DNA from: Escherichia phage PECP14
Reading direction: 5' to 3' (one strand)
DNA: 64,000 nucleotides
Sequence record: OQ870555.1
Shown: piece after piece, positions 1-64,000 of the stretch
Position numbering within the stretch: the stretch's first letter is position 1
Layout of the letters: each line of letters begins with the position of its first letter
Position numbers and translations under genes: made by a program
The notes under the pieces: model-generated
Databases searched by the model: none
Told to the model about the DNA's origin: nothing
The model's input: only the letters and a program-made list of their open reading frames with translations

Positions 1-9
1 AAAATTCAT

Positions 10-127
10 TGTCGGATTCGCACATATAAAAAATATTTCCCATCGGATTTGCACACTACCAAAAATTGTCGGATTCGCACATGCACGCTGGCACGTAATC
101 CGTGGGGGCAAATGTCGGATTTGCACA
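10..127. repeat. Four dispersed copies of a 15-bp motif TGTCGGATT(C/T)GCACA (10-24, 41-55, 67-81, 113-127)
   Basis: Read directly: near-identical 15-mers at four positions in non-coding DNA at the window start; candidate protein-binding sites. Confidence 0.8.
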
Positions 128-166
128 AAAGCGCAGGGCAAATAGAAAATGCCCTGCCTGCCGAAA

Positions 167-307
167 TGCGAATGATAATGAGATTGATTCGCATTTGAGA
201 AATTGAACGCGAATGAGAATGATTCGCGTTTAGAAAGCGGAATGAGAATGGTTATCATTTACAGAATTGAATGAGAGTGATTTGCATAATGAGAATGATC
301 TGCATTT
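167..307. repeat. Five tandem imperfect hairpin repeats, unit about GCGAATGAGAATGATTCGC(A/G)TTT
   Basis: Read directly: copies at 167-195, 208-230, 236-259, 268-286, 288-307; each contains the short palindrome GCGAAT...ATTCGC; not CRISPR-like (no uniform spacers). Confidence 0.8.
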
Positions 308-339
308 AGGAGGGGAAGTGAGAAACACTGTTATTTAAG

Positions 340-348
340 TTATCCACA
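340..348 (+). promoter_or_regulatory. DnaA box (TTATCCACA, perfect 9-mer consensus)
   Basis: Exact match to E. coli DnaA box consensus TTATNCACA; part of a 24-bp direct repeat GTTATCCACAGnnTTATnAACAG (339-362 and 400-423). Confidence 0.6.
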
Positions 349-400
349 GGTTTATTAACAGCACGATTTGACTTGACAAAATCCTAGCGATTTTGAGGCG

Positions 401-409
401 TTATCCACA
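401..409 (+). promoter_or_regulatory. DnaA box (TTATCCACA)
   Basis: Exact consensus 9-mer; lies inside the left arm of the 47-bp inverted repeat. Confidence 0.6.
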
Positions 410-447
410 GACTTATCAACAGGTTATTCTACTGTATAAATATACAG
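401..447. repeat. Left arm of a 47-bp inverted repeat (partner 4040-4086)
   Basis: Reverse complement of 4040-4086 equals 401-447 with 2 mismatches; each arm contains a DnaA box plus the LexA-like palindrome. Confidence 0.85.
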
Positions 448-449
448 TA
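430..449. promoter_or_regulatory. LexA (SOS) box-like palindrome TACTGTATAAATATACAGTA
   Basis: CTGT-N8-ACAG with an AT-only centre; 19/20 match to the ideal palindromic LexA operator TACTGTATATATATACAGTA. Function inferred, not demonstrated. Confidence 0.5.
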
Positions 450-561
450 TTCCTGCGTAGTGAATAACTCTAATATAGCTCTAAAACGCTCTATAACGCA
501 TTCTAACGCGTTTATTTTTGGGGGAGGTATTTTAATAAGGGGAAATTTGTTTGCAGGCAGA

Positions 562-590
562 AAAGGCGGGGCCGATAGTTGCGCCCCGTT
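562..590 (-). terminator. Rho-independent terminator-like hairpin (CGGGGC...GCCCCG) downstream of leftward gene 595-834
   Basis: GC-rich stem followed on the minus strand by CCTTTTCT; shares the motif CGCCCCGTTATTA with the hairpin at 1862-1885. Confidence 0.5.
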
Positions 591-594
591 ATTA

Positions 595-834
595 TTAGTC
601 TGCTATGTATTCCTTCTCGTAGTCGTCAAAGATCTGGACGGTTTCGGCTGGCGTATATCCATATGAATCAAAATGCGTACATGTTGAAACTGAATTGATC
701 CACGCCCCTAGCGCCGCCGTACTAGCTCCGCTTTTCTGCATTTCTAAAAATTGCGCATATTGCGCATCAGTTAAATGATGCTGCATAATATCGGTTTCTT
801 TACGTTCTACATATCGTAAAATTCTTACAGCCAT
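595..834 (-). CDS. hypothetical pre-early protein (79 aa)
   Basis: ORF in the leftward tandem array, followed by a terminator hairpin; no recognisable motif. Confidence 0.5.
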   Translation of the reverse strand: MAVRILRYVERKETDIMQHHLTDAQYAQFLEMQKSGASTAALGAWINSVSTCTHFDSYGYTPAETVQIFDDYEKEYIAD

Positions 835-961
835 GCCATTGCTCCTAGAATGAGAATGATTATCAATATCATTGTAAAGCCATTACCAAATCGTAAACGC
901 TGGGAATGTTTCCCAGCGGTATTATTAGATTTATGACTTTGTGTTTTTCGCCACCAGCTAT

Positions 962-1174
962 TCACGGTTTTAAATTCTCTATAGTTAATTTTGCGCGAAT
1001 AGTGATTCCATATAATTCGCCTCCCTTGTTTCTTACATCAGGTAGCCAGTCCCACAATTCAGAGTATCCGCTTAAAATTCCTAGCGATGCAAGATTAGCA
1101 ATAAAACCGGCTATAGTAACCGCTTCCAGTGAAATAGTTACACGATTATTAATAACTAAAGTAAACTTTTTCAT
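962..1174 (-). CDS. hypothetical protein (70 aa)
   Basis: ORF in the leftward array; 4-nt stop/start overlap with the upstream gene 1171-1515 suggests translational coupling. Confidence 0.45.
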   Translation of the reverse strand: MKKFTLVINNRVTISLEAVTIAGFIANLASLGILSGYSELWDWLPDVRNKGGELYGITIRAKLTIENLKP

Positions 1175-1515
1175 TGCGCTACCTTTCGAAACGCTGTTTC
1201 GATACTTTCAGCGGTTGATTGAATATATGCGCCTTTCATAATCAGGCGCTCCGTACATACTTTGCGGAAAATGTCAATAAATTCATTTTCATTTTCTGCT
1301 ACTAATGGCTCTCCCATAACCTGAATATCGCATGAGTTAAAAGTAAGAAACTGAAAGGCAAGCTCGCGAGCGACAACGGCATTAATCTTATAATGTGCTT
1401 TTCCTTCATAGATATTAACCACGCCTTTATAAACTGGTGAAAGCTGATTTAAATAGTTTGCTAATAATGCCGGACGGCAATTAGTAACAAAACGATTACC
1501 CTCGTAAATAACCAT
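1171..1515 (-). CDS. hypothetical protein (114 aa)
   Basis: ORF in the leftward array; coupled to 962-1174. Confidence 0.5.
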   Translation of the reverse strand: MVIYEGNRFVTNCRPALLANYLNQLSPVYKGVVNIYEGKAHYKINAVVARELAFQFLTFNSCDIQVMGEPLVAENENEFIDIFRKVCTERLIMKGAYIQSTAESIETAFRKVAQ

Positions 1516-1624
1516 TTGTCAAGCTCCTAAAGCTGGGAAAATATCAGGTACATTTTTAAAACAAATGCAGCGAATGAGCAAACAACGCCAACGGTAGCAA
1601 ACGCTAGAGCAATATATAAGGATC

Positions 1625-1843
1625 TCATAATACCCCACGAAAAGCAGCGTAAAAGGTGGCAAAGTGTTTAACCGTTTCGGCTACCAAATTTCCGCGCTTG
1701 TCAAATTTCTTTTCAGTAACACGAAACGCGTTTTTGTTGCGTGCTACATATTCGATTTTACAATCTGGACGCTCAAACGTGTTAACATCCACCAGCTTAA
1801 AACCTTTAGAACGGGCAAGGGAAACATTCTTTAACATTTGCAT
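1625..1843 (-). CDS. hypothetical protein (about 72 aa; start refined to internal ATG preceded by AGGAG)
   Basis: The listed ORF 1625-1930 runs through the hairpin at 1862-1885; the internal Met at 1843 has an AGGAG ribosome-binding site. Confidence 0.4.
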   Translation of the reverse strand: MQMLKNVSLARSKGFKLVDVNTFERPDCKIEYVARNKNAFRVTEKKFDKRGNLVAETVKHFATFYAAFRGVL

Positions 1844-1861
1844 GACTCCTAGTAAGGGAAT

Positions 1862-1885
1862 GAGGGGCGAAAGTAACGCCCCGTT
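1862..1885 (-). terminator. Hairpin GGGGCG-N7-CGCCCC between leftward genes
   Basis: GC stem read directly; the downstream T-run is weak, so this may be an attenuator or processing site. Confidence 0.35.
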
Positions 1886-1890
1886 ATTAA

Positions 1891-2121
1891 TTACATTAAA
1901 ACAATTTTCGCCGCTTGCTTTTTGGTGCAATGTTCTGATTTCAACGTGTCCAGCAAAAATCCGGCGGTTTGCTGGTCAATCTGATCATTATCATAAAGCG
2001 CCTGAATAGTAACATAAGTTTTACCTATCCCAAATTCCGAAACCATTTGATCAATGATCCAGCGATTAGATACCCAACCTTTACCAGTGAAAAGAGAGTC
2101 AGAAGAAGAGAAAGCAACCAT
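1891..2121 (-). CDS. hypothetical protein (about 76 aa)
   Basis: ORF with GGAGG 9 nt upstream of the ATG at 2121. Confidence 0.45.
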   Translation of the reverse strand: MVAFSSSDSLFTGKGWVSNRWIIDQMVSEFGIGKTYVTIQALYDNDQIDQQTAGFLLDTLKSEHCTKKQAAKIVLM

Positions 2122-2230
2122 TTTTAACGCCTCCAAAAAATTTTGGGAAAATTTTCAATCCACCGTTTCGGTGTAAAGGCATTATAACAAAAAAGGCCGC
2201 CGATTAAGGCGACCTTTACAAAACTTTACA

Positions 2231-2725
2231 TTAGACTATTTCTAATGCTTCAATGTTGAAACAGCGTTTTAATTCTTTCTGTAAAACGGCATATTCATCC
2301 CAACGGGAATTATCAGGAATATAAACAAGCTGTTTTAATCGATTTGCGTATAATAACGCCTTGTTACCAATTATTTCCGCGCCACCGTGTTTAATAATTA
2401 GTTTCATAACGGTATTAATAGGATCGCCGCCATTTACATAAGTACCAGACTTACTCAATTGATAATGATAAAGACTCGCATATACATTATCATTTTCAAT
2501 CCATTCCCCTGTTTCTTCATCTTCTTCCCCATCGCTACCGAAACGAGAAGCATTATCATATGCGTGTTCGTTTGCGAAAGCGTCCAGATCACAGCCAGCG
2601 GGAACAAAATGTTCCTCCGTCCAGCCCTCCCCGCAATAGCCAGTATGACAATCAACTAAAACGATCATATCGTGTTTAGCTTCATTCACACTTTCTAGCG
2701 AAAAGCCATATTTTTCTTCTGACAT
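2231..2725 (-). CDS. hypothetical acidic protein (164 aa) with Cys cluster (CHTGYCGEGW...GCD)
   Basis: ORF; acidic run SDGEEDEETGEW; function unknown. Confidence 0.55.
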   Translation of the reverse strand: MSEEKYGFSLESVNEAKHDMIVLVDCHTGYCGEGWTEEHFVPAGCDLDAFANEHAYDNASRFGSDGEEDEETGEWIENDNVYASLYHYQLSKSGTYVNGGDPINTVMKLIIKHGGAEIIGNKALLYANRLKQLVYIPDNSRWDEYAVLQKELKRCFNIEALEIV

Positions 2726-2761
2726 AATTAGTCTCCTAACAATTAACAGGGAAATAGTAAA

Positions 2762-2779
2762 GCGGGGAATAATCCCCGC
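2762..2779 (-). terminator. Hairpin GCGGGGA-ATAA-TCCCCGC (same hairpin as 6168-6185)
   Basis: Perfect 7-bp GC stem; on the minus strand followed by TTTACTATTT; sits between leftward genes 2789-3790 and 2231-2725. Confidence 0.5.
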
Positions 2780-2788
2780 TAGTAATTA

Positions 2789-3790
2789 TTATTCTGTTTC
2801 GGCGCTTTGAGTAAAGGTAGAAATGTCAATACCTTTTACCATTTCATCGATCATTTCAGCAATATTGAAACTCTGTACCATTTCCAACATTGCCGCTTCC
2901 ATTGCCGCGCCTGCTACCGCTTTCGCTTTCGCATTAGTCGGGGCGTACTGGTCAACCGCTACACTCAGCAGGTTAGCGATCACTACACGACCAATCGGCG
3001 TATCAATATAACCTTTAATCATAAACGGCGCTTTTTTCGCCGCTACTTTTGTGATTTGAGTCAGTGCAATTTTACCTGCTTCCAGTTTAGCAGCGTTAAC
3101 AACGGCGGATTTATTAGCGGCAACGATAGAAGATACTTTAGACATAATATTTCCTTTATTTTCAGTAGTTTGCGCATTTGCGCTTGAAGTTTGAGAGTTT
3201 ACAGCCTGTTTTGTTACGTTGTCAAGCGGTAAAAGTGTAAATCCAGCGTTTGCAACGTTTGATTCATTCCCATACTCTAAATAATCGTTAGGGATCAACA
3301 TGTTACCGCTAGCGCGTTCAAAACACAATACGCCAGTTGTTTCGATTGCGTCACTATCAGCACCTTTATAACTGGATGATAATTCACGCCAGATACTATT
3401 TAATAACGATCCGACACTATCAAGTCTGATACTATTTACTTTTGTTGCTGTTACCTGCTCTTTTTCTTGCACGTTATATAATCGCGCAATGTAACCATTA
3501 TGAGACTCACTATAACCAACAATGATAAAATCAATATCAGTTCCCCGACTATTACGGAAAATGTGATAATCACGGTTGAAAATTACTAGCGCCCTTGTCT
3601 GGTCTAGTAATAGCGTGAAATCATCAACTGAATAATGAGTATCATTATTGTCTAAAATTTCATCGTGAATCTTTTCTACAATAGTAGCGGTATGTTGTAC
3701 GCTTGCCGCACTACTACCATCTAGCAGGTTGCGCAAACTACCCTTAATAATAGTGGCGTTTGCTGGTACTGCAATTCTTACAGTAGACAT
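2789..3790 (-). CDS. hypothetical pre-early protein (333 aa)
   Basis: Long ORF with GAGGGAG upstream of the ATG; first gene of the leftward block; no motif recognised. Confidence 0.6.
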   Translation of the reverse strand: MSTVRIAVPANATIIKGSLRNLLDGSSAASVQHTATIVEKIHDEILDNNDTHYSVDDFTLLLDQTRALVIFNRDYHIFRNSRGTDIDFIIVGYSESHNGYIARLYNVQEKEQVTATKVNSIRLDSVGSLLNSIWRELSSSYKGADSDAIETTGVLCFERASGNMLIPNDYLEYGNESNVANAGFTLLPLDNVTKQAVNSQTSSANAQTTENKGNIMSKVSSIVAANKSAVVNAAKLEAGKIALTQITKVAAKKAPFMIKGYIDTPIGRVVIANLLSVAVDQYAPTNAKAKAVAGAAMEAAMLEMVQSFNIAEMIDEMVKGIDISTFTQSAETE

Positions 3791-4039
3791 TTCTTTGTCT
3801 CCCTCGTTAATCGGTGAGTGAATGATATAGATAATTGTTCGCTAGGGGCAAGAAAAAAGAAAAGGTTTTTTATTCCTTGCCTACTGCCTGTTTTTATGAT
3901 AGCCGCGCGTTTTCTATTTCTAGCTCTCTGTAAGCGTACACAAGGCTTTATTATAATAAGGGTAGCAGTGAGAAAACGCCGTGTAGCGCGTTCTAGGCCG
4001 CTTAAATTTGATTGCGGTTGTTACTGCTACCTATTTACC

Positions 4040-4055
4040 CTGTATATTTATACAG
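4040..4055. promoter_or_regulatory. LexA box-like palindrome CTGTATATTTATACAG
   Basis: CTGT-N8-ACAG with AT-only centre; mirror copy of the 430-449 element. Confidence 0.5.
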
Positions 4056-4077
4056 TAGAATAACCTGTATATAAGTC

Positions 4078-4086
4078 TGTGGATAA
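4078..4086 (-). promoter_or_regulatory. DnaA box (TGTGGATAA = TTATCCACA on the minus strand)
   Basis: Exact consensus 9-mer in inverted orientation. Confidence 0.6.
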
Positions 4087-4126
4087 GTCGCCAAAACGTC
4101 GCCTATTGCGTCAAGTTATTTTGTGC

Positions 4127-4135
4127 TGTGGATAA
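4127..4135 (-). promoter_or_regulatory. DnaA box (TGTGGATAA)
   Basis: Exact consensus 9-mer; a fifth 8/9 copy (AGTGGATAA) lies at 4411-4419. Confidence 0.55.
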
Positions 4136-4880
4136 CTTTGTGCATAACCTAAATGATAGTGGTTCTCACTTAGTCGATAGTTTCTTATAGTTATTATTTC
4201 TCTTTAATTTATAAGTATATTATATAATATGAAATAGTTAGTTGGCTAATAGGTTTTTAGAGTATTAATAGTCTGCTAACTGTTTCAGCTGTTACAATCC
4301 ACCAGCGTGATTATCCTCCTAGCGATTGTTAGTATGCTAATGGTCTGATACACGTCCAGACTTATTTGTCAATGAAAAATAACAGCAGAAAATACTTTTT
4401 TGAAAAATCAAGTGGATAACTCATTAAATTTCATTTTTGCTTTTTGTATAAGTTATTAACAGGGTCTAAAACGCTCTGTAAGCGATTCTAAGCGCCTCAA
4501 AGGAAAAGCTAGGCAAGTGCATTGCCTACTAGCCGTTATCGCCACTATGAGGATTTTAGATTTTGTCAAGTAGGGCAAAGCAAATATAAATGAAAAAATT
4601 ACTTGCTAAAATGGTTGTTTTGGTGTTATTCGCGCGCCCATTTCATTAAATTTAGTGCGCCGCTGGACGTTTGCGGGTAGTGGTTTTCTTTACGTTTCTT
4701 TACAAAAATACGCTTGCGCCATTTTCGGGAATAACCTATTATTTATCTCGTAGGACGGCGGGACGGAAACGAAACGCAAGATTACACGGCGGGGAAGTTT
4801 ACCGCCATGCTCTTTAAAAACTAGGGAACATCTTAAAGCCTATCGGCGGTAAACTTATATAATATAAGGAATCGACGATA

Positions 4881-5099
4881 ATGATCAAATCAAAAAACGC
4901 TTTAGTGATTAGTGCGAAACCTGCTAGCGCATTAGATAGCAGAACAAAAAATTTGTTGACAGTAGCGCAACGATCTGTAAAATACAGATTCAAGCAATAC
5001 AAGAAAGGTAAGCAGCAAGGTCTGGAAATGGTGTGGCGTAATATAATGATTGATTTATATAACTCCCATCAAATCGAAAAAAGTTTAAAAAACGCTTGA
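4881..5099 (+). CDS. hypothetical small basic protein (72 aa), doubtful
   Basis: ORF bracketed by a 23-bp inverted repeat; contains an internal TTGACA-N16-TAAAAT promoter-like sequence, so it may be non-coding. Confidence 0.25.
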   Translation: MIKSKNALVISAKPASALDSRTKNLLTVAQRSVKYRFKQYKKGKQQGLEMVWRNIMIDLYNSHQIEKSLKNA

Positions 5100-5263
5100 C
5101 ACGCTAGCCGATAGGTTTTAAGATGTTCCCCGTAGTAACTGCTCTTTAAAAATTTGGATAACGGTAATGTTTAGGCTAACTCCTAGCGGATTATAATCTA
5201 ATAGCGTTTCAAAGTATCGAGGCGCTATTGTGGAATAATCCCCAATAAACCGGAGTATTAAAA

Positions 5264-5515
5264 ATGCAAAACGTTATTACCGCGCCGAAAGTAGGTCAAT
5301 CTGTTTTCATTCCTTTTGTAACTAAAACTGATGAATTAACCGGAAAAGCCGAACGTATCAAAGGTGCGGCGCTTGATCCCTTTGATAAGATTGAAGCGGT
5401 CTATGCGGAAACGGAACGCAGTAACAACGGCAAGCCTATTTATAACGTCCGTGTTAAATCTGGCGACGTTGTAAAGGTCATTCAGAAAGATGATAAATGG
5501 CAAGCTATCGCCTAA
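5264..5515 (+). CDS. hypothetical protein (83 aa)
   Basis: ORF preceded by the conserved initiation region ACCGGAGTATTAAAAATG, which recurs at 6200-6218. Confidence 0.5.
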   Translation: MQNVITAPKVGQSVFIPFVTKTDELTGKAERIKGAALDPFDKIEAVYAETERSNNGKPIYNVRVKSGDVVKVIQKDDKWQAIA

Positions 5516-5740
5516 TAGCTTATTAATAACCCGCGCCTTTAATCGGCGTAAATAAATAAGGCTAGCGCCTCATGTTAGATTTTCGATATATTAACCATGT
5601 AGTGTGAACAATGTTATGGCACACAATTTAAACTTATATGATTAGTGTTACTTTTATATTCCCCTGAAATATGGGGAATATATGGATTAACATTAGTTAA
5701 TCATAATCCCTTAATTAATAATTGAATGGAGTATTAAATT

Positions 5741-6157
5741 ATGTCTAACGTTAAAACCGAAAAAACCGCAAAATTCTCTTGGAACGAAGAAAACACTGAA
5801 AAAGCTGTTTCTATGTATTCTGAAATGGTCGCTAAAAGCGGAATTGAATTTGCTAACAGTGACGGCTTGAAAGAAATCGCCGCCGCCGTTGGTGCTGCTA
5901 GTCCGGTGTCTGTACGTTCTAAATTGACCAGTGCAAAAGCCTACCAGAAAAGCGATAAACCGCGTAAAGTTGGCGGCGGGTCTAGTATCCGTAAAGCTCA
6001 CTATGTGCGCGTCATTGCTAAACATGCCATTGATAGCGGCATTGTAAAAGATGCCGATGATCTGGCAAGTCTGGAAAGTGCAAAACTTGAAACGCTGGAC
6101 GCCGTAGCGCAATTGTTAGGCGTAGCGGAGGAAGTAAAACAGGCCGCAGGTGAATAA
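5741..6157 (+). CDS. hypothetical protein (138 aa)
   Basis: ORF with AATGGAG upstream of the start and a terminator hairpin downstream. Confidence 0.55.
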   Translation: MSNVKTEKTAKFSWNEENTEKAVSMYSEMVAKSGIEFANSDGLKEIAAAVGAASPVSVRSKLTSAKAYQKSDKPRKVGGGSSIRKAHYVRVIAKHAIDSGIVKDADDLASLESAKLETLDAVAQLLGVAEEVKQAAGE

Positions 6158-6167
6158 ATTTTAATTA

Positions 6168-6185
6168 GCGGGGAATAATCCCCGC
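6168..6185 (+). terminator. Hairpin GCGGGGA-ATAA-TCCCCGC after gene 5741-6157
   Basis: Identical hairpin to 2762-2779; followed by TATAATTTCCCTTT. Confidence 0.5.
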
Positions 6186-6215
6186 TATAATTTCCCTTTG
6201 ACCGGAGTTATTAAA

Positions 6216-6443
6216 ATGATCTTCTTTCCTAGTGAAGCGTTTATTTTAGGTTTATTTATAGTTGCCGCTATATTTATATTTAATTACGGCAAATATATAA
6301 TCTCTATTATCGGCATTAATTCAGCTTATGCCGCTGATATGTTTAAACGTCAAGCTAATAAACAAAAATATCTAGCGATTATATTTTTAACGCTGGCTAT
6401 CAGTTGCGGTTTTAGTTCTAGTCTTATGCCAATTCTAGAATAA
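6216..6443 (+). CDS. small membrane protein (about 75 aa, two predicted transmembrane helices)
   Basis: Hydrophobic stretches FILGLFIVAAIFIF and LAIIFLTLAISCGF; start taken at the ATG preceded by ACCGGAGTTATTAAA. Confidence 0.5.
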   Translation: MIFFPSEAFILGLFIVAAIFIFNYGKYIISIIGINSAYAADMFKRQANKQKYLAIIFLTLAISCGFSSSLMPILE

Positions 6444-6551
6444 TATTGCAAATTATAACGCCTTTTAAATTGTCCTCACTTCAGGCAAGGCGTTATATTT
6501 GGCAATATTGCCAGTATTAATATTTATCCCTTTATAGGAGTTGATTTAGTT

Positions 6552-8216
6552 ATGAATATTTCCGCAGAAAAACAAGCTCAAATTCTGAAAATGGCCGCAG
6601 ATTTTAACTTCTACGGTAAGCGTTTACGCGCTACTAAATTGGAAGTTTGCGACGATATTTCAAAAGCTGTTTATGATACGCCGAAACATTCGACCGCAAT
6701 TTGTGACTGGTTAGAAGCAAATAAGCCAGCGAAACCGAAAGCGGCAAAAGCTGAAAAGGCGATTAAAAATGATGATCGCCCCGAAGCGGCGGGAATTGTT
6801 TCTAGTACCGTTGAACAATGGGAAGTTAAATCCGGTCGCCGTTTTATTCTAACGTCGATTCAAAATAATACTTTCCCGCATAAAAACTTTTTAGCAAGTC
6901 TGGAAAAATTCGCTGAATATTGCGGCGCTGAATTGCTGATTAGTAAATTCATTTATAATAAAAATGGATTCCAGAACGGGGAAGGGGCAAACGGTATTAA
7001 ATACGATCCCGCATTTGATAAATATGTTTGTGATAAAAACGTATTTTTAAATAATCGCCGCTTTGCTTTCATGGCTGAAATTAACGTTTTACCAACGGCA
7101 GATTATCCGCTTTCAGGATTCGCAGAAACCGCCACGGCTTTAAATATCGAAGGTCTGGCAATTGGTCACGCTAAAATCACCGCTGAAAGTGTGCCAGCGT
7201 TAAAAGGTGAAGTCGTGCGCCGTATGTATTCAACCGGAACGGCGACACTAAAAAACTATATCCAGCAAAAGGCGGGACAAAAAGCCGAGGCTTTACATAA
7301 TTTCGGCGCTTTGCTGGTAGAGTTTGACGACGACGGAGAATTTTATTGCCGCCAGCTTGAAACAATGGACGAAAGCGGAATGTTCTACGATTTGAACGTG
7401 TGCGCTACCGCTACCGGATGTTATGAAACATCGGGCCATGTTCTAGGCTTGCAATATGGCGATATTCACGCCGAAAAACTAGATGATGATTGCGCCGTCG
7501 CTTCATGGGCTAGTGAAAACAGCTTGCTTGATATTCTTAAACCGAAATATCAATTTATTCATGATGTGCATGATTTTACATCCCGCAATCACCATAACCG
7601 CGCAAGTGGTGTATTCCTTGCTAAACAGTACGCCGCAGGACGTGATAAAGTTATTGATGATTTGATTGATACCGGTCGCGTGTTGGAATCTATGGAGCGT
7701 GATTTCTCTCAAACAATCATTGTGGAATCTAACCATGATTTAGCTCTTTCACGCTGGCTAGATGATCGTAACGCTAACATTAAGGACGATCCCGCAAACG
7801 CGGAACTGTATCACCGTCTAAACGCTGCGATTTACGCCGCTATTGCTGAAAAGGATGATACCTTTAACGTGCTAGATTACGCCTTGCGGAACGTCGCAGG
7901 ATGCGAATTTAACGCCATTTTCTTGACTACTGACCAGTCATTTAAAATCGCTGGCATTGAATGCGGCGTACATGGTCACAACGGCATTAACGGCAGTCGG
8001 GGCAATCCTAAGCAGTTTAAAAAGTTGGGACGCCTTAACACTGGTCATACTCATACGGCTAGCATTTACGGCGGCGTTTATACCGCTGGCGTGGCGGGGT
8101 CGCTTGATATGGGCTACAACGTGGGCGCGTCAAGCTGGACGCAAACGCATTTAATTACCTATGCAAACGGTCAAAGAACATTGATTGACTTTAAGAATGG
8201 TAAATTCTTTGCATAA
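6552..8216 (+). CDS. A1: A1-like pre-early protein, calcineurin-type metallophosphoesterase (554 aa)
   Basis: Phosphoesterase motifs GDIHAE and ESNHDL in the translation; size and position next to A2-like and dmp genes match my recollection of T5 A1 (about 556 aa). Confidence 0.8.
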   Translation: MNISAEKQAQILKMAADFNFYGKRLRATKLEVCDDISKAVYDTPKHSTAICDWLEANKPAKPKAAKAEKAIKNDDRPEAAGIVSSTVEQWEVKSGRRFILTSIQNNTFPHKNFLASLEKFAEYCGAELLISKFIYNKNGFQNGEGANGIKYDPAFDKYVCDKNVFLNNRRFAFMAEINVLPTADYPLSGFAETATALNIEGLAIGHAKITAESVPALKGEVVRRMYSTGTATLKNYIQQKAGQKAEALHNFGALLVEFDDDGEFYCRQLETMDESGMFYDLNVCATATGCYETSGHVLGLQYGDIHAEKLDDDCAVASWASENSLLDILKPKYQFIHDVHDFTSRNHHNRASGVFLAKQYAAGRDKVIDDLIDTGRVLESMERDFSQTIIVESNHDLALSRWLDDRNANIKDDPANAELYHRLNAAIYAAIAEKDDTFNVLDYALRNVAGCEFNAIFLTTDQSFKIAGIECGVHGHNGINGSRGNPKQFKKLGRLNTGHTHTASIYGGVYTAGVAGSLDMGYNVGASSWTQTHLITYANGQRTLIDFKNGKFFA

Positions 8217-8268
8217 TTAAATTTAATCGGCGGTTGAAATATACCGCCATTAATAAAAGGTTTATTAA

Positions 8269-8526
8269 ATGAATATTGTATTACCTAAAACACTGGATAA
8301 AAAGCAGTATATAACGCCGGATGATATGGAATGCGGCAAGGTATACCAATTCGATTATATGTTGGCTAGTCCGACGAATACAGGTTGTATTATTGCAGTT
8401 GATACCCGTGATAATGACGTATTAACGTTTAATGATTATTCTGACTTTATGGAATGGTTAGATGATCAAAGTATTACTAATAACGGCGAATTAACGCCGT
8501 ATCAATTAACAATTGCAATTAAATAA
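8269..8526 (+). CDS. hypothetical protein (85 aa)
   Basis: ORF between the A1 and A2-like genes. Confidence 0.45.
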   Translation: MNIVLPKTLDKKQYITPDDMECGKVYQFDYMLASPTNTGCIIAVDTRDNDVLTFNDYSDFMEWLDDQSITNNGELTPYQLTIAIK

Positions 8527-8562
8527 ATTAATCCCGTAATTAAATAATCTGGAGTCATAAAC

Positions 8563-8955
8563 ATGAAACAACAAAATATTCCTTTTGATCGCGCTACTTC
8601 TTCCATCGTTCTAGTTTATTCTAATGGCGAACGTTATCACGTCGAGGCGGGGCAAGTTAATTTAGATTTGCTGAATTATAACGACGCTTTGCAGGTTACT
8701 ACCTTTGCTTATGATACCGGCAAAGTGGCAAGCCATACAAAAGCAAAAGGCGTTTACGCTGATACTTTGACAGTGCAAACAATTATTATTGATGCGCTTA
8801 AATCCGGTCTAGCGTTTGCAGTTGTTAAGCCGTGTCCGGTCTGCCATCCCGAAGCTAGCGCGATGGTTTACACTTGCGCGGGGATTCGCTCTAGTGTACA
8901 TGGTGAAGATCTTAGCTTTATCGCCGATGCTCTCGCTTTTGGTCTGGCGTTCTAA
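8563..8955 (+). CDS. A2-like pre-early protein (130 aa)
   Basis: Size and position after A1 are consistent with T5 A2 (about 14-15 kDa); assigned by synteny only. Confidence 0.5.
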   Translation: MKQQNIPFDRATSSIVLVYSNGERYHVEAGQVNLDLLNYNDALQVTTFAYDTGKVASHTKAKGVYADTLTVQTIIIDALKSGLAFAVVKPCPVCHPEASAMVYTCAGIRSSVHGEDLSFIADALAFGLAF

Positions 8956-8978
8956 TAGTTAATTGAACATTGCCAGCT

Positions 8979-9009
8979 AATCTAATATAATTAGCTGGCA
9001 AGATTGAAT
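8979..9009. other. Perfect 11-bp stem hairpin TGCCAGCTAAT-N7-ATTAGCTGGCA between A2-like gene and dmp
   Basis: Read directly; no T-run follows, so it may be a processing or regulatory structure rather than a terminator. Confidence 0.5.
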
Positions 9010-9042
9010 TAACCTAAATCCCTTAAATGGAGAATGTAACAA

Positions 9043-9777
9043 ATGAATCAAGTCAACATGAATATTACCCGCACTTTCCCGCATATTTCCCGCGTTATGA
9101 TTTGGGATTTAGACGGAACGATTATAAATTCTTTCCATCGTGTAGCGCCTTGCTTTGACGATAACGGGAATTTAGATTTAGTTAAGTATTCCCGCGAAGC
9201 CTGCAAACATGAATTAATTATGCAGGATTCCTTATTACCATTGGTTGAATATATGCGCCAATGTATGAATGATCCCAATACCTTAAACCTTATTTGTACC
9301 GCTCGCTTAATGGGTAAATCTGATTATTATTTCTTGCGTAAACAAAGTCTAAGAGGGCGCGGAAATAGTAATATTCGCGTATTTTCCCGCGATACATTAC
9401 ATAAATACTTTGATGCAAATAAGGTTAGCGAAATATACCACAGTAAAGACGCTGTATATAAATCTTATTACTTTGAACTGTTTAAACAGCTATACCCTAA
9501 CGCTGATTTTACGATGATTGATGATCATAAAGGTGTATTATCGGCGGCGGCAAGTGCTGGATTTAAAACGCTGGACGCTCAAGCCGTTAATGATATCCTA
9601 TCAATCGGGGTAACATTGATCGGTGAAACCTTTATTGATGAATCGTTAGATGATGATAACGATTATCAATTCCTAGCCGAACGTTTAAAAATGTGTTGGG
9701 AAGGTATGACCGAGGAAGAACGCGCGGAATATAGTACCACACCGCAACAATTCATTGATAAATTAAAAGTTGCCTAA
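9043..9777 (+). CDS. dmp: 5'-deoxyribonucleotidase, HAD superfamily (244 aa)
   Basis: HAD motif I (IWDLDGTII) near the N-terminus; length matches my recollection of T5 Dmp. Confidence 0.75.
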   Translation: MNQVNMNITRTFPHISRVMIWDLDGTIINSFHRVAPCFDDNGNLDLVKYSREACKHELIMQDSLLPLVEYMRQCMNDPNTLNLICTARLMGKSDYYFLRKQSLRGRGNSNIRVFSRDTLHKYFDANKVSEIYHSKDAVYKSYYFELFKQLYPNADFTMIDDHKGVLSAAASAGFKTLDAQAVNDILSIGVTLIGETFIDESLDDDNDYQFLAERLKMCWEGMTEEERAEYSTTPQQFIDKLKVA

Positions 9778-9795
9778 CAATTAAAAATAAAATAG

Positions 9796-9830
9796 TCACG
9801 GTGTGTAACGATAACATGCCGTGACTATTA
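9796..9830 (-). terminator. Rho-independent terminator (stem TAGTCACGG / CCGTGACTA, then TTTTATTTTT on minus strand)
   Basis: 9-bp stem plus T-run; closes the leftward small-gene operon and lies just after the dmp stop. Confidence 0.55.
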
Positions 9831-9935
9831 GCTTGCTAAGTACCGGGGCGGTAATGAGACTCATTCTCATCTAGGGAACCTCTGGGCACACCTTCATGTG
9901 TAATCTTAGGAGATTTGGCAAAAGTCAAATTAGCG

Positions 9936-10151
9936 CTATTTACGGACTGACTGCTTGAGAATGGACTGCCATAGAGGGTCAGTCTTAACAAGATTATTGA
10001 TGTACTCAATAGCTTCATCAAATCTCATAAATCCTTCTGGAATTTCCGAAGACTTAGGAAGAACCTGTAGTAACTCCTGAGTGATGCCCATCTTTTCAAG
10101 TTCTTCTTGGGTTATCTCAAACTCCCCGAAAAACTTCCCGAATTCTTTCAT
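9936..10151 (-). CDS. hypothetical small soluble protein (about 71 aa)
   Basis: ATG at 10151 overlaps the TGA of the upstream gene (ATGA) and is preceded by AGGAGAAG; the longer listed ORF (to 10232) is probably an upstream extension. Confidence 0.4.
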   Translation of the reverse strand: MKEFGKFFGEFEITQEELEKMGITQELLQVLPKSSEIPEGFMRFDEAIEYINNLVKTDPLWQSILKQSVRK

Positions 10152-10393
10152 GAGCTTCTCCTGTCTACTGGCTTGTCTCCCGATTCTGACATACGAAATC
10201 TCCTCCGCGACGCCCGAGATCCATCCGACCACTCTCGCTCAAACTCCTCCCGTTTCTCCGCAAACCTCCGCTCCCTTTCCGAAAGCTCCCGCGATACTCC
10301 CGCAACATATTCACGATGCTTGTTAATAGCCCCGAGTGTTCCGAAGATTCCCGCAAGTACCCCGATAATGAAGATAGCTACAAAGCTAAACAT
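10148..10393 (-). CDS. small membrane protein (81 aa; N-terminal transmembrane helix, charged Arg/Glu-rich tail)
   Basis: N-terminus MFSFVAIFIIGVLAGIFGTLGA is hydrophobic; start overlaps the stop of the 34-aa ORF (TAATG). Confidence 0.45.
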   Translation of the reverse strand: MFSFVAIFIIGVLAGIFGTLGAINKHREYVAGVSRELSERERRFAEKREEFEREWSDGSRASRRRFRMSESGDKPVDRRSS

Positions 10394-10497
10394 TATTTAT
10401 CTCCCCGCAGCTTACGTTCGATACGAGCTAAATGGTTATCTAGAATGCACTGCCCGATAATTACCACAACTAGTAAAGCAATAATCACTACTTCCAT
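10393..10497 (-). CDS. very small transmembrane peptide (34 aa, MEVVIIALLVVVIIGQCILDNHLARIERKLRGDK)
   Basis: Hand-translated (below the 60-aa ORF cutoff); start and stop both overlap neighbouring genes by TAATG. Confidence 0.3.
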   Translation of the reverse strand: MEVVIIALLVVVIIGQCILDNHLARIERKLRGDK

Positions 10498-10682
10498 TAT
10501 AACCACCCCGCCATAGCTGCTAACCAAAAGAGTACAAAGATAAAGAATAATACAGTTCCGAATCCGAAACTATTTATCCAACTTTCGTATACTTCTCCGC
10601 GTCTGTTCTTTCTTCTGTTGTCGTTTGACATCTCTTTGCTTCTCCTGTAAGCCTGGTATTTGGAAGATTCTAGCAATTGCAC
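10497..10682 (-). CDS. small tail-anchored membrane protein (61 aa or shorter; C-terminal transmembrane helix)
   Basis: C-terminus FGFGTVLFFIFVLFWLAAMAGWL is hydrophobic; overlaps the upstream 104-aa ORF, so the exact start is uncertain. Confidence 0.4.
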   Translation of the reverse strand: MQLLESSKYQAYRRSKEMSNDNRRKNRRGEVYESWINSFGFGTVLFFIFVLFWLAAMAGWL

Positions 10683-10884
10683 GAACCATTACGACTGTCC
10701 CGATAAGATCCATTACTTCGTCGAAGCCGGATTCTTCTAGTAAGAAGGATGTTCCCATCACGTCTTCCATTGTATCTTCTATGACGTCTTGAATGATTTC
10801 GTTAATTGCATCATGTATTGCTTTAGTCCTGGGATCTATTTCAAAGTTAACAGGTTCCTGAAAGGACTTTTCTTCATCTTGCAT
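10570..10884 (-). CDS. hypothetical acidic protein (104 aa)
   Basis: ORF immediately downstream of llp on the same strand; acidic N-terminal half. Confidence 0.4.
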   Translation of the reverse strand: MQDEEKSFQEPVNFEIDPRTKAIHDAINEIIQDVIEDTMEDVMGTSFLLEESGFDEVMDLIGTVVMVRAIARIFQIPGLQEKQRDVKRQQKKEQTRRSIRKLDK

Positions 10885-10958
10885 TGTGTTTGCTACCTGT
10901 ACCTCATCCCAGAAATAAAAATTTTTGTTTACTTCGAGATCTTTTTACTTTATACTAA

Positions 10959-11225
10959 TTACAAGTGACCAGATTGTTCTAGTTTAAATTTGCAATCGCC
11001 ATATTTGAGGTCAAACTGTGACAAATCCCACCACCCAAACTTAGTGCGTAACTGAGTTTTAGGGAATCGGTAGCCCACAGTACGTGCTTCTCGAATATCT
11101 AAAGCATAGTGTTCTTCACCAACATGACCATAAGACTTCACGTATGCCTTACAGAATGGCTCGGGAGCCGGTACACAACCCGTCAACACTGCTGCTGCAA
11201 CTACGATGGCTAGTAACTTTTTCAT
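10959..11225 (-). CDS. llp: Llp-like lipoprotein (receptor-blocking superinfection-exclusion protein, 88 aa)
   Basis: Signal peptide plus lipobox (AAAVLTGC); divergently placed next to the receptor-binding-protein gene, as I recall for T5 llp/oad. Confidence 0.75.
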   Translation of the reverse strand: MKKLLAIVVAAAVLTGCVPAPEPFCKAYVKSYGHVGEEHYALDIREARTVGYRFPKTQLRTKFGWWDLSQFDLKYGDCKFKLEQSGHL

Positions 11226-11254
11226 AATCGTTCCTCTGTTTAATTTATAAATAT

Positions 11255-11283
11255 ATTATAGCAAAATAGAGGGATCTAAGCAA
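11255..11283 (-). promoter_or_regulatory. Early sigma70-type promoter for llp (TTGCTT-N17-TATAAT)
   Basis: Minus-strand -35 TTGCTT at 11278-11283 and -10 TATAAT at 11255-11260 with a 17-nt spacer and AT-rich downstream region. Confidence 0.6.
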
Positions 11284-11308
11284 ATACATTTTTAAAGAAG
11301 GAGATTGT

Positions 11309-13090
11309 ATGAGTTTTTTCGCAGGAAAATTTAGTGATGGTAAAACTGTATTATCTCTAAACGCTGCTAATGGTGGTGATATAAATCAGCACTACTCTCC
11401 AAATACTAATAGTATCTTCCACTCAGATATGCCCTTCGTCCTAGTTGATGGGACTTATGAGGCTGCCCTAGGTGATGCAGGTAATGGGTACTTTGTTACT
11501 CAGATGCCTTGGGATATTATAAACATTAAATCCAATGATCCTGGTAGAGTTATATTAACTGCTATTGAGATAAATGGTACTCATAGGGGTTTCCTTAATG
11601 GTACACAATCTCAGGTTGGCCAGTTCTTATCATTCTTTGAAGACCAACCACGTGCTGGTGCTGAACTGGCTATAACATCTGCTTTTGCAATCGGTGATAG
11701 TTTAGCTCACGGTACTTATATATATAATGGTGGTCTTGGTCATGAGGAATCTATTGCTAGGCAAGGAACTGGTGGTACTTTACTACAATCTTCCGGTTTC
11801 CAGATCTTTAGACCTGGTGGTGTTTCCGCAGGTGAAGCTATTTCCAGAGCCTGGGGATTAATGGGCTTTCCTACTGGTGTTTCTACTGTTCCTATAGATG
11901 GTGGTAACGCCGATTATTGGGAACCTAACTGGCAAGCGCCTGTTGGTTCTGCTGGTAGAGGCCATGATTGGTTTTATGTTTGTAATTCTAATATTCGTGG
12001 CTTCGCAGGTAAGAAAGGTGTACTACCAGATAACGTAAACGTTCTTTACCAATCTCCTGCATATCCAGAAAAAATATATGTTTGTAGAGGTTCTACTTCT
12101 AATATGGCTGCTCAGTCTGCTAGAAAGGTATATGTACAGGACTGGTATAACGTTACGCCAACTAAGGTTATTTGGTATGTGCTAAATCTGCGCTATTCTA
12201 ATGGTAGTATGGGGGTTTCTGGTAATCCATTTACCGGTTCAGATATCCTAATATCTCCATCTAACTTTACTATTAAAGGTGTTAGCCTACCAAATACAGG
12301 CTATAAATTTATTAACCAGAATGCTTTCGGAAACTTAGGCTATCGCCCTGATATGGAGTATGTTGGTAATAACGCCGCGTATACCGGAGTTTTTGGTGAT
12401 AATACTGCACGATGTGAATTTATTGGCTCTAGTAACGGTGGGTTGTGGTCACCCGTTAACTATGGGGGTGCAGCTTCTCAAATTAGCCTATATAAATTTG
12501 GTGTAGGTAAACAATGGTATGTAGATACTAATACCAACTCCATTGGTAATGAACATGGACCTGTCTGGAGTCCTAGTACTGTACCCCTCAGGTTATTCCC
12601 AGGCAACGTTGCAAGTACTTATGTAGGGGATGATATAACTCCATCCTACCCTGGTGCTGGTGACTTCTACACACCTTTGGCCACAGTTTGGTTGGGATTA
12701 CCAAATGCTCACTCTACTGTTATATTAACTACTGAAGTTATTATGGGTAATCTTAATACTGCTGGAATGCCTGTGCGTACTTATGGTGGTAGTGCTTGGC
12801 AGGTACAAGGTAGACGTCAACAAAGTTATACAGCTGGTGATGGTGTATTCCATCAGATTCTTACTCTGCCACCTGGCTATCTAGTACCTTATCACAGTAC
12901 AACTTCCTATAGTTATACACAAACTTGGGCTAGTAGGCCAGATGAGTTTGCTTTCCGTAGGAACGGATATATTTATACTATTAAAAACCTTGGTAATGGC
13001 AACGTTGAGTTGGGTGTTATCATTCACGCTGCAGAAGCGGCAGCTGTTTTCTTGCCAAGACTACGTGTAACAGTTCAACGCCTAACCTAA
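11309..13090 (+). CDS. receptor-binding tail protein (pb5-like, 593 aa)
   Basis: Large Gly/Asn/Thr-rich protein divergent from llp and just upstream of the terminase genes; assigned by synteny. Receptor specificity cannot be read from sequence. Confidence 0.7.
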
Positions 13091-13100
13091 AGGAGGATAT

Positions 13101-13583
13101 ATGGCAAATGATGTATTAGTTCCCGATCTCATGTCTCCCGAAGGCATGGATGTTATTGAAGCCTATTTACAATGCGGTAGTGATGTTCCTGCCGCTGCTC
13201 GTAGTCTTGGGATGTCCGAGATTGCATTCCGTGATATAATGAATCGTGGGGAAGTTAAAAACTATCTTAACGATATCTTTATGGAAAGCGGCTTCCGTAA
13301 TCGTGACCGTTTGTTTGGGGTTCTTGATGAAGTTATCAAGCGTAAGCTAGAAGAACTTGAAGAAACTGGCATGGGTTCTGACCAGGATATCATGGATATT
13401 CTCTGGAAGGCGCACAAGATGAAAATGGAAGAAATGAAAATGATGGTAGAACTGGAGAAAGTGAAGGCAGCAGCCCGTACTCCGGCTAACCAGACTAACA
13501 TTCAGAATAATATTATTGCTGGAAGTGGTGACGAAAACTATATGAATCTTATTACCGCTCTAGCAGGAGGAGGTAAGAGATAA
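13101..13583 (+). CDS. terminase small subunit (160 aa)
   Basis: Immediately upstream of and overlapping the large terminase (ATGA); helix-turn-helix-like N-terminus and coiled-coil C-terminus. Confidence 0.6.
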
Positions 13584-14899
13584 TGAAAGTCTCTAGAGAC
13601 TATATTAACACCACAGATGTTATTGACTTTGGTATTGACAAACGATTCTTTCGTCTACCAGTCTCTAGCATCCTAGCACAAGAGGGAATTACACCTAATG
13701 CCCCTCAAATTGCAATTATTAATGCGTTGGAAGACCCAAGACACCGTTTCGTGACCGCATGTGTATCACGTCGTGTAGGTAAGTCATTCATCGCATATAC
13801 ACTTGGGTTCCTGAAGCTTCTGGAGCCTAATGTGAAGGTGCTAGTAGTTGCACCTAACTACTCACTGGCTAACATCGGTTGGTCTCAGATTCGTGGTCTT
13901 ATTAAGAAATATGGGCTACAGACTGAACGTGAGAACGCCAAAGATAAGGAGATTGAACTAGCGAATGGTTCTCTCTTTAAGCTGGCTTCTGCGGCACAGG
14001 CTGACTCCGCGGTTGGTCGTTCGTATGACTTCATCATCTTTGACGAAGCAGCTATTTCCGATGTTGGTGGTGCAGCTTTCGATATTCAGTTACGTCCTAC
14101 CCTAGATAAACCAAACTCTAAAGCTCTATTTATTTCTACACCTCGTGGTGGTAACTGGTTCAAAGAGTTCTACGAGAAAGGATTTAATGAAACGTTACCT
14201 AACTGGGTATCTATTCATGGTACATATCGTGATAACCCACGTGCTGACCTGAACGATATCGAGGAAGCGCGTCGTACTGTTAGTAAAAATTACTTCCGTC
14301 AAGAATACGAGGCTGACTTCTCCGTATTCGAAGGTCAGATCTTTGATACCTTCAATGCTATCGAGCATGTTAAAGACCTCAAAGGTATGCGTCACTTCTT
14401 TAAAGATGATGAGGCTTTCGAAACATTACTTGGTATCGACGTTGGTTATCGTGACCCTACAGCAGTTCTTACTATCAAGTATCACTACGATGAAGATGTT
14501 TATTACGTACTGGAAGAATATCAGCAAGCTGAAAAGACTACAGCTCAACACGCTGCTTACATACAGCACTGTATAGATCGTTATAACGTTGATCGTATAT
14601 TTGTAGACTCCGCTGCTGCTCAGTTCCGTCAGGACTTGGCATATGAACATGAAATCGCTTCTGCTCCTGCTAAGAAATCTGTCCTAGATGGTCTGGCATG
14701 CCTACAAGCACTGTTCCAGCAAGGTAAGATCATCGTAGATGCTTCATGTACCTCATTGATCCACGCCCTAGCGAACTACAAGTGGGACTTCCAGGAGGGC
14801 GAAGAGAAATTATCACGTGAAAAACCACGTCATGATGCGAACTCTCACCTTTGTGACGCACTGCGTTATGGAATTTACTCAATTTCCCGTGGGAAATAA
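13583..14899 (+). CDS. terminase large subunit (438 aa)
   Basis: Walker A-like CVSRRVGKS and Walker B DFIIFDEAA; length matches my recollection of T5 TerL. Confidence 0.9.
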   Translation: MKVSRDYINTTDVIDFGIDKRFFRLPVSSILAQEGITPNAPQIAIINALEDPRHRFVTACVSRRVGKSFIAYTLGFLKLLEPNVKVLVVAPNYSLANIGWSQIRGLIKKYGLQTERENAKDKEIELANGSLFKLASAAQADSAVGRSYDFIIFDEAAISDVGGAAFDIQLRPTLDKPNSKALFISTPRGGNWFKEFYEKGFNETLPNWVSIHGTYRDNPRADLNDIEEARRTVSKNYFRQEYEADFSVFEGQIFDTFNAIEHVKDLKGMRHFFKDDEAFETLLGIDVGYRDPTAVLTIKYHYDEDVYYVLEEYQQAEKTTAQHAAYIQHCIDRYNVDRIFVDSAAAQFRQDLAYEHEIASAPAKKSVLDGLACLQALFQQGKIIVDASCTSLIHALANYKWDFQEGEEKLSREKPRHDANSHLCDALRYGIYSISRGK

Positions 14900-14910
14900 A
14901 TAAGTATAGG

Positions 14911-14939
14911 ATGGGATACTACTCAGTTGGTATCCCATT
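14911..14939 (+). terminator. Hairpin ATGGGATAC-N10-GTATCCCAT after the large terminase gene
   Basis: Perfect 9-bp stem followed by TCCTGCATTTT. Confidence 0.45.
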
Positions 14940-15013
14940 CCTGCATTTTAAAATCCCCTTTACAAATTCGACATGATTATGTATACTATATTCATACAGT
15001 TGAGGAGAATACT

Positions 15014-15451
15014 GTGGCAGGAAATGTAAAATATAAACGTGATGCTATATCACTCATGCGAGACGGTATAAAAAGTCAATATAAAAAAGCCGATCGCTGC
15101 GAAATCTGTGGTTGTGGTGAAGAATTAGAGCTTCATCATTACCATACAGTGTCTCTACTAGTTAAAAAATTTGCTAAAGAACTCCAATTGGATTTCACTG
15201 ACGAAGAAACAGTCCTCTCAAATAGGACGGCATTCTATGAAAGATATAGGCATGAGCTAGTAGATGACACTGTTACCCTTTGTGTCCACCATCACCAACT
15301 ATTACATAAGGTGTACACTAAAGAACCTCCCCTTTTCTCTGCTAATAAGCAGAAGGTATGGGTTCTTAAACAAAAGGAAAAGCTACAGAATCCTCAAGAA
15401 AAGACACAAGTCAAGACTGAAATTAAATCAGGATTCGCAAGGTTCTTATAA
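15014..15451 (+). CDS. HNH-family endonuclease-like protein (about 145 aa; start uncertain)
   Basis: Cys/His-rich motifs CEICGCGEELELHHYH and CVHHHQLLH; GTG at 15014 is preceded by GAGGAG, whereas the listed ORF begins upstream at a TTG inside the hairpin. Confidence 0.55.
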   Translation: MAGNVKYKRDAISLMRDGIKSQYKKADRCEICGCGEELELHHYHTVSLLVKKFAKELQLDFTDEETVLSNRTAFYERYRHELVDDTVTLCVHHHQLLHKVYTKEPPLFSANKQKVWVLKQKEKLQNPQEKTQVKTEIKSGFARFL

Positions 15452-16668
15452 TGGGTTTAAAAAGCTGGATTACTGAAAAGCTAAATCCGGGTCAACGTAT
15501 TATAAGAGACATGGAACCCGTTAGTCATCGCACTAACCGTAAGCCATTTACCACTGGACAAGCCTACAGTAAGATTGAGATTCTCAACCGAACTGCTAAC
15601 ATGGTTATCGATAGTGCGGCTGAGTGTTCTTATACTGTCGGAGATAAATATAATATTGTCACGTACGCTAATGGCGTCAAGGCAAAGACTCTAGACACTC
15701 TCTTAAATGTACGACCTAATCCATTCATGGATATAAGCACATTCCGTAGACTTGTAGTCACTGACCTACTTTTTGAGGGTTGTGCATACATCTATTGGGA
15801 TGGCACAGCACTTTACCATGTCCCTGCTGCACTAATGCAAGTAGAGGCAGATGCCAATAAGTTTATCAAAAAATTCATATTTAATAACCAGATAGACTAT
15901 CGCGTAGATGAGATTATCTTTATAAAGGATAACAGTTACGTGTGTGGCACAAACTCCCAAATTTCTGGACAATCTCGTGTTGCTACAGTTATTGACTCTC
16001 TTGAGAAGCGTTCTAAAATGCTTAACTTTAAAGAGAAGTTCCTCGATAACGGCACAGTGATTGGTCTTATTCTTGAGACGGATGAAATCCTGAACAAGAA
16101 ATTGCGTGAGCGTAAACAAGAAGAATTACAACTCGATTATAATCCTAGTACTGGTCAGTCTACTGTCCTGATTCTAGATGGTGGTATGAAAGCAAAACCG
16201 TACTCCCAAATATCCTCTTTTAAAGATCTAGACTTCAAGGAAGATATCGAAGGATTTAATAAATCCATCTGTCTTGCCTTTGGTGTTCCGCAAGTGTTAC
16301 TTGATGGTGGTAATAATGCTAACATTCGACCAAACATCGAATTGTTCTATTACATGACTATCATTCCTATGCTGAACAAGCTGACTAGTTCTCTTACTTT
16401 CTTCTTTGGCTACAAGGTTACTCCTAATACTAAGGAAGTAGCTGCACTGACGCCAGATAAAGAAGCTGAGGCTAAACATTTAACCTCTTTGGTTAATAAC
16501 GGTATCATGACTGGTAACGAAGCTCGTGAAGAGCTTAACCTTGAACCTTTAGATGATGAGCAGATGAATAAGATTCGTATTCCTGCTAACGTTGCTGGTT
16601 CTGCAACAGGTGTATCTGGTCAAGAAGGTGGTAGACCGCAAGGCACTGCCGATGGGGATAAAGAATGA
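15451..16668 (+). CDS. portal protein (405 aa)
   Basis: Position after terminase and before protease/capsid; size typical of T5-like portals. Confidence 0.8.
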   Translation: MGLKSWITEKLNPGQRIIRDMEPVSHRTNRKPFTTGQAYSKIEILNRTANMVIDSAAECSYTVGDKYNIVTYANGVKAKTLDTLLNVRPNPFMDISTFRRLVVTDLLFEGCAYIYWDGTALYHVPAALMQVEADANKFIKKFIFNNQIDYRVDEIIFIKDNSYVCGTNSQISGQSRVATVIDSLEKRSKMLNFKEKFLDNGTVIGLILETDEILNKKLRERKQEELQLDYNPSTGQSTVLILDGGMKAKPYSQISSFKDLDFKEDIEGFNKSICLAFGVPQVLLDGGNNANIRPNIELFYYMTIIPMLNKLTSSLTFFFGYKVTPNTKEVAALTPDKEAEAKHLTSLVNNGIMTGNEAREELNLEPLDDEQMNKIRIPANVAGSATGVSGQEGGRPQGTADGDKE

Positions 16669-17147
16669 TTGATTATGATGGTCTAAAGGCCATTTTTGGT
16701 GAAAAGCTGCCAGAATCTCATATCTTCTTTGCTACGGTTGCAGCACACAAGTTCGTTCCAAACTACGCTACTCTACGTAAAGAGTTTGGAATGACCACTG
16801 CACATACCAACCGCAAGGTTTGGAATAAGTTCAAAGAAGTATACGAAGTTACTGCTCCGGTTGTTCCGGCTCTAGCTTTCACGAAGAATCTGGCTAAAAC
16901 TCTAGCTGTTGATACTGGTGCAGCAATTAATCTGGGCGTAACAGTTACTGGTGGTACTGCACCATATACTTATGCTTGGACTAAAGACGGTTCTCCACTT
17001 AGTGGTGTTACTGGCCCTAATTTCAACAAAGCTACAGCTGCTGCAGAAGATGCTGGTACTTACAAAGTTGTTGTAACGGATAGTAAATCTACTTCTATTA
17101 CTTCTAACGAGTGCGTAACAACTATCAACCCTGCGCCGGAGGCTTAA
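16665..17147 (+). CDS. capsid decoration protein with C-terminal Ig-like domain (pb10-like, 160 aa)
   Basis: C-terminal half (TGGTAPYTYAWTKDGSPLSG...GTYKVVVTD) matches an Ig-like fold pattern. Confidence 0.6.
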   Translation: MIDYDGLKAIFGEKLPESHIFFATVAAHKFVPNYATLRKEFGMTTAHTNRKVWNKFKEVYEVTAPVVPALAFTKNLAKTLAVDTGAAINLGVTVTGGTAPYTYAWTKDGSPLSGVTGPNFNKATAAAEDAGTYKVVVTDSKSTSITSNECVTTINPAPEA

Positions 17148-17150
17148 TAA

Positions 17151-17783
17151 ATGACAAATGCTGCTATTGACTATAACAAGTTAAAATCAGCACCGGTTCA
17201 TTTAGACGCTTACATTAAGTCTATTGATAGCGAATCCAAAGAGGGTGTTATAAAAATCCGTGGATTCGCTAATACAATTAGTAAAGATCGCGCTGGTGAC
17301 GTAATTCCTGCTTCGGCATGGAAAACGTCTAATGCACTTGCTAACTACATGAAAAACCCGATTATTCTTTTCGGCCACGACCATCGTCGTCCAATCGGCA
17401 AGTGTATTGATCTTAACCCTACTGAAATGGGTCTCGAAATTGAATGCGAGATTTATGAAAGTTCTGATCCAGCTATCTTCTCACTAATTAAAAACGGTGT
17501 ACTGAAAACCTTCAGTATCGGATTCCGCTGCCTAGACGCAGAATGGGATGAAGCTACTGACATATTTATTATTAAAGATTTAGAACTATACGAAGTTTCG
17601 GTAGTTTCTGTACCTTGTAATCAGGACTCAACGTTCAACCTCGCTAAGAGTATGAATGGCCACGATTACACTGAATGGCGCAAATCTTTTACTGCAACAA
17701 GTTCTAAGGCTGTCCCAGCTCAAGAACGTAATCTTTCTGAACTAGAAAAACTTGCGATAGCTTTAGGCTACGTTAAAGAATAA
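17151..17783 (+). CDS. prohead maturation protease (210 aa)
   Basis: Immediately upstream of the major capsid gene; size matches the T5 head protease. Confidence 0.7.
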   Translation: MTNAAIDYNKLKSAPVHLDAYIKSIDSESKEGVIKIRGFANTISKDRAGDVIPASAWKTSNALANYMKNPIILFGHDHRRPIGKCIDLNPTEMGLEIECEIYESSDPAIFSLIKNGVLKTFSIGFRCLDAEWDEATDIFIIKDLELYEVSVVSVPCNQDSTFNLAKSMNGHDYTEWRKSFTATSSKAVPAQERNLSELEKLAIALGYVKE

Positions 17784-17800
17784 CGGAGAATTATTTAAAA

Positions 17801-19177
17801 ATGACTATTGATATTAATAAGCTGAAGGAAGAACTTGGTCTGGGTGATCTGGCTAAATCTCTGGAAGGTCTGACTGCTGCTCAGAAAGCTGCGGAAGCTA
17901 AGCGTCTGCGTGAAGAGCAGGAAGAAAAAGAACTGGCTCGTATGAACGACCTAGTATCTAAAGCTGTTGGTGAAGACCGTAAGCGTCTGGAAGAAGCTCT
18001 GGATCTGGTTAAGAACCTGGACGAGAAGTCTAAGAAGAGCGCAGAATTGTTTGCACAGACTGTAGAAAAGCAACAGGAAACCATCGTTGGTCTTCAGGAC
18101 GAAATCAAGTCTCTGTTGGCAGCTCGTGAAGGTCGTTCCTTCGTTGGTGATAGCGTAGCTAAAGCTCTTTATGGCACTCAGGATGCTTTCGAGGATGAAG
18201 TTGAGAAACTGGTTCTTCTGTCTTATATGATGGAGAAGGACGTATTCGAAACTGAACATGGTAAGGCTCACGTTAAAGCTGTAAACGGTTCTTCTTCCGT
18301 TTCCATGTCTAGCGAAGCATACGAAACTATCTTCTCTACCCGTATTATCCGTGACCTGCAGAAGGAACTGGTAGTTGGTGCACTGTTCGATGAACTGCCA
18401 ATGTCCAGCAAAATCCTTACTATGCTCGTTGAACCAGAAGCTGGTCGCGCTACTTGGGTAGATGCTTCCAAATTCGGTACTGACGAAACTGTTGGTGACG
18501 AAGTTAAAGGTCAACTGACTGAAATCAGCTTCAAAACTTACAAGCTGGCTGCTAAGTCCTTCATCACTGATGAAACTGAAGAAGATGCAATCTTCTCCCT
18601 GCTGCCTCTGCTGCGTAAGCGTCTGATCGAAGCACACGCTGTTTCTATCGAAGAAGCTTTCATGTCCGGTAATGGTACTGGTCAGCCTAAGGGTCTGCTG
18701 AAACTGGCTGCTGATGATGGTGCTAAGGTTGTTACCGAAGCTAAAGCTGACGGTTCTGTTCTGGTAACTGCTAAGACTATCTCCAAGCTGCGTCGTAAAC
18801 TGGGCCGTCACGGTCTGAAACTGAGCAAACTGGTACTGATCGTATCTATGGATGCTTACTACGATCTGCTGGAAGATGAAGAATGGCAGGATGTTGCCCA
18901 GGTTGGTAACGATGCTGTTAAACTGCAGGGTCAGGTTGGTCGTATTTACGGTCTGCCGGTTGTAGTTTCTGAGTACTTCCCAGCTAAAGCTGCTTCCGCT
19001 GAATTCGCAGTTATTGTTTATAAAGATAACTTCGTAATGCCGCGTCAGCGTGCCGTTACTGTTGAACGTGAGCGCCAAGCTGGCAAACAGCGTGATGCAT
19101 ACTACGTTACCCAGCGTGTTAACCTGCAACGTTACTTCGAAAACGGCGTTGTATCTGGTGCTTACGCTGCATCTTAA
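17801..19177 (+). CDS. major capsid protein with N-terminal scaffolding (delta) domain (458 aa)
   Basis: Coiled-coil N-terminal about 150 aa followed by an HK97-like body; length matches T5 pb8; strong terminator downstream. Confidence 0.9.
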   Translation: MTIDINKLKEELGLGDLAKSLEGLTAAQKAAEAKRLREEQEEKELARMNDLVSKAVGEDRKRLEEALDLVKNLDEKSKKSAELFAQTVEKQQETIVGLQDEIKSLLAAREGRSFVGDSVAKALYGTQDAFEDEVEKLVLLSYMMEKDVFETEHGKAHVKAVNGSSSVSMSSEAYETIFSTRIIRDLQKELVVGALFDELPMSSKILTMLVEPEAGRATWVDASKFGTDETVGDEVKGQLTEISFKTYKLAAKSFITDETEEDAIFSLLPLLRKRLIEAHAVSIEEAFMSGNGTGQPKGLLKLAADDGAKVVTEAKADGSVLVTAKTISKLRRKLGRHGLKLSKLVLIVSMDAYYDLLEDEEWQDVAQVGNDAVKLQGQVGRIYGLPVVVSEYFPAKAASAEFAVIVYKDNFVMPRQRAVTVERERQAGKQRDAYYVTQRVNLQRYFENGVVSGAYAAS

Positions 19178-19195
19178 TACAGGCTTTTCAGCCGA

Positions 19196-19224
19196 CAAGG
19201 AGAGCTTCGGCTCTCCTTTTTTAT
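19196..19224 (+). terminator. Rho-independent terminator after the capsid gene (GGAGAGC-TTCG-GCTCTCC-TTTTTT)
   Basis: Perfect stem-loop plus T-run, followed by the conserved junction TTATTGGGAAAAATAAATG. Confidence 0.8.
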
Positions 19225-19236
19225 TGGGAAAAATAA

Positions 19237-19749
19237 ATGCAAATCATCACTGTTGAAGATTATAAACTATATGGGAATTTAAAACGTCCTGATATGGAAA
19301 CTCAGGTTGAGATGATGATTAAAGCTGCCAATACGCTGATTACAAGCCTTCTAGGTATGGATGATGCAGATGCGGTAGATCAATTAATTACCACAAAACC
19401 TAGCCGTAGGAAATATTTCCTGAGTTCTCCTTCAGCCACATCTATTACAAAGATGACTATTAACGAGAATGAAATAGACCCGGAACAGTTTAAACTGTAT
19501 CCTGATGGTGTTATTCTCCTTAAGTTTAATCCTCCTGAAGGATATATGGATGTAGAGTATACTCAAGGTGGTTTCAATCCAATGCCTGAAGATCTTAAAC
19601 TGGCAGCATGTCTGTTAGTAGATCACTGGCATAAGCAAGATTATCGTCAAGCCAAGACTATTGGTGGTGAGACAGTTACGTTTAACAATACTAAGTCTGG
19701 TATTCCAGAGCATATTCGTACAATCATCGAAGTCTACAGGAGAGTATAA
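19237..19749 (+). CDS. head completion / head-tail adaptor protein (170 aa)
   Basis: Position between capsid and tail genes; synteny only. Confidence 0.5.
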   Translation: MQIITVEDYKLYGNLKRPDMETQVEMMIKAANTLITSLLGMDDADAVDQLITTKPSRRKYFLSSPSATSITKMTINENEIDPEQFKLYPDGVILLKFNPPEGYMDVEYTQGGFNPMPEDLKLAACLLVDHWHKQDYRQAKTIGGETVTFNNTKSGIPEHIRTIIEVYRRV

Positions 19750-20516
19750 TGGCTCTTTCTGATCTAGCTAGACAAATTATTAAAGAGCAGCTAGATACTG
19801 CAGGACGATCTGAGAATAATAAGAATACTGTTGTGTATACAGTTGAGACAGGTTTGAAAGATCCTACAAGAGATGGTACAGTTGCACAGGTATCTTTCAA
19901 ATTCTCGAAACCAGTATCACAAGACTTATTAAATGTTAGGACAGCATCTATACTGAAGGCTGTTTCTTCTAACTTAGATCTTTCTGGTGATTTAGGTGCT
20001 CTAGAGAATCTAATTCAAGCAACCGCAGGTAAACGTTCCGCCGTTGGTAAAAAACGTTCTACCGGTAGAGTTCAGGTAAACTTTGGAGATCCTAGAGATA
20101 CTGAAGATGGCTATTCTGGTGCAGTAACAGGTGCTTCCGGTCGTTTCGTATCGAATAGTAACATGCGTGCTATTCTTGAGATAGTAGCTAAGGAATACTT
20201 AATCAAGGATATGAAAAAAGCAGGGGCACCATTGAAGTTCAGAACTGGTCGCTTTGCTAACTCCTTAAAGATTAAAGACGTTATGCTACGTGATGCAGAA
20301 ACTAGTAAAGGTGCTCCAGAGCTGAATGTGACATATAATTATATGGTTCGTCCTTACTCTGTATTCAACCCCGCAGTTTCTACATATCGAAGACTTTCTC
20401 TACGACCTTACCCTGGCGCTCGAAACCCTCAAAAACTTATTGGGGAAGCAATCGCAAAAGCTGCAAGAGACCTGATTCACTCTAGATATAAAATCAAGGT
20501 TAATCAAGGAACCTAG
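19749..20516 (+). CDS. putative neck / head-tail joining protein (255 aa)
   Basis: Synteny only; start overlaps the upstream stop (TAATG). Confidence 0.45.
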   Translation: MALSDLARQIIKEQLDTAGRSENNKNTVVYTVETGLKDPTRDGTVAQVSFKFSKPVSQDLLNVRTASILKAVSSNLDLSGDLGALENLIQATAGKRSAVGKKRSTGRVQVNFGDPRDTEDGYSGAVTGASGRFVSNSNMRAILEIVAKEYLIKDMKKAGAPLKFRTGRFANSLKIKDVMLRDAETSKGAPELNVTYNYMVRPYSVFNPAVSTYRRLSLRPYPGARNPQKLIGEAIAKAARDLIHSRYKIKVNQGT

Positions 20517-20519
20517 TAA

Positions 20520-21005
20520 ATGGATCACAGAACAAGTATTGCACAAGCAGTGGTTGACCGAATCGCCACACAAATGGATGGTTCACAACCTGACGAGTAT
20601 TTCAATAACCTTTATGGAAACGTTTCTCGTCAAACTTATAAATTCGAGGAAATCCGAGAATTTCCTTATGTGGCAGTCCATATCGGAACTGAAACTGGGC
20701 AGTATCTTCCTTCAGGCCAACAGTGGATATTTTTAGAACTTCCAATCCTCGTGTATGACAAAGAGAAAACAGATATTCAAGAGCAACTTGAAAAACTCGT
20801 AGCTGACATAAAAACCGTCATTGACACAGGTGGAAATTTAGAATATACTGTTAGTAAACCTAATGGATCGACCTTCCCATGTGAGGCAACTGATATGAGC
20901 ATCACCTCAGTAGCTACAGATGAGGGTCTACTGGCCCCATATGGTTTAGCGGAAATAAATGTAACAGTGAAGTATCAGCCACCTCGTAGGGCACTTCGCA
21001 GATAA
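20520..21005 (+). CDS. putative tail terminator / tail completion protein (161 aa)
   Basis: Directly upstream of the tail tube gene; synteny only. Confidence 0.5.
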   Translation: MDHRTSIAQAVVDRIATQMDGSQPDEYFNNLYGNVSRQTYKFEEIREFPYVAVHIGTETGQYLPSGQQWIFLELPILVYDKEKTDIQEQLEKLVADIKTVIDTGGNLEYTVSKPNGSTFPCEATDMSITSVATDEGLLAPYGLAEINVTVKYQPPRRALRR

Positions 21006-21031
21006 GTTACAGATTAGGAGAATATAAATAA

Positions 21032-22441
21032 ATGTCTTTACAACTATTACGTAATACTCGAATCTTCGTGTCTACGGTTAAGACTGGTCACGATAAGACC
21101 AACACGCAAGAGATTCTAGTTCAAGATGATATTTCTTGGGGTCAGGACAGTAACTCAACTGATATTACTGTTAACGAAGCTGGTCCGCGTCCAACTCGTG
21201 GTTCAAAACGTTTCAACGACTCCCTGAACGCAGCTGAGTGGAGTTTCTCTACTTACATCCTGCCTTACTTAGATAAGACTACTAGTAAGCAGATCGTTCC
21301 GGACTACATGCTGTGGCATGCTCTTTCTAGTGGTAAGCCTATCAACCTAGATGGTGATACAGGTGCACACACTAACGAAACTAACTTCATGGTTAACTTT
21401 AAGGATAACGCATACCACGAACTGGCAATGCTGCACATTTACATCCTTACCGATAAAGCATGGAGCTACATCGATTCCTGCCAGATCAACCAGGCTGAAG
21501 TAAACGTTGATATCGAAGATATCGGTCGTGTAACTTGGTCAGGTAATGGTAACCAGCTGATCCCTCTGGATGCTGCTCCATTTGATCCTGATACTGTAGG
21601 TATTGATGATGAAACTTACATGACCATCCAGGGTTCTTACATCAAGAACAAACTGACTATCCTCAAAATTAAGGATATGGATACTGGTAAGGCATATGAC
21701 ATTCCGATCACTGGTGGTAGCTTTACAATCAACAACAACATCACCTATCTGACCCCGAACGTCATGTCCCGCGTTAACATCCCAATCGGTTCATTTACTG
21801 GTGCATTCGAGTTAACTGGTTCTCTAACTGCTTATCTTAACGATAAAGCTCTAGGTTCTATGGATCTGTACAAAGATCTGATTAAGACTCTTAAAGTAGT
21901 TAACCGTTTCGAAATCGCCCTAGTACTTGGTGGTGAATATGATGATGAGCGCCCAGCTGCTGTTCTAGTTGCTAAGCAAGCTCATGTAAACATCCCAACT
22001 ATTGAGACTGACGATGTACTTGGTACTTCTGTAGAGTTCAAAGCAATTCCTACTGATCTGGATACTGGTGATGAAGGTTATCTTGGTTTCTCTAATAAGT
22101 ACACCAAAGCTACTATTGCAAATCTGATTGCAACTGGTGACGGTGGTAAAGCAGCTCCAGTAAAAGTAACAGGTATTACTGTTAAATCTGCGGGTGATGC
22201 AACTTCCGTCGAGAATAGTGCAACTCTTCAGATGACTGTAGATATTTTGCCTGCTGAAGCTACTAATAAGGAAGTAACTTGGTCTATTTCCTCCGGTACT
22301 GCTGCTACTATTGATGCAACTTCTGGTTTACTGACCGCTGATGCTTCTAAGACTGGTGCAGTTACTGTGAAAGCCGTAGCTAAAGATGGTTCTGGTGTAG
22401 AAGGTACTAAGAGCATTACAGTTACTGCTTCTGGTGGCTAA
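21032..22441 (+). CDS. major tail tube protein with C-terminal Ig-like (Big_2-type) domain (pb6-like, 469 aa)
   Basis: C-terminal about 90 aa (VKVTGITVKSAGDATSV...VTVKAVAKDGSG) has a bacterial Ig-like pattern; size and position match T5 pb6. Confidence 0.85.
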   Translation: MSLQLLRNTRIFVSTVKTGHDKTNTQEILVQDDISWGQDSNSTDITVNEAGPRPTRGSKRFNDSLNAAEWSFSTYILPYLDKTTSKQIVPDYMLWHALSSGKPINLDGDTGAHTNETNFMVNFKDNAYHELAMLHIYILTDKAWSYIDSCQINQAEVNVDIEDIGRVTWSGNGNQLIPLDAAPFDPDTVGIDDETYMTIQGSYIKNKLTILKIKDMDTGKAYDIPITGGSFTINNNITYLTPNVMSRVNIPIGSFTGAFELTGSLTAYLNDKALGSMDLYKDLIKTLKVVNRFEIALVLGGEYDDERPAAVLVAKQAHVNIPTIETDDVLGTSVEFKAIPTDLDTGDEGYLGFSNKYTKATIANLIATGDGGKAAPVKVTGITVKSAGDATSVENSATLQMTVDILPAEATNKEVTWSISSGTAATIDATSGLLTADASKTGAVTVKAVAKDGSGVEGTKSITVTASGG

Positions 22442-22445
22442 TTAA

Positions 22446-23345
22446 ATGTACTACTCTCTAATGAGGGAGTCAAAAGTTATAGTTGAGTATGATGGCAGGG
22501 CTTATCATTTTGATGCCCTGTCAAATTACGATATCAATACGTCCTATGAGGAATTTAAAACTCTTCGTAGGACTATCCATCGTAGAACCAACTATGCTGA
22601 CTCTATTATTAATGCACAAACTCCATCTTCAATATCGCTGGCTATAAATTTTAGTAATACCCTTACTGAAGCTAACTTCTTTGAATGGATGGGCTTTGAC
22701 CGAGAGGGTAACACATTCCTACTACCACTTTATAGTACAAATATTGAGCCAACAATGTTTAATATATACATAGTTAATAAAGATAATAACTGTGTGTATT
22801 TTGAGAATTGCTATGTATCTACTGTAGACTTTTCTCTAGATAAAAGCGTTCCTATTCTAAACGTAGGAATTGAATCTGGTAAGTTCTCTGAGGTGTCTAC
22901 TTTTACTCCTGCTGGTTCTATTGTTCAGGGTGAAGTTATGTCATATAGTCCTCCTAGAGTATCTACTAACAGTAACGTTTTACCGGCTCTTTTATCCGCT
23001 TCTATGTCATTCCAGCAACAATGTTCTTGGAGAGAAGATAAAAGCGTATTTGACATAAACAAAATATATAATAATAAGAGAGCTTATGTTAATGAGATGA
23101 ATGCTTCGGCAACAATTGCATTTTACTACACTAAGCGATTTGCTGGTGATATGTTTTATAATATTGAACCCGAAACTGACATACCATTAACCATCCGAAA
23201 TGAACATATTTCGATTGACTTTCCTTCAGCACGTATAACAAAACGCCTACAATTCTCGGATATATACAGAGTTGAATGGGATGTAATCCCTACTGCAGAC
23301 TCTGATCCGGTAAGAATCGACTTCTTTGGAGAAATAAAGAAATGA
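22446..23345 (+). CDS. tail protein (p140-like, 299 aa)
   Basis: Position between tail tube and chaperone/tape-measure genes. Confidence 0.45.
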   Translation: MYYSLMRESKVIVEYDGRAYHFDALSNYDINTSYEEFKTLRRTIHRRTNYADSIINAQTPSSISLAINFSNTLTEANFFEWMGFDREGNTFLLPLYSTNIEPTMFNIYIVNKDNNCVYFENCYVSTVDFSLDKSVPILNVGIESGKFSEVSTFTPAGSIVQGEVMSYSPPRVSTNSNVLPALLSASMSFQQQCSWREDKSVFDINKIYNNKRAYVNEMNASATIAFYYTKRFAGDMFYNIEPETDIPLTIRNEHISIDFPSARITKRLQFSDIYRVEWDVIPTADSDPVRIDFFGEIKK

Positions 23346-23746
23346 TCAATTTAAAAGATATTACCCTTGAAACTCGTACTATTGAGCTGGCTTACCCAGG
23401 TATGCCTAACTTCAAGCTACAACTGAACTACATGTCTCGTGCTGCATCTAAGCGTGTTATCTCTTCCGCTAAGCGTGATGAGTGGGTTAACGGTACTATG
23501 ATTCAGGTTCAGGATGATGATAAGTTTATTGAAGCTTTCGTTGATACTGCAATTGCTGGCTGGACTGGCTTGACGATTGGAGATGTTGAGAAGCTGATGC
23601 TTATCGAAACTGAGGCTGATCCTACTACTGAAGTTCCATTTAGTCGCGATAACGCTATCATGCTTATGCAGAACTCTGCTGCGTTTGATTCTTGGATCAA
23701 CCAGACAGTGTTCCACTTAGACACTTTTCGTAGCTCAAAAGCGTAA
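23342..23746 (+). CDS. putative tail assembly chaperone (134 aa)
   Basis: Small acidic protein upstream of the tape measure gene. Confidence 0.45.
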   Translation: MINLKDITLETRTIELAYPGMPNFKLQLNYMSRAASKRVISSAKRDEWVNGTMIQVQDDDKFIEAFVDTAIAGWTGLTIGDVEKLMLIETEADPTTEVPFSRDNAIMLMQNSAAFDSWINQTVFHLDTFRSSKA

Positions 23747-23807
23747 GCAGTTACTAGATGCTGTTGCCGATTTTGCAGATAAATGCATTAAATCCTCAGC
23801 ATCTAAA

Positions 23808-24176
23808 ATGACAAAACAACAATATTTAATGCTTTGTGAGTCTCTAGGTATTGAACCTGATCCTAAGGCAATGCCTGTTGAACTCGAAGATTTTCCACCT
23901 ATTGTATCTACTAGTATGAATATTTATAACAGTCTTATTGACTGTTTCATACCAGGTGACTTTCCTATCTTTATAGGAAAAGACAAAAGTGCATTAGGTG
24001 TTTTATTTGATATCTATGGGATTACTGATCCTATAGAGAAAGAGTTTGTTCTACACATCATCAATATATTTGATTCGAAAGCTGTAGATGCAGCTCGTAA
24101 GAGAGCCGAGAAGCATAGTAAACCTAATGGTCGTACCCCGAACATTAAGCCACATGCTAGATCTCGAGCTCAGTAA
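23808..24176 (+). CDS. hypothetical protein, possible second tail assembly chaperone (122 aa)
   Basis: Position only. Confidence 0.4.
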   Translation: MTKQQYLMLCESLGIEPDPKAMPVELEDFPPIVSTSMNIYNSLIDCFIPGDFPIFIGKDKSALGVLFDIYGITDPIEKEFVLHIINIFDSKAVDAARKRAEKHSKPNGRTPNIKPHARSRAQ

Positions 24177-24210
24177 AAAGTTTCCTCCAATGGGCGTTCC
24201 ACGATGAGGC

Positions 24211-24246
24211 TTGGCTCTGGGTGATTTGCCCAGAGCCTTTTTTATT
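24211..24246 (+). terminator. Terminator hairpin GGCTCTGGG-N7-CCCAGAGCC-TTTTTTATT upstream of the tape measure gene
   Basis: Perfect 9-bp stem plus T-run, followed by the same TTATTGGGAAAAATAAATG junction seen after the capsid gene. Confidence 0.7.
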
Positions 24247-24257
24247 GGGAAAAATAA

Positions 24258-27200
24258 ATGACTGATAAGCTAATACGAGAACTACTTATAGATGTAAAGC
24301 AGAAAGGGGCAACCCGTACTGCAAAATCTATTGAGAACGTTTCCGATGCGTTAGAAAATGCTGCTGCCGCTTCCGAACTGACTAATGAACAGTTAGGAAA
24401 AATGCCCAAAACTCTTTACTCCATTGAGAGGGCGGCGGATAGAGCAGCTAAAAGTCTAACTAAAATGCAGGCTAGCAGAGGTATGATGGGCATCACCAAA
24501 TCTATGGATAGTATTGGTGCTAAGTTAGATGACCTTGCTATTGCTATGATCGAGGTATCTGATAAGCTAGAGTCTGGATTTACACATGTTGGTAAATCTG
24601 TTAAGGCTATGGGTAACGATGTAGCTGCTGCAACTGAAAAAGTTCAAGATAGATTATATGATACTAACCGAGCACTAGGTAATACTGCTAGAGGCTTTAA
24701 TGATACAACTACCGCTGCAGGACGTGCTAGTCGTGCAATTGGTAATACTTCTGGTTCAGCACGTGGTGCAACTCGTGACTTCGCAGCTATGGCTAAAGTG
24801 GGTGGTGGTTTACCTCTTATGTACGCTGCTATCGCATCTAACGTGTTCGTTCTACAATCTGCATTCGAACAGCTTAAGATGGGTGACCAGTTAAACCGTC
24901 TTGAGAAGTTTGGTACTATTGTTGGTACTCAAACAGGTACTCCGGTACAAACGCTAGCTAGATCTCTACAAGAGGCTGCTGGTTATGCAATTTCCTTCGA
25001 AGAAGCAATGAGACAGGCATCCTCTGCTTCTGCATATGGATTCGATGCTGAACAACTTAATAAATTTGGTCTAGTAGCTCGTCGTGCTGCTGCTGTTCTT
25101 GGTGTTGATATGACTGATGCACTTAATCGTGTAATCAAGGGTGTATCTAAACAAGAAATCGAACTTCTGGACGAACTTGGTGTTACTATTCGTCTTAATG
25201 ATGCTTACGCTGACTATGTTAAACAGTTAAATGCTGCTAACACAGGTATCACATATAACGTCAATAGTCTTTCAACTTTCCAGAAACAACAAGCATATGC
25301 TAACGCAGTAATCGCTGAATCTACTAAACGTTTCGGCTACCTGGATGATGTACTTCGTGCAACCCCATGGGAACAGTTTGCTGCTAATGCTGATGCTGCA
25401 CTGAGAAAGGTTCAACAGGCTGCTGCTAAGTATTTAGGGCCAGTAATTGATTCTATCAACGCAGTATTCTATACTTCTCAAGCATCTATTTCAGCTTCTG
25501 CTGCTAGAGCACAGGAAGAAACTAACCGTCAGATTGACCCCACTAACGTTGGTGCTGTAGCTTTAAGTCTTTCCGCTTCTGAGGAAGGATATAATAAAGC
25601 TCTTGATATGTATAAAGAATCTCTAGAAAAGCGTAATAAGTTAAAAGCTGATCTAGATAAGCGTATGGAACAGGCTGACTTCTTTACTGCAGGTGCAATT
25701 CGTTCTGTGGCTCAAGGTGTTCCGGTAAGTGCTGCGGCTCTTGGTGCTTCGGAGGAAAACAAGAAGTTCGTAGCTGAAACTGCGGCTATGGCACTCCAAG
25801 TAGAACGTTTGGATAAGGAAGTTACTGATTCAACTGATAACTTAGGTGCATGGAAGTCTGCATATCAAGCTGCTGGTGCTGCGGCTGCTAAGGCTAATCC
25901 AGAATTCCAGAAGCAGATTAATCTGCAGAAGGATATGAATGACCCTGATGCGGTTTATGACTTTAACTCTGCAACCCTAAAAGGACTGACAGAGCAGCAG
26001 AAAGCATATGATCAAGCTAAGAAAACTGCTAGTGACTTAGCTAACGATATCCAGAACATCGCTCAGAACACTAACACTGCGGCTAAAACTAGTGCATCCC
26101 TATCAGATACGATTAAGACTATTGAGTCTCTATCTGCGGGTACTGGTAAAAATGCTGATGAGTATGTTAAGAGCCTGAACTTAGGGTATAATACTCTTAG
26201 TGAGATGAAGACTGCTTCACAAGCTCTTGCTGGTTACGTAAAATTAACTGGTAATGAGACTAAGAATCAGTTAGAAGTTCAGCAGAAGATTGCCGAAGTG
26301 TACAACCAGACTAAGGACAAAGAGAAAGCTCAGGAAGCTGGTAGACGTCTGGAAATTCAACAGTTAGAAGAACAGGAAGCAGCTCTTAAGCGTGTCCTAG
26401 AAACTAACAAAGGTAACAAAGCAATCGAAGGTGAAATAGCTAAGATTCAGTTAGAACGTATCAAGATTACTAACCAGGGTATGGAAGCTCAGAAGAAGGT
26501 TAAGGACTATACCGATAAGATTCTTGGTGTTGATCGTGAAATTGCTCTCCTGAATAACCGTACTATGACAGATACTCAATATCGTTTAGCTCAGTTGAAC
26601 CTTGAACTGACTGTCGAGAAAGAAAAGTATGAATGGTACTCCAAACAGGTTGATAAGCATAAGGAAGCTGAACAATCAAGACGTGCTCAGGCACAAATTG
26701 AACGTGAAATCTGGAAATTCCGTCAGGATCAGCAAAAGGAAATGGCTGCTGGCAGGGAAGAGGAGCAACAAAGAAAATTTACTGCAAATCCTTTAATGGG
26801 AGCTGCGGAACGTATCAAGGAGCAAATCCAGCTATTCGAAGACCTTAAGCAAAAAACTTTAGGGAATGCTGCTGCTCAGCTAGAATATAACAAAAAGCTA
26901 GCGGAAACTAGGGCACAGTTAGCAGCTCTAAGAGTACAACGTGATGCAGAGATGCAATCTTCTGTAGGTGCAGCTGTAGGGGCTACTTATACTCCTACTA
27001 CTGGATTAACTGGAGAAGATAAAAACTTCGCAGATATGCAGAATAGAATGGCATCCTATGACCAGGCTATTTCTAAGCTATCTGAACTGAACTCCGAAGC
27101 AACTGCCGTAGCACAAAGCATGGGTAACCTAACTAATGCTATGATCCAGTTCTCTCAAGGATCTCTGGATACTACCTCTCTAGTAGCGGCTGGTATGCAA

Positions 27201-27938
27201 ACTGTGTCTTCAATGATTCAGTATAGTGTTGGTCAACAGGTAAGTGCTATTGATGCAGCTATTGCAGCAGAACAGAAACGTGATGGTAAATCTGAGCAAT
27301 CTAAAGCTAAGATCAAGAAGTTAGAGGCTGAAAAGCTCAAGATCCAGCAAGATGCGGCTAAGAAGCAAATCATTATCCAGACGGCAGTAGCGGTGATGCA
27401 GGCAGCAACAGCTGTTCCGTATCCATTCTCTATTCCTCTGATGGTTGCGGCTGGTTTAGCAGGTGCTATGGCTCTTGCTCAAGCATCCTCTGCATCTGGT
27501 ATGTCTTCTATTGGGGACTCTGGTGCTGAGACAGCTGGTTACTTAACTCTTGGAGAGCGCCAGAAGAACGTAGACGTTTCTATGTCGGCTAACGCAGGAG
27601 AACTTTCTTATATTCGAGGTGATCAAGGGATTGGTAATGCTAACTCTTTCGTACCTCGTGCAGAAGGTGGTAATATGTATCCTGGAGTTAGTTACCAGAT
27701 GGGTGAGCATGGTACCGAAGTAATCACTCCTATGGTTCCGATGAAGGCTACTCCTACTGATGAACTCAAAGGATCTTCAAAGGGTACATCGGGTAGACCT
27801 ATTGTGCTGAACATCAGTACGATGGATGCGGCTAGCTTCCGAGACTTTGCTTCGAGCAACAGTGCTGCTTTCAGGGATGCCGTGGAACAGGCTCTTAATG
27901 AGAATGGAACCACCCTGAAATCACTTGGTAATTCTTAA
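24258..27938 (+). CDS. tail tape measure protein (pb2-like, 1226 aa)
   Basis: Very long, Ala/Gln/Lys-rich coiled-coil protein with a hydrophobic segment near the C-terminus; longest gene in the tail module. Confidence 0.9.
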   Translation: MTDKLIRELLIDVKQKGATRTAKSIENVSDALENAAAASELTNEQLGKMPKTLYSIERAADRAAKSLTKMQASRGMMGITKSMDSIGAKLDDLAIAMIEVSDKLESGFTHVGKSVKAMGNDVAAATEKVQDRLYDTNRALGNTARGFNDTTTAAGRASRAIGNTSGSARGATRDFAAMAKVGGGLPLMYAAIASNVFVLQSAFEQLKMGDQLNRLEKFGTIVGTQTGTPVQTLARSLQEAAGYAISFEEAMRQASSASAYGFDAEQLNKFGLVARRAAAVLGVDMTDALNRVIKGVSKQEIELLDELGVTIRLNDAYADYVKQLNAANTGITYNVNSLSTFQKQQAYANAVIAESTKRFGYLDDVLRATPWEQFAANADAALRKVQQAAAKYLGPVIDSINAVFYTSQASISASAARAQEETNRQIDPTNVGAVALSLSASEEGYNKALDMYKESLEKRNKLKADLDKRMEQADFFTAGAIRSVAQGVPVSAAALGASEENKKFVAETAAMALQVERLDKEVTDSTDNLGAWKSAYQAAGAAAAKANPEFQKQINLQKDMNDPDAVYDFNSATLKGLTEQQKAYDQAKKTASDLANDIQNIAQNTNTAAKTSASLSDTIKTIESLSAGTGKNADEYVKSLNLGYNTLSEMKTASQALAGYVKLTGNETKNQLEVQQKIAEVYNQTKDKEKAQEAGRRLEIQQLEEQEAALKRVLETNKGNKAIEGEIAKIQLERIKITNQGMEAQKKVKDYTDKILGVDREIALLNNRTMTDTQYRLAQLNLELTVEKEKYEWYSKQVDKHKEAEQSRRAQAQIEREIWKFRQDQQKEMAAGREEEQQRKFTANPLMGAAERIKEQIQLFEDLKQKTLGNAAAQLEYNKKLAETRAQLAALRVQRDAEMQSSVGAAVGATYTPTTGLTGEDKNFADMQNRMASYDQAISKLSELNSEATAVAQSMGNLTNAMIQFSQGSLDTTSLVAAGMQTVSSMIQYSVGQQVSAIDAAIAAEQKRDGKSEQSKAKIKKLEAEKLKIQQDAAKKQIIIQTAVAVMQAATAVPYPFSIPLMVAAGLAGAMALAQASSASGMSSIGDSGAETAGYLTLGERQKNVDVSMSANAGELSYIRGDQGIGNANSFVPRAEGGNMYPGVSYQMGEHGTEVITPMVPMKATPTDELKGSSKGTSGRPIVLNISTMDAASFRDFASSNSAAFRDAVEQALNENGTTLKSLGNS

Positions 27939-27942
27939 TACT

Positions 27943-27970
27943 GGAGGAGGACTTTATGTCCTCCTTTTCT
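27943..27970 (+). terminator. Terminator hairpin GGAGGAC-TTTAT-GTCCTCC-TTTTCTTT after the tape measure gene
   Basis: Stem-loop plus T-rich tail read directly. Confidence 0.65.
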
Positions 27971-27981
27971 TTATGGAAAAA

Positions 27982-28010
27982 TAAAAATTTCTTGATAAAA
28001 TTTTCCAATC
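27982..28010 (+). promoter_or_regulatory. sigma70-like promoter TTGATA-N17-TATAAT upstream of the Dit/baseplate genes
   Basis: -35 TTGATA at 27982-27987, 17-nt spacer, -10 TATAAT at 28005-28010; the gene start follows at 28047. Confidence 0.5.
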
Positions 28011-28046
28011 CTATTATAATATTGTTATTAAGAGGAGAAATTAACT

Positions 28047-28661
28047 ATGAGACTACCAGACCCATACACGAACCCAGAGCTATCAGGGTTAGGTTTTGAA
28101 AGCGTTAACTTAGTAGACAATGACCCTATGATTCGTGATGAATTACCTAATGGTAAAGTTAGGGAGGTTAAGGTGTCTGCTCAATATTGGGGTATTAATA
28201 TCTCTTATCCAGAATTATTCCCAGATGAATTTGCTAAATTAGACTCATTCATTCTAGATTATAAAAGAACAGGTAGCTATATTGATGTGTTATTACCACA
28301 ATATGAAGCTTTCCGAGTTCGTGGTGATACTAGTGTTGTAAATATTCCTGCTGGACAAAAAGGTTCAACAGTTATTATGGACACTAAAGGTACACTTCGT
28401 GGACTGCCTAAACCAGGCGATTTATTTAAGTTGTCCAATCATCCAAAAGTGTATAAAATCACTTCTATCAATACAGCAGGAAATACTTGGAATATAAGTG
28501 TTTACCCTGACCTATTCATTACTACTACGGGTAGTGAGAAACCGGTATTTAATGGTATTCTGTTTAGAACTAAATTAATGAACGGAGACAGTTTTGGCTC
28601 TACGTTAAATAGTAATGGTACATATACTGGTATTTCACTTTCCTTGAGGGAAAGTCTATGA
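28047..28661 (+). CDS. distal tail protein (Dit, pb9-like, 204 aa)
   Basis: Position directly after the tape measure gene; length matches T5 pb9. Confidence 0.7.
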   Translation: MRLPDPYTNPELSGLGFESVNLVDNDPMIRDELPNGKVREVKVSAQYWGINISYPELFPDEFAKLDSFILDYKRTGSYIDVLLPQYEAFRVRGDTSVVNIPAGQKGSTVIMDTKGTLRGLPKPGDLFKLSNHPKVYKITSINTAGNTWNISVYPDLFITTTGSEKPVFNGILFRTKLMNGDSFGSTLNSNGTYTGISLSLRESL

Positions 28662-31507
28662 AGAAAATTCTTGACAGTGCAAGAGAGTATTTAAGAACCA
28701 ATAATAAAATAAAAACTGCATGCCTTATTACTCTTGAATTGCCAAGCTCTACCGGATCAAGTTCTGCGTACATTTATCTTACAGACTATTTTAGGGATGT
28801 AATTTATAATGGTATTCTTTACACATCCGGTAAAGTTAAGTCTATAACAACACATAAACAAAATAGAAAACTTTCCATTGGTAGCCTTTCTTTTACTATC
28901 ACAGGTACTGCTGAGGATGAAGTATTAAAACTAGTCCAAAATGGTGTATCCTTCCTAGATAGATCCATCTCAATCCATCAAGCGGTTATTGATGAAGAAG
29001 GTAACATTCTTCCTGTAGATCCAGACACCAATGGTCCTTTACTTTACTTCCGTGGTAAAATCACTGGTGGTGGTATTAAGGATAACATTGGTACTTCTGG
29101 AGTTAGTACATCTGTTATTACATGGAACTGTTCAAACCAATTCTATGACTTTGATAGAGTAAACGGACGTTTCACAGATGATGCTGACCATAGAGGACTT
29201 GAGATTGTTGCTGGCCAATTAGTTCCATCTAATGGTGCTAAACGACCTGAATATCAAGAGGACTACGGATTCTTTCATGCTAACAAGAGTATTTCTATTC
29301 TTGCTAAGTATCAGGTTCAGGAAGAACGTTATAAGTTACAATCTAAGAAAAAGTTATTTGGTCTTTCTAGAAGCTATAGCCTAAAGAAATACTATGAGAC
29401 TGTAACTAAGGAAGTCGATCTTGATTTTAACTTAGCAGCTAAATTCCTTCCAGTAGTATACGGAGTTCAGAAAATTCCTGGAATCCCAGTATTTGCAGAT
29501 ACTGAACTACATAACCCTAATATTGTATATGTAGTATACGCTTTCTGTGAGGGTGAGATTGATGGATTTCTAGATTTCTACTTTGGTGATGTACCAATGA
29601 TCTGTATTGATCCTAATGATAGTAAGTCTCGTACTTGCTTTGGTACTAAGAAAGTAGCTGGTGATACCATGCAACGTATTGCTTCTGGTCAACCAAGCTC
29701 TGAACCTTCTGTTCATGGGCAGGAATATAAGTATAATGATGGTAATGGTGATATCCGTATCTGGACTTATCATGGTAAGGCTGATCAATCTGCTGCTGAT
29801 GTTCTAGTTAACATTGCAAAAGAGAAAGGTTTCTATTTACAGAACATGAATGAGAATGGACCGGAATACTGGGACTCTCGTTATAAACTGTTAGATACTG
29901 CTTATGCTATAGTTCGCTTTACTATTAATGAAAACAGAACAGAAATTCCAGAAGTTAGTGCAGAAGTTCAAGGTAAGAAGATTAAGATCTATCATTCAGA
30001 TGGTAGAGTAACTGCTGATAAGACTAGCTTAAATGGTATCTGGCAAACTCTGGACTACCTAACCTCTGATCGCTATGGTGCTAATATCACTATCGATCAG
30101 TTCCCGCTCCAGCAACTTATTCAAGAAGCAGCTATTTTGGATATCATTGATGAATCCTATCAGGTTTCTTGGCAACCCTATTGGAGATACGTTGGATGGA
30201 CTGATGCTGTAGGAGAGAATAGACAAATAGTCCAAATGAACACTATTCTGGATACCTCTGAGTCAGTATTTAAAAATGTTCAGGGATTAATAGAGTCTTA
30301 TGGTGGTGCTATCAACAACTTATCGGGACAGTATAGGATAACTGTTGAGAAGTTCTCAAATACTCCACTAGAGATTGACTTCTTAGATACCTACGGTGAT
30401 TTGGAGCTATCAGATACCACAGGTAGAAATAAGTTCAACTCAGTACAAGCCTCCATATTAGATCCTGCATTAAGCTGGAAGACTAACTCCATTACATTCT
30501 TTAACTCTATATTTAAGGAACAAGATAAAGGATTAGATAAAAAACTTCAGCTTTCTTTTGCAAATATCACTAACTACTATACTGCACGTAGCTTTGCAGA
30601 TAGAGAACTGAAAAAGTCTCGTTACTCACGAACTCTCACATTCTCATTACCATACCATTTCATAGGCATTGAGCCTAACGATCCGATTGCTTTTACATAT
30701 GGTCGTTATGGTTGGGACAAGAAATACTTCCTAGTTGATGAAGTTGAAAACTCTAGAGAAGGTAAGATTAATATTACACTGCAAGAGTACGGTGAGGATG
30801 TATTCATTAACTCCGAGCAGGTTGATAATAGTGGTAACGATATCCCTGATGTTAGTAATAACGTACTGCCTCCTAGAGACTTTATGTATACACCAACACC
30901 GGGGGGACAAGTAGGATCTATTGGTAAGAATGGTGAGCTATCTTGGCTTCCTAGCTTAACTAATAACGTTGTTTATTACTCCATCGTTCACTCTGGGCAT
31001 GCTGATCCTTATATAGTACAGCAACTAGAAACTAATCCAAATCTACGAATGATCCAAGAAATTATTGGAGAACCTGCTGGTTTAGCAGTCTTTGAGATTA
31101 GAGCTGTAGATATTAATGGTAGACGAAGTTCTCCTGTAACATTATCGGTAGAACTTAACTCTGCTAAAAACTTAAGCGTCGTTAGTAATTTCAGGGTTAC
31201 TAACACAGCTTCAGGAGATGCATCGGAGTTTGTAGGACCAGACGTTAAGTTGGCCTGGGATAGAATTCCAGAAGAAGATATCATTGATGGAATCTTCTAC
31301 ACTCTCGAAATCTACGATAACCTAGATCGTTTATTAAGAAGTGTACGAATTGAAGATCAGTATGTCTACGATTATCTACTGATATACAATAAGGCAGACT
31401 ATGCTCTTCATAACGAGGATGCTCTAGGTATTAATAGGAAGTTACGCTTCCGTATAAGAGCAGAAGGTGATAATGGCGAGCAATCTGTGGATTGGGCATC
31501 TATTTAA
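28658..31507 (+). CDS. baseplate hub protein (pb3-like, 949 aa)
   Basis: Large protein after Dit; length matches T5 pb3. Confidence 0.75.
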   Translation: MKKILDSAREYLRTNNKIKTACLITLELPSSTGSSSAYIYLTDYFRDVIYNGILYTSGKVKSITTHKQNRKLSIGSLSFTITGTAEDEVLKLVQNGVSFLDRSISIHQAVIDEEGNILPVDPDTNGPLLYFRGKITGGGIKDNIGTSGVSTSVITWNCSNQFYDFDRVNGRFTDDADHRGLEIVAGQLVPSNGAKRPEYQEDYGFFHANKSISILAKYQVQEERYKLQSKKKLFGLSRSYSLKKYYETVTKEVDLDFNLAAKFLPVVYGVQKIPGIPVFADTELHNPNIVYVVYAFCEGEIDGFLDFYFGDVPMICIDPNDSKSRTCFGTKKVAGDTMQRIASGQPSSEPSVHGQEYKYNDGNGDIRIWTYHGKADQSAADVLVNIAKEKGFYLQNMNENGPEYWDSRYKLLDTAYAIVRFTINENRTEIPEVSAEVQGKKIKIYHSDGRVTADKTSLNGIWQTLDYLTSDRYGANITIDQFPLQQLIQEAAILDIIDESYQVSWQPYWRYVGWTDAVGENRQIVQMNTILDTSESVFKNVQGLIESYGGAINNLSGQYRITVEKFSNTPLEIDFLDTYGDLELSDTTGRNKFNSVQASILDPALSWKTNSITFFNSIFKEQDKGLDKKLQLSFANITNYYTARSFADRELKKSRYSRTLTFSLPYHFIGIEPNDPIAFTYGRYGWDKKYFLVDEVENSREGKINITLQEYGEDVFINSEQVDNSGNDIPDVSNNVLPPRDFMYTPTPGGQVGSIGKNGELSWLPSLTNNVVYYSIVHSGHADPYIVQQLETNPNLRMIQEIIGEPAGLAVFEIRAVDINGRRSSPVTLSVELNSAKNLSVVSNFRVTNTASGDASEFVGPDVKLAWDRIPEEDIIDGIFYTLEIYDNLDRLLRSVRIEDQYVYDYLLIYNKADYALHNEDALGINRKLRFRIRAEGDNGEQSVDWASI

Positions 31508-33565
31508 ATGATTTCGAATAATGCACCAGCCAAGATGGTCTTAAATAGTATTATGACTGGATATACTATGGCGTATATCCAGCATTCTATCTATACCGAC
31601 TACGATGTTATCGGTAGATCATTCTGGCTTAAACTTGGCGAAGAAGTGGATAGAAGAGATTTCACTGGAATCGACACTTTCTTTGTTATGATCAATAACT
31701 TAACTCCCTCAACTACCTATCAGGTTCAGGGAGCTTTTTATGACTCAATTATTGACTCAGAACTTTTAAATGCAAAAATTGGTATTAACCTCTCTAATGA
31801 AACTAACTTTAAAACAAAAGAGAAGCCAATAATTGTTACAGCAAGGTCTGAGTCAGAACCAGTGGATGTTGGGGTGGGCGCACCGATAGTTGTTGTGGAA
31901 ACTACTGGTGAAGCAAGTTACTGTACTATTGAGTTAAAAAGTACAGCCACGGAAGATAGTCCTTGGACTAAGTATTACATTGGGGCTTTAGGTTCTACTA
32001 TTAAATTTGGTGGAGTTCCTATCGGAGATTATAAGATCAGAATATCTGGTCAAGTAACTATGCCTGATGGTGTTACAGTTGATTCTTCTGGTTACTATGA
32101 GTTCCCTAGTATTCTAACTGTAGCTTATAATTTTGTTCCTCCTACTGCACCTATCGATATTGTTTTTAAAGCTGCACGAATTGCTGATGGTAAAGAACGA
32201 TATGATGTTAGAATTGAGTGGGATTGGGAACGCGGTGCTGGTGCTAATGTTCGTGAGTTCTTGGTTACTTATATAAACTCCGAAGAATACGCTAAGACTG
32301 GCTGGGCTAAAGCTCAAAAGATAAACGTGGGGGCTGCTAGAGCTGCAACGATTATATCATTCCCATGGAAAGTTGAACATACCTTTAAGGTTTCATCAAT
32401 TGCCTGGGGACCAAATAAGCAAGATATAACAGAATCAGCTCCTGTAACATTTATTCTGAATGAGGATACTCCTCTAGATAACAGTTTTGTCAATGAGACG
32501 GGTATTGATGTTAACTATGCCTTTATTAAGGGTAGTATGAAAGATGGGGAAATCTGGAGACAGACATTCTTAATTGATGCAGCTACTGGTGCTATTAACA
32601 TTGGTCTGCTCGATGAAGAAGGAAAAGCACCTATTTCTTTCGACCCTATAAATCGTGTTGTTAACGTTGATGGTAAAGTAATTACTAGAGATATTAATGC
32701 TGCGAACTTTATCATGACTAACTTGTCTGGTAAAGATAATCCAGCAATTTACACTCAAGGTAAATCTTGGGGAGATAATAACTCTGGTATTTGGATGGGT
32801 ATGGATAATACCTCTGCCAAAGCGAAACTAGACATTGGTAATGCTACACAATGGATACGTTATGATGGTACTACTCTGCGCATCTCTAGTGGTGTAGTAA
32901 TTGGAACGCCAAATGGTGACGTAGATATTGGAACTGGTTTACAAGGTAAGCAAACAGTATTTGTTTATAAGTTAGCAACATCTTTACCGGCCAAACCGCT
33001 AGAACAAGATTATCCGCCTCCTGGTTGGTCAAAAACTCCACCTAACCGTACAGATATGACACAAAATATCTATGCGACTACAGGTACACTTGATCCAGTT
33101 ACTAACAAACTTCTTGAAGGTACTAGCTGGTCTGATGTAGTTCAGTGGAGTGGTACTGAAGGTACTATAGGACATGATGGACAGCGTGGTCCTGGGATGT
33201 ACTCCATGGGTATTCCTGGACTAGGTGGTTGGGATGATGGACAAGCTAACGCATTCTTCCAAAATAACTTTGGAAAACCTCCGGTTAAGTATGATGTTCT
33301 AACACAATTTAACAGTAATGCTCCGCAAACAGCATTTACCCGTCAATGGAACGGAGCTGGATGGATTAACCCTGCAATGGTTCTTCATGGCAATATGATT
33401 GTTAATGGGACTGTTACTGCGGATAAGATTGTGGCAGGAAATGCCTTCTTATCGCAAATCGGTGTTAATATAATCTACGATAGAAATGCTGCATTATCAG
33501 GGAACCCTGAAGCATACTACAAGATGAAGATAGACCTAAATAGTGGGTATATCCATATAAGGTAA
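31508..33565 (+). CDS. tail tip / central fibre protein (pb4-like, 685 aa)
   Basis: Position after the hub gene; synteny with T5 pb4. Confidence 0.65.
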
Positions 33566-33570
33566 TTATA

Positions 33571-33993
33571 ATGAGTACAGAAAACCGAGTTATTGATATT
33601 GTTGTTGATGAAAAAGTACCTTATGGTCTTATCATGCAATTTATGGATGTTGATGATAGTGTATATCCACCAACAGAAGTTCCTGTTAACTTGACGGGGT
33701 ATTCTCTCCGAGGGACTATTAAGTCTAGTTTAGATGAGAACGCCGAGGTTCTAGCTAATTTTAAAGCTCGTGTTATTGATGCTGCTCAAGGTGCTGCTGC
33801 AATTAGTCTTTCTGTTGCAGACGTTACAAATATTGGTGAAAAAGCATCTAAAGAACGTGATAAGTACAACCCAAGACAACGTTTTGCAGGTTATTATGAT
33901 ATCCTAATGACTCGTGATGTGATTGGCTCTGAAGTCAGTTCTTTCCGTATTATGGAAGGTAAAGTATACATCAGCGATGGAGTAACTCAATAA
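33571..33993 (+). CDS. tail collar protein (p132-like, 140 aa)
   Basis: Small protein immediately upstream of the tail-fibre gene; size matches T5 p132. Confidence 0.5.
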
Positions 33994-36900
33994 TGGCACT
34001 TAAAACTAAAATTATTGTACAGCAGATTCTGAACATAGATGACACTACAACTACTGCTAGTAAGTATCCTAAATATACAGTAGTTTTAGGTAATTCTATT
34101 AGTTCTATTACTGCTGGTGAATTAACTGCTGCTGTAGAAGCCTCTGCTGCTTCTGCTGCGGCAGCAAAAGATTCTGAAATAGCAGCTAAGGAATCTGAAA
34201 CAAATGCTAAGGACTCGGAGAACCTAGCTGCAATTTATGCTACTTCTTCTGAAACATCTGCAACTCAATCTGCGGCATCTGCCGCGGAAGCTGAGAGACA
34301 AGCTGGTCTGTCACAAAAGAGTGCTGAAGCATCCGCTACATCGGCGGAAGAATCTAAAGGATTCAGGAATTCTGCTGAATTAGCTGCTCAAAATGCGGAG
34401 ACCAGTCGTAGACTTGCCGAACAAGCTAAAACTGCGGCTCAACAAGCTCAGACAGCTGCAGAAACTGCTAAGACTGGTGCTGAAACAGCAAAAGCAGGTG
34501 CAGAAGCTGCTGCTACAACTGCTGGAGAACATGCTGCTTCCGCTAAACAATCAGAATTAAATGCTAAAGAATCAGAAACTAATGCGGCTGGTTCTGCTGT
34601 AGAAGCAGGAGATAAGGCTGTAGATGCTACTACTGAGGCAAATCGTGCTAAGGCTGAAGCCGATCGCGCAGCTCAGATTGTAGATAGCAAGCTGGATAAA
34701 GAAGATATATCTGGTTTCATCAAAGTTTATAAGACAAAAGCAGAAGCTGATGCAGATGTTGCAAATCGTGTTCTGGGTGAAAAGATTCTAGTCTGGAACC
34801 AAACTGATTCAAAATATGGTTGGTATAAGGTTGCTGGTACTGCTGAGGCTCCTGTCCTAGAATTAGTAGAAATTGAACAGAAACTCGTATCAATCAATAA
34901 CGTTCATGCAGATGATGCTGGTAACGTACAGATCACTCTTCCAGGAGGTAACCCTTCTTTATGGTTAGGTGAAGTTACTTGGTTCCCTTACGATAAAGAT
35001 TCGGGTGTTGGATACCCTGGTGTTCTGCCAGCTGATGGTCGTGAAGTACTTCGTGTTGACTATCCTGATACTTGGGAAGCCATCGAAGCTGGTCTAATTC
35101 CTTCTGTTTCAGAAGCTGAATGGCAGGCCGGTGCAACTCTCTACTTCTCCACTGGTGATGGTTCCACAACCTTCCGTTTACCAGATATGATGCAAGGGCA
35201 GGCTTTTCGTGCACCTACTAAGGGAGAAGAAGACGGCGGTGCTATTAAGGAACAGATTCCTTATATCACTACTGTGAATGGAATTGGTCCTGCTGATGAT
35301 ACTGGAGCTATTAAGCTTCCTTACGTGGCAATGGTCAATGGAACTATTCGTCCAGATGAGAACGGAAATCTAGCACTAGGTAACGTAGTAACCAAAAACG
35401 TTTGGAACGGTACTGATGGAGAAGTCTTACTAAGGGGTGCATTTGGTTTAGGTGGTGCTGGTATAATTCTTAATGAACCAGATCTAGTATCCTTCTTTAA
35501 AGCAATGCGTGCTTTCGGTTCAGGGTATTATAGAAATGATAACGAGAGTAACTTAGTAATCCCTAAGTATTCTGCTGGATTCTACTCTAAAGTTGGAGAT
35601 ACCCATACCTTTATTTGTTCTGCCTATAGCAATGGTGTTGCTTTTGTAGCTTCTGCTTCTGATAGAGATTTAGATGAAGAATCTACAGTACATACTAATA
35701 TTCTTTATGGTACTGCAAATAAGCCTGATTTAAATAATGATACTCAAGGTGTCTTAGGTCTCGATAAAGGAGGAACAGGAGCTTCTACAGTTAGTTCTGC
35801 CAAAACTAACCTAGAAGTGGATAGAATAAAGCAGCTAGTAGGAGGAACACATATAACCTCTCAGGATCAAAATATAGTGTTTATGGTTCAGGACACTAAA
35901 ACCTGGGGGGTATACGACCATTCTGAAAACAAGTGGATATCTTTACCTGTTGAACATGGGGGTACTGGAGCTACTGAGCCAGTTCAAGCTAGAAAAAATT
36001 TAGGGGCTGCAAGTGCCGGTATTAACTCCGATATTACTCAGCTACGTAATATGGAGGGTTGGCCTCTTAGCATTAAGAACGGTGGTATTATTACTCGTAA
36101 ATACCACGCAGTTCCTTCGGATGGGTTTTACTTAGGATCGGAAGTTTTTTCTGCTCAGGTCCAACTGGATAATTCAGAGGATCCAGATACCCCTCGTTTA
36201 GAGGCATTATTTTACGCTGAAGGTAACTATGCCCAATCTCGTACTGAAAGGGCTACAGTAGCTGCTTATAGGCGTACTGCAGATGGTTCGTTAACTGCTA
36301 CTAAATATGCTAACCTGTACATGGATTCAGGGGCTTGGAATGCAGAACGTATGCAAGCTCTAGGGTATTCTAAAGGTTGGGACGATGATTCCTTTGGTTT
36401 CCTCGCTCCTTTTCAAGCTTCTGATGTAACGGGCAATGATCATGGATTCGTACCTATTATTAGTGCTATGACTCAATCCACAGGTGGCTACCCAATGAGG
36501 GCTACTACTGGATTAATATCTCGAGGTACTAGTACTTGGCCTGCCTATGCATTTAGACTTCGTGGAGATTCTAATTGGGGATGTACCTATCAGTTCCACA
36601 TGACAGGGGATATTGACGGATGGGGGTCAGACTATAATAACGTTGTCTTTAACTTTACTTACACAAAAAATGCGGTGTCGGATATCAATCTAAAAGATAA
36701 TATTCAAGACGTATCGGGTGAAGAATCTCTTGAAAACATTGAAAAAATGGAGTTCAAGAAATTCACCTATAAGTTTGATAAGAAAAAGAGTATTAGACGT
36801 GGTGTTATTGCACAACAAATAGAGTTGATTGATCCTCAATATGTTAAAGCTATTGGCAATCCTGAAACCGACGATATTACTTTAACCCTAGATACCAATC

Positions 36901-37076
36901 CATTGTTAATGGATGCTTTAGCTGCTATTAAGGTATTATCTGAAAGAAATAAGTCTCTTGAGACTAAACTACAAGAGATGTCTACTGTTATTGAAAACAT
37001 TAACGAAAAGCTTAATTTGATGACTAGATTATCAAATATAGAAGCAGAGTTAGATAAAATGAAAGGTACTAGTTAA
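33993..37076 (+). CDS. L-shaped tail fibre protein A with C-terminal intramolecular chaperone (auto-cleaving) domain (1027 aa)
   Basis: N-terminal Ala/Glu/Ser-rich repetitive helical region; C-terminal about 130 aa (SDINLKDNIQDVSGEE...GVIAQQIELIDPQYV...) fits the peptidase-S74-type chaperone pattern. Confidence 0.8.
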   Translation: MALKTKIIVQQILNIDDTTTTASKYPKYTVVLGNSISSITAGELTAAVEASAASAAAAKDSEIAAKESETNAKDSENLAAIYATSSETSATQSAASAAEAERQAGLSQKSAEASATSAEESKGFRNSAELAAQNAETSRRLAEQAKTAAQQAQTAAETAKTGAETAKAGAEAAATTAGEHAASAKQSELNAKESETNAAGSAVEAGDKAVDATTEANRAKAEADRAAQIVDSKLDKEDISGFIKVYKTKAEADADVANRVLGEKILVWNQTDSKYGWYKVAGTAEAPVLELVEIEQKLVSINNVHADDAGNVQITLPGGNPSLWLGEVTWFPYDKDSGVGYPGVLPADGREVLRVDYPDTWEAIEAGLIPSVSEAEWQAGATLYFSTGDGSTTFRLPDMMQGQAFRAPTKGEEDGGAIKEQIPYITTVNGIGPADDTGAIKLPYVAMVNGTIRPDENGNLALGNVVTKNVWNGTDGEVLLRGAFGLGGAGIILNEPDLVSFFKAMRAFGSGYYRNDNESNLVIPKYSAGFYSKVGDTHTFICSAYSNGVAFVASASDRDLDEESTVHTNILYGTANKPDLNNDTQGVLGLDKGGTGASTVSSAKTNLEVDRIKQLVGGTHITSQDQNIVFMVQDTKTWGVYDHSENKWISLPVEHGGTGATEPVQARKNLGAASAGINSDITQLRNMEGWPLSIKNGGIITRKYHAVPSDGFYLGSEVFSAQVQLDNSEDPDTPRLEALFYAEGNYAQSRTERATVAAYRRTADGSLTATKYANLYMDSGAWNAERMQALGYSKGWDDDSFGFLAPFQASDVTGNDHGFVPIISAMTQSTGGYPMRATTGLISRGTSTWPAYAFRLRGDSNWGCTYQFHMTGDIDGWGSDYNNVVFNFTYTKNAVSDINLKDNIQDVSGEESLENIEKMEFKKFTYKFDKKKSIRRGVIAQQIELIDPQYVKAIGNPETDDITLTLDTNPLLMDALAAIKVLSERNKSLETKLQEMSTVIENINEKLNLMTRLSNIEAELDKMKGTS

Positions 37077-39061
37077 TGTCACGTAATTTAATGCCAAAAA
37101 GTGGGGCTATGGCCCCATATGTTGTAGTTAATAGAGACGCCGCAGTTGCCGGCGTTTTCTCTGTTGATGGAGAAGCTGGTGCTGTTGTGCTAACTTCCAA
37201 ATACCTGCAAATCTCTAAGTATACTACTGATAAAGCTGCTACTGATGCAGCTATCAATAATATTAACGAGTCGATTGGTAATATTAATACTGCATTAGGA
37301 GGTGTTAATACTACTTTAGATACTAAAGCTGCTAAAGGTGCCAATAACGATATTACAGAATTAAATGCACTTACTAAAGCTATTAAAATTTCTCAAGGTG
37401 GTACTGGGGCAGTAACGCTAGAAAATGCTAGAGCAAATCTACAAGTAGAACGCCTACGTCAGCAAGATAACGGAACTTTTATTACCTCTCCTGACGGTAA
37501 ATATTCTTTATTTATCTATAATAGTGGAGATTTTGGTTTAATTAATAGTGCTAGTACAGCAGTTAGTGCTATGAAAGTTGCTTTCGGTGGTACGGGTGGA
37601 ACTACTCCTAAAACTGCAAGAAAAGGCCTTAATGTCCCTGTTGGTGCCTTGGCTGAGATAGTACCTGATGGAGATAACGTATTGAACTATGTAGCTGTTG
37701 CTGGCCAGAGTGGGTATTATTCCTCTGGTGACGCAATAGTTAACGGGCCTCCCAAGCAAGAGGGTTGGTGGACGTATAACTTCCACTGTCATGGAGTAGA
37801 CATAAATGGTGTGGCACAATACGGTATACTTCGTGCAGTTGGATTGTCTGGTAGTTCCTGGGTTAACGTTCTTGATGGTACTGATAACTGGAGAGGATGG
37901 CAGGAACAATTTAATGTTCAAACTACTGTTCAAATCTCTAATGGGGGTACTGGTGCTCAGAGTGTAGGACAAGCAAGAAGTAATCTTGGAATTGGTGAAA
38001 CTGATATTCCTGTTTTTAGGGGTGTGAATCTTATTGAAAAGAATGGTGCTAATTCCGGCATTCTTTACCTAATAAACAAGAACGCAGAAGGTGTGCAACT
38101 TTCATATTCCAGGATCTACAATGAAATTCAAGGAGCGACCGCTAAAGCAACAATACAAGTAACAAGAGAAGGTGGTGATAATAACTATTATCAATTTGAC
38201 GAGCATGGTAATGCACTAAACTATAACTCTATAACAGTAGGTCGTGGTATTGGTAACGCTCTTGGTGATAATTCATTGGTTATTGGTGATACTGACACTG
38301 GCTTTAAATGGGGTGGTGATGGTATTATTCAAATTCATTGCAATGGTAGTAATATTGCATCTTATGAAGCGCACAATATGCATATTAATGGATTACTTAC
38401 AATATGGCCTACTGAGAATAACGCAAATGGGGTTAGAGTTTCAGGCGCTAGAACTGGTGGCGGTAATGCGTTAATTGGGGGTCAAATTGCTGGCGGCGGC
38501 TGGGATGGTTGGCGAGATCGCGCATCTGGTCTACTTGTTGAACTACCAGGTGATGATGCCGCATCAAACATATTCAAGGCTGTTAGGTGGGGCGGTGATT
38601 GGGCTGCTGGTCTTGATGTTGTAAGATATGGTGCTGGAGGTTGTGAGGCGCACCTTAATATAAGAGGTGCAACTTACACATTTAATGATGCTGGGTATGC
38701 GTCTGCTGTTCAGTGGGTTAACACATCCGATATTCGCCTGAAAGCAAATCTAAAAGAGATTGAAAGCGCTAAAGAAAAAGTGAAATCGATTAAGGGTTAT
38801 ACTTATTTTAAGCGTAATAATCTTGATGAAGATGAACACTCTATTTATTCTGAGGAAGCGGGTGTAATAGCTCAGGATGTGCAGGCTGTTTTGCCGGAGG
38901 CTGTTTATAAAATCTCTAACAGTGAGTATTTAGGTGTAAGTTATAGTGGTATTACCGCTCTCCTAGTTAACGCTTTTAATGAACTTAATGAAGTTGTTGA
39001 AAAGCAGCAGCAAGAAATTGATGAACTTAAGAAATTGGTAAAACAATTACTTGATAAGTAA
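37076..39061 (+). CDS. L-shaped tail fibre protein B with C-terminal intramolecular chaperone domain (661 aa)
   Basis: Gly-rich body; C-terminal SDIRLKANLKEIESAKEK...GVIAQDVQAVLPEAVYK chaperone-type domain paralogous to the C-terminus of the preceding gene. Confidence 0.75.
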   Translation: MSRNLMPKSGAMAPYVVVNRDAAVAGVFSVDGEAGAVVLTSKYLQISKYTTDKAATDAAINNINESIGNINTALGGVNTTLDTKAAKGANNDITELNALTKAIKISQGGTGAVTLENARANLQVERLRQQDNGTFITSPDGKYSLFIYNSGDFGLINSASTAVSAMKVAFGGTGGTTPKTARKGLNVPVGALAEIVPDGDNVLNYVAVAGQSGYYSSGDAIVNGPPKQEGWWTYNFHCHGVDINGVAQYGILRAVGLSGSSWVNVLDGTDNWRGWQEQFNVQTTVQISNGGTGAQSVGQARSNLGIGETDIPVFRGVNLIEKNGANSGILYLINKNAEGVQLSYSRIYNEIQGATAKATIQVTREGGDNNYYQFDEHGNALNYNSITVGRGIGNALGDNSLVIGDTDTGFKWGGDGIIQIHCNGSNIASYEAHNMHINGLLTIWPTENNANGVRVSGARTGGGNALIGGQIAGGGWDGWRDRASGLLVELPGDDAASNIFKAVRWGGDWAAGLDVVRYGAGGCEAHLNIRGATYTFNDAGYASAVQWVNTSDIRLKANLKEIESAKEKVKSIKGYTYFKRNNLDEDEHSIYSEEAGVIAQDVQAVLPEAVYKISNSEYLGVSYSGITALLVNAFNELNEVVEKQQQEIDELKKLVKQLLDK

Positions 39062-39068
39062 AAGAAAA

Positions 39069-39090
39069 CCCCAGTGGATTTCCACTGGGG
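39069..39090. terminator. Bidirectional terminator CCCCAGTGGA-TT-TCCACTGGGG between convergent late and early units
   Basis: Perfect 10-bp stem flanked by A-run upstream and TTTATTATTAT downstream. Confidence 0.8.
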
Positions 39091-39097
39091 TTTATTA

Positions 39098-39364
39098 TTA
39101 TCTGCTGCCAGCAATAACACCTAAGTTAAACACTGCTAACATAGCTCTAAGAGTAGGATCTTCTGAATTGCTACATAGTTCGACAAAAGCCTCTTCATCC
39201 CACTGGATTACATTGCCTTCACGATCTACCTTAAGAACTACGTTATTCACATCCGGTTCTGCTACCATAACATGATGATACGTAGCGGGATGTTCAAATG
39301 ATCCTATCATATTAGGATCAGCAAAATTATTTACTTCCTGAGCTTCCAAAGCCGCCTTCTCCAC
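39098..39364 (-). CDS. hypothetical protein (88 aa, GTG start)
   Basis: ORF with AGGAG upstream of the GTG; overlaps the dUTPase 3' end. Confidence 0.4.
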   Translation of the reverse strand: MEKAALEAQEVNNFADPNMIGSFEHPATYHHVMVAEPDVNNVVLKVDREGNVIQWDEEAFVELCSNSEDPTLRAMLAVFNLGVIAGSR

Positions 39365-39773
39365 GATCAGTCTCCTCTAGTTCGTCAACGATTTCAAAAT
39401 GATGAGTTGAGTAGTGTGGTAGTACTACTAGCTGACAAAGTCTCTCGAAATTCTCCAGAGTTTGCATTTCAGAACCGTAGTTAAACAGGTTCATCTTAAT
39501 AGTACCACGGTAGTCTGAGTCGATCACTCCTGCGGTATTTGCGATCATTAGTTTACGCTTACCTAAAGAGCTGCGAGGAACTACCAAACCAAACCAACCT
39601 CGCGGAATTTCCACCGCGACACCGGTGTCAATCATAAGGGATTTGCCTGGTGCAATAGCACGTAAATCTGCCGCAAGGTTAGTACCAAAGAATGCACGCA
39701 GATCCATACCTGCGGCATCATCAGAACCAATCCTCGGCATGCAATCTGGATGAGTTAGTTTAATTTTAATCAT
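39327..39773 (-). CDS. dut: dUTP diphosphatase (148 aa)
   Basis: dUTPase-type motifs AAGMDLRA, RSSLG and DSDYRG in the translation. Confidence 0.85.
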   Translation of the reverse strand: MIKIKLTHPDCMPRIGSDDAAGMDLRAFFGTNLAADLRAIAPGKSLMIDTGVAVEIPRGWFGLVVPRSSLGKRKLMIANTAGVIDSDYRGTIKMNLFNYGSEMQTLENFERLCQLVVLPHYSTHHFEIVDELEETDRGEGGFGSSGSK

Positions 39774-40645
39774 TGTCCTGCGATCTCCAAAATATCTTTC
39801 GTAAACTTATCTAATACGTCTTGACCCACAGCAGCAATAGCATCTACACAATAGGTCGGTAAATCAACCAGAATCAGATTTCGGAAAAGCAACTCCTCCG
39901 ATGCGTTCAGATTCTGTATATATTTCTGTTTCCCAGGCAGAGGGAGTTGATCAATAATATCCAGAACATTACCAAATTCACGGATAATATTATAACCACG
40001 TTTTGCACCGATGCCTTCAACACCACGGATGTTATCACCAAGATCTCCCATAATTGCTTTCAGAGAGATAAACTGATCTACATCGTCAACGTTATGATGT
40101 TCATACATATCACGAAGATGGTACTCACGACGTGTGGTGAAGGAGAAGCGAGAAACTCGATCAGTTAATAGAGTATCCCAGTCACCATCAGTAGAGATCA
40201 GCCAAACGTGATCATATAAATGACCAATGAGCTTAACAATATAAGCTGCCATATCGTCTGCTTCTACACCACGAATAGTGAAAGTTGGGAATGTGGTTTC
40301 ACACAACTCGAAAGCATCACGAAGATACTCGAAGAACTGTTCATCTAGTGCTTTCTCTTCTTCTGTACGTTGAGCATACTTTTCATCACGGTTGCCCTTA
40401 TAATCAGGAAGGTGCTCTAAACGGAATACAGACTTTCCTTTATCACCGAGAACGATTGTAGTTCTAGCTGAGTAGGATTTTGCGAGAGATTGAATTGTAG
40501 AAACATAACTTGAAGCGAAGGGTTTCTTACTATTATTATGTTTGAAGCGGAAGCCTAAGTTAGTTCCATCAACAATCATTAGGTTGCGACGAGAAGCCAG
40601 CTCAGCTTCTTCCTCTTCAATAAATTTTCCCCAGGATTTACTCAT
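39770..40645 (-). CDS. D15: flap endonuclease / 5'-3' exonuclease (D15-like, 291 aa)
   Basis: N-terminus MSKSWGKFIEEEEAE...MIVDGTNLGFRF and acidic metal-binding residues match my recollection of the T5 D15 exonuclease. Confidence 0.9.
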   Translation of the reverse strand: MSKSWGKFIEEEEAELASRRNLMIVDGTNLGFRFKHNNSKKPFASSYVSTIQSLAKSYSARTTIVLGDKGKSVFRLEHLPDYKGNRDEKYAQRTEEEKALDEQFFEYLRDAFELCETTFPTFTIRGVEADDMAAYIVKLIGHLYDHVWLISTDGDWDTLLTDRVSRFSFTTRREYHLRDMYEHHNVDDVDQFISLKAIMGDLGDNIRGVEGIGAKRGYNIIREFGNVLDIIDQLPLPGKQKYIQNLNASEELLFRNLILVDLPTYCVDAIAAVGQDVLDKFTKDILEIAGQ

Positions 40646-41127
40646 TATTTAATTAAGTCCTCAACAGATGCGTGATGTAACCACGGTTCGAATAACCCGA
40701 TTACGATTTCCATGTCTTTCTTATTTAACACCATATGGGTACGACTCATTAAGTTGTCGACCATAGGGTCTGAGCTATCCAAAGCAATTAACCACTGTCC
40801 TCTGTCTTTCTTGAATATTAAGGCTGGTTTGGAGTTCATCTGTTCACCTTCACGGGAACACTGCTGCCACCACTTCTCTAGAGTGGATTCACCAACGTTA
40901 AATAAATTACTTGATATGTTATCATCTTTATACCACTTAACTTCGAAGCAGTATTTACTAATGTGTCCGCTTTGTGGTGGAAGGTAGATGTCACCCTTCA
41001 GTCCATGGCTCTGGCCAAAAGCACCAGAACCTGGAACACGTTCCCACTCAAGACCTGTACGTTCACGTAGTATATCTCTTACCTGATATTCACCACGTTT
41101 ACCTTTCTCTCTACTATCTACGGCCAT
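40645..41127 (-). CDS. hypothetical protein (D14-like, 160 aa)
   Basis: Position between the D13 and D15 homologues. Confidence 0.5.
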   Translation of the reverse strand: MAVDSREKGKRGEYQVRDILRERTGLEWERVPGSGAFGQSHGLKGDIYLPPQSGHISKYCFEVKWYKDDNISSNLFNVGESTLEKWWQQCSREGEQMNSKPALIFKKDRGQWLIALDSSDPMVDNLMSRTHMVLNKKDMEIVIGLFEPWLHHASVEDLIK

Positions 41128-41130
41128 GTT

Positions 41131-42969
41131 TTATTCTAAGTAGGAAAATCCTTCTGCATCTTTTTTGACAGTAATCTTATGGGCTACTGGATGCGTATGC
41201 CCATGAGAAACAATGATAGAATTCAGACTATCTTCCTCATTTAATAATTCAACGAGAGTATCAAGTCCTTTCGTATCAATAAAGCTAATAACTTCGTCAA
41301 GGAACAGAAGATTAATATTAACTTTACTAATAGATGTTAACAGCATTCGAATAGCTAACAGAGTTGCTAGGTTAATTCTACTCTGCTGACCAGTAGAGCA
41401 GTTCTCCATACTGGTGCGGTTTCCATCATTGAAGATTACTACTTGTAATTTAGTTTCATCAAGTTCAAATCCAAGTGCGAACTTACCACCAGTCATAATA
41501 GAAAGATATTTATTAATCAATTCCTCAAATACTTTCACACTATGCTCTAATTTATATCCTACCAGATTTTTCAATGCAGTGATCAGAATATCAAGATCAG
41601 CAACAGCTTCTGATACTCCATCCAGTTTGGACGTTATCTCAGACATTTCTGCCTCAGCTTTCTCAATCTGTTCTAGTTTCGCTTTATATTTTGCATTGGC
41701 TAACTCGACATTTGCATTATGCTCTTTGGCAATTGCAACTTTAGAACGTCCATCTGCGATTTCCTGTTCTAATTGTCGGATTTGCACCTGTAGGATTTGC
41801 ACATTGAGTTCTTCAAAAGAAGCATCACTCATTGAATTTTTGAACTCGTCCCTAGCTGCTATTGCCTTATCCAAAGCATCCTTAGCTCTAGTATATGCAG
41901 TGTACTCGACTTGTTCTTTCTTCAACTGCTCCAATGTAGCTTCAAGAGATTGTTTCTCTTTAAACAGAGGATCATATTCTGTTCTAGCCATATCCATTGC
42001 TTTTTGAGCAGCAGTTGTATCAAGATGCGTACCACAAGTAGGACATTCAGTATTTGAAGCCTCTTGCTTAAACTTCTGATAACGTTTCTTGACTTCTCCC
42101 GCACGTGAGGTAACAATCGTTAAGTCACGCGTAACACTTGAGATCTCTTCAGATTGGTCAGTGGGCGCAGGGAAATTTTTGAAAGGCTCGAAAGATTGTT
42201 CGGCAACTTGTACAGCTTTGTCCAAATTACGGAGTTTAGTAATATTAGCCTCTTGTGACTTGGCTAATGCCGCCTTAATTTTCGATTCAGTAAGTTCTTG
42301 TGCTAATGGTTCTTCATCAAACTCTGGAACTTCAACTGGCTCTTGTAAACTTCCGAGATTGCCTTTTCCGTTGAGGATCTTCGTAATTACGGCCATCTGG
42401 CCTTGCAAGTTACTTAACGTACTTGCCACTTCTTTACGATCAGCCTTAATAGTTTCTGACATCTCTTTATACTGTTCCTGATTGAACAGATTAACAAGAA
42501 AAGCTTTACGTGTCGCATCAGTTGCTTTGAGGAAGTCTAGATTGGAACCTACAGATTGATAGATCAGTTTAGTGAATGTTTGGAAGTCACCACCCATAAT
42601 CTCTTCAATCATCTTATACGTTTGAGTTGCTGTGTGTCCACTGATATCTTCTCCATTCTTAATCAGTGTAACCTTAGCAGTTGATTTAACTACTTTATGC
42701 AATTCATACTCATCTTCATCTTTCGAGAAGTAAGCATGCATATCATACTCTTTCTTCGGAGAACCCCAAGAGAATAGGGCGTCCTTCTTGATACCACGTG
42801 AGTTCTTGTTATAAAACAATTCCTCAATAACAGTAGCAATAGTGGACTTCCCTAGACCGTTTCCTCCGATTAACTGAGTAACTGGATTCTTATCGAAATG
42901 AATTACGATATCCTTACCGTAAGACATAACGTTGCTGAATTTTAGTGTCTTAATTATAATCTTTGACAT
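41131..42969 (-). CDS. D13: SbcC/Rad50-like ATPase (D13-like)
   Basis: Walker A GGNGLGKST, long central coiled coil, C-terminal signature/D-loop region (LFLDEVISFID); start taken at an internal Met, the listed ORF extends to 43044. Confidence 0.8.
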   Translation of the reverse strand: MSKIIIKTLKFSNVMSYGKDIVIHFDKNPVTQLIGGNGLGKSTIATVIEELFYNKNSRGIKKDALFSWGSPKKEYDMHAYFSKDEDEYELHKVVKSTAKVTLIKNGEDISGHTATQTYKMIEEIMGGDFQTFTKLIYQSVGSNLDFLKATDATRKAFLVNLFNQEQYKEMSETIKADRKEVASTLSNLQGQMAVITKILNGKGNLGSLQEPVEVPEFDEEPLAQELTESKIKAALAKSQEANITKLRNLDKAVQVAEQSFEPFKNFPAPTDQSEEISSVTRDLTIVTSRAGEVKKRYQKFKQEASNTECPTCGTHLDTTAAQKAMDMARTEYDPLFKEKQSLEATLEQLKKEQVEYTAYTRAKDALDKAIAARDEFKNSMSDASFEELNVQILQVQIRQLEQEIADGRSKVAIAKEHNANVELANAKYKAKLEQIEKAEAEMSEITSKLDGVSEAVADLDILITALKNLVGYKLEHSVKVFEELINKYLSIMTGGKFALGFELDETKLQVVIFNDGNRTSMENCSTGQQSRINLATLLAIRMLLTSISKVNINLLFLDEVISFIDTKGLDTLVELLNEEDSLNSIIVSHGHTHPVAHKITVKKDAEGFSYLE

Positions 42970-43927
42970 ATTTAGCAGCTCTAGCCAAGATTCTATCAAT
43001 GTCGTCTTGAGACAGCTTTTCAACTTCACGGAAGTAAAGCTCAAGCTCGCCTAACATATCAAGATCAACAAGATTTAACTTAGCATCTTTAGTAACTCGA
43101 TGGTTAATCTTTTTATCTAAGAGATCGGAATCTTTAATAGACTTTAACTGAACGACGTCACCAGTGACTTCATAAATTACACGGTCATAGTCACTAGGCT
43201 CCATTTCCTCACCAACTCCGATTGTTTTACGAATCAGTTGTGGTAAGTCACCAAGTTCAATCCATTCTACTTTTAATGTGTCGGTATCAATGATAAAACA
43301 ACCATTTGTACCTTTTGTTCGTTCTCTATGGAACGATGTAGTTAATGGAGATCCTGGATAAAGAAGTCTAGTAGAACCAACAGTTTGACTATTAGTATAA
43401 GAATGTAAATCGCCAGCAATTACAGTGTCATAACAGTTATACCTCGTTAGATCAATCTCTGGTTTTACATGTGGAGGGATTTCACCACGAACATGCGTGA
43501 AACATAGTTTTGATTCAGATGGTTTCCACTTTGGTTTGTGGATTTCATCATAAGGGATAATATCAAATTCAGGAGAACGATATGGTTTAGTAATGACTTC
43601 CCAATTTCCGTTTGTTACTTTATTAATAACTCCTGCATAATGATACAGACATGAAATAGTTTTAGTTAACATTTCATGGTTCCCAGTGAAGATCTTGCCT
43701 GAATGGTCAAGTCTTGACATGAACTGTTCAAGAAGTTCTATTTCTTCCGACGATGGGTCGGCAACATCAAGAATATCACCACCAGCAATATGCAGATCAC
43801 AGTTATGATTATGGAATATGTCATTTAACCGTTCTCCTAGCATCAGGAAGCGACGCTTCTGCCATTCCTTTGGAACTTTATCTTGTCCTAATTTGATATG
43901 ATGATCAGCACTAAATAGTATTCTCAT
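42950..43927 (-). CDS. D12: SbcD/Mre11-like metallophosphoesterase nuclease (D12-like, 325 aa)
   Basis: Phosphoesterase motifs ADHH, GDILD, GNHE and GDLH; paired with the Rad50-like ATPase. Confidence 0.8.
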   Translation of the reverse strand: MRILFSADHHIKLGQDKVPKEWQKRRFLMLGERLNDIFHNHNCDLHIAGGDILDVADPSSEEIELLEQFMSRLDHSGKIFTGNHEMLTKTISCLYHYAGVINKVTNGNWEVITKPYRSPEFDIIPYDEIHKPKWKPSESKLCFTHVRGEIPPHVKPEIDLTRYNCYDTVIAGDLHSYTNSQTVGSTRLLYPGSPLTTSFHRERTKGTNGCFIIDTDTLKVEWIELGDLPQLIRKTIGVGEEMEPSDYDRVIYEVTGDVVQLKSIKDSDLLDKKINHRVTKDAKLNLVDLDMLGELELYFREVEKLSQDDIDRILARAAKYVKDYN

Positions 43928-43966
43928 AAGTTAAAAAGAAAGGGAGCCGTAGCTCCCCTTGGTTTA

Positions 43967-44740
43967 TTAGTCGTCCAGATCGCTAGCAGCTTCAGCGTCG
44001 ATGCCTTTCTGAGAACCAGCATCACCACCAGACTTAGTGTCACCGCCGTCTTGCTTCTCACGACCTTCCATGAAGGCGAGAATAGCTTCTTTCTGCTCTT
44101 CGTAGGACGGAACCGGGTAGGTTTCTTCCAGAGAAGGAACTTTTTCAAACTTGATGAACTCACCAGTATCATCACACATAGCTTCACCGAGAATATCGGC
44201 ATCTGCGGCGTGCAGTTTAGCTTCTGCGCTAGTAGGATCTTTCAGAGCCATCTGGAACTGCATTGCTGCGATCTGCTGTACATCGTACTCAGTATCGAAG
44301 CCTTTACCTTTCTTCTCGATAGAAATATCGATATCGAACGGGTCGGACAGTTTCAGCTGCTTCATGATAGACTGGATGCCTTTCAGGATAGTAGCTTTAA
44401 CTTCCATAACTTTCAGTTTGTTATCAGAACGGTCGATAACGAAAGCGATGTAGTTTTTCTTCGGTTTCAGCGGAACACGATTACCATCTTTGTCCAGCTC
44501 TTTCTCGAAGAAGCCCATTTCGTGAATCGGGTCAGCTTTACCGCGAACGAAGCTCTCTTTAGTACGGTTGAAACGCAGGCACTCAAACGGAGCTGCATTA
44601 CCATCTTTGTTAGTCAGCCAGTAGACATAACGTGGAAGAACACCAGAAACGATACGAACACGAGTTACACCGTTGTTGAATTTCAGGAAGTCGATTTTAT
44701 CGTTAGAACCGCCAGTAGTTTCGCCCCAAGACTTAGCCAT
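43967..44740 (-). CDS. hypothetical DNA-metabolism protein with acidic C-terminal tail (257 aa); possible single-stranded DNA-binding protein
   Basis: Position inside the replication cluster; acidic C-terminus ...AASDLDD is reminiscent of SSB tails. Speculative. Confidence 0.45.
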   Translation of the reverse strand: MAKSWGETTGGSNDKIDFLKFNNGVTRVRIVSGVLPRYVYWLTNKDGNAAPFECLRFNRTKESFVRGKADPIHEMGFFEKELDKDGNRVPLKPKKNYIAFVIDRSDNKLKVMEVKATILKGIQSIMKQLKLSDPFDIDISIEKKGKGFDTEYDVQQIAAMQFQMALKDPTSAEAKLHAADADILGEAMCDDTGEFIKFEKVPSLEETYPVPSYEEQKEAILAFMEGREKQDGGDTKSGGDAGSQKGIDAEAASDLDD

Positions 44741-45095
44741 ATTTTATTTCCTCTTTAAAGATTATCTTCGATTTATTGATTGCAATTAGTGGGTTAGTGT
44801 CGATTACAGAACGTGGTATCCATATGGGAACATATTGCATGTCCAAACTCGGATCGTTTGTAAACTTATATTCGGCATAATTTCGTAGACTTAGAATTCC
44901 TAGATATTCTGCCAGTTGTCTATTAGACAATTTGTAAGGGTTATCAACAATAGTTGATTCATTCAAGATGAATGAAGAACCGACCAGTAACTGGTGAGCA
45001 TCAGGCTCTGCAAGCATTCTATTAAATAGCTTGACAATCAGGTCGGAGTTTCCTCTAGCTAAGAGGTAAATTCTCTCGTAATCAAAGAATTTCAT
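44733..45095 (-). CDS. hypothetical protein (120 aa)
   Basis: ORF directly downstream of two tandem early promoters; GAGAGA ribosome-binding site. Confidence 0.5.
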   Translation of the reverse strand: MKFFDYERIYLLARGNSDLIVKLFNRMLAEPDAHQLLVGSSFILNESTIVDNPYKLSNRQLAEYLGILSLRNYAEYKFTNDPSLDMQYVPIWIPRSVIDTNPLIAINKSKIIFKEEIKYG

Positions 45096-45122
45096 TTTTG
45101 TCTCTCATCAATTTATGTATAT

Positions 45123-45152
45123 ATTATACATTAAATCGGGAGGATTTGACAA
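45123..45152 (-). promoter_or_regulatory. Early promoter (TTGTCA-N18-TATAAT)
   Basis: Minus-strand -35 at 45147-45152, -10 at 45123-45128; conserved downstream leader ATATACATAAATTGATGAGAGA carrying the ribosome-binding site. Confidence 0.55.
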
Positions 45153-45223
45153 GTACAATTTTTATTTTTCTGCTTCGGACTTTCTTATCAATCCGAAACT
45201 TTCTCTCTCAAATTTATGAGTAT

Positions 45224-45252
45224 ATTATACAATAATTATGAGCAGTTGCCAA
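45224..45252 (-). promoter_or_regulatory. Early promoter (TTGGCA-N17-TATAAT), tandem with the promoter at 45123-45152
   Basis: Minus-strand -35 at 45247-45252, -10 at 45224-45229; overlaps the 3' end of the D10 helicase gene. Confidence 0.55.
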
Positions 45253-46588
45253 ATGCAATTTTAGCTAATTGTACTGCTTTCTCCGGAGTCATAGTAATAG
45301 TTTTCCATGCATTATTGCGATACACGGCCATACGTCCAGAAGCCTGTCTTAAACCAGTACCTCCTTTCATAATTAAATCTACAACAATCGGATCTAGCTT
45401 TCCGTCAACAATACGTTGAACGCGGCCTGCTAACTGTTCTATGAGAGATTCATTATTAATGAGACTTCCCATTATTAAACAAGACAGCTCGTTAAGAGAA
45501 ATACCTTCTGAGAAGATACTCTGAGCTGCTGCAAGCACACAGGGTCCGCCCTCCGCTACATCTTTCTGGATTCTCAATCGGTCATCCAAAGGAGTTGCAC
45601 CTATAATCTCATAGGTTGTAACACCACGTTGTGCGAGAGCTTCTAATATTGTTTGGATTAGTTCCGTCCTATCACTTACAAAGAGAACCTTATGCCCCAT
45701 AGACACATATAAATGTGCTAGGTTTATAATAGTTTCCCGATATTCAGGATGATTATATACATCATTAGCACGTAGTGCCCACGGTACGTTCTGGTTTCCT
45801 GATAACTCGACAGGTACGGAGTACCTATGGATTGTGGGTGGAACAGTGTTATTAACAGGGGGACTAAAGATCTTATATCCAAAGAAATCTTTGAACATAA
45901 CTTGTAGCCCATCTTTACGTTTTAATGTACCTGATAGACCGATCTTGTAGCGAGCACATGAGATCTCTAGGAAATTAGTGAAAGTTGTAGCTACACAGTG
46001 GTGAACTTCATCAACTATAACAGTACCGAATACCTTAGAAAGATTATTCGCATGTTTGTTCACTGTTTGTATATTACTGACCACGATTGGTGGATCAATG
46101 TTATACTTTCCAGAACCTATAATACCCGGCTCGAATCCAAACCATTTACGAACTTCTGCAGCCCACATTTCACGAATGGATGTGTTAGTGCAGATTACCA
46201 GAGTTTTCTGGCCAAACTTATATGCAAGAGCTAGAGCTAGGATAGTTTTACCAAATCCAGGCTTACCATTAATAATACAGGTATCATCGCACTCTTCATA
46301 TATAGGAAGCTGATCTTCTTCACGTAGCTTGAACTGAGGTTCTGGTATTTCTACCGGAGCTAATGTGCGTTTATCAACTAATTCGTATTTTACTCCCTTA
46401 GCATCTAGTAAATCCAGACGCGTAATGGGAATCCACTTAATCTCTTTAGCAACAACACCACTATTCTTATACATAATAGGGTATTTACTAGTCATTGTCT
46501 CGATGTGATAAGTGGTTTGCTTACTACAATAATCCCAGAGTTCATCATCGGGCTTGAAATAGGCTTTATTAGATATAACAACCTTCAT
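45236..46588 (-). CDS. D10: SF2 DNA helicase (D10-like, 450 aa)
   Basis: Walker A GKPGFGKT and DEAH-type box VIVDEVHH; helicase motif VI region QLAGRVQR. Confidence 0.85.
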   Translation of the reverse strand: MKVVISNKAYFKPDDELWDYCSKQTTYHIETMTSKYPIMYKNSGVVAKEIKWIPITRLDLLDAKGVKYELVDKRTLAPVEIPEPQFKLREEDQLPIYEECDDTCIINGKPGFGKTILALALAYKFGQKTLVICTNTSIREMWAAEVRKWFGFEPGIIGSGKYNIDPPIVVSNIQTVNKHANNLSKVFGTVIVDEVHHCVATTFTNFLEISCARYKIGLSGTLKRKDGLQVMFKDFFGYKIFSPPVNNTVPPTIHRYSVPVELSGNQNVPWALRANDVYNHPEYRETIINLAHLYVSMGHKVLFVSDRTELIQTILEALAQRGVTTYEIIGATPLDDRLRIQKDVAEGGPCVLAAAQSIFSEGISLNELSCLIMGSLINNESLIEQLAGRVQRIVDGKLDPIVVDLIMKGGTGLRQASGRMAVYRNNAWKTITMTPEKAVQLAKIAFGNCS

Positions 46589-47082
46589 AATTTTATTCTA
46601 AGTCTAGGAATTTCAGGCTCCTCTTGATGGACTTGATAAATAACAGGGCTATTATTTACCAGAATATAGCTTATATAAGCTGGAACATAGGATAGCACGA
46701 ATGGATACGGGACTTTAGCCACATAGCATTGATACTTTCCATTATAAATTCTTGCAGAATGCAGAACTTTAGATGTGATAACATCATAGAACGTAGTTTT
46801 CTTCCAGTTAATGAGATTTCCATCAGAATCTATGAACTGGCTACGCTTTGACCCAACTAATTGGGACAACATTGATATTCTACCACGAATAGGATAGAGC
46901 TTATAAGGTAATTCTTTCCGCTTCTCAAATAAGGCTAACCTACGTTGAGAGAATGTGCCAGGCAACTCCCTGTTATCCAGCACATATTTATTATATCTTG
47001 TTGTAATTACGGAATAATCACCTTCCTGCTCAATTGATACAAACGCCCGTAAAGCATATACGGGCAATTTGAAATCAAGCAC
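46585..47082 (-). CDS. hypothetical protein (165 aa)
   Basis: ORF between the DNA polymerase and helicase genes, overlapping both by a few nucleotides. Confidence 0.5.
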   Translation of the reverse strand: MLDFKLPVYALRAFVSIEQEGDYSVITTRYNKYVLDNRELPGTFSQRRLALFEKRKELPYKLYPIRGRISMLSQLVGSKRSQFIDSDGNLINWKKTTFYDVITSKVLHSARIYNGKYQCYVAKVPYPFVLSYVPAYISYILVNNSPVIYQVHQEEPEIPRLRIKL

Positions 47083-49642
47083 CTAAAATCCTTTTCACAT
47101 TATCCAGATCTTTACATACAGCAATAAACTTATCATCCTTGTACTTGCTGTGGTCTGGATGCTCTTTATCCATTGCAGCTAACTTCTTATACTCGAAATC
47201 TGCATCGAGTAATACACCCTTAACATAACGAGTATACTCATCATCATCAATACAAGCGATTGATGGGTGCTGTTTCTTCATCTTACCACAAGAGTAGTCA
47301 CGAGAACCACCTTTCTCAGAATCAGAATCAATACCGATTGGGCAGCCAGGGATACTAATACCACGATCCTTCTGGATGTTACGAATCAGAATCTCGTTAT
47401 ATTGATCAATCAGATCTTCACGTACAATAGCAACCACGGAGTCGTGAACCAACATGACGATCTTCATCTCTTTTCCTAGACCCAGGGACAGGATTTCCTC
47501 ATCCGCATCAATAGCACCTAACAACAGGCTATCAGAAGATGCAGACTGAATGATTGCGTTAAATCCAGAACGGATTTCTTCACCCTGAACACCGCGATCT
47601 TCGGAGTGGATATTGTGCAGACGACGCTTACGACCAAAGTGACTATAGATGAATCCAAAGTTCTTGATCTGATCGTGGCACTTATCAATCCAACGCTTAA
47701 GCTGAGGGAACTGACCGAAGTAAGTTTCGATATAGTCCTTCGCATCTGCAACGGTACATTCAACAAACGGTTCGCCTGTCTTAGCAGCCTGTTCCAGAAG
47801 AGCTTCGTTAACAGAATGAGCTACTTTAGCTGGGCCAGAACCATACAGAATACCGAAGGTAATTGCCTTAGCAGCCTGACGCAGAGCTGGGAACAGCTTC
47901 TTAACATCACGTGGTTCACAGGTCAGTTTAAATACCATGTGTGCGATGTTTGAGTGGAAGTCAGGGTATTTATCAGGCTCATTCTTCATGTTGATAAATA
48001 CTTGTTGCATGTTTCTGTCACCAGACAGTACAGCAGCGTAATAAACTTCCGCAGTTGTTAAGTCCCATGCGATTACACGATATCCAGGGGGAGCTACTAC
48101 ACAACCCTTAATAATAGATTCATCACGTGGTAACTGTTGCAGGTTTAGCTTACCAGAAGAACTCAGACGACCAGAAGTAGTCATGTGTTCGTGGAAACCG
48201 GTACGAATGCAACCATCTGCATCGATGCTCAGAAGAATCTTCTCAACATAAGTAGAGATCAGCTTAGTCAGCTTACGAATCTCTAGCAGAGTTTTCGCAA
48301 TCGGGTGCTGAGTAGCCAATTCATTCAGAGCTTCTGCGTTTGTAGAATCTGCACCTGTATCTGTCAGTTTACCAGTTGGAGTCAGACCAACATAATCAAA
48401 CAGAAGAACACGAAGTTGCTTAACAGAGTTCGGGTTAAATGCTTCGTTCTGATCTTTCTCTAGCTGAACGACTTCTGGATAAGTATACAGCTTTTCACGA
48501 GCCTTGTTCAGGTTGTGAGTTAACTGATACTGAGCTTCTTTCAAGCGATCAACAGAAATTGGTACACCACGATCTTCAACACGTTGCAGGAATACGCAAC
48601 CAGGCATCAGAACATCATAGTATAGACTGCGAAGTTTTTCATTCTTCTCAATTTTCGGTAAGAAGAAGTTATGCAGACGCAGAGTAGCATCGGTATCTTT
48701 TGCAGCATATGGCCACATAATATCAAATGGAATCAGATCATAGCTGAAATCCTCTTTTTTGATCTTATGTGCCTTGCAATAATCATCCTTGAACTTATCC
48801 AGTTCAAAGTCGTAATCGCCCATGTCAGTATACTTCATAGCCAGAGATTTCAGGCCGTGGGTACCACGACGTTCATCGAGAACATAGTGTTGTAACATGG
48901 TATCATGAAGTCTACGCTCTTTATGTGCTTTCTCAAAGGAAAGTCCTAAATGATAGGAATAAAAGTGCATATCGAACTTCAAGTTATGAAAAACGATCTG
49001 ATGATTCTTGCTATCCAGAATTTTCTGGAGATAATGTACAGCTACTTCGGTGATGCTGTCAGAGTCAATATAAACACCCTGATACTCTTGGTGAGACATA
49101 GAAACACCAAGCAGATAACCATCACGAGCGTACAAAGCTGAGGTTTCGGAGTCGAATGCGACAGGTCCGATAACCATGTTATACACCATCTTAATGTATT
49201 CTTCAGCTTCGTCTGGATCAGTAATAGGACGATAATCACCAGCTTTTGCAATCTTCTCACGACCATTAATAATGTCATGAATACTTTCTACAGTTGCATC
49301 GAAAACTGGTTTCATTTCAGGTTTAAAGTGTAGCTGAGCTGGACTAATACTTGCAATCCAGTTGGCATAGCCGCCATGCTCTACACGTTTACCAGTATAA
49401 TCACCGATACCTTTCTTACCTGCGAAATACAGGAAAGGTTCAGCACCAACTAGTACAACAAAATCGTAATCGTTCGGATCGAACGGGTTAACTGGAGTTC
49501 CGATTGTAATATGCTTTTTCAGCAAACGGCCAGATAACTTCTCGTTACACATATGGAATACATCAACTTCCTCACCGTAAAGCTGGAAGTGTTTATCATA
49601 ACGAGTGTTATTTAGAGCTTTATCAACTACTGCAATTTTCAA
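47075..49642 (-). CDS. family A DNA polymerase with 3'-5' exonuclease domain (855 aa)
   Basis: Pol I-type motifs (DYxxAE-like region, RxxAKxxxFGxxYG motif B, VHDS motif C); length matches my recollection of the T5 polymerase. Confidence 0.95.
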   Translation of the reverse strand: MKIAVVDKALNNTRYDKHFQLYGEEVDVFHMCNEKLSGRLLKKHITIGTPVNPFDPNDYDFVVLVGAEPFLYFAGKKGIGDYTGKRVEHGGYANWIASISPAQLHFKPEMKPVFDATVESIHDIINGREKIAKAGDYRPITDPDEAEEYIKMVYNMVIGPVAFDSETSALYARDGYLLGVSMSHQEYQGVYIDSDSITEVAVHYLQKILDSKNHQIVFHNLKFDMHFYSYHLGLSFEKAHKERRLHDTMLQHYVLDERRGTHGLKSLAMKYTDMGDYDFELDKFKDDYCKAHKIKKEDFSYDLIPFDIMWPYAAKDTDATLRLHNFFLPKIEKNEKLRSLYYDVLMPGCVFLQRVEDRGVPISVDRLKEAQYQLTHNLNKAREKLYTYPEVVQLEKDQNEAFNPNSVKQLRVLLFDYVGLTPTGKLTDTGADSTNAEALNELATQHPIAKTLLEIRKLTKLISTYVEKILLSIDADGCIRTGFHEHMTTSGRLSSSGKLNLQQLPRDESIIKGCVVAPPGYRVIAWDLTTAEVYYAAVLSGDRNMQQVFINMKNEPDKYPDFHSNIAHMVFKLTCEPRDVKKLFPALRQAAKAITFGILYGSGPAKVAHSVNEALLEQAAKTGEPFVECTVADAKDYIETYFGQFPQLKRWIDKCHDQIKNFGFIYSHFGRKRRLHNIHSEDRGVQGEEIRSGFNAIIQSASSDSLLLGAIDADEEILSLGLGKEMKIVMLVHDSVVAIVREDLIDQYNEILIRNIQKDRGISIPGCPIGIDSDSEKGGSRDYSCGKMKKQHPSIACIDDDEYTRYVKGVLLDADFEYKKLAAMDKEHPDHSKYKDDKFIAVCKDLDNVKRILGA

Positions 49643-49703
49643 ATTTAGTCTCCTTTTGGTAAGTAAGTATAACTTCAGTGTTTCTTCTCTAACTTACCAA
49701 TAT

Positions 49704-49732
49704 ATTATACCAAATCTTTGAGCGATTCGGCA
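49704..49732 (-). promoter_or_regulatory. Candidate promoter with extended -10 (TGGTATAAT) upstream of the DNA polymerase gene
   Basis: Minus-strand TATAAT at 49704-49709 preceded by TGG; the -35 is weak; lies inside the 3' end of the primase gene. Confidence 0.35.
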
Positions 49733-50595
49733 ACTAAAATTTCAATACGTTGAGCCAACATATCGATCTCTTCTTTATTTAAATCACCTGGGTCTTTGCC
49801 TTCTGGAAGAAGGAAGTTACCAACTACAGGTGTTAAACGTGTTTTTGTACGAATTAGCTTCGCTAGTGCTTGAGCAGCTTTATTACCAGAGGCATCATTA
49901 TCTAATAGGATAACTACTACTCTTACTCCAGCAATAATGTAAGGACTGAACTTATCAGCAATGTTATCAGATGTAAACTGATGTGTACCAAAGCAGCAAG
50001 AAGCATAATCCACACCGTTATCTTCTAGATTTAACATATCAAAGATACCTTCAACTAGAACAAGAACTGGTGTATTATATCGTACAGGGAAAATCGGTGG
50101 TGAAACTTGTTTTGGTTTTACTAAGTATTTAGGAGGGGCAGAACCGTTTATAGAACGTCCCAGAAATAGGATATTGCGTCCAACAGCATCTGTTATTGGG
50201 AATACAATTCTGCCTTCCCAGTCTGCTTGATGTTGGAAAGCAAAATATTTCTTCAAGGTCTTAGAACTGATACCTCGGAAATCACCTTCGAAAAGGTAAG
50301 CAGATTCAGGAATTGCAAGATTCGTAGATCCATTCCTAATCTCTGAAATCTTTTTACGTACTTGTGACAATCTTGGTGACTGTCTGTACTGAGTCTCATT
50401 AAAATAATGGTAAATGCTCGGTATTCCTCTACCGAAGCCACAACTCAAGCAGTGCATAATACCTGATTCAGGATCAATACGCAAACTTGGGTGTTTATCA
50501 TCATGATCTGGATTGAGACAACAGATGAGGATGTCCCCACCTGTGTCTTTGTATTCAATGCCTTTCAGATCAAGTAGTTCTGTTATTCTACTCAT
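49705..50595 (-). CDS. DnaG-like DNA primase (zinc-binding domain plus Toprim, 296 aa)
   Basis: CHC2-type zinc motif CLNPDHDDKHPSL...HCLSCG; Toprim-like VLVEG and LLDNDASGNKAA. Confidence 0.8.
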   Translation of the reverse strand: MSRITELLDLKGIEYKDTGGDILICCLNPDHDDKHPSLRIDPESGIMHCLSCGFGRGIPSIYHYFNETQYRQSPRLSQVRKKISEIRNGSTNLAIPESAYLFEGDFRGISSKTLKKYFAFQHQADWEGRIVFPITDAVGRNILFLGRSINGSAPPKYLVKPKQVSPPIFPVRYNTPVLVLVEGIFDMLNLEDNGVDYASCCFGTHQFTSDNIADKFSPYIIAGVRVVVILLDNDASGNKAAQALAKLIRTKTRLTPVVGNFLLPEGKDPGDLNKEEIDMLAQRIEILVAESLKDLV

Positions 50596-52064
50596 ATATC
50601 GCTGGCCTGTTCACCTGTTGAATTTTCAGCTTTGTCTTTCTTAGCACGTTTAGGTTGAGCTGGTTTATCCTTTTCAATAGGAATAACGAACTCAGCTTCC
50701 ATTTGCGCAATATCTTCCATTGCTAGGTTGGTAGTATTATCCATTCGCAGAGTTTCCCAGTTCATCTTAGGCATAAACTTCACACTATCAGAGGAACGAG
50801 TCTTAACGAAGTCAAACATAATAGCACCTTGACCGTTATCAGCTTTTGCAGCATTAAGATTAGCAGCCATATCTGCGGAATCAAGAATCCCTTTAGACAT
50901 ACGCGTTCTACCATCTTGGTCAATCTGGTAAGGGGCAACACCAGCCACGTTATGTTTCTGGCAGATAGATTTGAAAGATGAACTAACAACCATCTGTTCT
51001 TTCCAGTCATACATATCAATGGTCTTTGAATCTGGAAGTCTTGTTTGGTTAATATAGTCTAGAAGAGCTACAGTAACCTTATCACCATACTTAGCAACTA
51101 GTTTATTTAATTCTACGTCAACCGTCGTAATAGACAGTTCAGGATCGTAAACGATGATCATAGGAGTGTGAAGCTCATAGCCTTCAAGGAGTTTACTTTC
51201 CATATCATAGAAGTCACTCATTTTAGCCATAGTGTATTGCTTAACGAAGTTATCGAAAAGCTCTTCACCACCATTAAACATCCTAGCCCTAGTTCTGGCT
51301 AATCTCAACAGAGCAGCACCTTCAAGAGTGTTATTACGCATTGCTAATGCAGATACTCCAGCTAACATAGCCAGATTACGTCTAAACACTTCGTGCTCTT
51401 TCATCTCAATTGAGAAGTATGGAGCAATGTCTCCATTCAAATATTGCTGAACCTGTATGTTTGAACAGATAATGGATTTACCAGTACCACGCCAACCACC
51501 AAGCAGTAACGTTTCTGTGCGAGCTAAACCAATTTGAGCGTCGAACTCATTACAAATACCAAGAGCGATCAAGTTCAGTTTGGTATCTTCTTCTCTCTGG
51601 AAAATACGCATTGTGTCTGCGTTGAATACCTTTCCAGTATTCGTTACTTTCTCTTCTAATTTTAAGTGAAGGGAGGCAACTCGGTTGAGAATTTCTCCCT
51701 GATCCAGCATTGTTAAATCTTGAAGCACGTCTGTTTCTAGAAGTTTCAGGAATAGATCCTGTGTATATTCGGCTTCTAGGACTTCAAGCGCCTGTTCCAT
51801 GCTCACTTCTGGAATTTGAGTGTTAGCTAAGACGACAAGAGCTTGAGAAAGGCGGGCGTTCCTATTGGCCTCAAGCATCAGTGCGTCAATGGACGGCATT
51901 GCGTTATATTTCTTATAATAATTCTGGACGGCTTGGTAAATTGAGGAGAAAGCGTCATTAAAATGATCTTTATGCAGTTTTGAGAATGTTTCCAATGCTA
52001 TTTGCTTCTGTTCAGAAGCGAGAAGCATCTTCAACACTACAGCTTGCACGTTAAACAAGGTCAT
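50592..52064 (-). CDS. DnaB-like replicative helicase (about 490 aa)
   Basis: Walker A GGWRGTGKS with RecA-like core; start set at the ATG preceded by AGGAG (the listed ORF extends to 52115). Confidence 0.75.
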   Translation of the reverse strand: MTLFNVQAVVLKMLLASEQKQIALETFSKLHKDHFNDAFSSIYQAVQNYYKKYNAMPSIDALMLEANRNARLSQALVVLANTQIPEVSMEQALEVLEAEYTQDLFLKLLETDVLQDLTMLDQGEILNRVASLHLKLEEKVTNTGKVFNADTMRIFQREEDTKLNLIALGICNEFDAQIGLARTETLLLGGWRGTGKSIICSNIQVQQYLNGDIAPYFSIEMKEHEVFRRNLAMLAGVSALAMRNNTLEGAALLRLARTRARMFNGGEELFDNFVKQYTMAKMSDFYDMESKLLEGYELHTPMIIVYDPELSITTVDVELNKLVAKYGDKVTVALLDYINQTRLPDSKTIDMYDWKEQMVVSSSFKSICQKHNVAGVAPYQIDQDGRTRMSKGILDSADMAANLNAAKADNGQGAIMFDFVKTRSSDSVKFMPKMNWETLRMDNTTNLAMEDIAQMEAEFVIPIEKDKPAQPKRAKKDKAENSTGEQASDI

Positions 52065-52107
52065 TCTCCTTTGCACGCTTTCGTGCCTTCTAAATGCAAA
52101 AAGGGGA

Positions 52108-52140
52108 AGGAGCATAGCCCCCTCCCCTTAGGTTTAATTT
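52108..52140 (-). terminator. Terminator hairpin (AAGGGGAGG / CCTTCCCCTT) followed by TTTTGCATTT on the minus strand
   Basis: GC-rich stem with one bulge plus T-run, directly downstream of gene 52147-52914. Confidence 0.55.
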
Positions 52141-52146
52141 ACCAGA

Positions 52147-52914
52147 TTATTCAGCAGCCGCAGCTTTTGCATCCAGTTTAGCACGCTTAGCGGCACCATC
52201 ATAGTCCTTAGCAACCAGACCACGACGAGACAGCATAGATTTAACACCGCGCTCAGACTTACCAGTTTTCTCAGCGATCTCAGCAACAGTCATGTTAGCC
52301 AGATCCAGACCTTCTAACAGATCTTCACGAGTTTTAGCACTTGAAGTTTCCTGTACCGGCATAGCAGCGATACGACCTTCACGAAGCAGACTCAGAGCTT
52401 TACCACGGATCTGCTTAATATTGCGACCGAAGTGAGCAGCGATAGCTTCAATAGTAGCACCAGCAACAACCTGATTAACGAAATCAGTTTCTTCGTCAGG
52501 AGTGAAGGAACGAACAGCAGCAGCTTTTTCGGTTGGCTTAACAGAAGCAGTCATTTCCAGACTCAGGATCTTACCCTGTACCTGCTTAGCACCGAACTGA
52601 CCACCAGCTACAGCAGCAGCGATTTCAGCGTAAGTATACTGACCAGCATGAGCGTTCAGGAAATCAACCAGTTCAGCTTCCTGCTCAGGAGTCCACGGGG
52701 ATTTCTGTACTTCGTTTGCTTTCTGTACTTCGAAACCTTCTTTACGCAGCTTAGAGCCAACAGAGCGAGCGGTAACGTCTTTGCCAGTCTCGGTAGCCAA
52801 TTCAGCAGCGATAGCAGCTACTTGTTCTTGAGAGATTACAGCAACACCCAGAGCAGTGGCTTTTGCTTTCAGAGACTCGGTTACACCTTCTACGTTCCAG
52901 TTCAGTTTAGACAT
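52147..52914 (-). CDS. DNA-binding protein with four tandem helix-turn-helix-like repeats (255 aa; possibly D5-like)
   Basis: Four repeats of the pattern (V/I)AxIAxx(T/F)G(K/R)...(K/R)xLxxxG; position next to the replication genes. Assignment to D5 is tentative. Confidence 0.55.
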   Translation of the reverse strand: MSKLNWNVEGVTESLKAKATALGVAVISQEQVAAIAAELATETGKDVTARSVGSKLRKEGFEVQKANEVQKSPWTPEQEAELVDFLNAHAGQYTYAEIAAAVAGGQFGAKQVQGKILSLEMTASVKPTEKAAAVRSFTPDEETDFVNQVVAGATIEAIAAHFGRNIKQIRGKALSLLREGRIAAMPVQETSSAKTREDLLEGLDLANMTVAEIAEKTGKSERGVKSMLSRRGLVAKDYDGAAKRAKLDAKAAAAE

Positions 52915-53689
52915 TATTATTTTTCTCCAATAGTTCTTTAATCGACAGGATTTCTATCCCATTCGTTTCGGCTTTCTTATAAGATGAGGAAGAACGTTTT
53001 GATTCATCCTCACAGATTAGGTATTTGACGTCTTTGGTAACGGACTTCTTAACCGTATATCCTAGACTTTCTAAATAGTTTGTTGCATCCGTTCGATTTG
53101 CAAAATCTTGCAAAGATCCGGTAATACAGACCGTGATTCCATTTGGCTGGGTAACTAAATCATCTGTAATGATGATATCCGCTTTAGCACCTCGAATACC
53201 TGTTGAGAATTTCCACGGTAATTCAATAACATCCTTGCCTTGTGGGGAATTTAGCCAGGTTTTGTAATTTTCTCCAGCCTTGCCGTCAGCCTTCACATCG
53301 TGGAAGCTAGTGCAATTTTGGGACAGTTTCTTTGCTGCAACCTCTCCAATAAGAGGAATTCCTAAAGAACCGAGAACTGAACCAAAGTCAGTGTCTCCGC
53401 GAACCTTAGTATTTAACTCGCTAATCAATTTAGCGGCAACCTTGCTACCCACAGCTCCGACCAAATCTTCTTCGGTCAGGTAAAACAGTTCTGAGATCTT
53501 AGTCAGCTCCAGCTTCTCAATAGTTTTCGGGCCAAAGCCCTTTAACTTCATTTTTGTGCAGAAGTTCTCGATTAACTTACTTGATTGCGCTGGACAGTTG
53601 GACTTATTCCTACAGAATAATTGCCCGTTGACAAGATCTAGCTTAGAACCACAAGAGGGACATTGTGTTGGAATTTCGATTTTCATCAA
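52907..53689 (-). CDS. NAD-dependent DNA ligase, C-terminal part (zinc finger, HhH and BRCT region; 260 aa)
   Basis: Four-Cys zinc finger CPSCGSKL...CRNKSNCPAQ, helix-hairpin-helix GFGPKT and a BRCT-like tail; separate ORF from the adenylation-domain gene. Confidence 0.75.
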   Translation of the reverse strand: MMKIEIPTQCPSCGSKLDLVNGQLFCRNKSNCPAQSSKLIENFCTKMKLKGFGPKTIEKLELTKISELFYLTEEDLVGAVGSKVAAKLISELNTKVRGDTDFGSVLGSLGIPLIGEVAAKKLSQNCTSFHDVKADGKAGENYKTWLNSPQGKDVIELPWKFSTGIRGAKADIIITDDLVTQPNGITVCITGSLQDFANRTDATNYLESLGYTVKKSVTKDVKYLICEDESKRSSSSYKKAETNGIEILSIKELLEKNNNV

Positions 53690-53717
53690 ATTTCTTCCTT
53701 ATCAATTTATATAAATA

Positions 53718-53746
53718 TTATAACAAGTATTTAAGCATTTAGCAAC
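53718..53746 (-). promoter_or_regulatory. Early promoter TTGCTA-N17-TATAAT in the gap between the two ligase ORFs
   Basis: Minus-strand -35 at 53741-53746, -10 at 53718-53723, TG immediately upstream of the -10. Confidence 0.6.
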
Positions 53747-53888
53747 TACAATTTTAACTAACTTTGCTTACCCTCGCCATAACTTTCTATCCCTCAACTG
53801 AATGATAATAGTATATACCTAAGCGGCGAAAATGTCAATAACCACTTTATAATTCCGACATGGTAAACGGGTAGCAAAGGGTTACGAA

Positions 53889-54860
53889 TTAGTCGTATAC
53901 TCGCTCTACTATACAAGGGATTACACCACCAGCACGAATCACTCGAATCTGGCAACCGATCTCTAAATCGAGAGCGTTAATATAATCAACGTTATTAAGA
54001 GTTGCTTTAACGATTGTGGCATCATCAATAATCACCGGCTCGAAATAACCAACTGGAGTTACTTTACCAGAAGCCCCTACTTGCCATTCAACTTTAACAA
54101 GTGTGGTAATTTCGCCTTCTTCATCCTCTTTAATAGCAAATGCGCCACGAGGAAATTTATTAGTCCAACCTTCACGGAAGAATTTGTTGTTATCATTAAT
54201 ACGAACAACTTTACCATCTGTCGGAATCCATTTAAAGAAGGAACGAACATTAACAACTGTCAAGAAGTTCTCATTCTCTAGCCAAAGCATATCTTTTAAA
54301 TAGGCTTCTGTAATACCGACTGTTTCCGCTGAACACTGGATACCATATGCAACGAAGATTAAACCACCTTCACCAATACGTTGGATGAAATCATCGCTGT
54401 CTTTCAGGTTAATAGCACCTGAAGCGTAGTTACGTTTGTTCTCTACTTCTTTAGTAATGAGAACTTCACCAGTGATTTGAGTTGGAACTTTTTGGGAAAT
54501 AGTTTTAGGGATGTTCAGCATTTTAACATTATGCGTTACATCATTCCCTAGAATACCGTTACCACGAGTTAACGCTTGAACAAATTCACCATTAATATAT
54601 AATAGAGAAATCGCACAACCATCTAACTTATCAGTTTCAACCTGACCTAATGGATTGAATGGAGCTTTATCACCGCGACCGTAATAGACTTTCTGCAAAG
54701 AATACATACGATACAAATGAGGAATATCACCTTTCGGTCCGATTTCTTCCTCCAGTGGGAATCTTTTAATCAGACGATCATATTCTTCATCGGAAATAAG
54801 ACTCATTCCCTGGTAGTACGCTTCTTGACAACGTTTGATAAAGTCTTTTACATTATTCAT
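53889..54860 (-). CDS. NAD-dependent DNA ligase, N-terminal adenylation domain part (323 aa)
   Basis: Adenylation motif I KLDG (ETDKLDGCAIS) and following nucleotidyltransferase/OB region; ends 200 bp upstream of the C-terminal-part ORF. Confidence 0.75.
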   Translation of the reverse strand: MNNVKDFIKRCQEAYYQGMSLISDEEYDRLIKRFPLEEEIGPKGDIPHLYRMYSLQKVYYGRGDKAPFNPLGQVETDKLDGCAISLLYINGEFVQALTRGNGILGNDVTHNVKMLNIPKTISQKVPTQITGEVLITKEVENKRNYASGAINLKDSDDFIQRIGEGGLIFVAYGIQCSAETVGITEAYLKDMLWLENENFLTVVNVRSFFKWIPTDGKVVRINDNNKFFREGWTNKFPRGAFAIKEDEEGEITTLVKVEWQVGASGKVTPVGYFEPVIIDDATIVKATLNNVDYINALDLEIGCQIRVIRAGGVIPCIVERVYD

Positions 54861-55053
54861 CGTCTGCGATTTCCATTTTGAGTTCTTTGTTATACTGAGC
54901 AGCCATACCAGCTAAATCAGCAGCTTCTTTCAACCACGCATCTTTGTACGCTTTCTGGTTTGGAGTGCCGATACTATCCTGGTAATTGATTCTTGCTATG
55001 GAGAGCAAATTAAGTTTTGCTTGAATCTTTGGAAGTGTTATTGTCATTGCCAT
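54853..55053 (-). CDS. hypothetical small protein (about 66 aa)
   Basis: ORF directly downstream of an early promoter; start set at the ATG 6 nt after GAGAGGA. Confidence 0.4.
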   Translation of the reverse strand: MAMTITLPKIQAKLNLLSIARINYQDSIGTPNQKAYKDAWLKEAADLAGMAAQYNKELKMEIADDE

Positions 55054-55082
55054 AATTGATCCTCTCATCAATTTATATAAAT

Positions 55083-55111
55083 ATTATATATGAAAACTGA
55101 GTCGAAAGCAA
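55083..55111 (-). promoter_or_regulatory. Early promoter TTGCTT-N17-TATAAT
   Basis: Minus-strand -35 at 55106-55111 and -10 at 55083-55088; conserved downstream leader. Confidence 0.6.
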
Positions 55112-55127
55112 GTACATTTATAAAGAA

Positions 55128-55150
55128 AAAGCCAAGAACTAGGCATTCTT
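55128..55150 (-). terminator. Terminator hairpin GCCAAGAA-N7-TTCTTGGC followed by TTTTTCTTTAT on the minus strand
   Basis: 8-bp stem plus T-run at the 3' end of gene 55139-55447. Confidence 0.5.
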
Positions 55151-55447
55151 GGCTTTGAGTTCTTCAGCTCGTTTCTGTACTTCATGCAAGACCTCGGATT
55201 CACTGAGGATTTGCGTAAAAGCGTAGAATAGCTGTGATGTAGTTTCTAGGGTATAAGGAAAAGAGAAGCCGGATTTCGTTGGAAACCACTCTCCAGTAAT
55301 ATCTTGGAGCCAGTAACGAATTCCCATGTATAGATTCCCACGAAATTCAGATACGGTTAGTCTTACTTGTTCCCCCTCCTTCTCCCAAAGCATGATGGAC
55401 TGGTCGTCAACGTGTCCTTCATAGTTTTGATTTACCTGATCGCTCAT
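55139..55447 (-). CDS. hypothetical protein (102 aa)
   Basis: ORF with terminator hairpins at both flanks. Confidence 0.5.
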   Translation of the reverse strand: MSDQVNQNYEGHVDDQSIMLWEKEGEQVRLTVSEFRGNLYMGIRYWLQDITGEWFPTKSGFSFPYTLETTSQLFYAFTQILSESEVLHEVQKRAEELKAKNA

Positions 55448-55469
55448 TTACATATCCCAAATACACAAA

Positions 55470-55490
55470 AAGCCCCATATAGGGGCTAAT
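55470..55490 (-). terminator. Terminator hairpin AGCCCC-N5-GGGGCT followed by TTTTTGTGTATTT on the minus strand
   Basis: Stem plus T-run downstream of gene 55498-55794. Confidence 0.5.
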
Positions 55491-55497
55491 TGGTTTC

Positions 55498-55794
55498 TTA
55501 TCGGCCTACTGGAGAAGCACGATCTAACTCTGACTGGAGGCTCGTCACACGGCGAACTTTCGCAACAGGAATGAAACGGAAGCTATCGTTAGTACGAGAG
55601 AAAACGAGGATTTCATCTTCTTTCGGCTTACGGATGCGCTCACGTTTAATACGCTCAGCCAGGTATTTATCCTGAGCTGGATCAAATTCCATTGTACCCT
55701 GAAGGTACGTGGTTCCTTTCTGACGAAGTTTTTCGTAATGAAGATAAAACTCACCAAATTTTTCGCATTGAGCAATAATTTCAGCTTTATTCAT
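55498..55794 (-). CDS. hypothetical protein (98 aa)
   Basis: ORF in the early leftward array. Confidence 0.5.
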   Translation of the reverse strand: MNKAEIIAQCEKFGEFYLHYEKLRQKGTTYLQGTMEFDPAQDKYLAERIKRERIRKPKEDEILVFSRTNDSFRFIPVAKVRRVTSLQSELDRASPVGR

Positions 55795-55830
55795 AACTGT
55801 ATTCCTTGTGTTGGTGGATTTATCTAAGAA

Positions 55831-56241
55831 TTACTTAGTGATAGCTCGGATAGCTTCTGCCAGATGAGCAGCTGCTTTACCGGTCAGCTTGTCGATGATT
55901 GCGTCGTCCAGGAAGTCCGGTGCTAAGCCAGCATCAGAGAATGCAGAGCGAAGATCGGAGTGAGCCTGAGCTTTGGAAGTACGAGAACCACCAGAAGCTT
56001 TTTCTCCAGTAGATGCGCTTGATTTAGAAGTAGAGCCAGCAGCTTTCTTGATATACAGACCTGCTTTGGTCAGCTTCATACGGAAACCGTTCGGAGTTAC
56101 ACCATTTTCCTGAGCAATTTCGCTAACAATTTCCATGCTAACGCCCGGACGCTCATCTTCTGGGAATTGCTCCATACGAGCAACGTAGTCGGAAGACATT
56201 TTTTCGAACAGTTCATCAGTCCACTGAGTTGGAGTAGTCAT
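55831..56241 (-). CDS. hypothetical protein (136 aa) carrying one HTH-like repeat related to those in 52147-52914
   Basis: Motif EIVSEIAQENGVTPNGFRMKLTKAGL resembles the repeat unit of the 255-aa protein; possible paralogue. Confidence 0.5.
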   Translation of the reverse strand: MTTPTQWTDELFEKMSSDYVARMEQFPEDERPGVSMEIVSEIAQENGVTPNGFRMKLTKAGLYIKKAAGSTSKSSASTGEKASGGSRTSKAQAHSDLRSAFSDAGLAPDFLDDAIIDKLTGKAAAHLAEAIRAITK

Positions 56242-56299
56242 ATTTTTCGATTTCCTTAATTAAGAATTAAACAGAATAGTTCTTTCAAACTATGAGAAT

Positions 56300-56328
56300 A
56301 TTATATCAAGAATTACAGGATTAAGCAA
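56300..56328 (-). promoter_or_regulatory. Early promoter TTGCTT-N17-TATAAT
   Basis: Minus-strand -35 at 56323-56328 and -10 at 56300-56305. Confidence 0.55.
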
Positions 56329-56348
56329 CTGAAATTTTTCAGTAACTG

Positions 56349-56603
56349 CTACACATCTAGTTCAACGATCTCCCAATCGTTGGCCAGAGCTTCGTCTAGA
56401 GTTAGCTCAGTGGTTTTCCACGATGCATCGTCTAGCGTGAGTTTAGTGCGTCCATCTTTAGACCACCACCATGTAAATTCTACGATGTCATTATTATCAA
56501 CATCTACTTTGATAATAGTAGTAGAATAAGTATTGTTTTCCCAGCTATCTCGCTGGAGATATTTTACATCTCCAGCTTTTAACAGATCAGTTAGTTTACT
56601 CAC
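56349..56603 (-). CDS. hypothetical protein (84 aa)
   Basis: ORF; start overlaps the upstream gene by 8 nt. Confidence 0.45.
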   Translation of the reverse strand: MSKLTDLLKAGDVKYLQRDSWENNTYSTTIIKVDVDNNDIVEFTWWWSKDGRTKLTLDDASWKTTELTLDEALANDWEIVELDV

Positions 56604-57300
56604 GGCGTTTTCCTTTCTCTTTATCGAGTTTCAGGGCAGCTTTAACAGCTTCATTAACCAACGTGATAACTTCTTCACGACTCCACTTAAAGCCTAGAGC
56701 TTTAACGTCAACACCCAGCTTTTCCAGATGTTTAACAGAAGCTAATTCGTAGTGCATATAGTGCACGTTCTGTTGTTTACCTTCTGATAACAACCAAACA
56801 CGATAACAACCAACTGGATTAGTCATTGCTTTCTTGATCTCACCAATACACTGATAGCCAGGAACCCAAACAAGTTCACCAACTTCAAACTCTTCTGCCA
56901 TTGCATCATCAGGAATCAGCGGAGGATTCAATGGATCAACAATATCGTTTAAACGAAGCAGAGCACCATAACGTTCCAGAACAGATTTAATCATCGCTAC
57001 AGAACGATAGTTACGATCAGCAATTTCTTCAAAAGAATCACCAGAAAGATACTGTTCAATTACGTTTGCAAGCTCAACACCCTCAATCAGTGTTCCGCGC
57101 TTCTTCTTTTTCATTTCCGCAACTTGAACCTGACGATCTCTCCATTCTTCGATCATTCGTTCCATAGTTGGGTTAGAAGAAACACCGAGCATTTCACATG
57201 CTGCTTTCTTAGTACCACCATTCTCCAGATGTTCAATAACCTTTTTAAAGGTTTCATCAGGGATTTCATGGATAAGTTTCTTTCTACGAGAACCAGCCAT
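56596..57300 (-). CDS. putative DNA-binding protein with N-terminal helix-turn-helix (234 aa)
   Basis: HTH-like segment KKAACEMLGVSSNPTMERM; first gene after an early promoter. Confidence 0.5.
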   Translation of the reverse strand: MAGSRRKKLIHEIPDETFKKVIEHLENGGTKKAACEMLGVSSNPTMERMIEEWRDRQVQVAEMKKKKRGTLIEGVELANVIEQYLSGDSFEEIADRNYRSVAMIKSVLERYGALLRLNDIVDPLNPPLIPDDAMAEEFEVGELVWVPGYQCIGEIKKAMTNPVGCYRVWLLSEGKQQNVHYMHYELASVKHLEKLGVDVKALGFKWSREEVITLVNEAVKAALKLDKEKGKRRE

Positions 57301-57331
57301 ATTTAAACTCCTCTCTCAAATTTATGAATCT

Positions 57332-57360
57332 ATTATACAGAAAATTTTTCCTGAAAGCAA
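57332..57360 (-). promoter_or_regulatory. Early promoter TTGCTT-N17-TATAAT
   Basis: Minus-strand -35 at 57355-57360 and -10 at 57332-57337; leader with GAGAGGAG ribosome-binding site. Confidence 0.6.
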
Positions 57361-57369
57361 ATAAAATTT

Positions 57370-57603
57370 TTATGATTCTTTGAGCAAAGAAGCAAGTTCA
57401 GCATAGACTTTATCTAACTCAAAGCCAATGCGAAGAGACACACGAGTCTTCCGTTGTTTAAGTAACCATATGGAGACATTAGGGATGCCAGCGAGACGAG
57501 GTGGTACAACCCTACATAGTTTCTCCGCAGTATCGTAAACAGAAGTTTTACGTTCTTTTATGGGAAACTTCCTTGTTTCCCACTTTTTATTCTTCACTGT
57601 CAT
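57370..57603 (-). CDS. hypothetical basic protein (about 77 aa)
   Basis: ORF with GGGAG upstream of an internal ATG; the listed longer form overlaps the upstream gene. Confidence 0.4.
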   Translation of the reverse strand: MTVKNKKWETRKFPIKERKTSVYDTAEKLCRVVPPRLAGIPNVSIWLLKQRKTRVSLRIGFELDKVYAELASLLKES

Positions 57604-60376
57604 TTCTAGCTCCCAATTCAGCAAGAGCTTCCTCATGCATCTGACGTTCTTCATCTGTCATAAACTTAACTGGAATCGGCATACATTCGATCTTACAGTA
57701 AGTTCTGTACCAGTCCACAATCTTTTCCGTATCCAGATCTTTACCGATACCCATCATGCCAAGATACATACGAGCATATTTTGGGTTAGCGCTCTGACCT
57801 GTCTTAAGGAAGAAATCCTTCTTCTTATTCTTAAGAGCTTCGATAAACGGTTTGATTGTTACGTTTGAACACTTTTTAATATCTTCCCAGAACATCTCGT
57901 GCATCTTATGGAAAAATGCAGCTCGATCATTCGGTTTATCCTTGATATACTGTTCAACGTGTTCCACTGTTACATCTTTAATAGAATCCAGATGATAATA
58001 GCGAACCAGAAGTAACTTGGCTTCATAGGCATCTGCATGACGTGGTGCGCAATATTCAGGAGTTGAGTGCAGAATAGCTTTGATTCGCTCTTCTGTATAC
58101 TCTTTGCCTGCACCTTCGATAGTCCCCCAGCTTTCACTGAAGATATCAATAGTTGCACCTTGATCGAGAAGATAATAACGCAAAGTACTGGTATAGTTTC
58201 TAGATTCCAGCTCACGACGGCGTGCGTACAGTTGCTGAGCTAACTCAATCCAACCCTCGTCAATATTATATTGCTCGGAACCCGCAGAGAATCCACTCGT
58301 AGATTTATCAATAAAATAATAAATGTTCTGAGCACCACGGTCGCGCCTGATTGCTTGAAAACGCATGTTTGGCGCTTGGTTTGAGGTTCTAGTGATTACG
58401 AATACGTTATCAAAATAGTTAAAGTCAACACCACTCGTTACAGATGGACTACATAATAAACAATCAATCTGTTGATCAATTAGCTCATTAGTTGTATAAT
58501 CCAGAATACGTCGGATATCTACATCAGACGTAGAGTTTGAGTGAATTTCTTTAACTAACGCACCAGTATTACGACGTAATGCCATTCCCTTCTCATTCAG
58601 TTCATCCGGGCCACAGTCAGATACTAGGATTGATTTCTCCCCCATCTCTAAAGATGTTTGAAGTGCAACCCAAATACTGGATTCATCAGGGAATTCATAA
58701 GCATGAGCTTTCGCCAGCATTTTACGGTGGTGATTATAAAATGCGACTGGTTTATCAAAATCAATCAAAGAACCATAGGCTTCAATCGTTTCTGCACTGA
58801 TATCACCATCGGATAAGATAACAGTTTTAGCAGTAATAAGGATATCACGAAGAACCTGAATACATTCACGACGGTTTTTAACAACCGGAGCGAATAACAG
58901 ATCATTCATTACTGCGTCACATTCATCAATAAAGATCGTATCAATCTGACCCACAAAGCTCTTGAACTTATGGATAGAGTGAATAGTTGAAGACATACGA
59001 TCAATGGCACCACGTTTGAAGTTCAGCATATCAACTGACTTATCATACTGACCAGCACCGAATTTCTTCGCGTTAGAAGATACAAGTGCCCTAGTATTTG
59101 TGATTGCAATAAAGTTTCCTGGAAGAACACCTGCATCTAGCCACTTAGTTACTGCTGTAGTTTTACCCGTACCAAGACTTGCCTTAACAAATGTTAAATG
59201 TCCTTTTGGGGGTACAATGTTAATTTTCAGGTACGGAACTTCTGGTGGAGAATCTGTGTCTAGACGTTTTAATGGTACACCTTTTAAGTTTGGTGGAATC
59301 TCACGTTTGGAGTTATTTACAAAGGCTTTGAGAGCCTGCTTACGACCGTTATTAAAGTAATCTTGAATATTACGACTATTATCTTTAGTCGCAATATACT
59401 CAGATAAAGCTGGTTTAATCTCACGTTCTAACCACGTAAAGTCAACACCATCTTCTAACGCTCTGTGATAAAGTTTTGGGATAATACGCAGGTACACTCC
59501 ATCCTCAGCTTCTTCTAGTTCGCTGATGGTTTCTTCCACTTTATCAGATGCAGCCTTCTTGCCTTTAATTTGATCAAGTAAGGAGTAGAACTCTTCTTTA
59601 AACTCACCTCTAGTTGTTTCAAAGTCAACTAGGTTATTAGGTAGATTCACCTTCGAACCCTTAACATATACAAGACGTGGTTTATTCTCCGCTTTAAACG
59701 GATCGACTATACCATCATCAAATAAGGGATCTGCAAAATAGTGAAGCTGAACAGAAGAATAATAAGCTAAGTCAGCAATATCAAAGCCATACTTTTGCTT
59801 ACTACTGTCATTGATAGATGTAAATAAGAACTTTAACTGTCCCTGCGTTACCTTGACATTAGATTCTAGCATTAAGTGCATTCGGATACCTGGTTTTAAT
59901 CCAGCCGAAGACGATGCATGGGCAATAAACCCTGCATCAAGAGGAAACATATCCTCACTAATACTATTCAACATCTTAATAATATGACGTGCCATGCCAA
60001 CAAGATTAAACTTGTCATAGCCACCAGTATCTACAATACCATCCACGTCCATAGCAATAATATGACTAGGATTGGATACGTTAAAGTTTCCCCTGGTACG
60101 ACGCACATTATCTTTTGGAGCTAAACATTTACCACGAATAGCTACAATATGCGGGTCTTTGGTAAGACGACGCATGATAGGTAACATTTCAGCAAGGTTT
60201 TGCGGGTCAAGTTCTTCAAGTACATCAAATTTGAAGGGCATGGAAGCTGGTTTACCTTCTGGATGCTCTTTAGAGAATCGCTTTGCAAAGGTGTAATCTT
60301 CCACTTTGATCTCTTTCCAGATGCCAGTGGCTTTATCTCTGGAAAATCCTGCGTGACCTTGTAGGATTGAGAACAC
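57587..60376 (-). CDS. putative replication-origin-binding / SF2 helicase-like protein (about 930 aa; start uncertain)
   Basis: Walker A ASLGTGKTTAV and DExD-like IFIDECDAV; GTG at 60376 is preceded by AGGAG, while the listed ATG at 60499 adds a Cys-rich, non-protein-like 41-aa extension. Confidence 0.65.
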   Translation of the reverse strand: MFSILQGHAGFSRDKATGIWKEIKVEDYTFAKRFSKEHPEGKPASMPFKFDVLEELDPQNLAEMLPIMRRLTKDPHIVAIRGKCLAPKDNVRRTRGNFNVSNPSHIIAMDVDGIVDTGGYDKFNLVGMARHIIKMLNSISEDMFPLDAGFIAHASSSAGLKPGIRMHLMLESNVKVTQGQLKFLFTSINDSSKQKYGFDIADLAYYSSVQLHYFADPLFDDGIVDPFKAENKPRLVYVKGSKVNLPNNLVDFETTRGEFKEEFYSLLDQIKGKKAASDKVEETISELEEAEDGVYLRIIPKLYHRALEDGVDFTWLEREIKPALSEYIATKDNSRNIQDYFNNGRKQALKAFVNNSKREIPPNLKGVPLKRLDTDSPPEVPYLKINIVPPKGHLTFVKASLGTGKTTAVTKWLDAGVLPGNFIAITNTRALVSSNAKKFGAGQYDKSVDMLNFKRGAIDRMSSTIHSIHKFKSFVGQIDTIFIDECDAVMNDLLFAPVVKNRRECIQVLRDILITAKTVILSDGDISAETIEAYGSLIDFDKPVAFYNHHRKMLAKAHAYEFPDESSIWVALQTSLEMGEKSILVSDCGPDELNEKGMALRRNTGALVKEIHSNSTSDVDIRRILDYTTNELIDQQIDCLLCSPSVTSGVDFNYFDNVFVITRTSNQAPNMRFQAIRRDRGAQNIYYFIDKSTSGFSAGSEQYNIDEGWIELAQQLYARRRELESRNYTSTLRYYLLDQGATIDIFSESWGTIEGAGKEYTEERIKAILHSTPEYCAPRHADAYEAKLLLVRYYHLDSIKDVTVEHVEQYIKDKPNDRAAFFHKMHEMFWEDIKKCSNVTIKPFIEALKNKKKDFFLKTGQSANPKYARMYLGMMGIGKDLDTEKIVDWYRTYCKIECMPIPVKFMTDEERQMHEEALAELGARNDSEE

Positions 60377-60872
60377 AACAATACTCCTATGTTGGTTATT
60401 CGGATATCTTTCTTTAGGACTATTCAAAAGAATAGAACAACTATTACTACCATTTACACAAACATTAATCATCATCAAGCAGTATGAATAAGTTATCATA
60501 CCTCAGTGCTGCGCTCTCTTAACTCTTATCCAGATCAGAACCTAGGTCATTGGCCGCTAAGCCGATTCTGATTGCCCTCACTATCCTATTGGTAGGTGGC
60601 TACTGGACGTGTCACCATTCGCTGCTCTTTTCGTTCGCACCCCCATATAAAGCTCTGCCTATATAACGAGCTAAATATGCACGGTTTGGATTTACCTTTC
60701 CGAATTCAGGGTACGCAGATCACTTAATTGATAATTAACTAATGCAGTATAAACACTAGTAATAGTTAAAACAACCCTTAATGGGGCAGCCTAACTGTTC
60801 CGTATTGCGGATTGTAAACAAGAAAAATTAGCAAAATCAATTTTTACTAATGTCTCTCAATTCAATATAAAT

Positions 60873-60901
60873 ATTATATCAAGATTTTGAGCATCCTGCA
60901 A
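60873..60901 (-). promoter_or_regulatory. Early promoter TTGCAG-N17-TATAAT
   Basis: Minus-strand -35 at 60896-60901 and -10 at 60873-60878; unusually far (about 500 nt) upstream of the next gene start. Confidence 0.55.
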
Positions 60902-60948
60902 GTAAAATTTTTCCGAAGGTGCTATCAGTGTCTTTGAGCACAGAGAAA

Positions 60949-60969
60949 ACCGAGTCAAAACGACTCGGT
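60949..60969 (-). terminator. Terminator ACCGAGTC-GTTTT-GACTCGGT followed by TTTCTCTG on the minus strand
   Basis: Perfect 8-bp stem plus T-rich tail downstream of gene 60993-61388. Confidence 0.6.
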
Positions 60970-60992
60970 AATCAGGATTGAGCTAATGAAAA

Positions 60993-61388
60993 TCAATCAT
61001 CATTTAGGCCTGGGACATAGATTCCAATGCGATTTAATCGACCTTTAGCTTCTTCGAGAATATCTTCGGTGTACTCCCAAATATCATCTTCTACTTGCAA
61101 AAGATAAGGGGATTCACCAGTTTCGGGGTCACGTGTAATGGCTAAACCACGTGGATGGAATATAGAGAAGTTGAGGGCAACAATCAAGCCCATGCTGGAC
61201 AATTCATTCCAGTCAGCTTCCCAACCATCATCTTCATCTTCGTCCACAAAGACACCTACACTAGGGTCTGTTACAGAAGTAAACGGAAATGTTACACTAA
61301 CCTTGTCAACCCCCAACCAACGTGCAAGGAGCCCCTCAGCACGCTCTACCAAACTAGGATCTATCTGACGCCAAAATACTTGTTCCAT
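60993..61388 (-). CDS. hypothetical protein (131 aa), paralogue of 61398-61826
   Basis: Shares the pattern W..EL..MGL..ALN...F.P...TGE.P...QV...PGL with its neighbour. Confidence 0.5.
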   Translation of the reverse strand: MEQVFWRQIDPSLVERAEGLLARWLGVDKVSVTFPFTSVTDPSVGVFVDEDEDDGWEADWNELSSMGLIVALNFSIFHPRGLAITRDPETGESPYLLQVEDDIWEYTEDILEEAKGRLNRIGIYVPGLNDD

Positions 61389-61397
61389 TCTGCCTCC

Positions 61398-61826
61398 TTA
61401 AGCAGTTAAACCTGGGATCATATACCCGAAACGACGAAGTTTCTGAATCCCCTCATTTACTTCTTCGGGCGAGTATGACCAGCCCTCACGTTCATTTACC
61501 TGGAAAGCAGGAGCTTCACCAGTGCGATAATTTACAATAAGACGGTGATTTGCAGGCATAAACAGCTTATGGTTCAAGGCAAAAACCAGACCCATTTCAT
61601 CAAGTTCTTTCCAGTCTACAATCTCTTCTACTCCCTCGCCTAAATCCACACTAACTCCAATACACGGAGCTTCCTCTAGCGGGCCTTTAAAGGATAAGAA
61701 GATATCGTTATTCTCACACCAAATCTTGAGCAGATTGATGGTTTCATTATACATACCATTAGGGAGAGAGCGCCAGAAGTTGAGAAGCATAGGATTTACC
61801 TCTTTCATGAAAATATTATTGAACAT
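61398..61826 (-). CDS. hypothetical protein (142 aa), paralogue of 60993-61388
   Basis: See 60993-61388; tandem duplication. Confidence 0.5.
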   Translation of the reverse strand: MFNNIFMKEVNPMLLNFWRSLPNGMYNETINLLKIWCENNDIFLSFKGPLEEAPCIGVSVDLGEGVEEIVDWKELDEMGLVFALNHKLFMPANHRLIVNYRTGEAPAFQVNEREGWSYSPEEVNEGIQKLRRFGYMIPGLTA

Positions 61827-61828
61827 GC

Positions 61829-62368
61829 TTATACCTTAAGTTTCTGAAGAGCCTTACACATTTCAAGATCTGGACTAAATTCCAGCATATAGCTGATAGC
61901 ATTTAAATCTTGAAGGTTTATTCCAGTCCTGCCATTTACAATAACAGTAGGAAATTGGTACATCATAGCACCAGCATCATCTAGGACGCACCAATGCTTG
62001 AGCTTATGTTTTTCTACGAAACGTAAGACAGAATTACCCCGAGATAAACCACCTCCAGTAAAATCTGTTGTACCAAGAAAACGATCGATCAAACCGAGTC
62101 CGGTCATAATCTGAACGTTCTCCATTTCATTTCGTACAGAAAACCATGAAGATACCCCAACAATCATTATTGGGGATGGCTTAAGAAAGTTCTGAAAAGC
62201 CTGGAGTAATGGCTTGTAAACCCAATCACCACCAAAGAATAGCTTCTCACTATCTGGAGCATGATGGTGAGAGATGCTCGAATTGAGCACCCCATCAATA
62301 TCCAGGAAAATCACAGGAGTATTACTTATTTCCACCAGTAGCATCCCACGTCCAGACTTTAACTTCAT
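61829..62368 (-). CDS. HAD-superfamily phosphatase-like protein (179 aa)
   Basis: HAD motif I FLDIDGVL and a C-terminal VLDD motif; second HAD-type enzyme in the window besides dmp. Confidence 0.55.
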   Translation of the reverse strand: MKLKSGRGMLLVEISNTPVIFLDIDGVLNSSISHHHAPDSEKLFFGGDWVYKPLLQAFQNFLKPSPIMIVGVSSWFSVRNEMENVQIMTGLGLIDRFLGTTDFTGGGLSRGNSVLRFVEKHKLKHWCVLDDAGAMMYQFPTVIVNGRTGINLQDLNAISYMLEFSPDLEMCKALQKLKV

Positions 62369-62507
62369 CAGTAAAAGGAACTGGAACCTTCAATTCACCT
62401 TTACCCCACATAACAGATAGGAACAGAGAATAAATGGTAATCATACCGATTAGGTTGACAAACCATACTAGACCTTTCCAGATACCCTTAAAAATCTTCT
62501 TCACCAT
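62322..62507 (-). CDS. small membrane protein (about 61 aa)
   Basis: Hydrophobic helix GLVWFVNLIGMITIYSLFLSV; AGGAGGGAG ribosome-binding site before the internal ATG. Confidence 0.4.
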   Translation of the reverse strand: MVKKIFKGIWKGLVWFVNLIGMITIYSLFLSVMWGKGELKVPVPFTDEVKVWTWDATGGNK

Positions 62508-62670
62508 ATTCTCCCTCCTTAATAAGGAACTCTTTCCATTCTGCTGTATCCTCATAGATAACGCAGAAATCATCACTCTTCCATGAGAAGTCATCAGTAG
62601 CAAATTCGAAACGGTAGCACCAACTACCGTCTGGCCATACTAAAAGATCACACATGCTTTTCTGGGACAT
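62488..62670 (-). CDS. hypothetical small acidic protein (about 60 aa)
   Basis: GGAGGGA upstream of the internal ATG; the longer listed form overlaps the Sir2-like gene. Confidence 0.35.
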   Translation of the reverse strand: MSQKSMCDLLVWPDGSWCYRFEFATDDFSWKSDDFCVIYEDTAEWKEFLIKEGEYGEEDF

Positions 62671-63499
62671 AAATATTTCCCTCCATAAAAGCTTCAACTT
62701 GATCAATAAAGTGTTTATTACCAAAAACTTCGGCAGCTCCAGCACGCCATACAGTAACACCACGTTTCTCATACTCAAGCTGTTCGTCATAACGAACTTG
62801 TGGGTTAACAACCATCATCTTAGTTCCACGACATACAGCAGGAAATAGCTCCCAGTTGAAGTCGATTACTTGGTTGCTACAACCTACTACAATAACCATA
62901 TCATTGCTAGTAAGTGTATCAAACAGGTTAATCTGACCCATATACCACGGAGCCGTCTCACCAAAGAATGTTACGTTTGGTTTTACCCATTCGTAATCCT
63001 CAGGGGCAATCGCAGTATACCCAACATCTTCGATGATTTGGTTGCGACCCTGACGATAGATCACCTCTTTCAAGTACCCGTGAGCGTGAATGATTTCATC
63101 ACGAGGGATACCAGCACGTTCCAGAAGGTCATCAACGTTAGTAGTGAAGTTCTTCACGCTATCCTCACCATAACGCTGGAACCATTCTGCAATTCGCAGA
63201 TGGGCAATGTTAGGCTCAACAGTCTGTAATTCCTGACGACGCATGTTGTAGAACTCATGAGTCTTGAGATACAGATCGTTACCATCTTTATCAATGCCAG
63301 GGAAACGAGCACTGAAGTAGTTAGGATCATCTTCACCACAGAAGCGACGGAAGCCAGCTTCAAAGTTAGGCAAGCTACATACTTCCTCTAGATCGTACTC
63401 ATCCCACAAGGATTTCCCACTAGCAGTATCAGTACGGAAAGCACGAACACCACTATCTACACTCAAACCTGCACCACTAACAACGATTAGTCTACGCAT
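62648..63499 (-). CDS. Sir2-family (sirtuin-like) NAD-dependent protein, no zinc-ribbon module (283 aa)
   Basis: Sirtuin signature motifs in order: GAGLSVDSGVRAFR, TTNVDDLLERAG, HAHG, PNVTFFGE, VVVGCSNQV; no CxxC zinc-binding pairs. Confidence 0.7.
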   Translation of the reverse strand: MRRLIVVSGAGLSVDSGVRAFRTDTASGKSLWDEYDLEEVCSLPNFEAGFRRFCGEDDPNYFSARFPGIDKDGNDLYLKTHEFYNMRRQELQTVEPNIAHLRIAEWFQRYGEDSVKNFTTNVDDLLERAGIPRDEIIHAHGYLKEVIYRQGRNQIIEDVGYTAIAPEDYEWVKPNVTFFGETAPWYMGQINLFDTLTSNDMVIVVGCSNQVIDFNWELFPAVCRGTKMMVVNPQVRYDEQLEYEKRGVTVWRAGAAEVFGNKHFIDQVEAFMEGNIYVPEKHV

Positions 63500-63693
63500 T
63501 ATACGATTCCTTGCTTGAATCCTTCGATGATATTTTGGAGCAGAATTGCTTCTTCTGGGCGAACCTTCTCTTGCTTAATAAGCATATCCAAACCAGCAAT
63601 ACAGGTAGCTACTCCAGCATTATACCCAGCATTCCACTGCTCCATGAGCATATTTTCTAAATTACTTTTTAGATTCTGATTCAAGAAGTCCAT
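63499..63693 (-). CDS. hypothetical small protein (about 64 aa)
   Basis: GGAGGAAAAA upstream of the internal ATG; immediately upstream of the Sir2-like gene. Confidence 0.4.
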   Translation of the reverse strand: MDFLNQNLKSNLENMLMEQWNAGYNAGVATCIAGLDMLIKQEKVRPEEAILLQNIIEGFKQGIV

Positions 63694-63865
63694 AAAGTTT
63701 TTCCTCCAATTCCATAATACGATTTTCGTAAGAAGCACGCAGCTTCTCGATGGACAAAGCACGAACTGTAACTTCATCTGAATTGATCGCTAGCTGAGCT
63801 AGATCTTCTGTTTCCATACGTCCGTTGTAAATTAAGCGATATTTAAGATGTTTTACGTTTTTCAT
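63662..63865 (-). CDS. hypothetical protein (67 aa)
   Basis: ORF with coiled-coil-like C-terminus; part of the overlapping small-gene chain. Confidence 0.4.
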   Translation of the reverse strand: MKNVKHLKYRLIYNGRMETEDLAQLAINSDEVTVRALSIEKLRASYENRIMELEEKLYGLLESESKK

Positions 63866-63874
63866 TCTTGTTCC

Positions 63875-64000
63875 TTAGTTCTGTACTGTAAATTCATTCT
63901 TATCACAGTGAGCATAATAATACCCATACATACGATAAATTTTCACAGCCTTAGTAGACCCCTTCGATTCTTCATAATCAATCCAGAGCCACTTGTCTTT
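63875..64000 (-). CDS. partial CDS (3' end only; gene continues beyond the window)
   Basis: Open frame running off the right edge and ending at TAA 63875-63877 (...HCDKNEFTVQN*). Confidence 0.35.
   Translation of the reverse strand, partial: KDKWLWIDYEESKGSTKAVKIYRMYGYYYAHCDKNEFTVQN

Follow-up and report, generated by a model that had tools for sequence, protein, structure and literature searches.

Early promoters of the T5 type with a conserved transcribed block in the EPS7-like Escherichia phage PECP14

What are the near-identical minus-strand sites that recur along the DNA of Escherichia phage PECP14 (OQ870555.1), and why does their similarity continue past the -10 element into the transcribed sequence? 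A preliminary description of the window, i.e. the whole 64,000-nucleotide stretch analysed here, had read eight of these sites as strong T5-like early promoters, duplicated as a promoter-leader cassette whose AT-rich downstream segment runs directly into the ribosome-binding site of the first gene. The phage is an EPS7-like T5 relative (Epseptimavirus) and not T5 itself; the window is ~99% identical to EPS7/Stitch-type Epseptimaviruses. The best explanation, in which we have high confidence, is that the sites are early promoters of a T5-like phage, dependent on sigma-70. The observation is correct, but the family is already known: these strong early promoters have been studied at length in T5-like phages, and the counterpart of PN25, a promoter used in expression vectors, is among them.

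Reading of the sequence recovered all eight sites, each with a perfect TATAAT at -10. The shared -35 element takes the form TTG(C/T/G)NN, wider than the TTG(C/T)NN first given, and the spacer is 17 nt at seven sites and 18 nt at 45123-45152, within the described range of 17-18 nt. The fourth site exists, with coordinates that had been 1 nt off (from -35 to -10 it covers 53745-53717). The AT-rich downstream segment is likewise present, as ATAAATT(G/T)A followed by GAGAGG-like purine-rich sequence, and the tandem arrangement at 45123-45252 is real and occurs in T5 too.

The genome-wide motif search that the preliminary description had called for places the extended motif far above chance. A degenerate 51-nt pattern, AAAWTNNANTTG-N20-TATAATANNYNYATARWTT with at most two mismatches, has 7 matches, on the minus strand only, compared with 0.00 expected from 100 shuffles, and TATAATANNYNYATAAATT has 8 matches compared with 0.67 expected. 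With a two-block weight matrix the eight sites score 49-63 bits, while the best match in 30 shuffled windows reaches 9.1 bits. Scored leave-one-out, the 22-nt downstream block by itself yields 12.8-26 bits in seven of the eight sites (2.5 bits at 56300-56328) and the upstream A-tract block yields 9-14 bits. A scan of the window with the generic sigma-70 consensus shows no excess (54 matches vs 49.3 expected from shuffled sequence), and of its 86 TATAAT hexamers only those at family sites are followed by the downstream block; in other words, specificity resides in the extended motif and not in the generic consensus. Two further members score far above the null out of sample: one, with its -10 element at 49709, reaches 24.7 bits, and the other, at 4224, reaches 39.2 bits. 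The minus strand, which is the coding strand, carries all ten copies, and the motif falls at gene boundaries; at 45 related loci, matches of 12 bits or more are likewise found on the coding strand only (Table 1).

Table 1. Promoters and neighbouring elements in the window; predicted +1 positions were set by analogy with N25, whose oligo is given as -12 to +2 in PMC7472727
Feature	Coordinates	Strand	Elements	Leader or first gene	T5 counterpart (AY692264)
Early promoter, -46 to +16	60851..60912	-	-35 TTGCAG 60901-60896; -10 TATAAT 60878-60873; predicted +1 60866		'putative promoter' 50951-51018, 95.5% identical
P-N25 counterpart	57310..57371	-	-35 TTGCTT 57360-57355; -10 57337-57332; predicted +1 A 57325	Shine-Dalgarno GAGAGGAG; ATG at +26 (57300) of 234-aa T5 D3 homologue	annotated P-N25, 83/85 identical; -12 to +30 fully identical
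P-N26 counterpart	56278..56339	-	-35 TTGCTT; TGn-extended -10 56305-56300; predicted +1 56293	leader ~52 nt to ATG 56241	annotated P-N26, 79/85 identical
ligA-unit promoter	55061..55122	-	-35 TTGCTT; -10 55088-55083; predicted +1 55076	ATG +24 (55053); first ORF 66 aa, precedes ligA	putative promoter 57237-57304
P-K28a counterpart	53695..53756	-	-35 TTGCTA 53745-53740; TGn-extended -10 53722-53717; predicted +1 53710	ligB ATG at +25 (53686)	annotated P-K28a, 84/85 identical
DNA polymerase gene promoter (extra member)	49682..49744	-	-35 TTGCCG; 18-nt spacer; -10 49709-49704	leader ~55 nt to TTG start 49642	putative promoter 62954-63022, 84/87 identical
Tandem pair, upstream promoter	45202..45263	-	-35 TTGGCA 45252-45247; -10 45229-45224; predicted +1 45217	overlaps 3' end of D10 helicase ORF	same sequence at 67470 (57.1 bits), without annotation
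10-bp hairpin GUUUCGGAUU...AGUCCGAAGC	45172..45199	-	between tandem promoters; +19 to +46 of upstream transcript		sequence identical
Tandem pair, downstream promoter	45101..45163	-	-35 TTGTCA; 18-nt spacer; -10 45128-45123; predicted +1 45116	ATG +22 (45095) of 120-aa ORF	putative promoter 67535-67603
Llp-like lipoprotein gene promoter	11233..11294	-	-35 TTGCTT; -10 11260-11255; predicted +1 11248	ATG +24 (11225)	putative llp promoter
Candidate extra member, lower confidence	4197..4259	-	-35 TTAGCC (poor); 18-nt spacer; perfect -10 4224-4219; full downstream block		weaker counterpart at 6075 (24.8 bits), without annotation
P-K28b counterpart (different design)	53788..53849	-	TTGACA-N17-TATACT plus ...TCATTCAGTTGAGG; tandem, upstream of P-K28a counterpart		annotated P-K28b, 85/85 identical
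Terminator-like hairpin with T-run	60949..60969	-	9-bp stem, 5 G-C pairs, then TTTCTCTGTG
Terminator-like hairpin	55128..55156	-	12-bp stem; T-run merges into upstream A/T tract of ligA-unit promoter
Conserved structured leader portion, ~330 nt	60478..60817	-	covariation support

That this is a T5-type early promoter family with a conserved transcribed segment, as had been proposed, is borne out by alignment to the T5 record AY692264. Counterparts annotated there are P-N25, P-N26 and P-K28a, all experimentally characterised, along with the putative ligA, DNA polymerase, post-D10 (T5p123), upstream-of-D2 and llp promoters; the correspondence is one-to-one by position, with 68-99% identity over -55 to +35. 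The published description of N25 as having 'No C until +30' (PMC12464699) also holds for its counterpart here. Experimental support in T5 covers only N25, N26 and K28a, which were cloned by function, and Ppol, by primer extension, the other counterparts being 'putative' in AY692264. Klimuk et al. (2020) place strong sigma-70 promoters ahead of the T5 early genes, assign the ATATT discriminator to the early class and, by primer extension, count Ppol as early (PMC7472727); the promoter of the DNA polymerase gene is probably the counterpart of this Ppol, a match by name and position only.

The promoters would split the early DNA-replication module into transcription units, namely the origin-binding helicase, D3, small ORFs, ligA, ligB through primase, DNA polymerase through D10, and D11 onward, with the llp gene as a putative further unit under its own family promoter. 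The terminator-like hairpin directly upstream of the 60878 promoter marks a transcription-unit boundary. The hairpin between the tandem promoters is not an intrinsic terminator because it lacks a T-run; the 140-nt stretch containing it folds at -27.9 kcal/mol (z = -3.67), and the upstream tandem transcript would pass through this hairpin and then read through the second promoter. Outside the replication module, the 11233..11294 promoter drives the gene of an Llp-like receptor-blocking lipoprotein, with a lipobox signal, MKKLLAIVVAAAVLTGC, and 97.8% identity to a phage Stitch region annotated 'receptor-blocking protein'; conservation with the T5 llp promoter is limited to the functional blocks. 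The 4224 copy sits in the middle of the terminal repeat, in non-coding sequence, without a start codon within ~400 nt, and may be inactive, given its poor -35. The P-K28b counterpart was considered as a family member and rejected on account of its different promoter design, of which the window holds one other copy (14982, + strand).

How far does the similarity extend? Between copies it is confined to about -46 to +16, approximately the RNA polymerase footprint. Mean pairwise identity is 0.70 in the UP-like tract, 0.68 in the -35 element, 1.0 in the -10 element, 0.60 in the discriminator, 0.74 from +1 to +8 and 0.54 from +9 to +16 (91% purine), compared with 0.39-0.44 for the spacer and ~0.31 on both flanks (past +17 and 5' of -47). 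Among 28 related genomes, -46 to +16 is again the least variable segment: a column there differs in 0-1.4 of 5 groups (1.8-1.9 for the -35 hexamer and spacer), against ~3 of 5 for positions outside it. In these counterparts, +1 to +15 of the origin-binding-helicase promoter varies more than in N25 or N26. The promoter design is kept, decaying gradually, in relatives whose D3 proteins are 71% and 42% identical. Within the family here, the downstream block of the P-N26 counterpart, ATAGTTTGAAAGAA, is the most diverged.

Each promoter can thus be pictured as a module of ~62 bp, with a UP-like proximal A-tract (~-46 to -38), a -35 that is imperfect (mostly TTGCTT) and separated by 17-18 bp from a perfect TATAAT at -10, an AT-rich discriminator and a predicted +1 A, whose transcript would open with the conserved initial transcribed sequence AUAAAUU(G/U)A and a purine run (GAGAGG). 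Published work on T5 early promoters calls this conserved segment the 'downstream region' (DSR, initial transcribed sequence). T5 PN25 and its DSR were reportedly the subject of work by Gentz and Bujard in 1985 and by Kammerer et al. in 1986. Host RNA polymerase binds PN25 so fast and so tightly that escape becomes rate-limiting (PMC12464699); Hsu & Han (2025) give a kon of 2.9e8 M-1 s-1 and an open-complex half-life of 180 min for N25, and the native AT-rich, purine-rich +1 to +20 (DSR) leads to efficient escape, with output falling to 1/10 when it is replaced, as in antiDSR (PMC12464699). More generally, a 2024 review puts the effects of the initial transcribed sequence at >10-fold and notes that productive yield correlates with purine content (PMC10911233). 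We infer that the block may serve escape in the other family members as well.

The block would double as a ribosome-binding site in five of the ten copies and is kept in the other five (45229, 60878, 56305, 49709 and 4224), none of which has a start codon within 30 nt. The proposal that the segment leads straight into a ribosome-binding site and a start codon stands for five of the eight sites first listed (11255, 45123, 53718, 55083 and 57332, with ATG at +22 to +26) and falls for those at 56300, 45224 and 60873, where leaders of ~52 nt, ~120 nt and 370-490 nt, respectively, intervene. In the former five, the purine run would also act as the Shine-Dalgarno sequence of the gene starting at +22 to +26, making for very short, weakly structured leaders; in the remaining five copies of the family, the block may be retained for its transcriptional role alone.

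Might the block instead be primarily a translation signal, its A/U-rich 5' end a landing site for the ribosome (S1) beside a strong Shine-Dalgarno sequence, kept for high translation of the first gene? GAGAGG or AAGGAA does lie 6-10 nt 5' of the ATG (+22 to +26) at 11260, 45128, 53722, 55088 and 57337, and the 40-nt leaders fold only weakly (-0.8 to -6.3 kcal/mol, near shuffles), but block and purine run are kept in the five copies that lack a start codon in the next 30 nt, and the T5 counterparts keep both. The N25 effect, moreover, was seen in the balance of abortive and productive transcription in vitro, a setting free of translation (PMC12464699). Roles in transcription and translation can coexist; a primarily translational function seems to us unlikely. 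We regard as more doubtful the idea that discriminator and block are the target of a phage regulator that shuts off the whole early class, either an operator-binding repressor or gpT5.026, an RNA-polymerase-binding protein that weakens contacts with -5 to +2. Klimuk et al. propose that differing gpT5.026 effects are tied to the early-class ATATT discriminator, and loss of gp026 raises early transcripts, but the effects of gpT5.026 on transcription in vitro are at most two-fold (PMC7472727). The block is indeed class-specific, missing from the T5 pre-early promoters P-H22 and P-D/E20 and from K28b-type and G25-like promoters, and what is kept in relatives at 71% protein identity is a specific sequence, ATAAATTGA, not base composition alone. 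Against such a target, the exact ATATT pentamer occurs in only ~4 of the 10 copies here, and consistent dyad symmetry was not found, only the ATTTATATAAAT variants being palindromic at the eight listed sites.

Promoter-stem-loop (PeSL) cassettes have been proposed for T4-type phages, and the copies here could by analogy be a mobile or recently duplicated cassette that also offers short homology patches for modular gene exchange. In 29 related genomes, several mosaic or indel breakpoints adjoin cassette edges. Those at 56344 and 57373 lie 5 nt and 2 nt upstream of the N26 and N25 modules, respectively; 55062, at +15 of the ligA-unit promoter, is the point of insertion of the 66-aa ORF, and a further breakpoint is at 60878. 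Two copies have terminator hairpins directly upstream. Breakpoints beside conserved islands are to be expected, however, because intergenic space is tiny and alignments resume at sequence preserved by selection. As similarity between copies ends at about the polymerase footprint, with flanks at background and spacers at or near it, there is no sign of recent duplication, and the copies have stable positional counterparts in T5, the five in the replication-module loci also in more distant relatives. The 'duplicated cassette' of the preliminary description is thus not demonstrated, and we judge a mobile or recently duplicated cassette to be very improbable. As for chance resemblance in an AT-rich genome, the generic consensus scan, taken alone, would be compatible with it, but the 51-nt pattern, the weight-matrix and leave-one-out scores and the TATAATANNYNYATAAATT counts rule it out, and the sites all lie on one strand at gene boundaries; its probability is practically nil.

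A separate observation concerns the 60873-60901 promoter, which leads not to a ribosome-binding site but to a long non-coding leader that separates it from the origin-binding helicase gene. This leader holds a conserved RNA structure with strong covariation support. It comprises two invariant 5' hairpins, a 3' hairpin (60505-60485), a hairpin with invariant GGCUUAGCGGCC at 60563-60552, and a long-range helix (60723-60713 with 60514-60506) that closes a domain of ~220 nt. Across 20 distinct sequences, its 51 pairs are 98.9% paired, with compensatory double changes at 22 pairs compared with 2-8 in slid controls, and in five metagenomic sequences kept out of the derivation of the structure 51/51 positions pair. 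Within 60478..60817 there is no minus-strand ORF >21 aa, and an Rfam search with this leader matched no family.

Among known systems, the closest is PN25 itself. The 57310-57371 promoter likewise lies upstream of a D3 homologue and has the same A-tract, TTGCTT, 17-bp spacer, TATAAT, +1 A and AUAAAUUUGAGAGAGGAG; it differs by two substitutions within the A/T runs of the upstream region and spacer, and in belonging to an Epseptimavirus (EPS7-like) and not to T5. With the T5 early class as a whole (AY692264; PMC7472727) the family shares the AT-rich early-type discriminator and the downstream block. Two copies common to both genomes, the upstream tandem member and the terminal-repeat copy, are without annotation in T5, and by alignment the ligA-unit promoter is separated from ligA here by the extra 66-aa ORF.

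The T5 pre-early (P-H22, P-D/E20), late (PG25, PJ5) and K28b-type promoters belong to the same phage family, use host sigma-70 polymerase and have an A-rich upstream region, but they represent other temporal classes (PMC7472727). P-H22, P-D/E20 and K28b combine a consensus TTGACA -35 with a non-consensus -10, unlike the family here, and none has the ATAAATT block. Promoters with UP elements of the rrnB P1 type are similar in their A/T tract at ~-46 to -38, which is conserved here both between copies (0.70) and among counterparts; the N25 papers label this tract as a UP element (including PMC12464699), but only the proximal part is conserved in our family, with -59 to -47 at background, and the tract is UP-like by sequence. 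T7 A1 and lambda PL, other strong phage early promoters, are not known to have the ATAAATT-GAGAGG transcribed block or the combination of a perfect TATAAT with TTGCTT. What these promoters and ours have in common is that, as infection begins, they are served by host sigma-70 polymerase in unmodified form and compete very strongly for it, with an output set by escape as well as by binding (PMC12464699).

All eight of the near-identical minus-strand promoters put forward in the preliminary description are present, the only correction being to the fourth, which is offset by 1 nt (it really extends over 53745-53717, from -35 to -10). When the eight sites are lined up by their -10 hexamers no gaps are needed, and the module runs, in order, from an A-tract, (T/A)AAAATT, through a -35 element that is mostly TTGCTT, a spacer, TATAAT and a discriminator to the transcribed block, in which ATAAATT(G/T)A leads into a purine run, e.g. 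GAGAGG. With a two-block weight matrix these sites score 49-63 bits, where shuffled windows reach 9.1 bits at most, and the matrix adds two unlisted copies: 49709, before the DNA polymerase gene, at 24.7 bits, and 4224, a candidate in the terminal repeat with a poor -35, at 39.2 bits (copies are named by the window position at which the -10 hexamer starts). All ten copies lie on the minus strand. The proposed layout holds throughout, with a perfect TATAAT and a spacer of 17-18 bp in every copy (17 nt in the listed sites, except 18 nt at 45128); the -35 begins TTG in nine, the exception being TTAGCC at 4224.

Where does the specificity of this family reside? A generic sigma-70 consensus scan of the window is not discriminating (54 matches versus 49.3 expected). 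A motif search, the check that had been suggested genome-wide, gives 7 matches in the window to a 51-nt degenerate pattern, with 0.00 expected, and a pattern made of the -10 and downstream sequence gives 8 matches in the window, with 0.67 expected. Scored by leave-one-out, seven of the eight sites owe 12.8-26 bits to the downstream block by itself, and the A-tract contributes 9-14 bits. On the question of whether the motif is as frequent outside promoters, the window holds 86 TATAAT hexamers, and the block is present at family sites only. In other words, specificity resides only in the extended motif and not in the generic sigma-70 consensus. Gentz and Bujard are said to have noted in 1985 that both consensus hexamers are never perfect together in T5 early promoters; the combination of TTGACA with TATAAT is found in none of the ten copies, and the one nearby promoter with TTGACA, the counterpart of T5 K28b, has TATACT. 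An extended -10 TG at -15/-14 is present in only 4/10 copies (53722, 56305, 60878 and 49709) and is not family-wide.

Positions of the early-promoter copies and of neighbouring elements in the window, with counterparts in the T5 record AY692264
Feature	Coordinates	Strand	Start codon or leader	T5 counterpart	Identity
Copy 4224	-10 at 4224	-	no start codon within about 400 nt	unannotated, weaker	
Copy 11260	11255-11283	-	ATG at +22 to +26	putative llp promoter	functional blocks conserved
Copy 45128	45123-45152	-	ATG at +22 to +26	putative promoter after D10	60/88
Copy 45229	45224-45252	-	about 120 nt, via hairpin and second promoter	unannotated	
Copy 49709	49704-49733	-	about 55 nt	putative promoter before DNA polymerase gene	84/87
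Copy 53722	53717-53745	-	ATG at +22 to +26	P-K28a	84/85
Copy 55088	55083-55111	-	ATG at +22 to +26	putative promoter before ligA	72/88
Copy 56305	56300-56328	-	about 52 nt	P-N26	79/85
Copy 57337	57332-57360	-	ATG at +22 to +26	P-N25	83/85
Copy 60878	60873-60901	-	370-490 nt	putative promoter upstream of D2	84/88
Inter-promoter hairpin	45172-45199	-			
ATG after copy 45128	45093-45095	-			
Primase stop codon	49705-49707	-			
66-aa ORF before ligA	54853-55053	-			
Second-design promoter	53792-53838	-		P-K28b	
Second-design promoter	14982-15005	+			
Late-like site	27992-28052	+			
DnaA boxes	340-348, 401-409	+			
DnaA boxes	4078-4086, 4127-4135	-			
Non-coding leader of copy 60878	60376-60866	-			
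Structured part of leader	60478-60817	-			
Promoter-like site in leader	60811-60840	-			

Similarity among the ten copies is restricted to about -46 to +16. Mean pairwise identity is 0.70 in the A-tract (-46 to -36; 0.39 expected), 0.68 in the -35 hexamer, 1.00 in the -10 hexamer, 0.60 in the discriminator, 0.74 from +1 to +8 and 0.54 from +9 to +16, where the sequence is 91% purine; it is 0.39-0.44 in the spacer and about 0.31 upstream of -47 and beyond +17, the spacer and flank values lying at or near the prediction from base composition. A survey of constraint in five groups of counterpart promoters across 28 close relatives finds the same stretch of about -46 to +16 to be the least variable: the -10 is invariant, and variation is seen in about one of the five groups for the A-tract, discriminator and +1 to +16, in about two for the -35 hexamer and spacer, and in about three for the flanks. 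The A-rich, UP-like tract around -43 is found in all copies, as (T/A)AAAATT at -46 to -38, and its variability among counterparts is low. The discriminators are 6 nt long and 85% A+T; the consensus for T5 early-type discriminators, ATATT (Klimuk et al. 2020, PMC7472727), spans the end of the -10 exactly at 53722, 55088, 56305 and 60878, and the remaining copies, that of N25 included, carry the variants ATATA, ATAGA and ATACT.

The genomic setting is that of a T5-like phage. The 45-61 kb region is ~99% identical to Salmonella and Escherichia phages of the EPS7/Stitch type (Epseptimavirus, Demerecviridae), so the phage is a relative of T5 and not T5 itself; the identification of the sites as promoters of the T5 early type is right. 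The early DNA-replication module occupies the minus strand here, in the order origin-binding helicase, D3, small ORFs, ligA, ligB, D5-region protein, replicative helicase, primase, DNA polymerase, D10 helicase and D11, and the copies precede replication genes or llp on the coding strand, with the exception of 4224. Copy 11260 is outside the module; the gene after it encodes the Llp-type receptor-blocking protein, a lipoprotein of 88 aa with a lipobox. Copy 4224 falls within pre-early DNA, in the non-coding middle of the terminal repeat, and the temporal class of this candidate is uncertain. Two copies have terminator-like hairpins directly upstream, which shows that the promoters begin transcription units of their own.

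Promoter features of the T5 record align with eight of the ten copies, and for the other two the matching T5 sequence carries no annotation. From -12 to +30 the N25 counterpart does not differ from T5 N25; its +1 was taken from a published N25 oligonucleotide covering -12 to +2, TATAATAGATTCAT (PMC7472727), and it also agrees with the published description of the N25 transcript as free of C until +30 (PMC12464699). The 49709 promoter is probably the counterpart, matched by name and position, of T5 Ppol, which is early by primer extension (PMC7472727). The end of the primase ORF contains this promoter, and the primase stop codon forms part of its TATAAT. The tandem pair reported at 45123-45252 is real, and T5 has the same arrangement, inter-promoter hairpin included, with only the downstream member annotated. 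That hairpin is stable, has 10 bp and no T-run, is identical in T5, and might act in 5' stabilisation or in processing. An ATG stands at +22 of the downstream member, where T5 has ATT (locus L003 ~9605-9607), its annotated start being ~80 nt beyond; the two phages thus begin this gene at different places, unless a rare start codon is used in T5.

Conservation of position extends well beyond T5. Five tested copies are at the same relative positions in 28/28 close relatives, all ten have T5 counterparts, and in 45 related loci matrix matches of at least 12 bits are all on the coding strand, with zero on the opposite strand. The design persists, in decaying form, in relatives with 71% or 42% identity in the D3 protein, e.g. 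TATAATGTATTTATAAATTGAATAAGGAA. Our literature search found no genome-wide map of T5 transcription starts.

What exactly is the function of the transcribed block? It had been described as running directly into the ribosome-binding site. If +1 is placed as in N25, this is true of five copies, in which the purine run is the Shine-Dalgarno sequence of a nearby ATG; the other five keep the block without a nearby start codon. This retention argues for a function independent of translation, and we consider a mainly translational role unlikely for the same reason. The block is the published DSR (the conserved initial transcribed sequence) of T5 early promoters, and studies of N25 account for it: E. 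coli sigma-70 holoenzyme binds N25 very fast (kon 2.9e8 M-1 s-1) and very stably (half-life 180 min; PMC12464699), and replacement of the native +1 to +20 lowers full-length RNA ~10-fold (Kammerer et al. 1986, summarised in PMC12464699 and PMC10911233). Because the open complex at N25 is so stable, promoter escape becomes rate-limiting, and the native AT-rich, purine-rich +1 to +20 allows fast escape with few abortive products; where an ATG is close, the purine run doubles as a Shine-Dalgarno sequence. This N25 escape model is the best-supported explanation of the family. Conservation limited to the footprint fits it, and we extend it to the whole class by inference. A structured 5' stabiliser was dropped as a family feature because the folds of the short-leader RNAs are weak (z +0.7 to -2.2) and none is shared or unusually stable.

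Might the early-to-late switch act on the early-class block, from -6 to +16? Only early-class promoters carry the block, and Klimuk et al. propose that gpT5.026 acts via the early-type discriminator (PMC7472727), but the block has no consistent dyad symmetry, and we regard this reading as improbable and weaker than that of the structured RNA discussed below. An operator-like dyad was rejected as a family property, palindromes being confined to ATTTATATAAAT variants. Less probable still is a mobile or recently duplicated cassette of the T4 PeSL-like type. Several mosaic breakpoints adjoin cassette edges, which raised the idea of a recombination hotspot but is suggestive only, since the same picture would arise wherever conserved islands lie between closely spaced genes. 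The earlier description of a duplicated cassette is not supported: homology ends at about -46 and +16, positional counterparts are stable in relatives, and the background or near-background identity of spacers and flanks led us to reject recent duplication. Chance resemblance, finally, is excluded by the weight-matrix null and the count for the 51-nt pattern. As a separate observation, comparison of 50000-64000 with loci L005-L033 reveals recurrent indel or replacement breakpoints a few nt from the module edges 56344, 57373, 55062 and 60878, and further ones at the terminators 52057-52146; several involve ~540-770 bp insertions, which are likely homing-endonuclease genes.

Copy 60878 deserves separate treatment. 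It feeds a non-coding leader ahead of the origin-binding helicase gene, in which there is no minus-strand ORF >21 aa; an Rfam E-value search of 60350-60900 gave only a meaningless 12-bit match and no Rfam family, and a tRNA scan and Rfam at gathering threshold gave no match in the whole window. Among T5-like genomes, leader sequence classes are only 47-64% identical to that of the window, and two invariant anchors span a segment of 340-344 nt in every genome. A consensus fold of the structured part (about 330 nt), derived from 20 distinct leader sequences, has 51 pairs, with 98.9% of cells paired versus 32-44% with slid partners, and compensatory double changes at 22 pairs versus 2-8 in the slid controls. 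For example, a long-range helix, 60723-60713 with 60514-60506, occurs as GCG/CGC, GUG/CAC and ACA/UGU; a single sequence class contains two of these variants, and one inherited event therefore does not account for the changes. Five metagenomic sequences outside the derivation of the structure each form 51/51 pairs, and an invariant GGCUUAGCGGCC hairpin lies at 60563-60552. Together these results are good evidence for a structured RNA, supported by covariation, upstream of the origin-binding helicase gene.

A viral-contig scan with the invariant leader block returned only the T5-like genomes already collected, with one copy each, and our literature search found no RNA described upstream of D2; large-scale surveys of phage RNAs (PMC10690425) list unnamed candidates, of which this RNA may be one. 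We put at about even the chance that 60878 is the promoter of an undescribed structured RNA rather than a promoter and ribosome-binding-site cassette, in which case the RNA could be a cis leader for helicase translation, a stable ncRNA, or an origin or R-loop transcript. A second promoter-like site inside the leader, TTGATT-N18-TACAAT, is nearly invariant among relatives, and its predicted start falls at the first invariant block of the RNA, such that the RNA may have its own promoter.

Additional elements were encountered along the way. The sequence TTGACA-N17-TATACT followed by AT(T/A)(A/T)TCAT(T/A)CAGTTGAGG occurs exactly twice in the window (0.00 expected), once in tandem upstream of the early-type K28a counterpart and once on the late-gene strand, a hint that the early region contains a promoter of late type. 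Another plus-strand site combines TTGATA-N17-TATAAT with ATTGTTATTAAGAGGAGAAATTAACTATG and presumably resembles the T5 late promoter PG25 and the pQE 'RBSII' leader. Its assignment (at 28015) to P-D/E20 was rejected, as AY692264 has P-D/E20 in the terminal repeat with another sequence. The perfect DnaA-box consensus, TTATCCACA, is found four times versus 0.71 expected, always in the terminal repeat, and one pair of boxes lies ~80-130 nt downstream of candidate 4224. A 66-aa ORF is inserted so as to fill exactly the interval from +15 of the ligA-unit promoter to the start codon of ligA, and it uses the Shine-Dalgarno sequence of the cassette; it is absent in T5 and many relatives and unannotated in EPS7.

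The most useful lead from this work is the incidental structured RNA, which might bear on the regulation or initiation of T5-like replication. The promoter family itself is already known, being that of the T5 early promoters in a close relative, and little about it is new. Knowledge of T5 early promoters goes back to the early 1980s, and PN25 is in standard use in expression vectors and promoter-escape studies. The T5 pre-early promoters P-H22 and P-D/E20, with a TTGACA -35 and a non-consensus -10, differ from the family in lacking the block, as does the K28b-type design. To this established picture we add that the early-promoter set and its transcribed block are positionally conserved between Tequintavirus and Epseptimavirus, with the five replication-module promoters keeping their positions even in a relative whose D3 is 71% identical and conservation of the set fading gradually in more distant Demerecviridae; that the purine-rich block is kept where use as a ribosome-binding site is impossible, which supports the escape explanation across the class and beyond N25; and that two conserved copies, the upstream tandem member and the terminal-repeat copy, are missing from the T5 annotation.

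Follow-up and report, generated by a model that had tools for sequence, protein, structure and literature searches.

A T5-type two-gene NAD+-dependent DNA ligase in Escherichia phage PECP14, probably heterodimeric, with putative promoters in the intergenic spacer

In this study, we show that the NAD+-dependent DNA ligase of the T5-like Escherichia phage PECP14 is encoded by two separate open reading frames, as a preliminary description of the locus had proposed. The proposal is borne out by the Pfam domains of the two products, by their tiling along the TIGR00575 profile and by the two-gene arrangement in 429 of the 456 GenBank phage records that matched the locus with at least 80% query coverage. 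Very probably, ligA and ligB together specify a heterodimeric ligase of the T5 type, and the spacer that separates them is a boundary between transcription units. The window, that is, the whole stretch of DNA analysed, is 64,000 nt long, and all coordinates refer to it. At the ligase locus PECP14 is nearer to Salmonella phages of the Epseptimavirus type (98.9% identical to Salmonella phage Sepoy) than to T5. In the direction of transcription, the features of the locus are as follows.

55083..55111, minus strand: promoter-like element, TTGCTT-N17-TATAAT, preceding the small ORF and ligA, read from the sequence
54853..55053, minus strand: small ORF, 66 aa from its ATG, phrog_8267 (ORF list; PHROG match 6e-44, residues 7-72)
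53889..54860, minus strand: ligA, predicted catalytic subunit, 323 aa (ORF; Pfam, TIGR00575, T5 LigA and 9HU3 chain A matches)
53687..53888, minus strand: ligA-ligB intergenic spacer, 202 nt, from the ligA stop to the ligB ATG
53810..53838, minus strand: putative promoter equivalent to T5 P-K28b, TTGACA-N17-TATACT, 11/12 hexamer match, inside the T5 RefSeq feature 'promoter P-K 28b'
53754..53780, minus strand: mini-ORF of eight codons, MARVSKVS, between P-K28b and P-K28a
53717..53745, minus strand: putative promoter equivalent to T5 P-K28a, TTGCTA-N17-TATAAT, 10/12 hexamer match, inside the T5 RefSeq feature 'promoter P-K 28a'
53694..53700, minus strand: Shine-Dalgarno sequence AAGGAAG for ligB, invariant in the T5-like alignment
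52907..53686, minus strand: ligB, predicted DNA-binding subunit, 259 aa (Pfam, TIGR00575, cysteines, 9HU3 chain B)
52147..52914, minus strand: D5 gene, DNA-binding protein/transcription factor (T5 D5 annotation; Pfam sigma-70 region 4-like HTH)
52101..52129, minus strand: terminator-like hairpin with 13 pairs followed by a T run, directly 3' of D5 (terminator prediction)

The ligB reading frame differs from that of ligA. Counted from a TTG, the ligB ORF occupies 52907-53689 (260 aa); translation, however, almost certainly starts from the ATG at 53686 (259 aa, MKIEIP...), because T5 ligB is annotated at 780 nt and chain B of the Providencia phage PR1 ligase begins with MKIQIP. The gap thus measures 202 nt from the ATG, or 199 nt from the TTG, in line with the 200 bp first described. 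Upstream, the small ORF, which the ORF finder extends to 72 aa by taking the TTG at 55071 as its start, shares its last 8 nt with the beginning of ligA. Downstream, the D5 start and the ligB stop overlap by 8 nt (ATGTCTAA), so that D5 is probably translationally coupled to ligB, with the same promoters serving both. No terminator was predicted between ligA and ligB, and a strong one follows D5; this hairpin is likely to be the end of the ligB-D5 transcription unit, and the record of Erwinia phage KEY has a terminator annotated at the equivalent place after D5.

The domain content of the two products is that of one ligase divided in two. LigA matches PF01653 (adenylation, 3e-23) and PF03120 (OB, 9e-22) and comprises the nucleotidyltransferase domain and the OB fold, preceded by a putative domain Ia; motif I (K78-L-D-G81) is read directly in the sequence. 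When the first 70 residues were compared with Pfam, the separate domain Ia model gave no match; the TIGR00575 alignment of LigA begins at profile position 4 (residue 7), and YYQGMSLISDEEYDRL resembles the motif of domain Ia, the domain that confers NAD+ specificity. LigB has a BRCT match (1e-8), a weak HhH match that falls under the Pfam cutoff (2.5e-4), and a Cys4 zinc finger whose C9, C12, C25 and C31 are invariant in the alignment. The AlphaFold model of LigB (mean pLDDT 81.6) finds 9hu3_B as its best PDB match, and its structural matches include 2OWO and 1DGS. Across the 652 positions of TIGR00575, LigA spans 4-378 and LigB 388-651, which places the cut exactly in the linker that joins OB fold and zinc finger. 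The bit scores (172.7 for LigA and 107.1 for LigB, against a curated cutoff of 444) indicate that the pair is not a canonical LigA equivalog, though it would be LigA-like in its working. Polymorphic columns at codon positions 1, 2 and 3 amount to 18, 12 and 67% in ligA and to 13, 9 and 40% in ligB, and both genes are thus under purifying selection.

The spacer has several stops in each of the three frames, and no ORF with a family match was found in it. The preliminary description had placed there a promoter, TTGCTA-N17-TATAAT, and a second element resembling TTGACA-N17-TATACT, and both fall within annotated T5 features, P-K28a and P-K28b, respectively. Matches to promoter hexamers are not enriched in the ligase region (7 against 8.4 expected), so that such matches by themselves are no evidence; that the two gap promoters are real is argued by their position inside the T5 features, by the near-invariance of the gap and by the recurrence of an element at a like distance from ligB throughout the clade. 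The P-K28b element is the same sequence in PECP14 and T5. The P-K28a equivalent has a TG upstream of its -10 and the ligB ATG 30 nt downstream. Among 29 distinct T5-like sequences only 8.9% of gap columns are polymorphic, which is lower than at the second codon positions of ligA. Across the clade, 26 of 30 gap types have a TTGxxx-N17-TATAAT element 22-41 nt upstream of ligB, shuffle tests being modest when taken one by one (p<=0.05 in 19 of the 30). At two distant loci the gap is only 37 nt long and lacks a promoter, so that an internal promoter is not obligatory for a split ligase. Upstream of ligA, T5 has a promoter annotated at the place equivalent to 55083..55111, and the leader ATTTATATAAATTGA that follows this element in PECP14 is identical to the one that follows P-K28a. 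The window has eight copies of TATAAT-N6-ATAAATTGA, where 0.8 would be expected, and all of them lie on the minus strand. In the literature library searched, no paper with experiments on the P-K28 promoters was found; in PECP14, their equivalents would be expected to be active.

The mini-ORF MARVSKVS is kept in T5, EPS7 and SP3, but the remainder of the gap is equally conserved there, and it is possibly no more than part of the P-K28b leader.

Taken as a two-chain enzyme, the PECP14 ligase would probably work as follows. By analogy with the biochemistry of LigA, the phage LigA would react with NAD+ and become adenylylated on Lys78, and LigB would contribute, in trans, the DNA-binding half, which in a normal bacterial LigA is part of the same chain; the two would then assemble round a nick and seal it, with no need for splicing, recoding or protein ligation. 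We infer action in trans because the PR1 pair, 54-63% identical to that of PECP14, has been crystallised as a heterodimer of separate chains on nicked DNA; the inactivity of truncated LigN is in keeping with it. At the level of transcription, it seems that there are two units. Firstly, ligA and the small ORF would be co-transcribed from the upstream promoter and, in the absence of a terminator after ligA, their transcripts probably read on into ligB. Secondly, the spacer would act as a functional boundary, containing the strong T5 early promoters P-K28b and P-K28a, a leader and a ribosome-binding site, from which further transcripts of ligB and D5 would be added, ending at the terminator after D5. 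The ligB-D5 message would then be expected to exceed the ligA message.

The split ligase as such is already known: it was reported for T5 in 2005, and it is annotated in more than 400 phage genomes, with the names subunit A and subunit B in hundreds of them. The split is kept, with ligB immediately downstream of ligA, in all 89 relatives' loci examined, over gaps of 37-1359 bp and ligB identities of 38-100%. The 120 best LigB homologues are, without exception, short proteins that stand alone, of 247-263 aa save for two truncated entries. Besides the constancy of the split (89/89), the comparison adds incremental leads as to how and why the ligase gene was split, namely the promoter-like element in 26/30 gap types, unsplit orthologues in the same gene neighbourhood, and a GIY-YIG gene in the gap of two relatives.

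With regard to how, fission in situ is supported, because distant T5-like phages have an unsplit ligase at the same locus. These compact ligases and the split ones form one clade (98.5% bootstrap in a distance-method tree), in which the monophyly of the split forms receives only 10-31%. An origin that would be compatible with a heterodimer is that a free-standing homing endonuclease gene broke the ligase and was later lost, leaving the spacer behind. In its favour, a GIY-YIG ORF of 218 aa (PF01541, 26 bits; cutoff 22.6) is found in Salmonella phages SP3 and vB_Sen_SG_WM_RUS_R2, where it lies between the ligA stop, which it follows directly, and P-K28b. In SP3, the 216 nt of ligA next to this gene are only 69-77% identical to other T5-like phages, as opposed to 92-99% elsewhere, and have the look of a co-conversion tract. 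The unsplit ligases at the same locus also speak for it, and the splitting of nrdA in Aeromonas phage Aeh1 by insertion of mobE (PMC3045599) is a precedent. However, the GIY-YIG gene is present in 2 of about 430 T5-like records, in a locus that was already split, which indicates a recent arrival rather than the cause. In other gaps the cargo is varied and of non-endonuclease kinds (DprA-like, radical SAM, crAss001_48-like and others), gaps at the short end of the range (37-120 nt) contain just a promoter or a ribosome-binding site, and the PECP14 halves have no element-derived interaction tails of the kind seen in Aeh1 NrdA. We consider this origin unlikely. As for PECP14 itself, the question raised in the preliminary description, whether the gap is the remnant of an intervening element, is answered in the negative, since the gap consists of promoters and leader and, in the alignment with SP3, the GIY-YIG gene is cleanly missing from it. 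The ORFs that intervene in other relatives are unrelated cargo.

With regard to why, the split may be a conserved regulatory design and not an accident that has been tolerated, in which case a promoter arose in the OB/Zn linker of an ancestral compact ligase so that LigB came to be co-expressed with D5 at a level different from, and probably higher than, that of LigA. This is a tentative reading to which we attach a small probability; it is compatible with the data inasmuch as the promoter occurs in 26/30 gap types, the fused forms are syntenic and the PR1 complex uses a 'phage nick sequence'. If it were true, the regulatory split could give LigB a role independent of LigA, such as binding the site-specific nicks that are typical of T5-type genomes. 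A further proposal, which we regard as improbable, is that the halves are partly independent, LigB being made in excess together with D5 and binding nicks or DNA alone, and that the split allows them a different dosage. That ligB is the first gene of a ligB-D5 unit preceded by two strong promoters, the upstream promoter being the only one for ligA, that the promoter before ligB is conserved clade-wide and that the title of 9HU3 names a phage nick sequence would all agree with this. It has to be weighed against the position of ligB directly after ligA in every one of the 89 loci, as would be the case for an obligate pair, against the two lineages that lack a gap promoter, and against the possibility that the gap promoters serve mainly D5.

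It is very improbable that a split intein, an intron, ribosomal bypassing or frameshifting unites the halves in one polypeptide. There are precedents in fractured phage genes with split inteins and in bypassing of the T4 gene 60 type (PMC2677866; bioRxiv 10.1101/2022.08.31.505936), but the PECP14 junction can accommodate neither an intein nor an intron. LigA ends 0-2 residues past the OB fold and the first zinc-finger cysteine of LigB lies about 8 residues from its start, so that the ends abut the two domains; at the junction 9 positions of TIGR00575 are missing and there are no extra residues, hence no room for intein halves. Moreover, ligB is equipped with a Shine-Dalgarno sequence and an ATG of its own, and the PR1 structure contains chains A and B as separate polypeptides. 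Intein, intron and recoding were rejected on the profile tiling, on the stops in all three frames of the gap, on a search of the spacer against Rfam with zero matches and on its unremarkable predicted RNA structure (z = -0.74). Finally, a sequencing or assembly error in what is truly one ORF, which the preliminary description had named as the finding that could overturn the split, has a negligible probability and can be excluded: indels in both ligA and ligB are seen in the relative GE_vB_N5, an UNVERIFIED low-quality record, but the same ORFs and 202-nt gap recur in hundreds of independently sequenced phages, stops interrupt every frame of the gap, ligB is out of the frame of ligA, and the structure of the PR1 homologue has two chains.

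The two-chain ligase favoured here is of interest as a natural, essential replication enzyme made as two chains and cut at a domain linker, and might be of use in understanding how LigA clamps a nick and in the engineering of split ligases. The PECP14 locus itself brings nothing fundamentally new beyond the T5 report, the existing annotations and the deposited PR1 structure.

Among known systems, E. coli LigA (PDB 2OWO) has the domain order predicted for the PECP14 pair (Ia, NTase, OB, Zn, HhH, BRCT) and shares with it the KxDG motif and the Cys4 finger; residues 214-320 of LigA align to 284-390 of the bacterial enzyme and residues 4-123 of LigB to 402-529. It differs in being one chain of 671 aa, in contrast to 323 + 259 aa in PECP14, where the NTase domain is about 50 residues shorter. 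The compact single-chain ligases of 555-578 aa in uncultivated T5-like phages (P0152, P0223, P0230 and others) are encoded by a gene that is continuous across the OB/Zn linker. They occupy the same locus as the split ligases, with a PC4-like gene, the ligase, a D5 homologue (44-47% identical), DnaB and DnaG, and the D5-like gene follows 1-17 nt after the ligase with no internal promoter site. The nrdA of Aeh1 resembles the PECP14 ligase in that the gene of a replication enzyme consists of two adjacent ORFs whose products reassemble (PMC3045599), but there the mobE gene is still present and the fragments have element-derived interaction domains, whereas PECP14 has promoters in the gap and no such tails. 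When LigN is cut at the corresponding position, NAD+ still adenylylates it but ligation is lost (PMC1684257).

The PR1 ligase (PDB 9HU3/9I5I, released 2026-01-14) consists of homologous A and B chains with the domain division of PECP14 (chain A against LigA, E=2e-106; chain B against LigB, E=1e-79), for all that protein identity is only moderate in the 54-63% range and the PR1 gap has 192 nt of other sequence. In the literature library searched, no paper describing the 9HU3 structure was found; it is known here from its separate chains A and B and from the deposition title given for 9HU3/9I5I, 'PR1 phage heterodimeric DNA ligase in complex with 21-mer nicked DNA'. The title of 9HU3 names a 'phage nick sequence'. 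The nearest described counterpart is T5, whose 'split NAD+-dependent DNA ligase' has been cited previously (PMC1684257) and whose record NC_005859 (ligA and ligB, T5.116/T5.117) confirms the annotation that the preliminary description had mentioned. T5 does not have the 66-aa small ORF that stands in PECP14 between the upstream promoter and ligA, and its match to the PECP14 query starts only at query base 241, leaving the small ORF outside. Otherwise, gene order, break point and the ligB-D5 overlap are as in PECP14, LigA and LigB are 95-96% identical as proteins (LigA 96%), and the gap, again of 202 nt, has nearly the sequence found in PECP14, with P-K28b and P-K28a included in the same order.

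The NAD-dependent DNA ligase of Escherichia phage PECP14 is encoded by two separate open reading frames, as the preliminary description had it, and the catalytic half LigA and the zinc-finger/HhH/BRCT half LigB together tile a complete ligase, with nine linker positions absent and nothing added. On the curated full-length profile TIGR00575 (652 positions), LigA occupies 4-378 and LigB 388-651, and in T5 ligB is likewise annotated separately. The genes and the predicted elements around them are as follows.

55128-55156, minus strand: strong terminator-like hairpin 3' of the PC4-like gene (terminator prediction)
55083-55111, minus strand: predicted promoter 5' of the small ORF and ligA (sequence reading)
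54853-55071, minus strand: small ORF, 66-72 aa, phrog_8267, between the upstream promoter and ligA
53889-54860, minus strand: ligA, 323 aa (ORF list)
53838-53810, minus strand: equivalent of T5 promoter P-K28b, TTGACA-N17-TATACT (hexamer scan)
53745-53717, minus strand: equivalent of T5 promoter P-K28a, TTGCTA-N17-TATAAT (hexamer scan)
52907-53689, minus strand: ligB as listed, 260 aa from a TTG (ORF list)
52101-52129, minus strand: strong terminator-like hairpin 3' of D5, a DNA-binding protein gene (terminator prediction)

The ATG at 53686, three bases 3' of the TTG, is the annotated ligB start in T5 (780-nt CDS), and from it the first residues agree with chain B of the solved ligase of Providencia phage PR1; therefore, ligB spans 52907-53686, which leaves a gap of 202 nt, in line with the roughly 200 bp first described. 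The adenylation and OB-fold families were recognised in LigA, and the BRCT family, with a weak HhH match, in LigB; the LigB zinc-finger residues C9, C12, C25 and C31 do not vary in alignments that reach as low as 46% identity. When the halves are set beside E. coli LigA (2OWO), LigA 214-320 aligns with 284-390 and LigB 4-123 with 402-529, which places the cut in the linker between the OB fold and the zinc finger. In the EPS7 record (L002:2224-3002, NC_010583), ligB is annotated for its last 129 codons only (2613-3002); the complete 259-codon ORF is intact there and 99% identical to that of PECP14. The LigB homologue of phage STWB21 is named 'tail completion protein' in its record.

The 2.4 kb at 52700-55100 matched 456 phage records, 429 of them at ≥80% coverage, with Salmonella phage Sepoy as the best annotated match (98.9%) and T5 at 92%. 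From these matches, PECP14 is assigned to the T5-like phages (Demerecviridae), with Epseptimavirus-type Salmonella phages as its nearest relatives. The top match (99.4%) is titled 'Campylobacter phage A148', further T5-like records carry Listeria or Campylobacter phage labels, and one identical protein is filed under Brucella melitensis; hosts of this kind seem questionable for an enterobacterial phage of the T5 type.

The two-gene split ligase is already known, and our additions are modest: the conservation of the promoter, the syntenic fused orthologues and the occasional GIY-YIG gene in the gap. T5 carries an annotated split ligase, as the preliminary description said; its ligA and ligB are given as subunits A and B (PMC3632103). 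The split ligase of T5 is also cited in PMC1684257, where an archaeal LigN cut at the equivalent point was adenylylated by NAD+ and unable to ligate. Whether the halves associate in trans had been left undecided; the homologous PR1 pair largely settles this by analogy, suggesting a heterodimer. In PDB 9HU3 and 9I5I, a 339-aa chain A resembles LigA (E=2e-106) and a 248-aa chain B resembles LigB (E=1e-79), chain B being identical to the protein of both Providencia phages, PR1 and PSTCR5. Entry 9HU3, released 2026-01-14, is titled 'PR1 phage heterodimeric DNA ligase in complex with 21-mer nicked DNA containing phage nick sequence'; no publication behind it turned up in the literature library that was searched.

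Both promoter elements previously read in the gap were recovered. Hexamer matches by themselves mean little, because seven pairs were observed across the region versus 8.4 expected by chance; the two predicted promoters are credible because the same stretches are labelled 'promoter P-K 28b' and 'promoter P-K 28a' in the T5 RefSeq record and the gap is nearly the same as in T5. Variation across 29 distinct T5-like sequences is confined to 8.9% of gap columns, most of them in the first 40 nt 3' of the ligA stop, as against 67% (ligA) and 40% (ligB) at third codon positions and 12% (ligA) and 9% (ligB) at second ones, so that the promoter-bearing part is constrained at least as strongly as protein-coding sequence. 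The gap has several stops per frame, ligA and ligB lie in different reading frames, an Rfam search of the gap gave no match, and its predicted RNA fold was not better than that of shuffled sequence (z = -0.74). An eight-codon mini-ORF candidate (MARVSKVS, 53754-53780, minus strand), preceded by GAGGGA, lies between the two promoters and is kept in T5, EPS7 and SP3, the last with one K-to-R change; it may be translated or may simply belong to the leader.

It seems that the two hairpins bound a unit of the small ORF, ligA, ligB and D5 with internal promoters. The small ORF is found in Epseptimavirus-like phages and missing from T5, and its 3' end overlaps the start of ligA by 8 nt. The stretch from ligA to ligB contained no predicted terminator, and ligB comes with a Shine-Dalgarno sequence of its own. 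The ligB stop and the D5 start share 8 nt, and Erwinia phage KEY has an annotated terminator at the position matching the post-D5 hairpin. From the missing terminator, the ligB/D5 overlap and this hairpin, we infer that ligB and D5 form a unit under P-K28b and P-K28a, into which ligA transcripts probably also read through. The P-K28a leader motif, TATAAT-N6-ATAAATTGA, occurs eight times in the window versus 0.8 expected, always on the minus strand (4204, 11240, 45108, 45209, 53702, 55068, 56285 and 57317). The copy at 55068-55088 is upstream of ligA, that at 56285 coincides with the T5-annotated P-N26 position, and that at 57317 reads TATAATAGATTCATAAATTTG, which we take to be the classic P-N25 sequence.

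The arrangement is widespread among relatives. At all 89 loci sampled from GenBank and IMG/VR (LigB identity 38 to 100%), ligA immediately precedes ligB in the same orientation and ends at its own stop, ligB having a separate start; none has a fused form, and the gap measures 37 to 1359 nt. The best 120 LigB homologues in a large protein database are all short stand-alone proteins, of 247-263 aa except for two truncated entries. Of 30 representative gap types, 26 have a TTGxxx-N17-TATAAT element that ends 22-41 nt 5' of the ligB start, among them 65-118-nt gaps of distant environmental phages; the element reaches p≤0.05 against dinucleotide shuffles in 19 of the 30, which are not independent trials because the loci are related; it was not found in two loci with 37-nt gaps. 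It is striking that its position appears constant although the gap sequences are unalignable at such distance. Long gaps carry unrelated small genes (DprA-like, radical SAM, crAss001_48-like and several without a match). In Vibrio T5-like phages, whose one classified record, Chloris, belongs to Thalassavirus, and in related IMG/VR contigs (L007:2284-2844, L041-L043, L045:4211-4903), a conserved gene of the DprA-like type (phrog_768, 9e-49) occupies the gap, accompanied by one or two small ORFs, with the ligB promoter-like element 3' of them.

With regard to the origin of the split, an exhaustive HMMER search with LigB returned over 100 stand-alone LigB-like clusters; the hits included ten single-chain compact ligases (555-578 aa), whose LigB-like part begins at residue 311-334. 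Four unsplit ligases (557-576 aa) of uncultivated phages were examined in context (L092:6001-7674, L093:6001-7731, L090:2151-3857 and L091:4875-6563), and T5-family marker genes are present on three of these contigs (L090, L092, L093). The two longest, L092 and L093, have the gene order of PECP14 (PC4-like gene, ligase, D5 homologue, DnaB-type helicase, DnaG-type primase), with the unsplit ligase in the place of ligA and ligB; their D5 homologues are 44-47% identical to D5 of PECP14. A neighbour-joining tree built from 556 columns of concatenated LigA and LigB sets the split and the compact fused forms together apart from long bacterial-type LigA (98.5% bootstrap), with the compact forms mostly basal. 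Monophyly of the split forms has 10-31% bootstrap support. The simplest reading would be that an ancestral compact ligase underwent fission in place, in one or more events.

The other possibility raised at the outset was that the gap is the remnant of an intervening element. That the gap can accommodate a homing endonuclease gene is shown by Salmonella phage SP3 (NC_048001), which has a 218-aa GIY-YIG ORF (L035:4184-4840, equivalent to just after 53889 here), directly 3' of the ligA stop and 5' of an otherwise intact P-K28b/P-K28a segment. Such an ORF in this position was found in SP3 and vB_Sen_SG_WM_RUS_R2 only, and gap comparison revealed no GIY-YIG remnant in PECP14, which speaks against the proposal for this phage. 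Being rare and of recent date, the insertion does not account for a split that is ancient. The comparisons largely settle that the gap in PECP14 would be a transcription-unit boundary carrying predicted promoters, with splicing between LigA and LigB not expected. In RefSeq the SP3 ORF is named 'NAD-dependent DNA ligase', apparently in error. Over its last ~216 nt, SP3 ligA is 69-77% identical to other T5-like phages, versus 92-99% over the remainder, a pattern resembling a co-conversion tract left by homing, and the SP3 insertion resembles the situation in Aeromonas phage Aeh1, where nrdA is split by mobE (PMC3045599).

Follow-up and report, generated by a model that had tools for sequence, protein, structure and literature searches.

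The nearest described relatives of the genes analyzed here are T5.106 and T5.107 of phage T5, which code for proteins of 142 and 130 aa, respectively, and stand last in the T5.100-T5.107 early operon that begins after the nrdD terminator. Both carry the annotation "hypothetical protein" and remarks on similarity to ORF91 and to an ORF of phage Aeh1; it is for T5.106 that the T5 annotators cite an ORF91 as similar. The function of P2 Orf91 is in turn listed as "unknown," and literature searches on DUF7415, T5.106, T5.107, orf91, and T5 gene essentiality returned nothing on function. The family appears in databases as Pfam DUF7415, PHROG 2502 and 3954, and pVOG VOG3964, and the record of phage fuchur assigns both its A-type and its B-type genes to VOG3964. 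As both proteins fall into DUF7415, PHROG 2502, and VOG3964, their paralogy is already implicit in these resources, and both family membership and paralogy have thus been catalogued before, under the heading of a family of unknown function.

We analyzed one such pair, the adjoining genes A and B, in a 64,000-nucleotide stretch (the window) of Escherichia phage PECP14 (OQ870555.1). The window represents a T5-like Epseptimavirus: it matches Salmonella phages 3-29 and fuchur (genus Epseptimavirus, family Demerecviridae) at 99% identity over 6.4 kb, and A and B themselves are 99 to 100% identical to sequences already deposited. Amino acid identity to the T5 proteins is 68% for A (T5.107) and 73% for B (T5.106). 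Gene order, the terminator at the operon end, and the flanking Sir2, T5.105 (HAD), and T5.108 (replication origin-binding protein, OBP) genes are common to T5 and this locus. What the present analysis adds to the database entries is the polarity of the duplication, the finding of purifying selection, a confidently predicted fold with no solved relative, and a census of the fusions and gene neighborhoods of the conserved core.

Organization of the locus

Along the minus strand, the operon runs Sir2 ... HAD-B-A-terminator and lies between the nucleotide reductase genes and OBP (Table 1). A and B are its final two genes, and the terminator-like hairpin, located 24 nt past the stop codon of A (-18.1 kcal/mol and z = -2.5 by RNA folding), is the end of this early operon; the T5 record has a rho-independent terminator annotated at the equivalent site past T5.107. 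Read directly on the minus strand, the junction between the two genes is ...TAA GGAGGCAGA ATG, and the shortness of this spacer, together with the Shine-Dalgarno sequence in it, indicates that A and B are tightly coupled. The HAD-like gene, whose stop codon precedes B by 2 nt, belongs to the same operon. B has an ambiguous start codon, with 142 aa in the T5 annotation versus 130 aa in that of phage fuchur, and residues 1 to 11 of the longer form are predicted to be disordered in the AlphaFold2 model.

Table 1. Features of the A/B locus in the order in which they are read on the minus strand (window positions)
Feature	Position	Strand	Evidence
HAD_SAK_2 phosphatase-like gene, T5.105 ortholog, upstream neighbor	61829..62368	-	Pfam PF18143, E = 4e-19
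Paralog B, 142 aa, T5.106 ortholog	61398..61826	-	ORF; Pfam DUF7415; phrog_2502; T5 annotation
B-A spacer, 9 nt, B stop to A start, with AGGAGG-type Shine-Dalgarno sequence	61389..61397	-	Sequence reading
Paralog A, 131 aa, T5.107 ortholog	60993..61388	-	ORF; Pfam DUF7415; phrog_2502
Intrinsic-terminator-like hairpin, 9-bp GC-rich stem followed by T-run	60949..60969	-	Terminator scan and RNA fold

A and B are tandem paralogs over their entire length

A sequence-only reading of this DNA had described A and B as tandem paralogs, and both the ORFs and the relationship are confirmed. BLASTP aligned the two proteins without gaps over 124 positions with 39 identities (31%; E = 9e-21). Their Smith-Waterman score of 170 stands against a mean of 28.1 +/- 4.9 in 2,000 shuffles (z of about 29); as it lies far above even the shuffle maximum of 61, the alternative of a score no better than that of shuffled sequences does not hold. 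The same reading had placed the shared pattern in the C-terminal 80 or so residues. The motif W..EL..MGL..ALN...F.P...TGE.P...PGL does correspond to invariant or near-invariant columns in an alignment of 21 sequences from both ortholog groups, and the C-terminal halves contribute the bulk of the similarity signal (z = 24.8 versus shuffles). However, the similarity is not restricted to them: the N-terminal halves score 53 against 21 +/- 4 (z = 7.9, with 0 of 1,000 shuffles as high), which shows that they too are homologous and that the whole gene was duplicated.

A conserved DUF7415 core is canonical in A and degenerate in B

DUF7415 (PF24187) is the only Pfam domain in either protein (98.1 bits for A and 125.5 bits for B, against a gathering threshold of 27 bits), both match phrog_2502 end to end (E = 4e-58 and 7e-60, respectively), and an NCBIfam search with the two proteins gave no match. 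The family is defined by a core of about 55 residues with the consensus DWNELS..GL..RIN.EILHP.GLA..RD..TG.S.G......W.Y, in which N, H, R, D, G, and S/T positions are almost invariant. Both paralogs combine an N-terminal lobe, which in B is lineage specific, with this core (approximately residues 58 to 115 in A and 68 to 125 in B) and a C-terminal helix with a PGL tail. Whereas the C-terminal lobe of A displays the full family consensus, the core of B is degenerate. Scored with a profile of 81 stand-alone proteins of the family, the A core reaches 71 bits and keeps every conserved residue; the B core scores 23 bits and shows the replacements HP to MP, GLA to NHR, RD to NY, and S to A.

The family is acidic. 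A has a pI of 4.05 and a net charge of -19, and 94% of the stand-alone members are net negative, with a median pI of 4.8. This acidity argues against nucleic acid binding and is compatible with protein binding.

Predicted structure and the question of an internal repeat

AlphaFold2 models built from the family alignment reached a pLDDT of 90.4 and a pTM of 0.85 for A, and 87.2 and 0.82 for B. Both are predicted to adopt a compact two-lobed α/β fold with a common order of elements: an N-terminal lobe with a helix followed by strands and a C-terminal lobe with a short Trp-containing helix, a 13-residue helix, two strands, and the C-terminal helix. A fold search with the models found no match in the PDB, and a sequence search of the PDB with the family profile likewise found nothing; matches of single sequences to PDB entries were dismissed as leucine-rich-repeat-like noise, in which no single stretch passed by itself. 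In a library of viral structures, the matches were DUF7415 proteins only, with TM scores of 0.83 to 0.89 for A-type proteins and single-domain members matching one lobe. Judging from these models, the DUF7415 fold is apparently new, with no solved relative.

The two-lobed form raises the possibility that A and B each consist of two tandemly repeated DUF7415 domains, that is, a fused pseudodimer that would mimic a homodimer of the stand-alone forms and bring the number of copies at the locus to four. The 53-position Pfam model indeed matches each of the four half-proteins on its own (44 to 73 bits versus the cutoff of 27), and the predicted order of secondary structure is alike in both lobes, with a short Trp helix, a helix of 13 to 15 residues, and two strands. 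Yet the N-terminal halves of A and B score below 0 bits against the profile of 81 stand-alone members, and HHalign gives them a probability of 0.3% of matching these, compared to 99.4% for the C-terminal halves. N- against C-terminal halves reach 17% over 14 out-of-register columns, and their pairwise scores do not rise above shuffles (z of at most 2.3). We therefore hold a repeat to be possible but somewhat doubtful; the seed of the Pfam model is probably a mixture of N- and C-terminal halves from T5-type proteins. In any case, this is a separate structural matter that is compatible with any of the functional readings discussed below.

An ancient duplication fixed in enterobacterial T5-like phages

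With A or B as the query, tblastn retrieved 522 phage records at a coverage of at least 80%, and every T5-like record among the matches listed was hit in two places. About 520 T5-like records of phages from Salmonella, Escherichia, and Klebsiella contain the ordered pair, B followed by A. The duplication is thus ancient, and A and B are the orthologs of T5.107 and T5.106, respectively: divergence of the copies, as proposed in the sequence-only reading, is borne out, but to call the duplication local is misleading, as it is not peculiar to this genome. Nor is the suggestion of that reading that the pair is typical of accessory genes supported. The comparison of copy numbers finds the pair in essentially every enterobacterial T5-like record, nearly one to one with OBP (271 versus 269 records for Salmonella, 134 versus 129 for Escherichia, and 82 versus 81 for Klebsiella phages), and this fixed copy number and synteny mean that A and B behave as lineage-core genes. 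T5.106 and T5.107 are in this sense lineage-core early genes of a classic group of model phages that sees wide use in therapy and biocontrol against Salmonella, E. coli, and Klebsiella. In 357 Vibrio T5-like records, OBP is present and the pair is not detectable, so that replication of the T5 type does not as a rule depend on the pair.

Two further phages bear on the polarity of the duplication. Klebsiella phage SEL21 has a B-like gene (155 aa) followed by an A-like gene (131 aa) between Sir2 and OBP, with HAD missing, and the stand-alone profile gives 54 bits for the A-like product and no score for the B-like one. Pectobacterium phage My1 (Mccorquodalevirinae), with the order Sir2-HAD-x-A-OBP, where x is an unrelated 90-aa ORF, has an A-type copy only. 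Because only A-type copies match the stand-alone profile strongly, and because My1 keeps an A-type copy alone, A is the ancestral canonical copy and B the derived paralog, which has lost most of the polar core residues conserved in the family.

Purifying selection and a possible antidefense role

We estimated gene-wide dN/dS against T5 by the Nei-Gojobori method. The values are 0.23 for A (dN, 0.25) and 0.10 for B (dN, 0.18), both with dS near saturation at the identities of 68 and 73% given above, compared to 0.05 for OBP (94% amino acid identity; dN, 0.04), 0.06 for HAD (92%; dN, 0.06), and 0.22 for Sir2 (62%; dN, 0.30). At the protein level, A and B thus evolve four to six times faster than OBP and HAD on either side of them, with their N-terminal lobes diverging faster than the cores. 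Nevertheless, the ratios indicate that, on the gene-wide average, both genes are under purifying and not diversifying selection.

These results bear directly on the suggestion, made from the sequence-only reading, that the pair is typical of accessory or antidefense genes under diversifying selection. A reading of this kind would have A and/or B act early as small acidic inhibitors or mimics of a host immune protein, such as one involved in restriction or in NAD or dNTP depletion. Consistent with it, the proteins are small, early expressed, and strongly acidic; they evolve faster than OBP and HAD; they share their operon with a phage Sir2-like gene; some DUF7415 relatives are fused to a Lar restriction alleviation domain; in P2-like prophages, the gene directly precedes the variable region after gene A; and the fold has no known match, which is common among antidefense proteins. 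The dN/dS values of 0.10 to 0.23, however, carry no diversifying signal. Moreover, copy number, order, and synteny are fixed in about 520 genomes, when accessory antidefense genes are typically patchy, and strong conservation of the core of about 55 aa extends over Pseudomonas, Enterobacteriaceae, and Aeromonas phages. The literature and NCBIfam offer nothing for such a role, and PADLOC, which models defense systems and not antidefense proteins, had no match to A or B at E of 0.1 or less. We accordingly regard an antidefense function as unlikely.

The DUF7415 core as a mobile module

In the wider family, most members consist of the core alone. When 1.84 billion representatives were searched exhaustively with the family profile, only 165 matches came back, some of them repeat artifacts; about 25 are two-lobed proteins of 130 to 160 aa, and the others possess only the core of about 55 aa. 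Long multistretch profile matches (e.g., P0054 and P0068) were discarded as artifacts of perfect repeats. A second family search yielded 208 clusters, mostly stand-alone proteins of 60 to 70 aa from Pseudomonas, Klebsiella, Pectobacterium, and other genomes, and 131 of 133 distant relatives from the family profile search also match Pfam DUF7415.

Fusions of the core to other domains recur among these relatives. The partners are MazG-like/DUF550 pyrophosphohydrolases (many Klebsiella clusters for the MazG-like form), the PF16473 3'-5' exonuclease (many Pectobacterium clusters), PF04447 dATP/dGTP pyrophosphohydrolase, thymidylate kinase, DUF3850/ASCH, Lar, Cox, DUF551, and a ClpX-type zinc finger. 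In P2/186-like prophages of enterobacteria, the early operon holds the DUF7415 gene beside the gene for the initiator gpA, often 2 to 3 nt away and in some cases separated from it by one small ORF, and the same operon also holds a Dam methylase and a PF16473 exonuclease. T4-like phages present settings of early nucleotide metabolism and RNA repair genes: in RB16, the DUF7415 gene adjoins nudE; in Slopekvirus phages, it overlaps or abuts nrdG; and in Aeh1, it belongs to a td-HAD-nrdA.1-denA-rnlA-DUF7415 block in which HAD and DUF7415 lie within about 2 kb. Taken together, the core emerges as a mobile module that has repeatedly been fused to enzymes of dNTP metabolism or DNA processing and placed beside replication initiators.

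Linkage between HAD and DUF7415 genes is seen in T5, in My1 (where HAD precedes the A-type gene), and loosely in Aeh1. As a general functional unit, the HAD-DUF7415 pair was rejected, given the absence of HAD from Klebsiella T5-like phages and of a DUF7415 gene within 8 kb of HAD in phiAS5 and PM2, and it is uncertain whether the HAD-like gene forms one functional unit with A and B.

The neighborhoods include one setting of a different kind, a 69-aa DUF7415 copy that Pseudomonas P2-like prophages have in their late operon, flanked by gpL and gpX. This stand-alone gene between the head completion gene gpL and the tail gene gpX could be taken, along with several GenBank records that call an A- or B-type gene "tail tube protein," to mean that A and B are virion or morphogenesis proteins. 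We rejected the label, since it has no Pfam or PHROG match to tail tube proteins and no fold match behind it and the genes lie in an early operon, and we consider a virion role very improbable. Two further labels fared no better. The name "exonuclease," carried by some T5-like copies of B, finds no backing in A and B, in which no exonuclease domain, be it PF16473 or a DnaQ-like one, was detected, and the error is explained by the fusions of DUF7415 to PF16473 in relatives; "Sir2," which also circulates in GenBank and RefSeq, has no domain or fold match behind it.

A candidate adaptor of the early replication and nucleotide program

We tentatively favor, with somewhat less than even confidence, a reading in which the DUF7415 core is a protein-binding or oligomerization module of the early DNA replication and nucleotide metabolism program and A and B act jointly as an adaptor or regulator. 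In other phages, the core occurs as a stand-alone protein of about 65 aa or as a tag on dNTP pyrophosphohydrolases, the 3'-5' exonuclease, thymidylate kinase, ASCH, or Lar. For the T5-like phages, we picture A as the binding-competent copy and B as the degenerate one, the two together constituting a hetero-oligomeric adaptor or regulator that would bind a host or phage protein of DNA or nucleotide metabolism. Protein binding, the cooperation of A and B, and the link to replication and nucleotide metabolism are each our best guess.

Operon position, the acidity of the family, the fusions, and the gene neighborhoods speak for an adaptor. On the other side, there are no characterized homologs, and the fusion partners are heterogeneous, including Lar, Cox, and a zinc finger; given this heterogeneity, the fusions may just reflect frequent merging of neighboring small early genes and not a function in common. 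The late-operon copy of the Pseudomonas P2-like prophages is also hard to reconcile with a function in replication alone, and the Vibrio T5-like records, with OBP and no detectable pair, count against the adaptor as well.

The N, H, R, D, and S/T residues that are strictly conserved in the core might serve in ligand binding or catalysis instead of forming a protein interface. One version of this idea is a small nucleotide- or metabolite-sensing domain, in which these polar residues would bind a (deoxy)nucleotide or a related ligand; the domain would then regulate the attached enzyme in the fusions, and the T5 pair would regulate dNTP supply. The near-invariance of the N, H, R, D, G, and S/T positions would fit such a function, as would the partners, which mostly act on (d)NTPs, (d)NMPs, or nucleic acid ends (MazG-like, PF04447, thymidylate kinase, PF16473, and ASCH), and the neighbors, which include nrdD, nrdG, nudE, td, and the HAD phosphatase. 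But the domain is very small and has no recognizable nucleotide-binding motif or fold, and the Lar, Cox, and zinc finger partners have no nucleotide link. Further, B is without the conserved polar residues and is still under purifying selection, a combination more in keeping with a role in structure or as an interface than with ligand binding. We hence assign a sensor a low probability.

A more ambitious form of the adaptor hypothesis takes DUF7415 to be an unrecognized fold and a portable docking module that recruits accessory enzymes of nucleotide sanitation or DNA processing (MazG-like, DUF550, the exonuclease, and thymidylate kinase) to a conserved hub for replication or dNTP supply, with the A and B proteins of T5 as a free-standing heterodimer controlling this hub. 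We think this specific scheme improbable; if true, A and B would channel dNTPs into phage replication or block a nucleotide depletion defense of the host. With family and paralogy catalogued before, the discovery is a modest one, and it offers a testable starting point for work on binding partners and deletion phenotypes.

Comparison with known systems

Anti-restriction proteins of the Ocr and ArdA type are small acidic phage inhibitors or mimics, and A and B resemble them, by way of analogy only, in being small, strongly acidic, and early expressed. On the side of differences, A and B have no sequence or fold similarity to solved structures, give no match to defense-related HMMs, are under purifying selection, and have a fixed synteny. 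A homologous comparison is provided by the P2-like gene that follows replication gene A, at the position of Orf91, which shares the DUF7415 core (82 bits for P2_4A7b gp44). As in the T5-like phages, the DUF7415 genes of P2/186-like elements are early, and they stand beside the replication initiator. Their products, however, are single lobed or fused to ASCH/DUF3850, a MazG-like domain, the PF16473 exonuclease, or Lar, and they do not form a tandem pair; the T5-type members also possess an N-terminal lobe and a C-terminal helix, both of which are missing from the stand-alone proteins of about 65 aa.

Gene names in public records

The public GenBank names given to orthologs of the tandem DUF7415 paralogs A and B (60993..61826) disagree with one another, ranging over "tail tube protein," "exonuclease," and "Phage exonuclease (ACLAME 70)," and neither a tail tube domain nor an exonuclease domain was found in the orthologs so named. 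The exonuclease name originates from related proteins that carry a PF16473 exonuclease domain joined to DUF7415. The HAD gene next to B is designated "Sir2 (NAD-dependent deacetylase)" in both RefSeq and PHROG (phrog_18062). No Sir2 domain was found in its product by Pfam, and the designation was probably carried over from the genuine Sir2 gene close by. In some records, the HAD gene goes by the name "RNA repair protein." The doubtful labels extend to hosts: phage database matches include T5-like sequences recorded as "Campylobacter phage C13" (99.9 kb) and as "Listeria," and partial proteins named Enterococcus faecalis are also found among the T5-like matches, which suggests mislabeled or contaminated submissions.

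Coordinates of the DUF7415 pair's neighbors and of the comparison loci
Feature	Sequence	Coordinates	Strand	Size	Remarks
Origin-binding protein (OBP), longest ORF	PECP14	57587..60499	-	970 aa	ATG at 60499
Noncoding gap	PECP14	60500..60992		~490 bp	Between gene A and OBP gene
Terminator hairpin	PECP14	60949-60969			Inside the gap, next to gene A
HAD_SAK_2 phosphatase-like gene	PECP14	61829..62368	-		PF18143, E = 4e-19; upstream of A/B pair
Phage Sir2-like gene	PECP14	62648..63499	-	283 aa	PF02146
My1_101, unrelated ORF	L021 (Pectobacterium phage My1)	3245-3517		90 aa	Occupies the slot of B in T5-like phages
Stand-alone DUF7415 gene	L006 (Pseudomonas P2-like prophage contig)	6001-6210		69 aa	Late operon
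DUF7415-containing genes	L009/L011/L015 (Klebsiella and Enterobacter P2-like prophages)	around 6001
DUF7415-containing gene	L003 (P2-like prophage)	3225-3680

Neighborhood of the pair

The Sir2-like gene shares 62% amino acid identity with its T5 ortholog, T5.102 (dN, 0.30; dN/dS, 0.22), and is among the fastest-evolving genes of its operon. The early operon with a phage-encoded Sir2 is conserved, and the Sir2 gene merits separate attention. On the other side of the pair, sigma-70-like matches within the gap that precedes the OBP gene are weak (e.g., 60840-60811); the equivalent gap in T5 is similarly large (~600 bp) and has an annotated promoter. The deposited annotations, including that of T5, start the OBP about 41 codons downstream of the ATG of the longest ORF, at an apparent GTG near 60376, yielding 929 aa, and the actual start codon is uncertain.

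Distribution of the pair and of DUF7415

About 357 records of Vibrio T5-like phages in the phage database encode the OBP at 37 to 45% identity, and tblastn detected no homolog of A or B in them; hence, the pair is either specific to the enterobacterial branch or has diverged past detection. The presence of My1_101 in the B slot points to either gene replacement there or a site of later duplication. Judged from its hydrophobic and glycine-rich N terminus, My1_101 looks membrane associated.

In the P2-like prophages of L009/L011/L015 and L003, DUF7415 is fused to MazG-like or ASCH/DUF3850 domains, and the fusion gene starts 2 to 3 nt downstream of the replication gene A of the prophage. Variable genes lie between it and the portal gene, a stretch recognized as a variable or defense hotspot of P2. 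The stand-alone gene of the Pseudomonas prophage is instead flanked by the head completion gene gpL on one side and the tail gene gpX on the other, with a holin just after, a late-operon setting quite unlike the early/replication setting of DUF7415 elsewhere.
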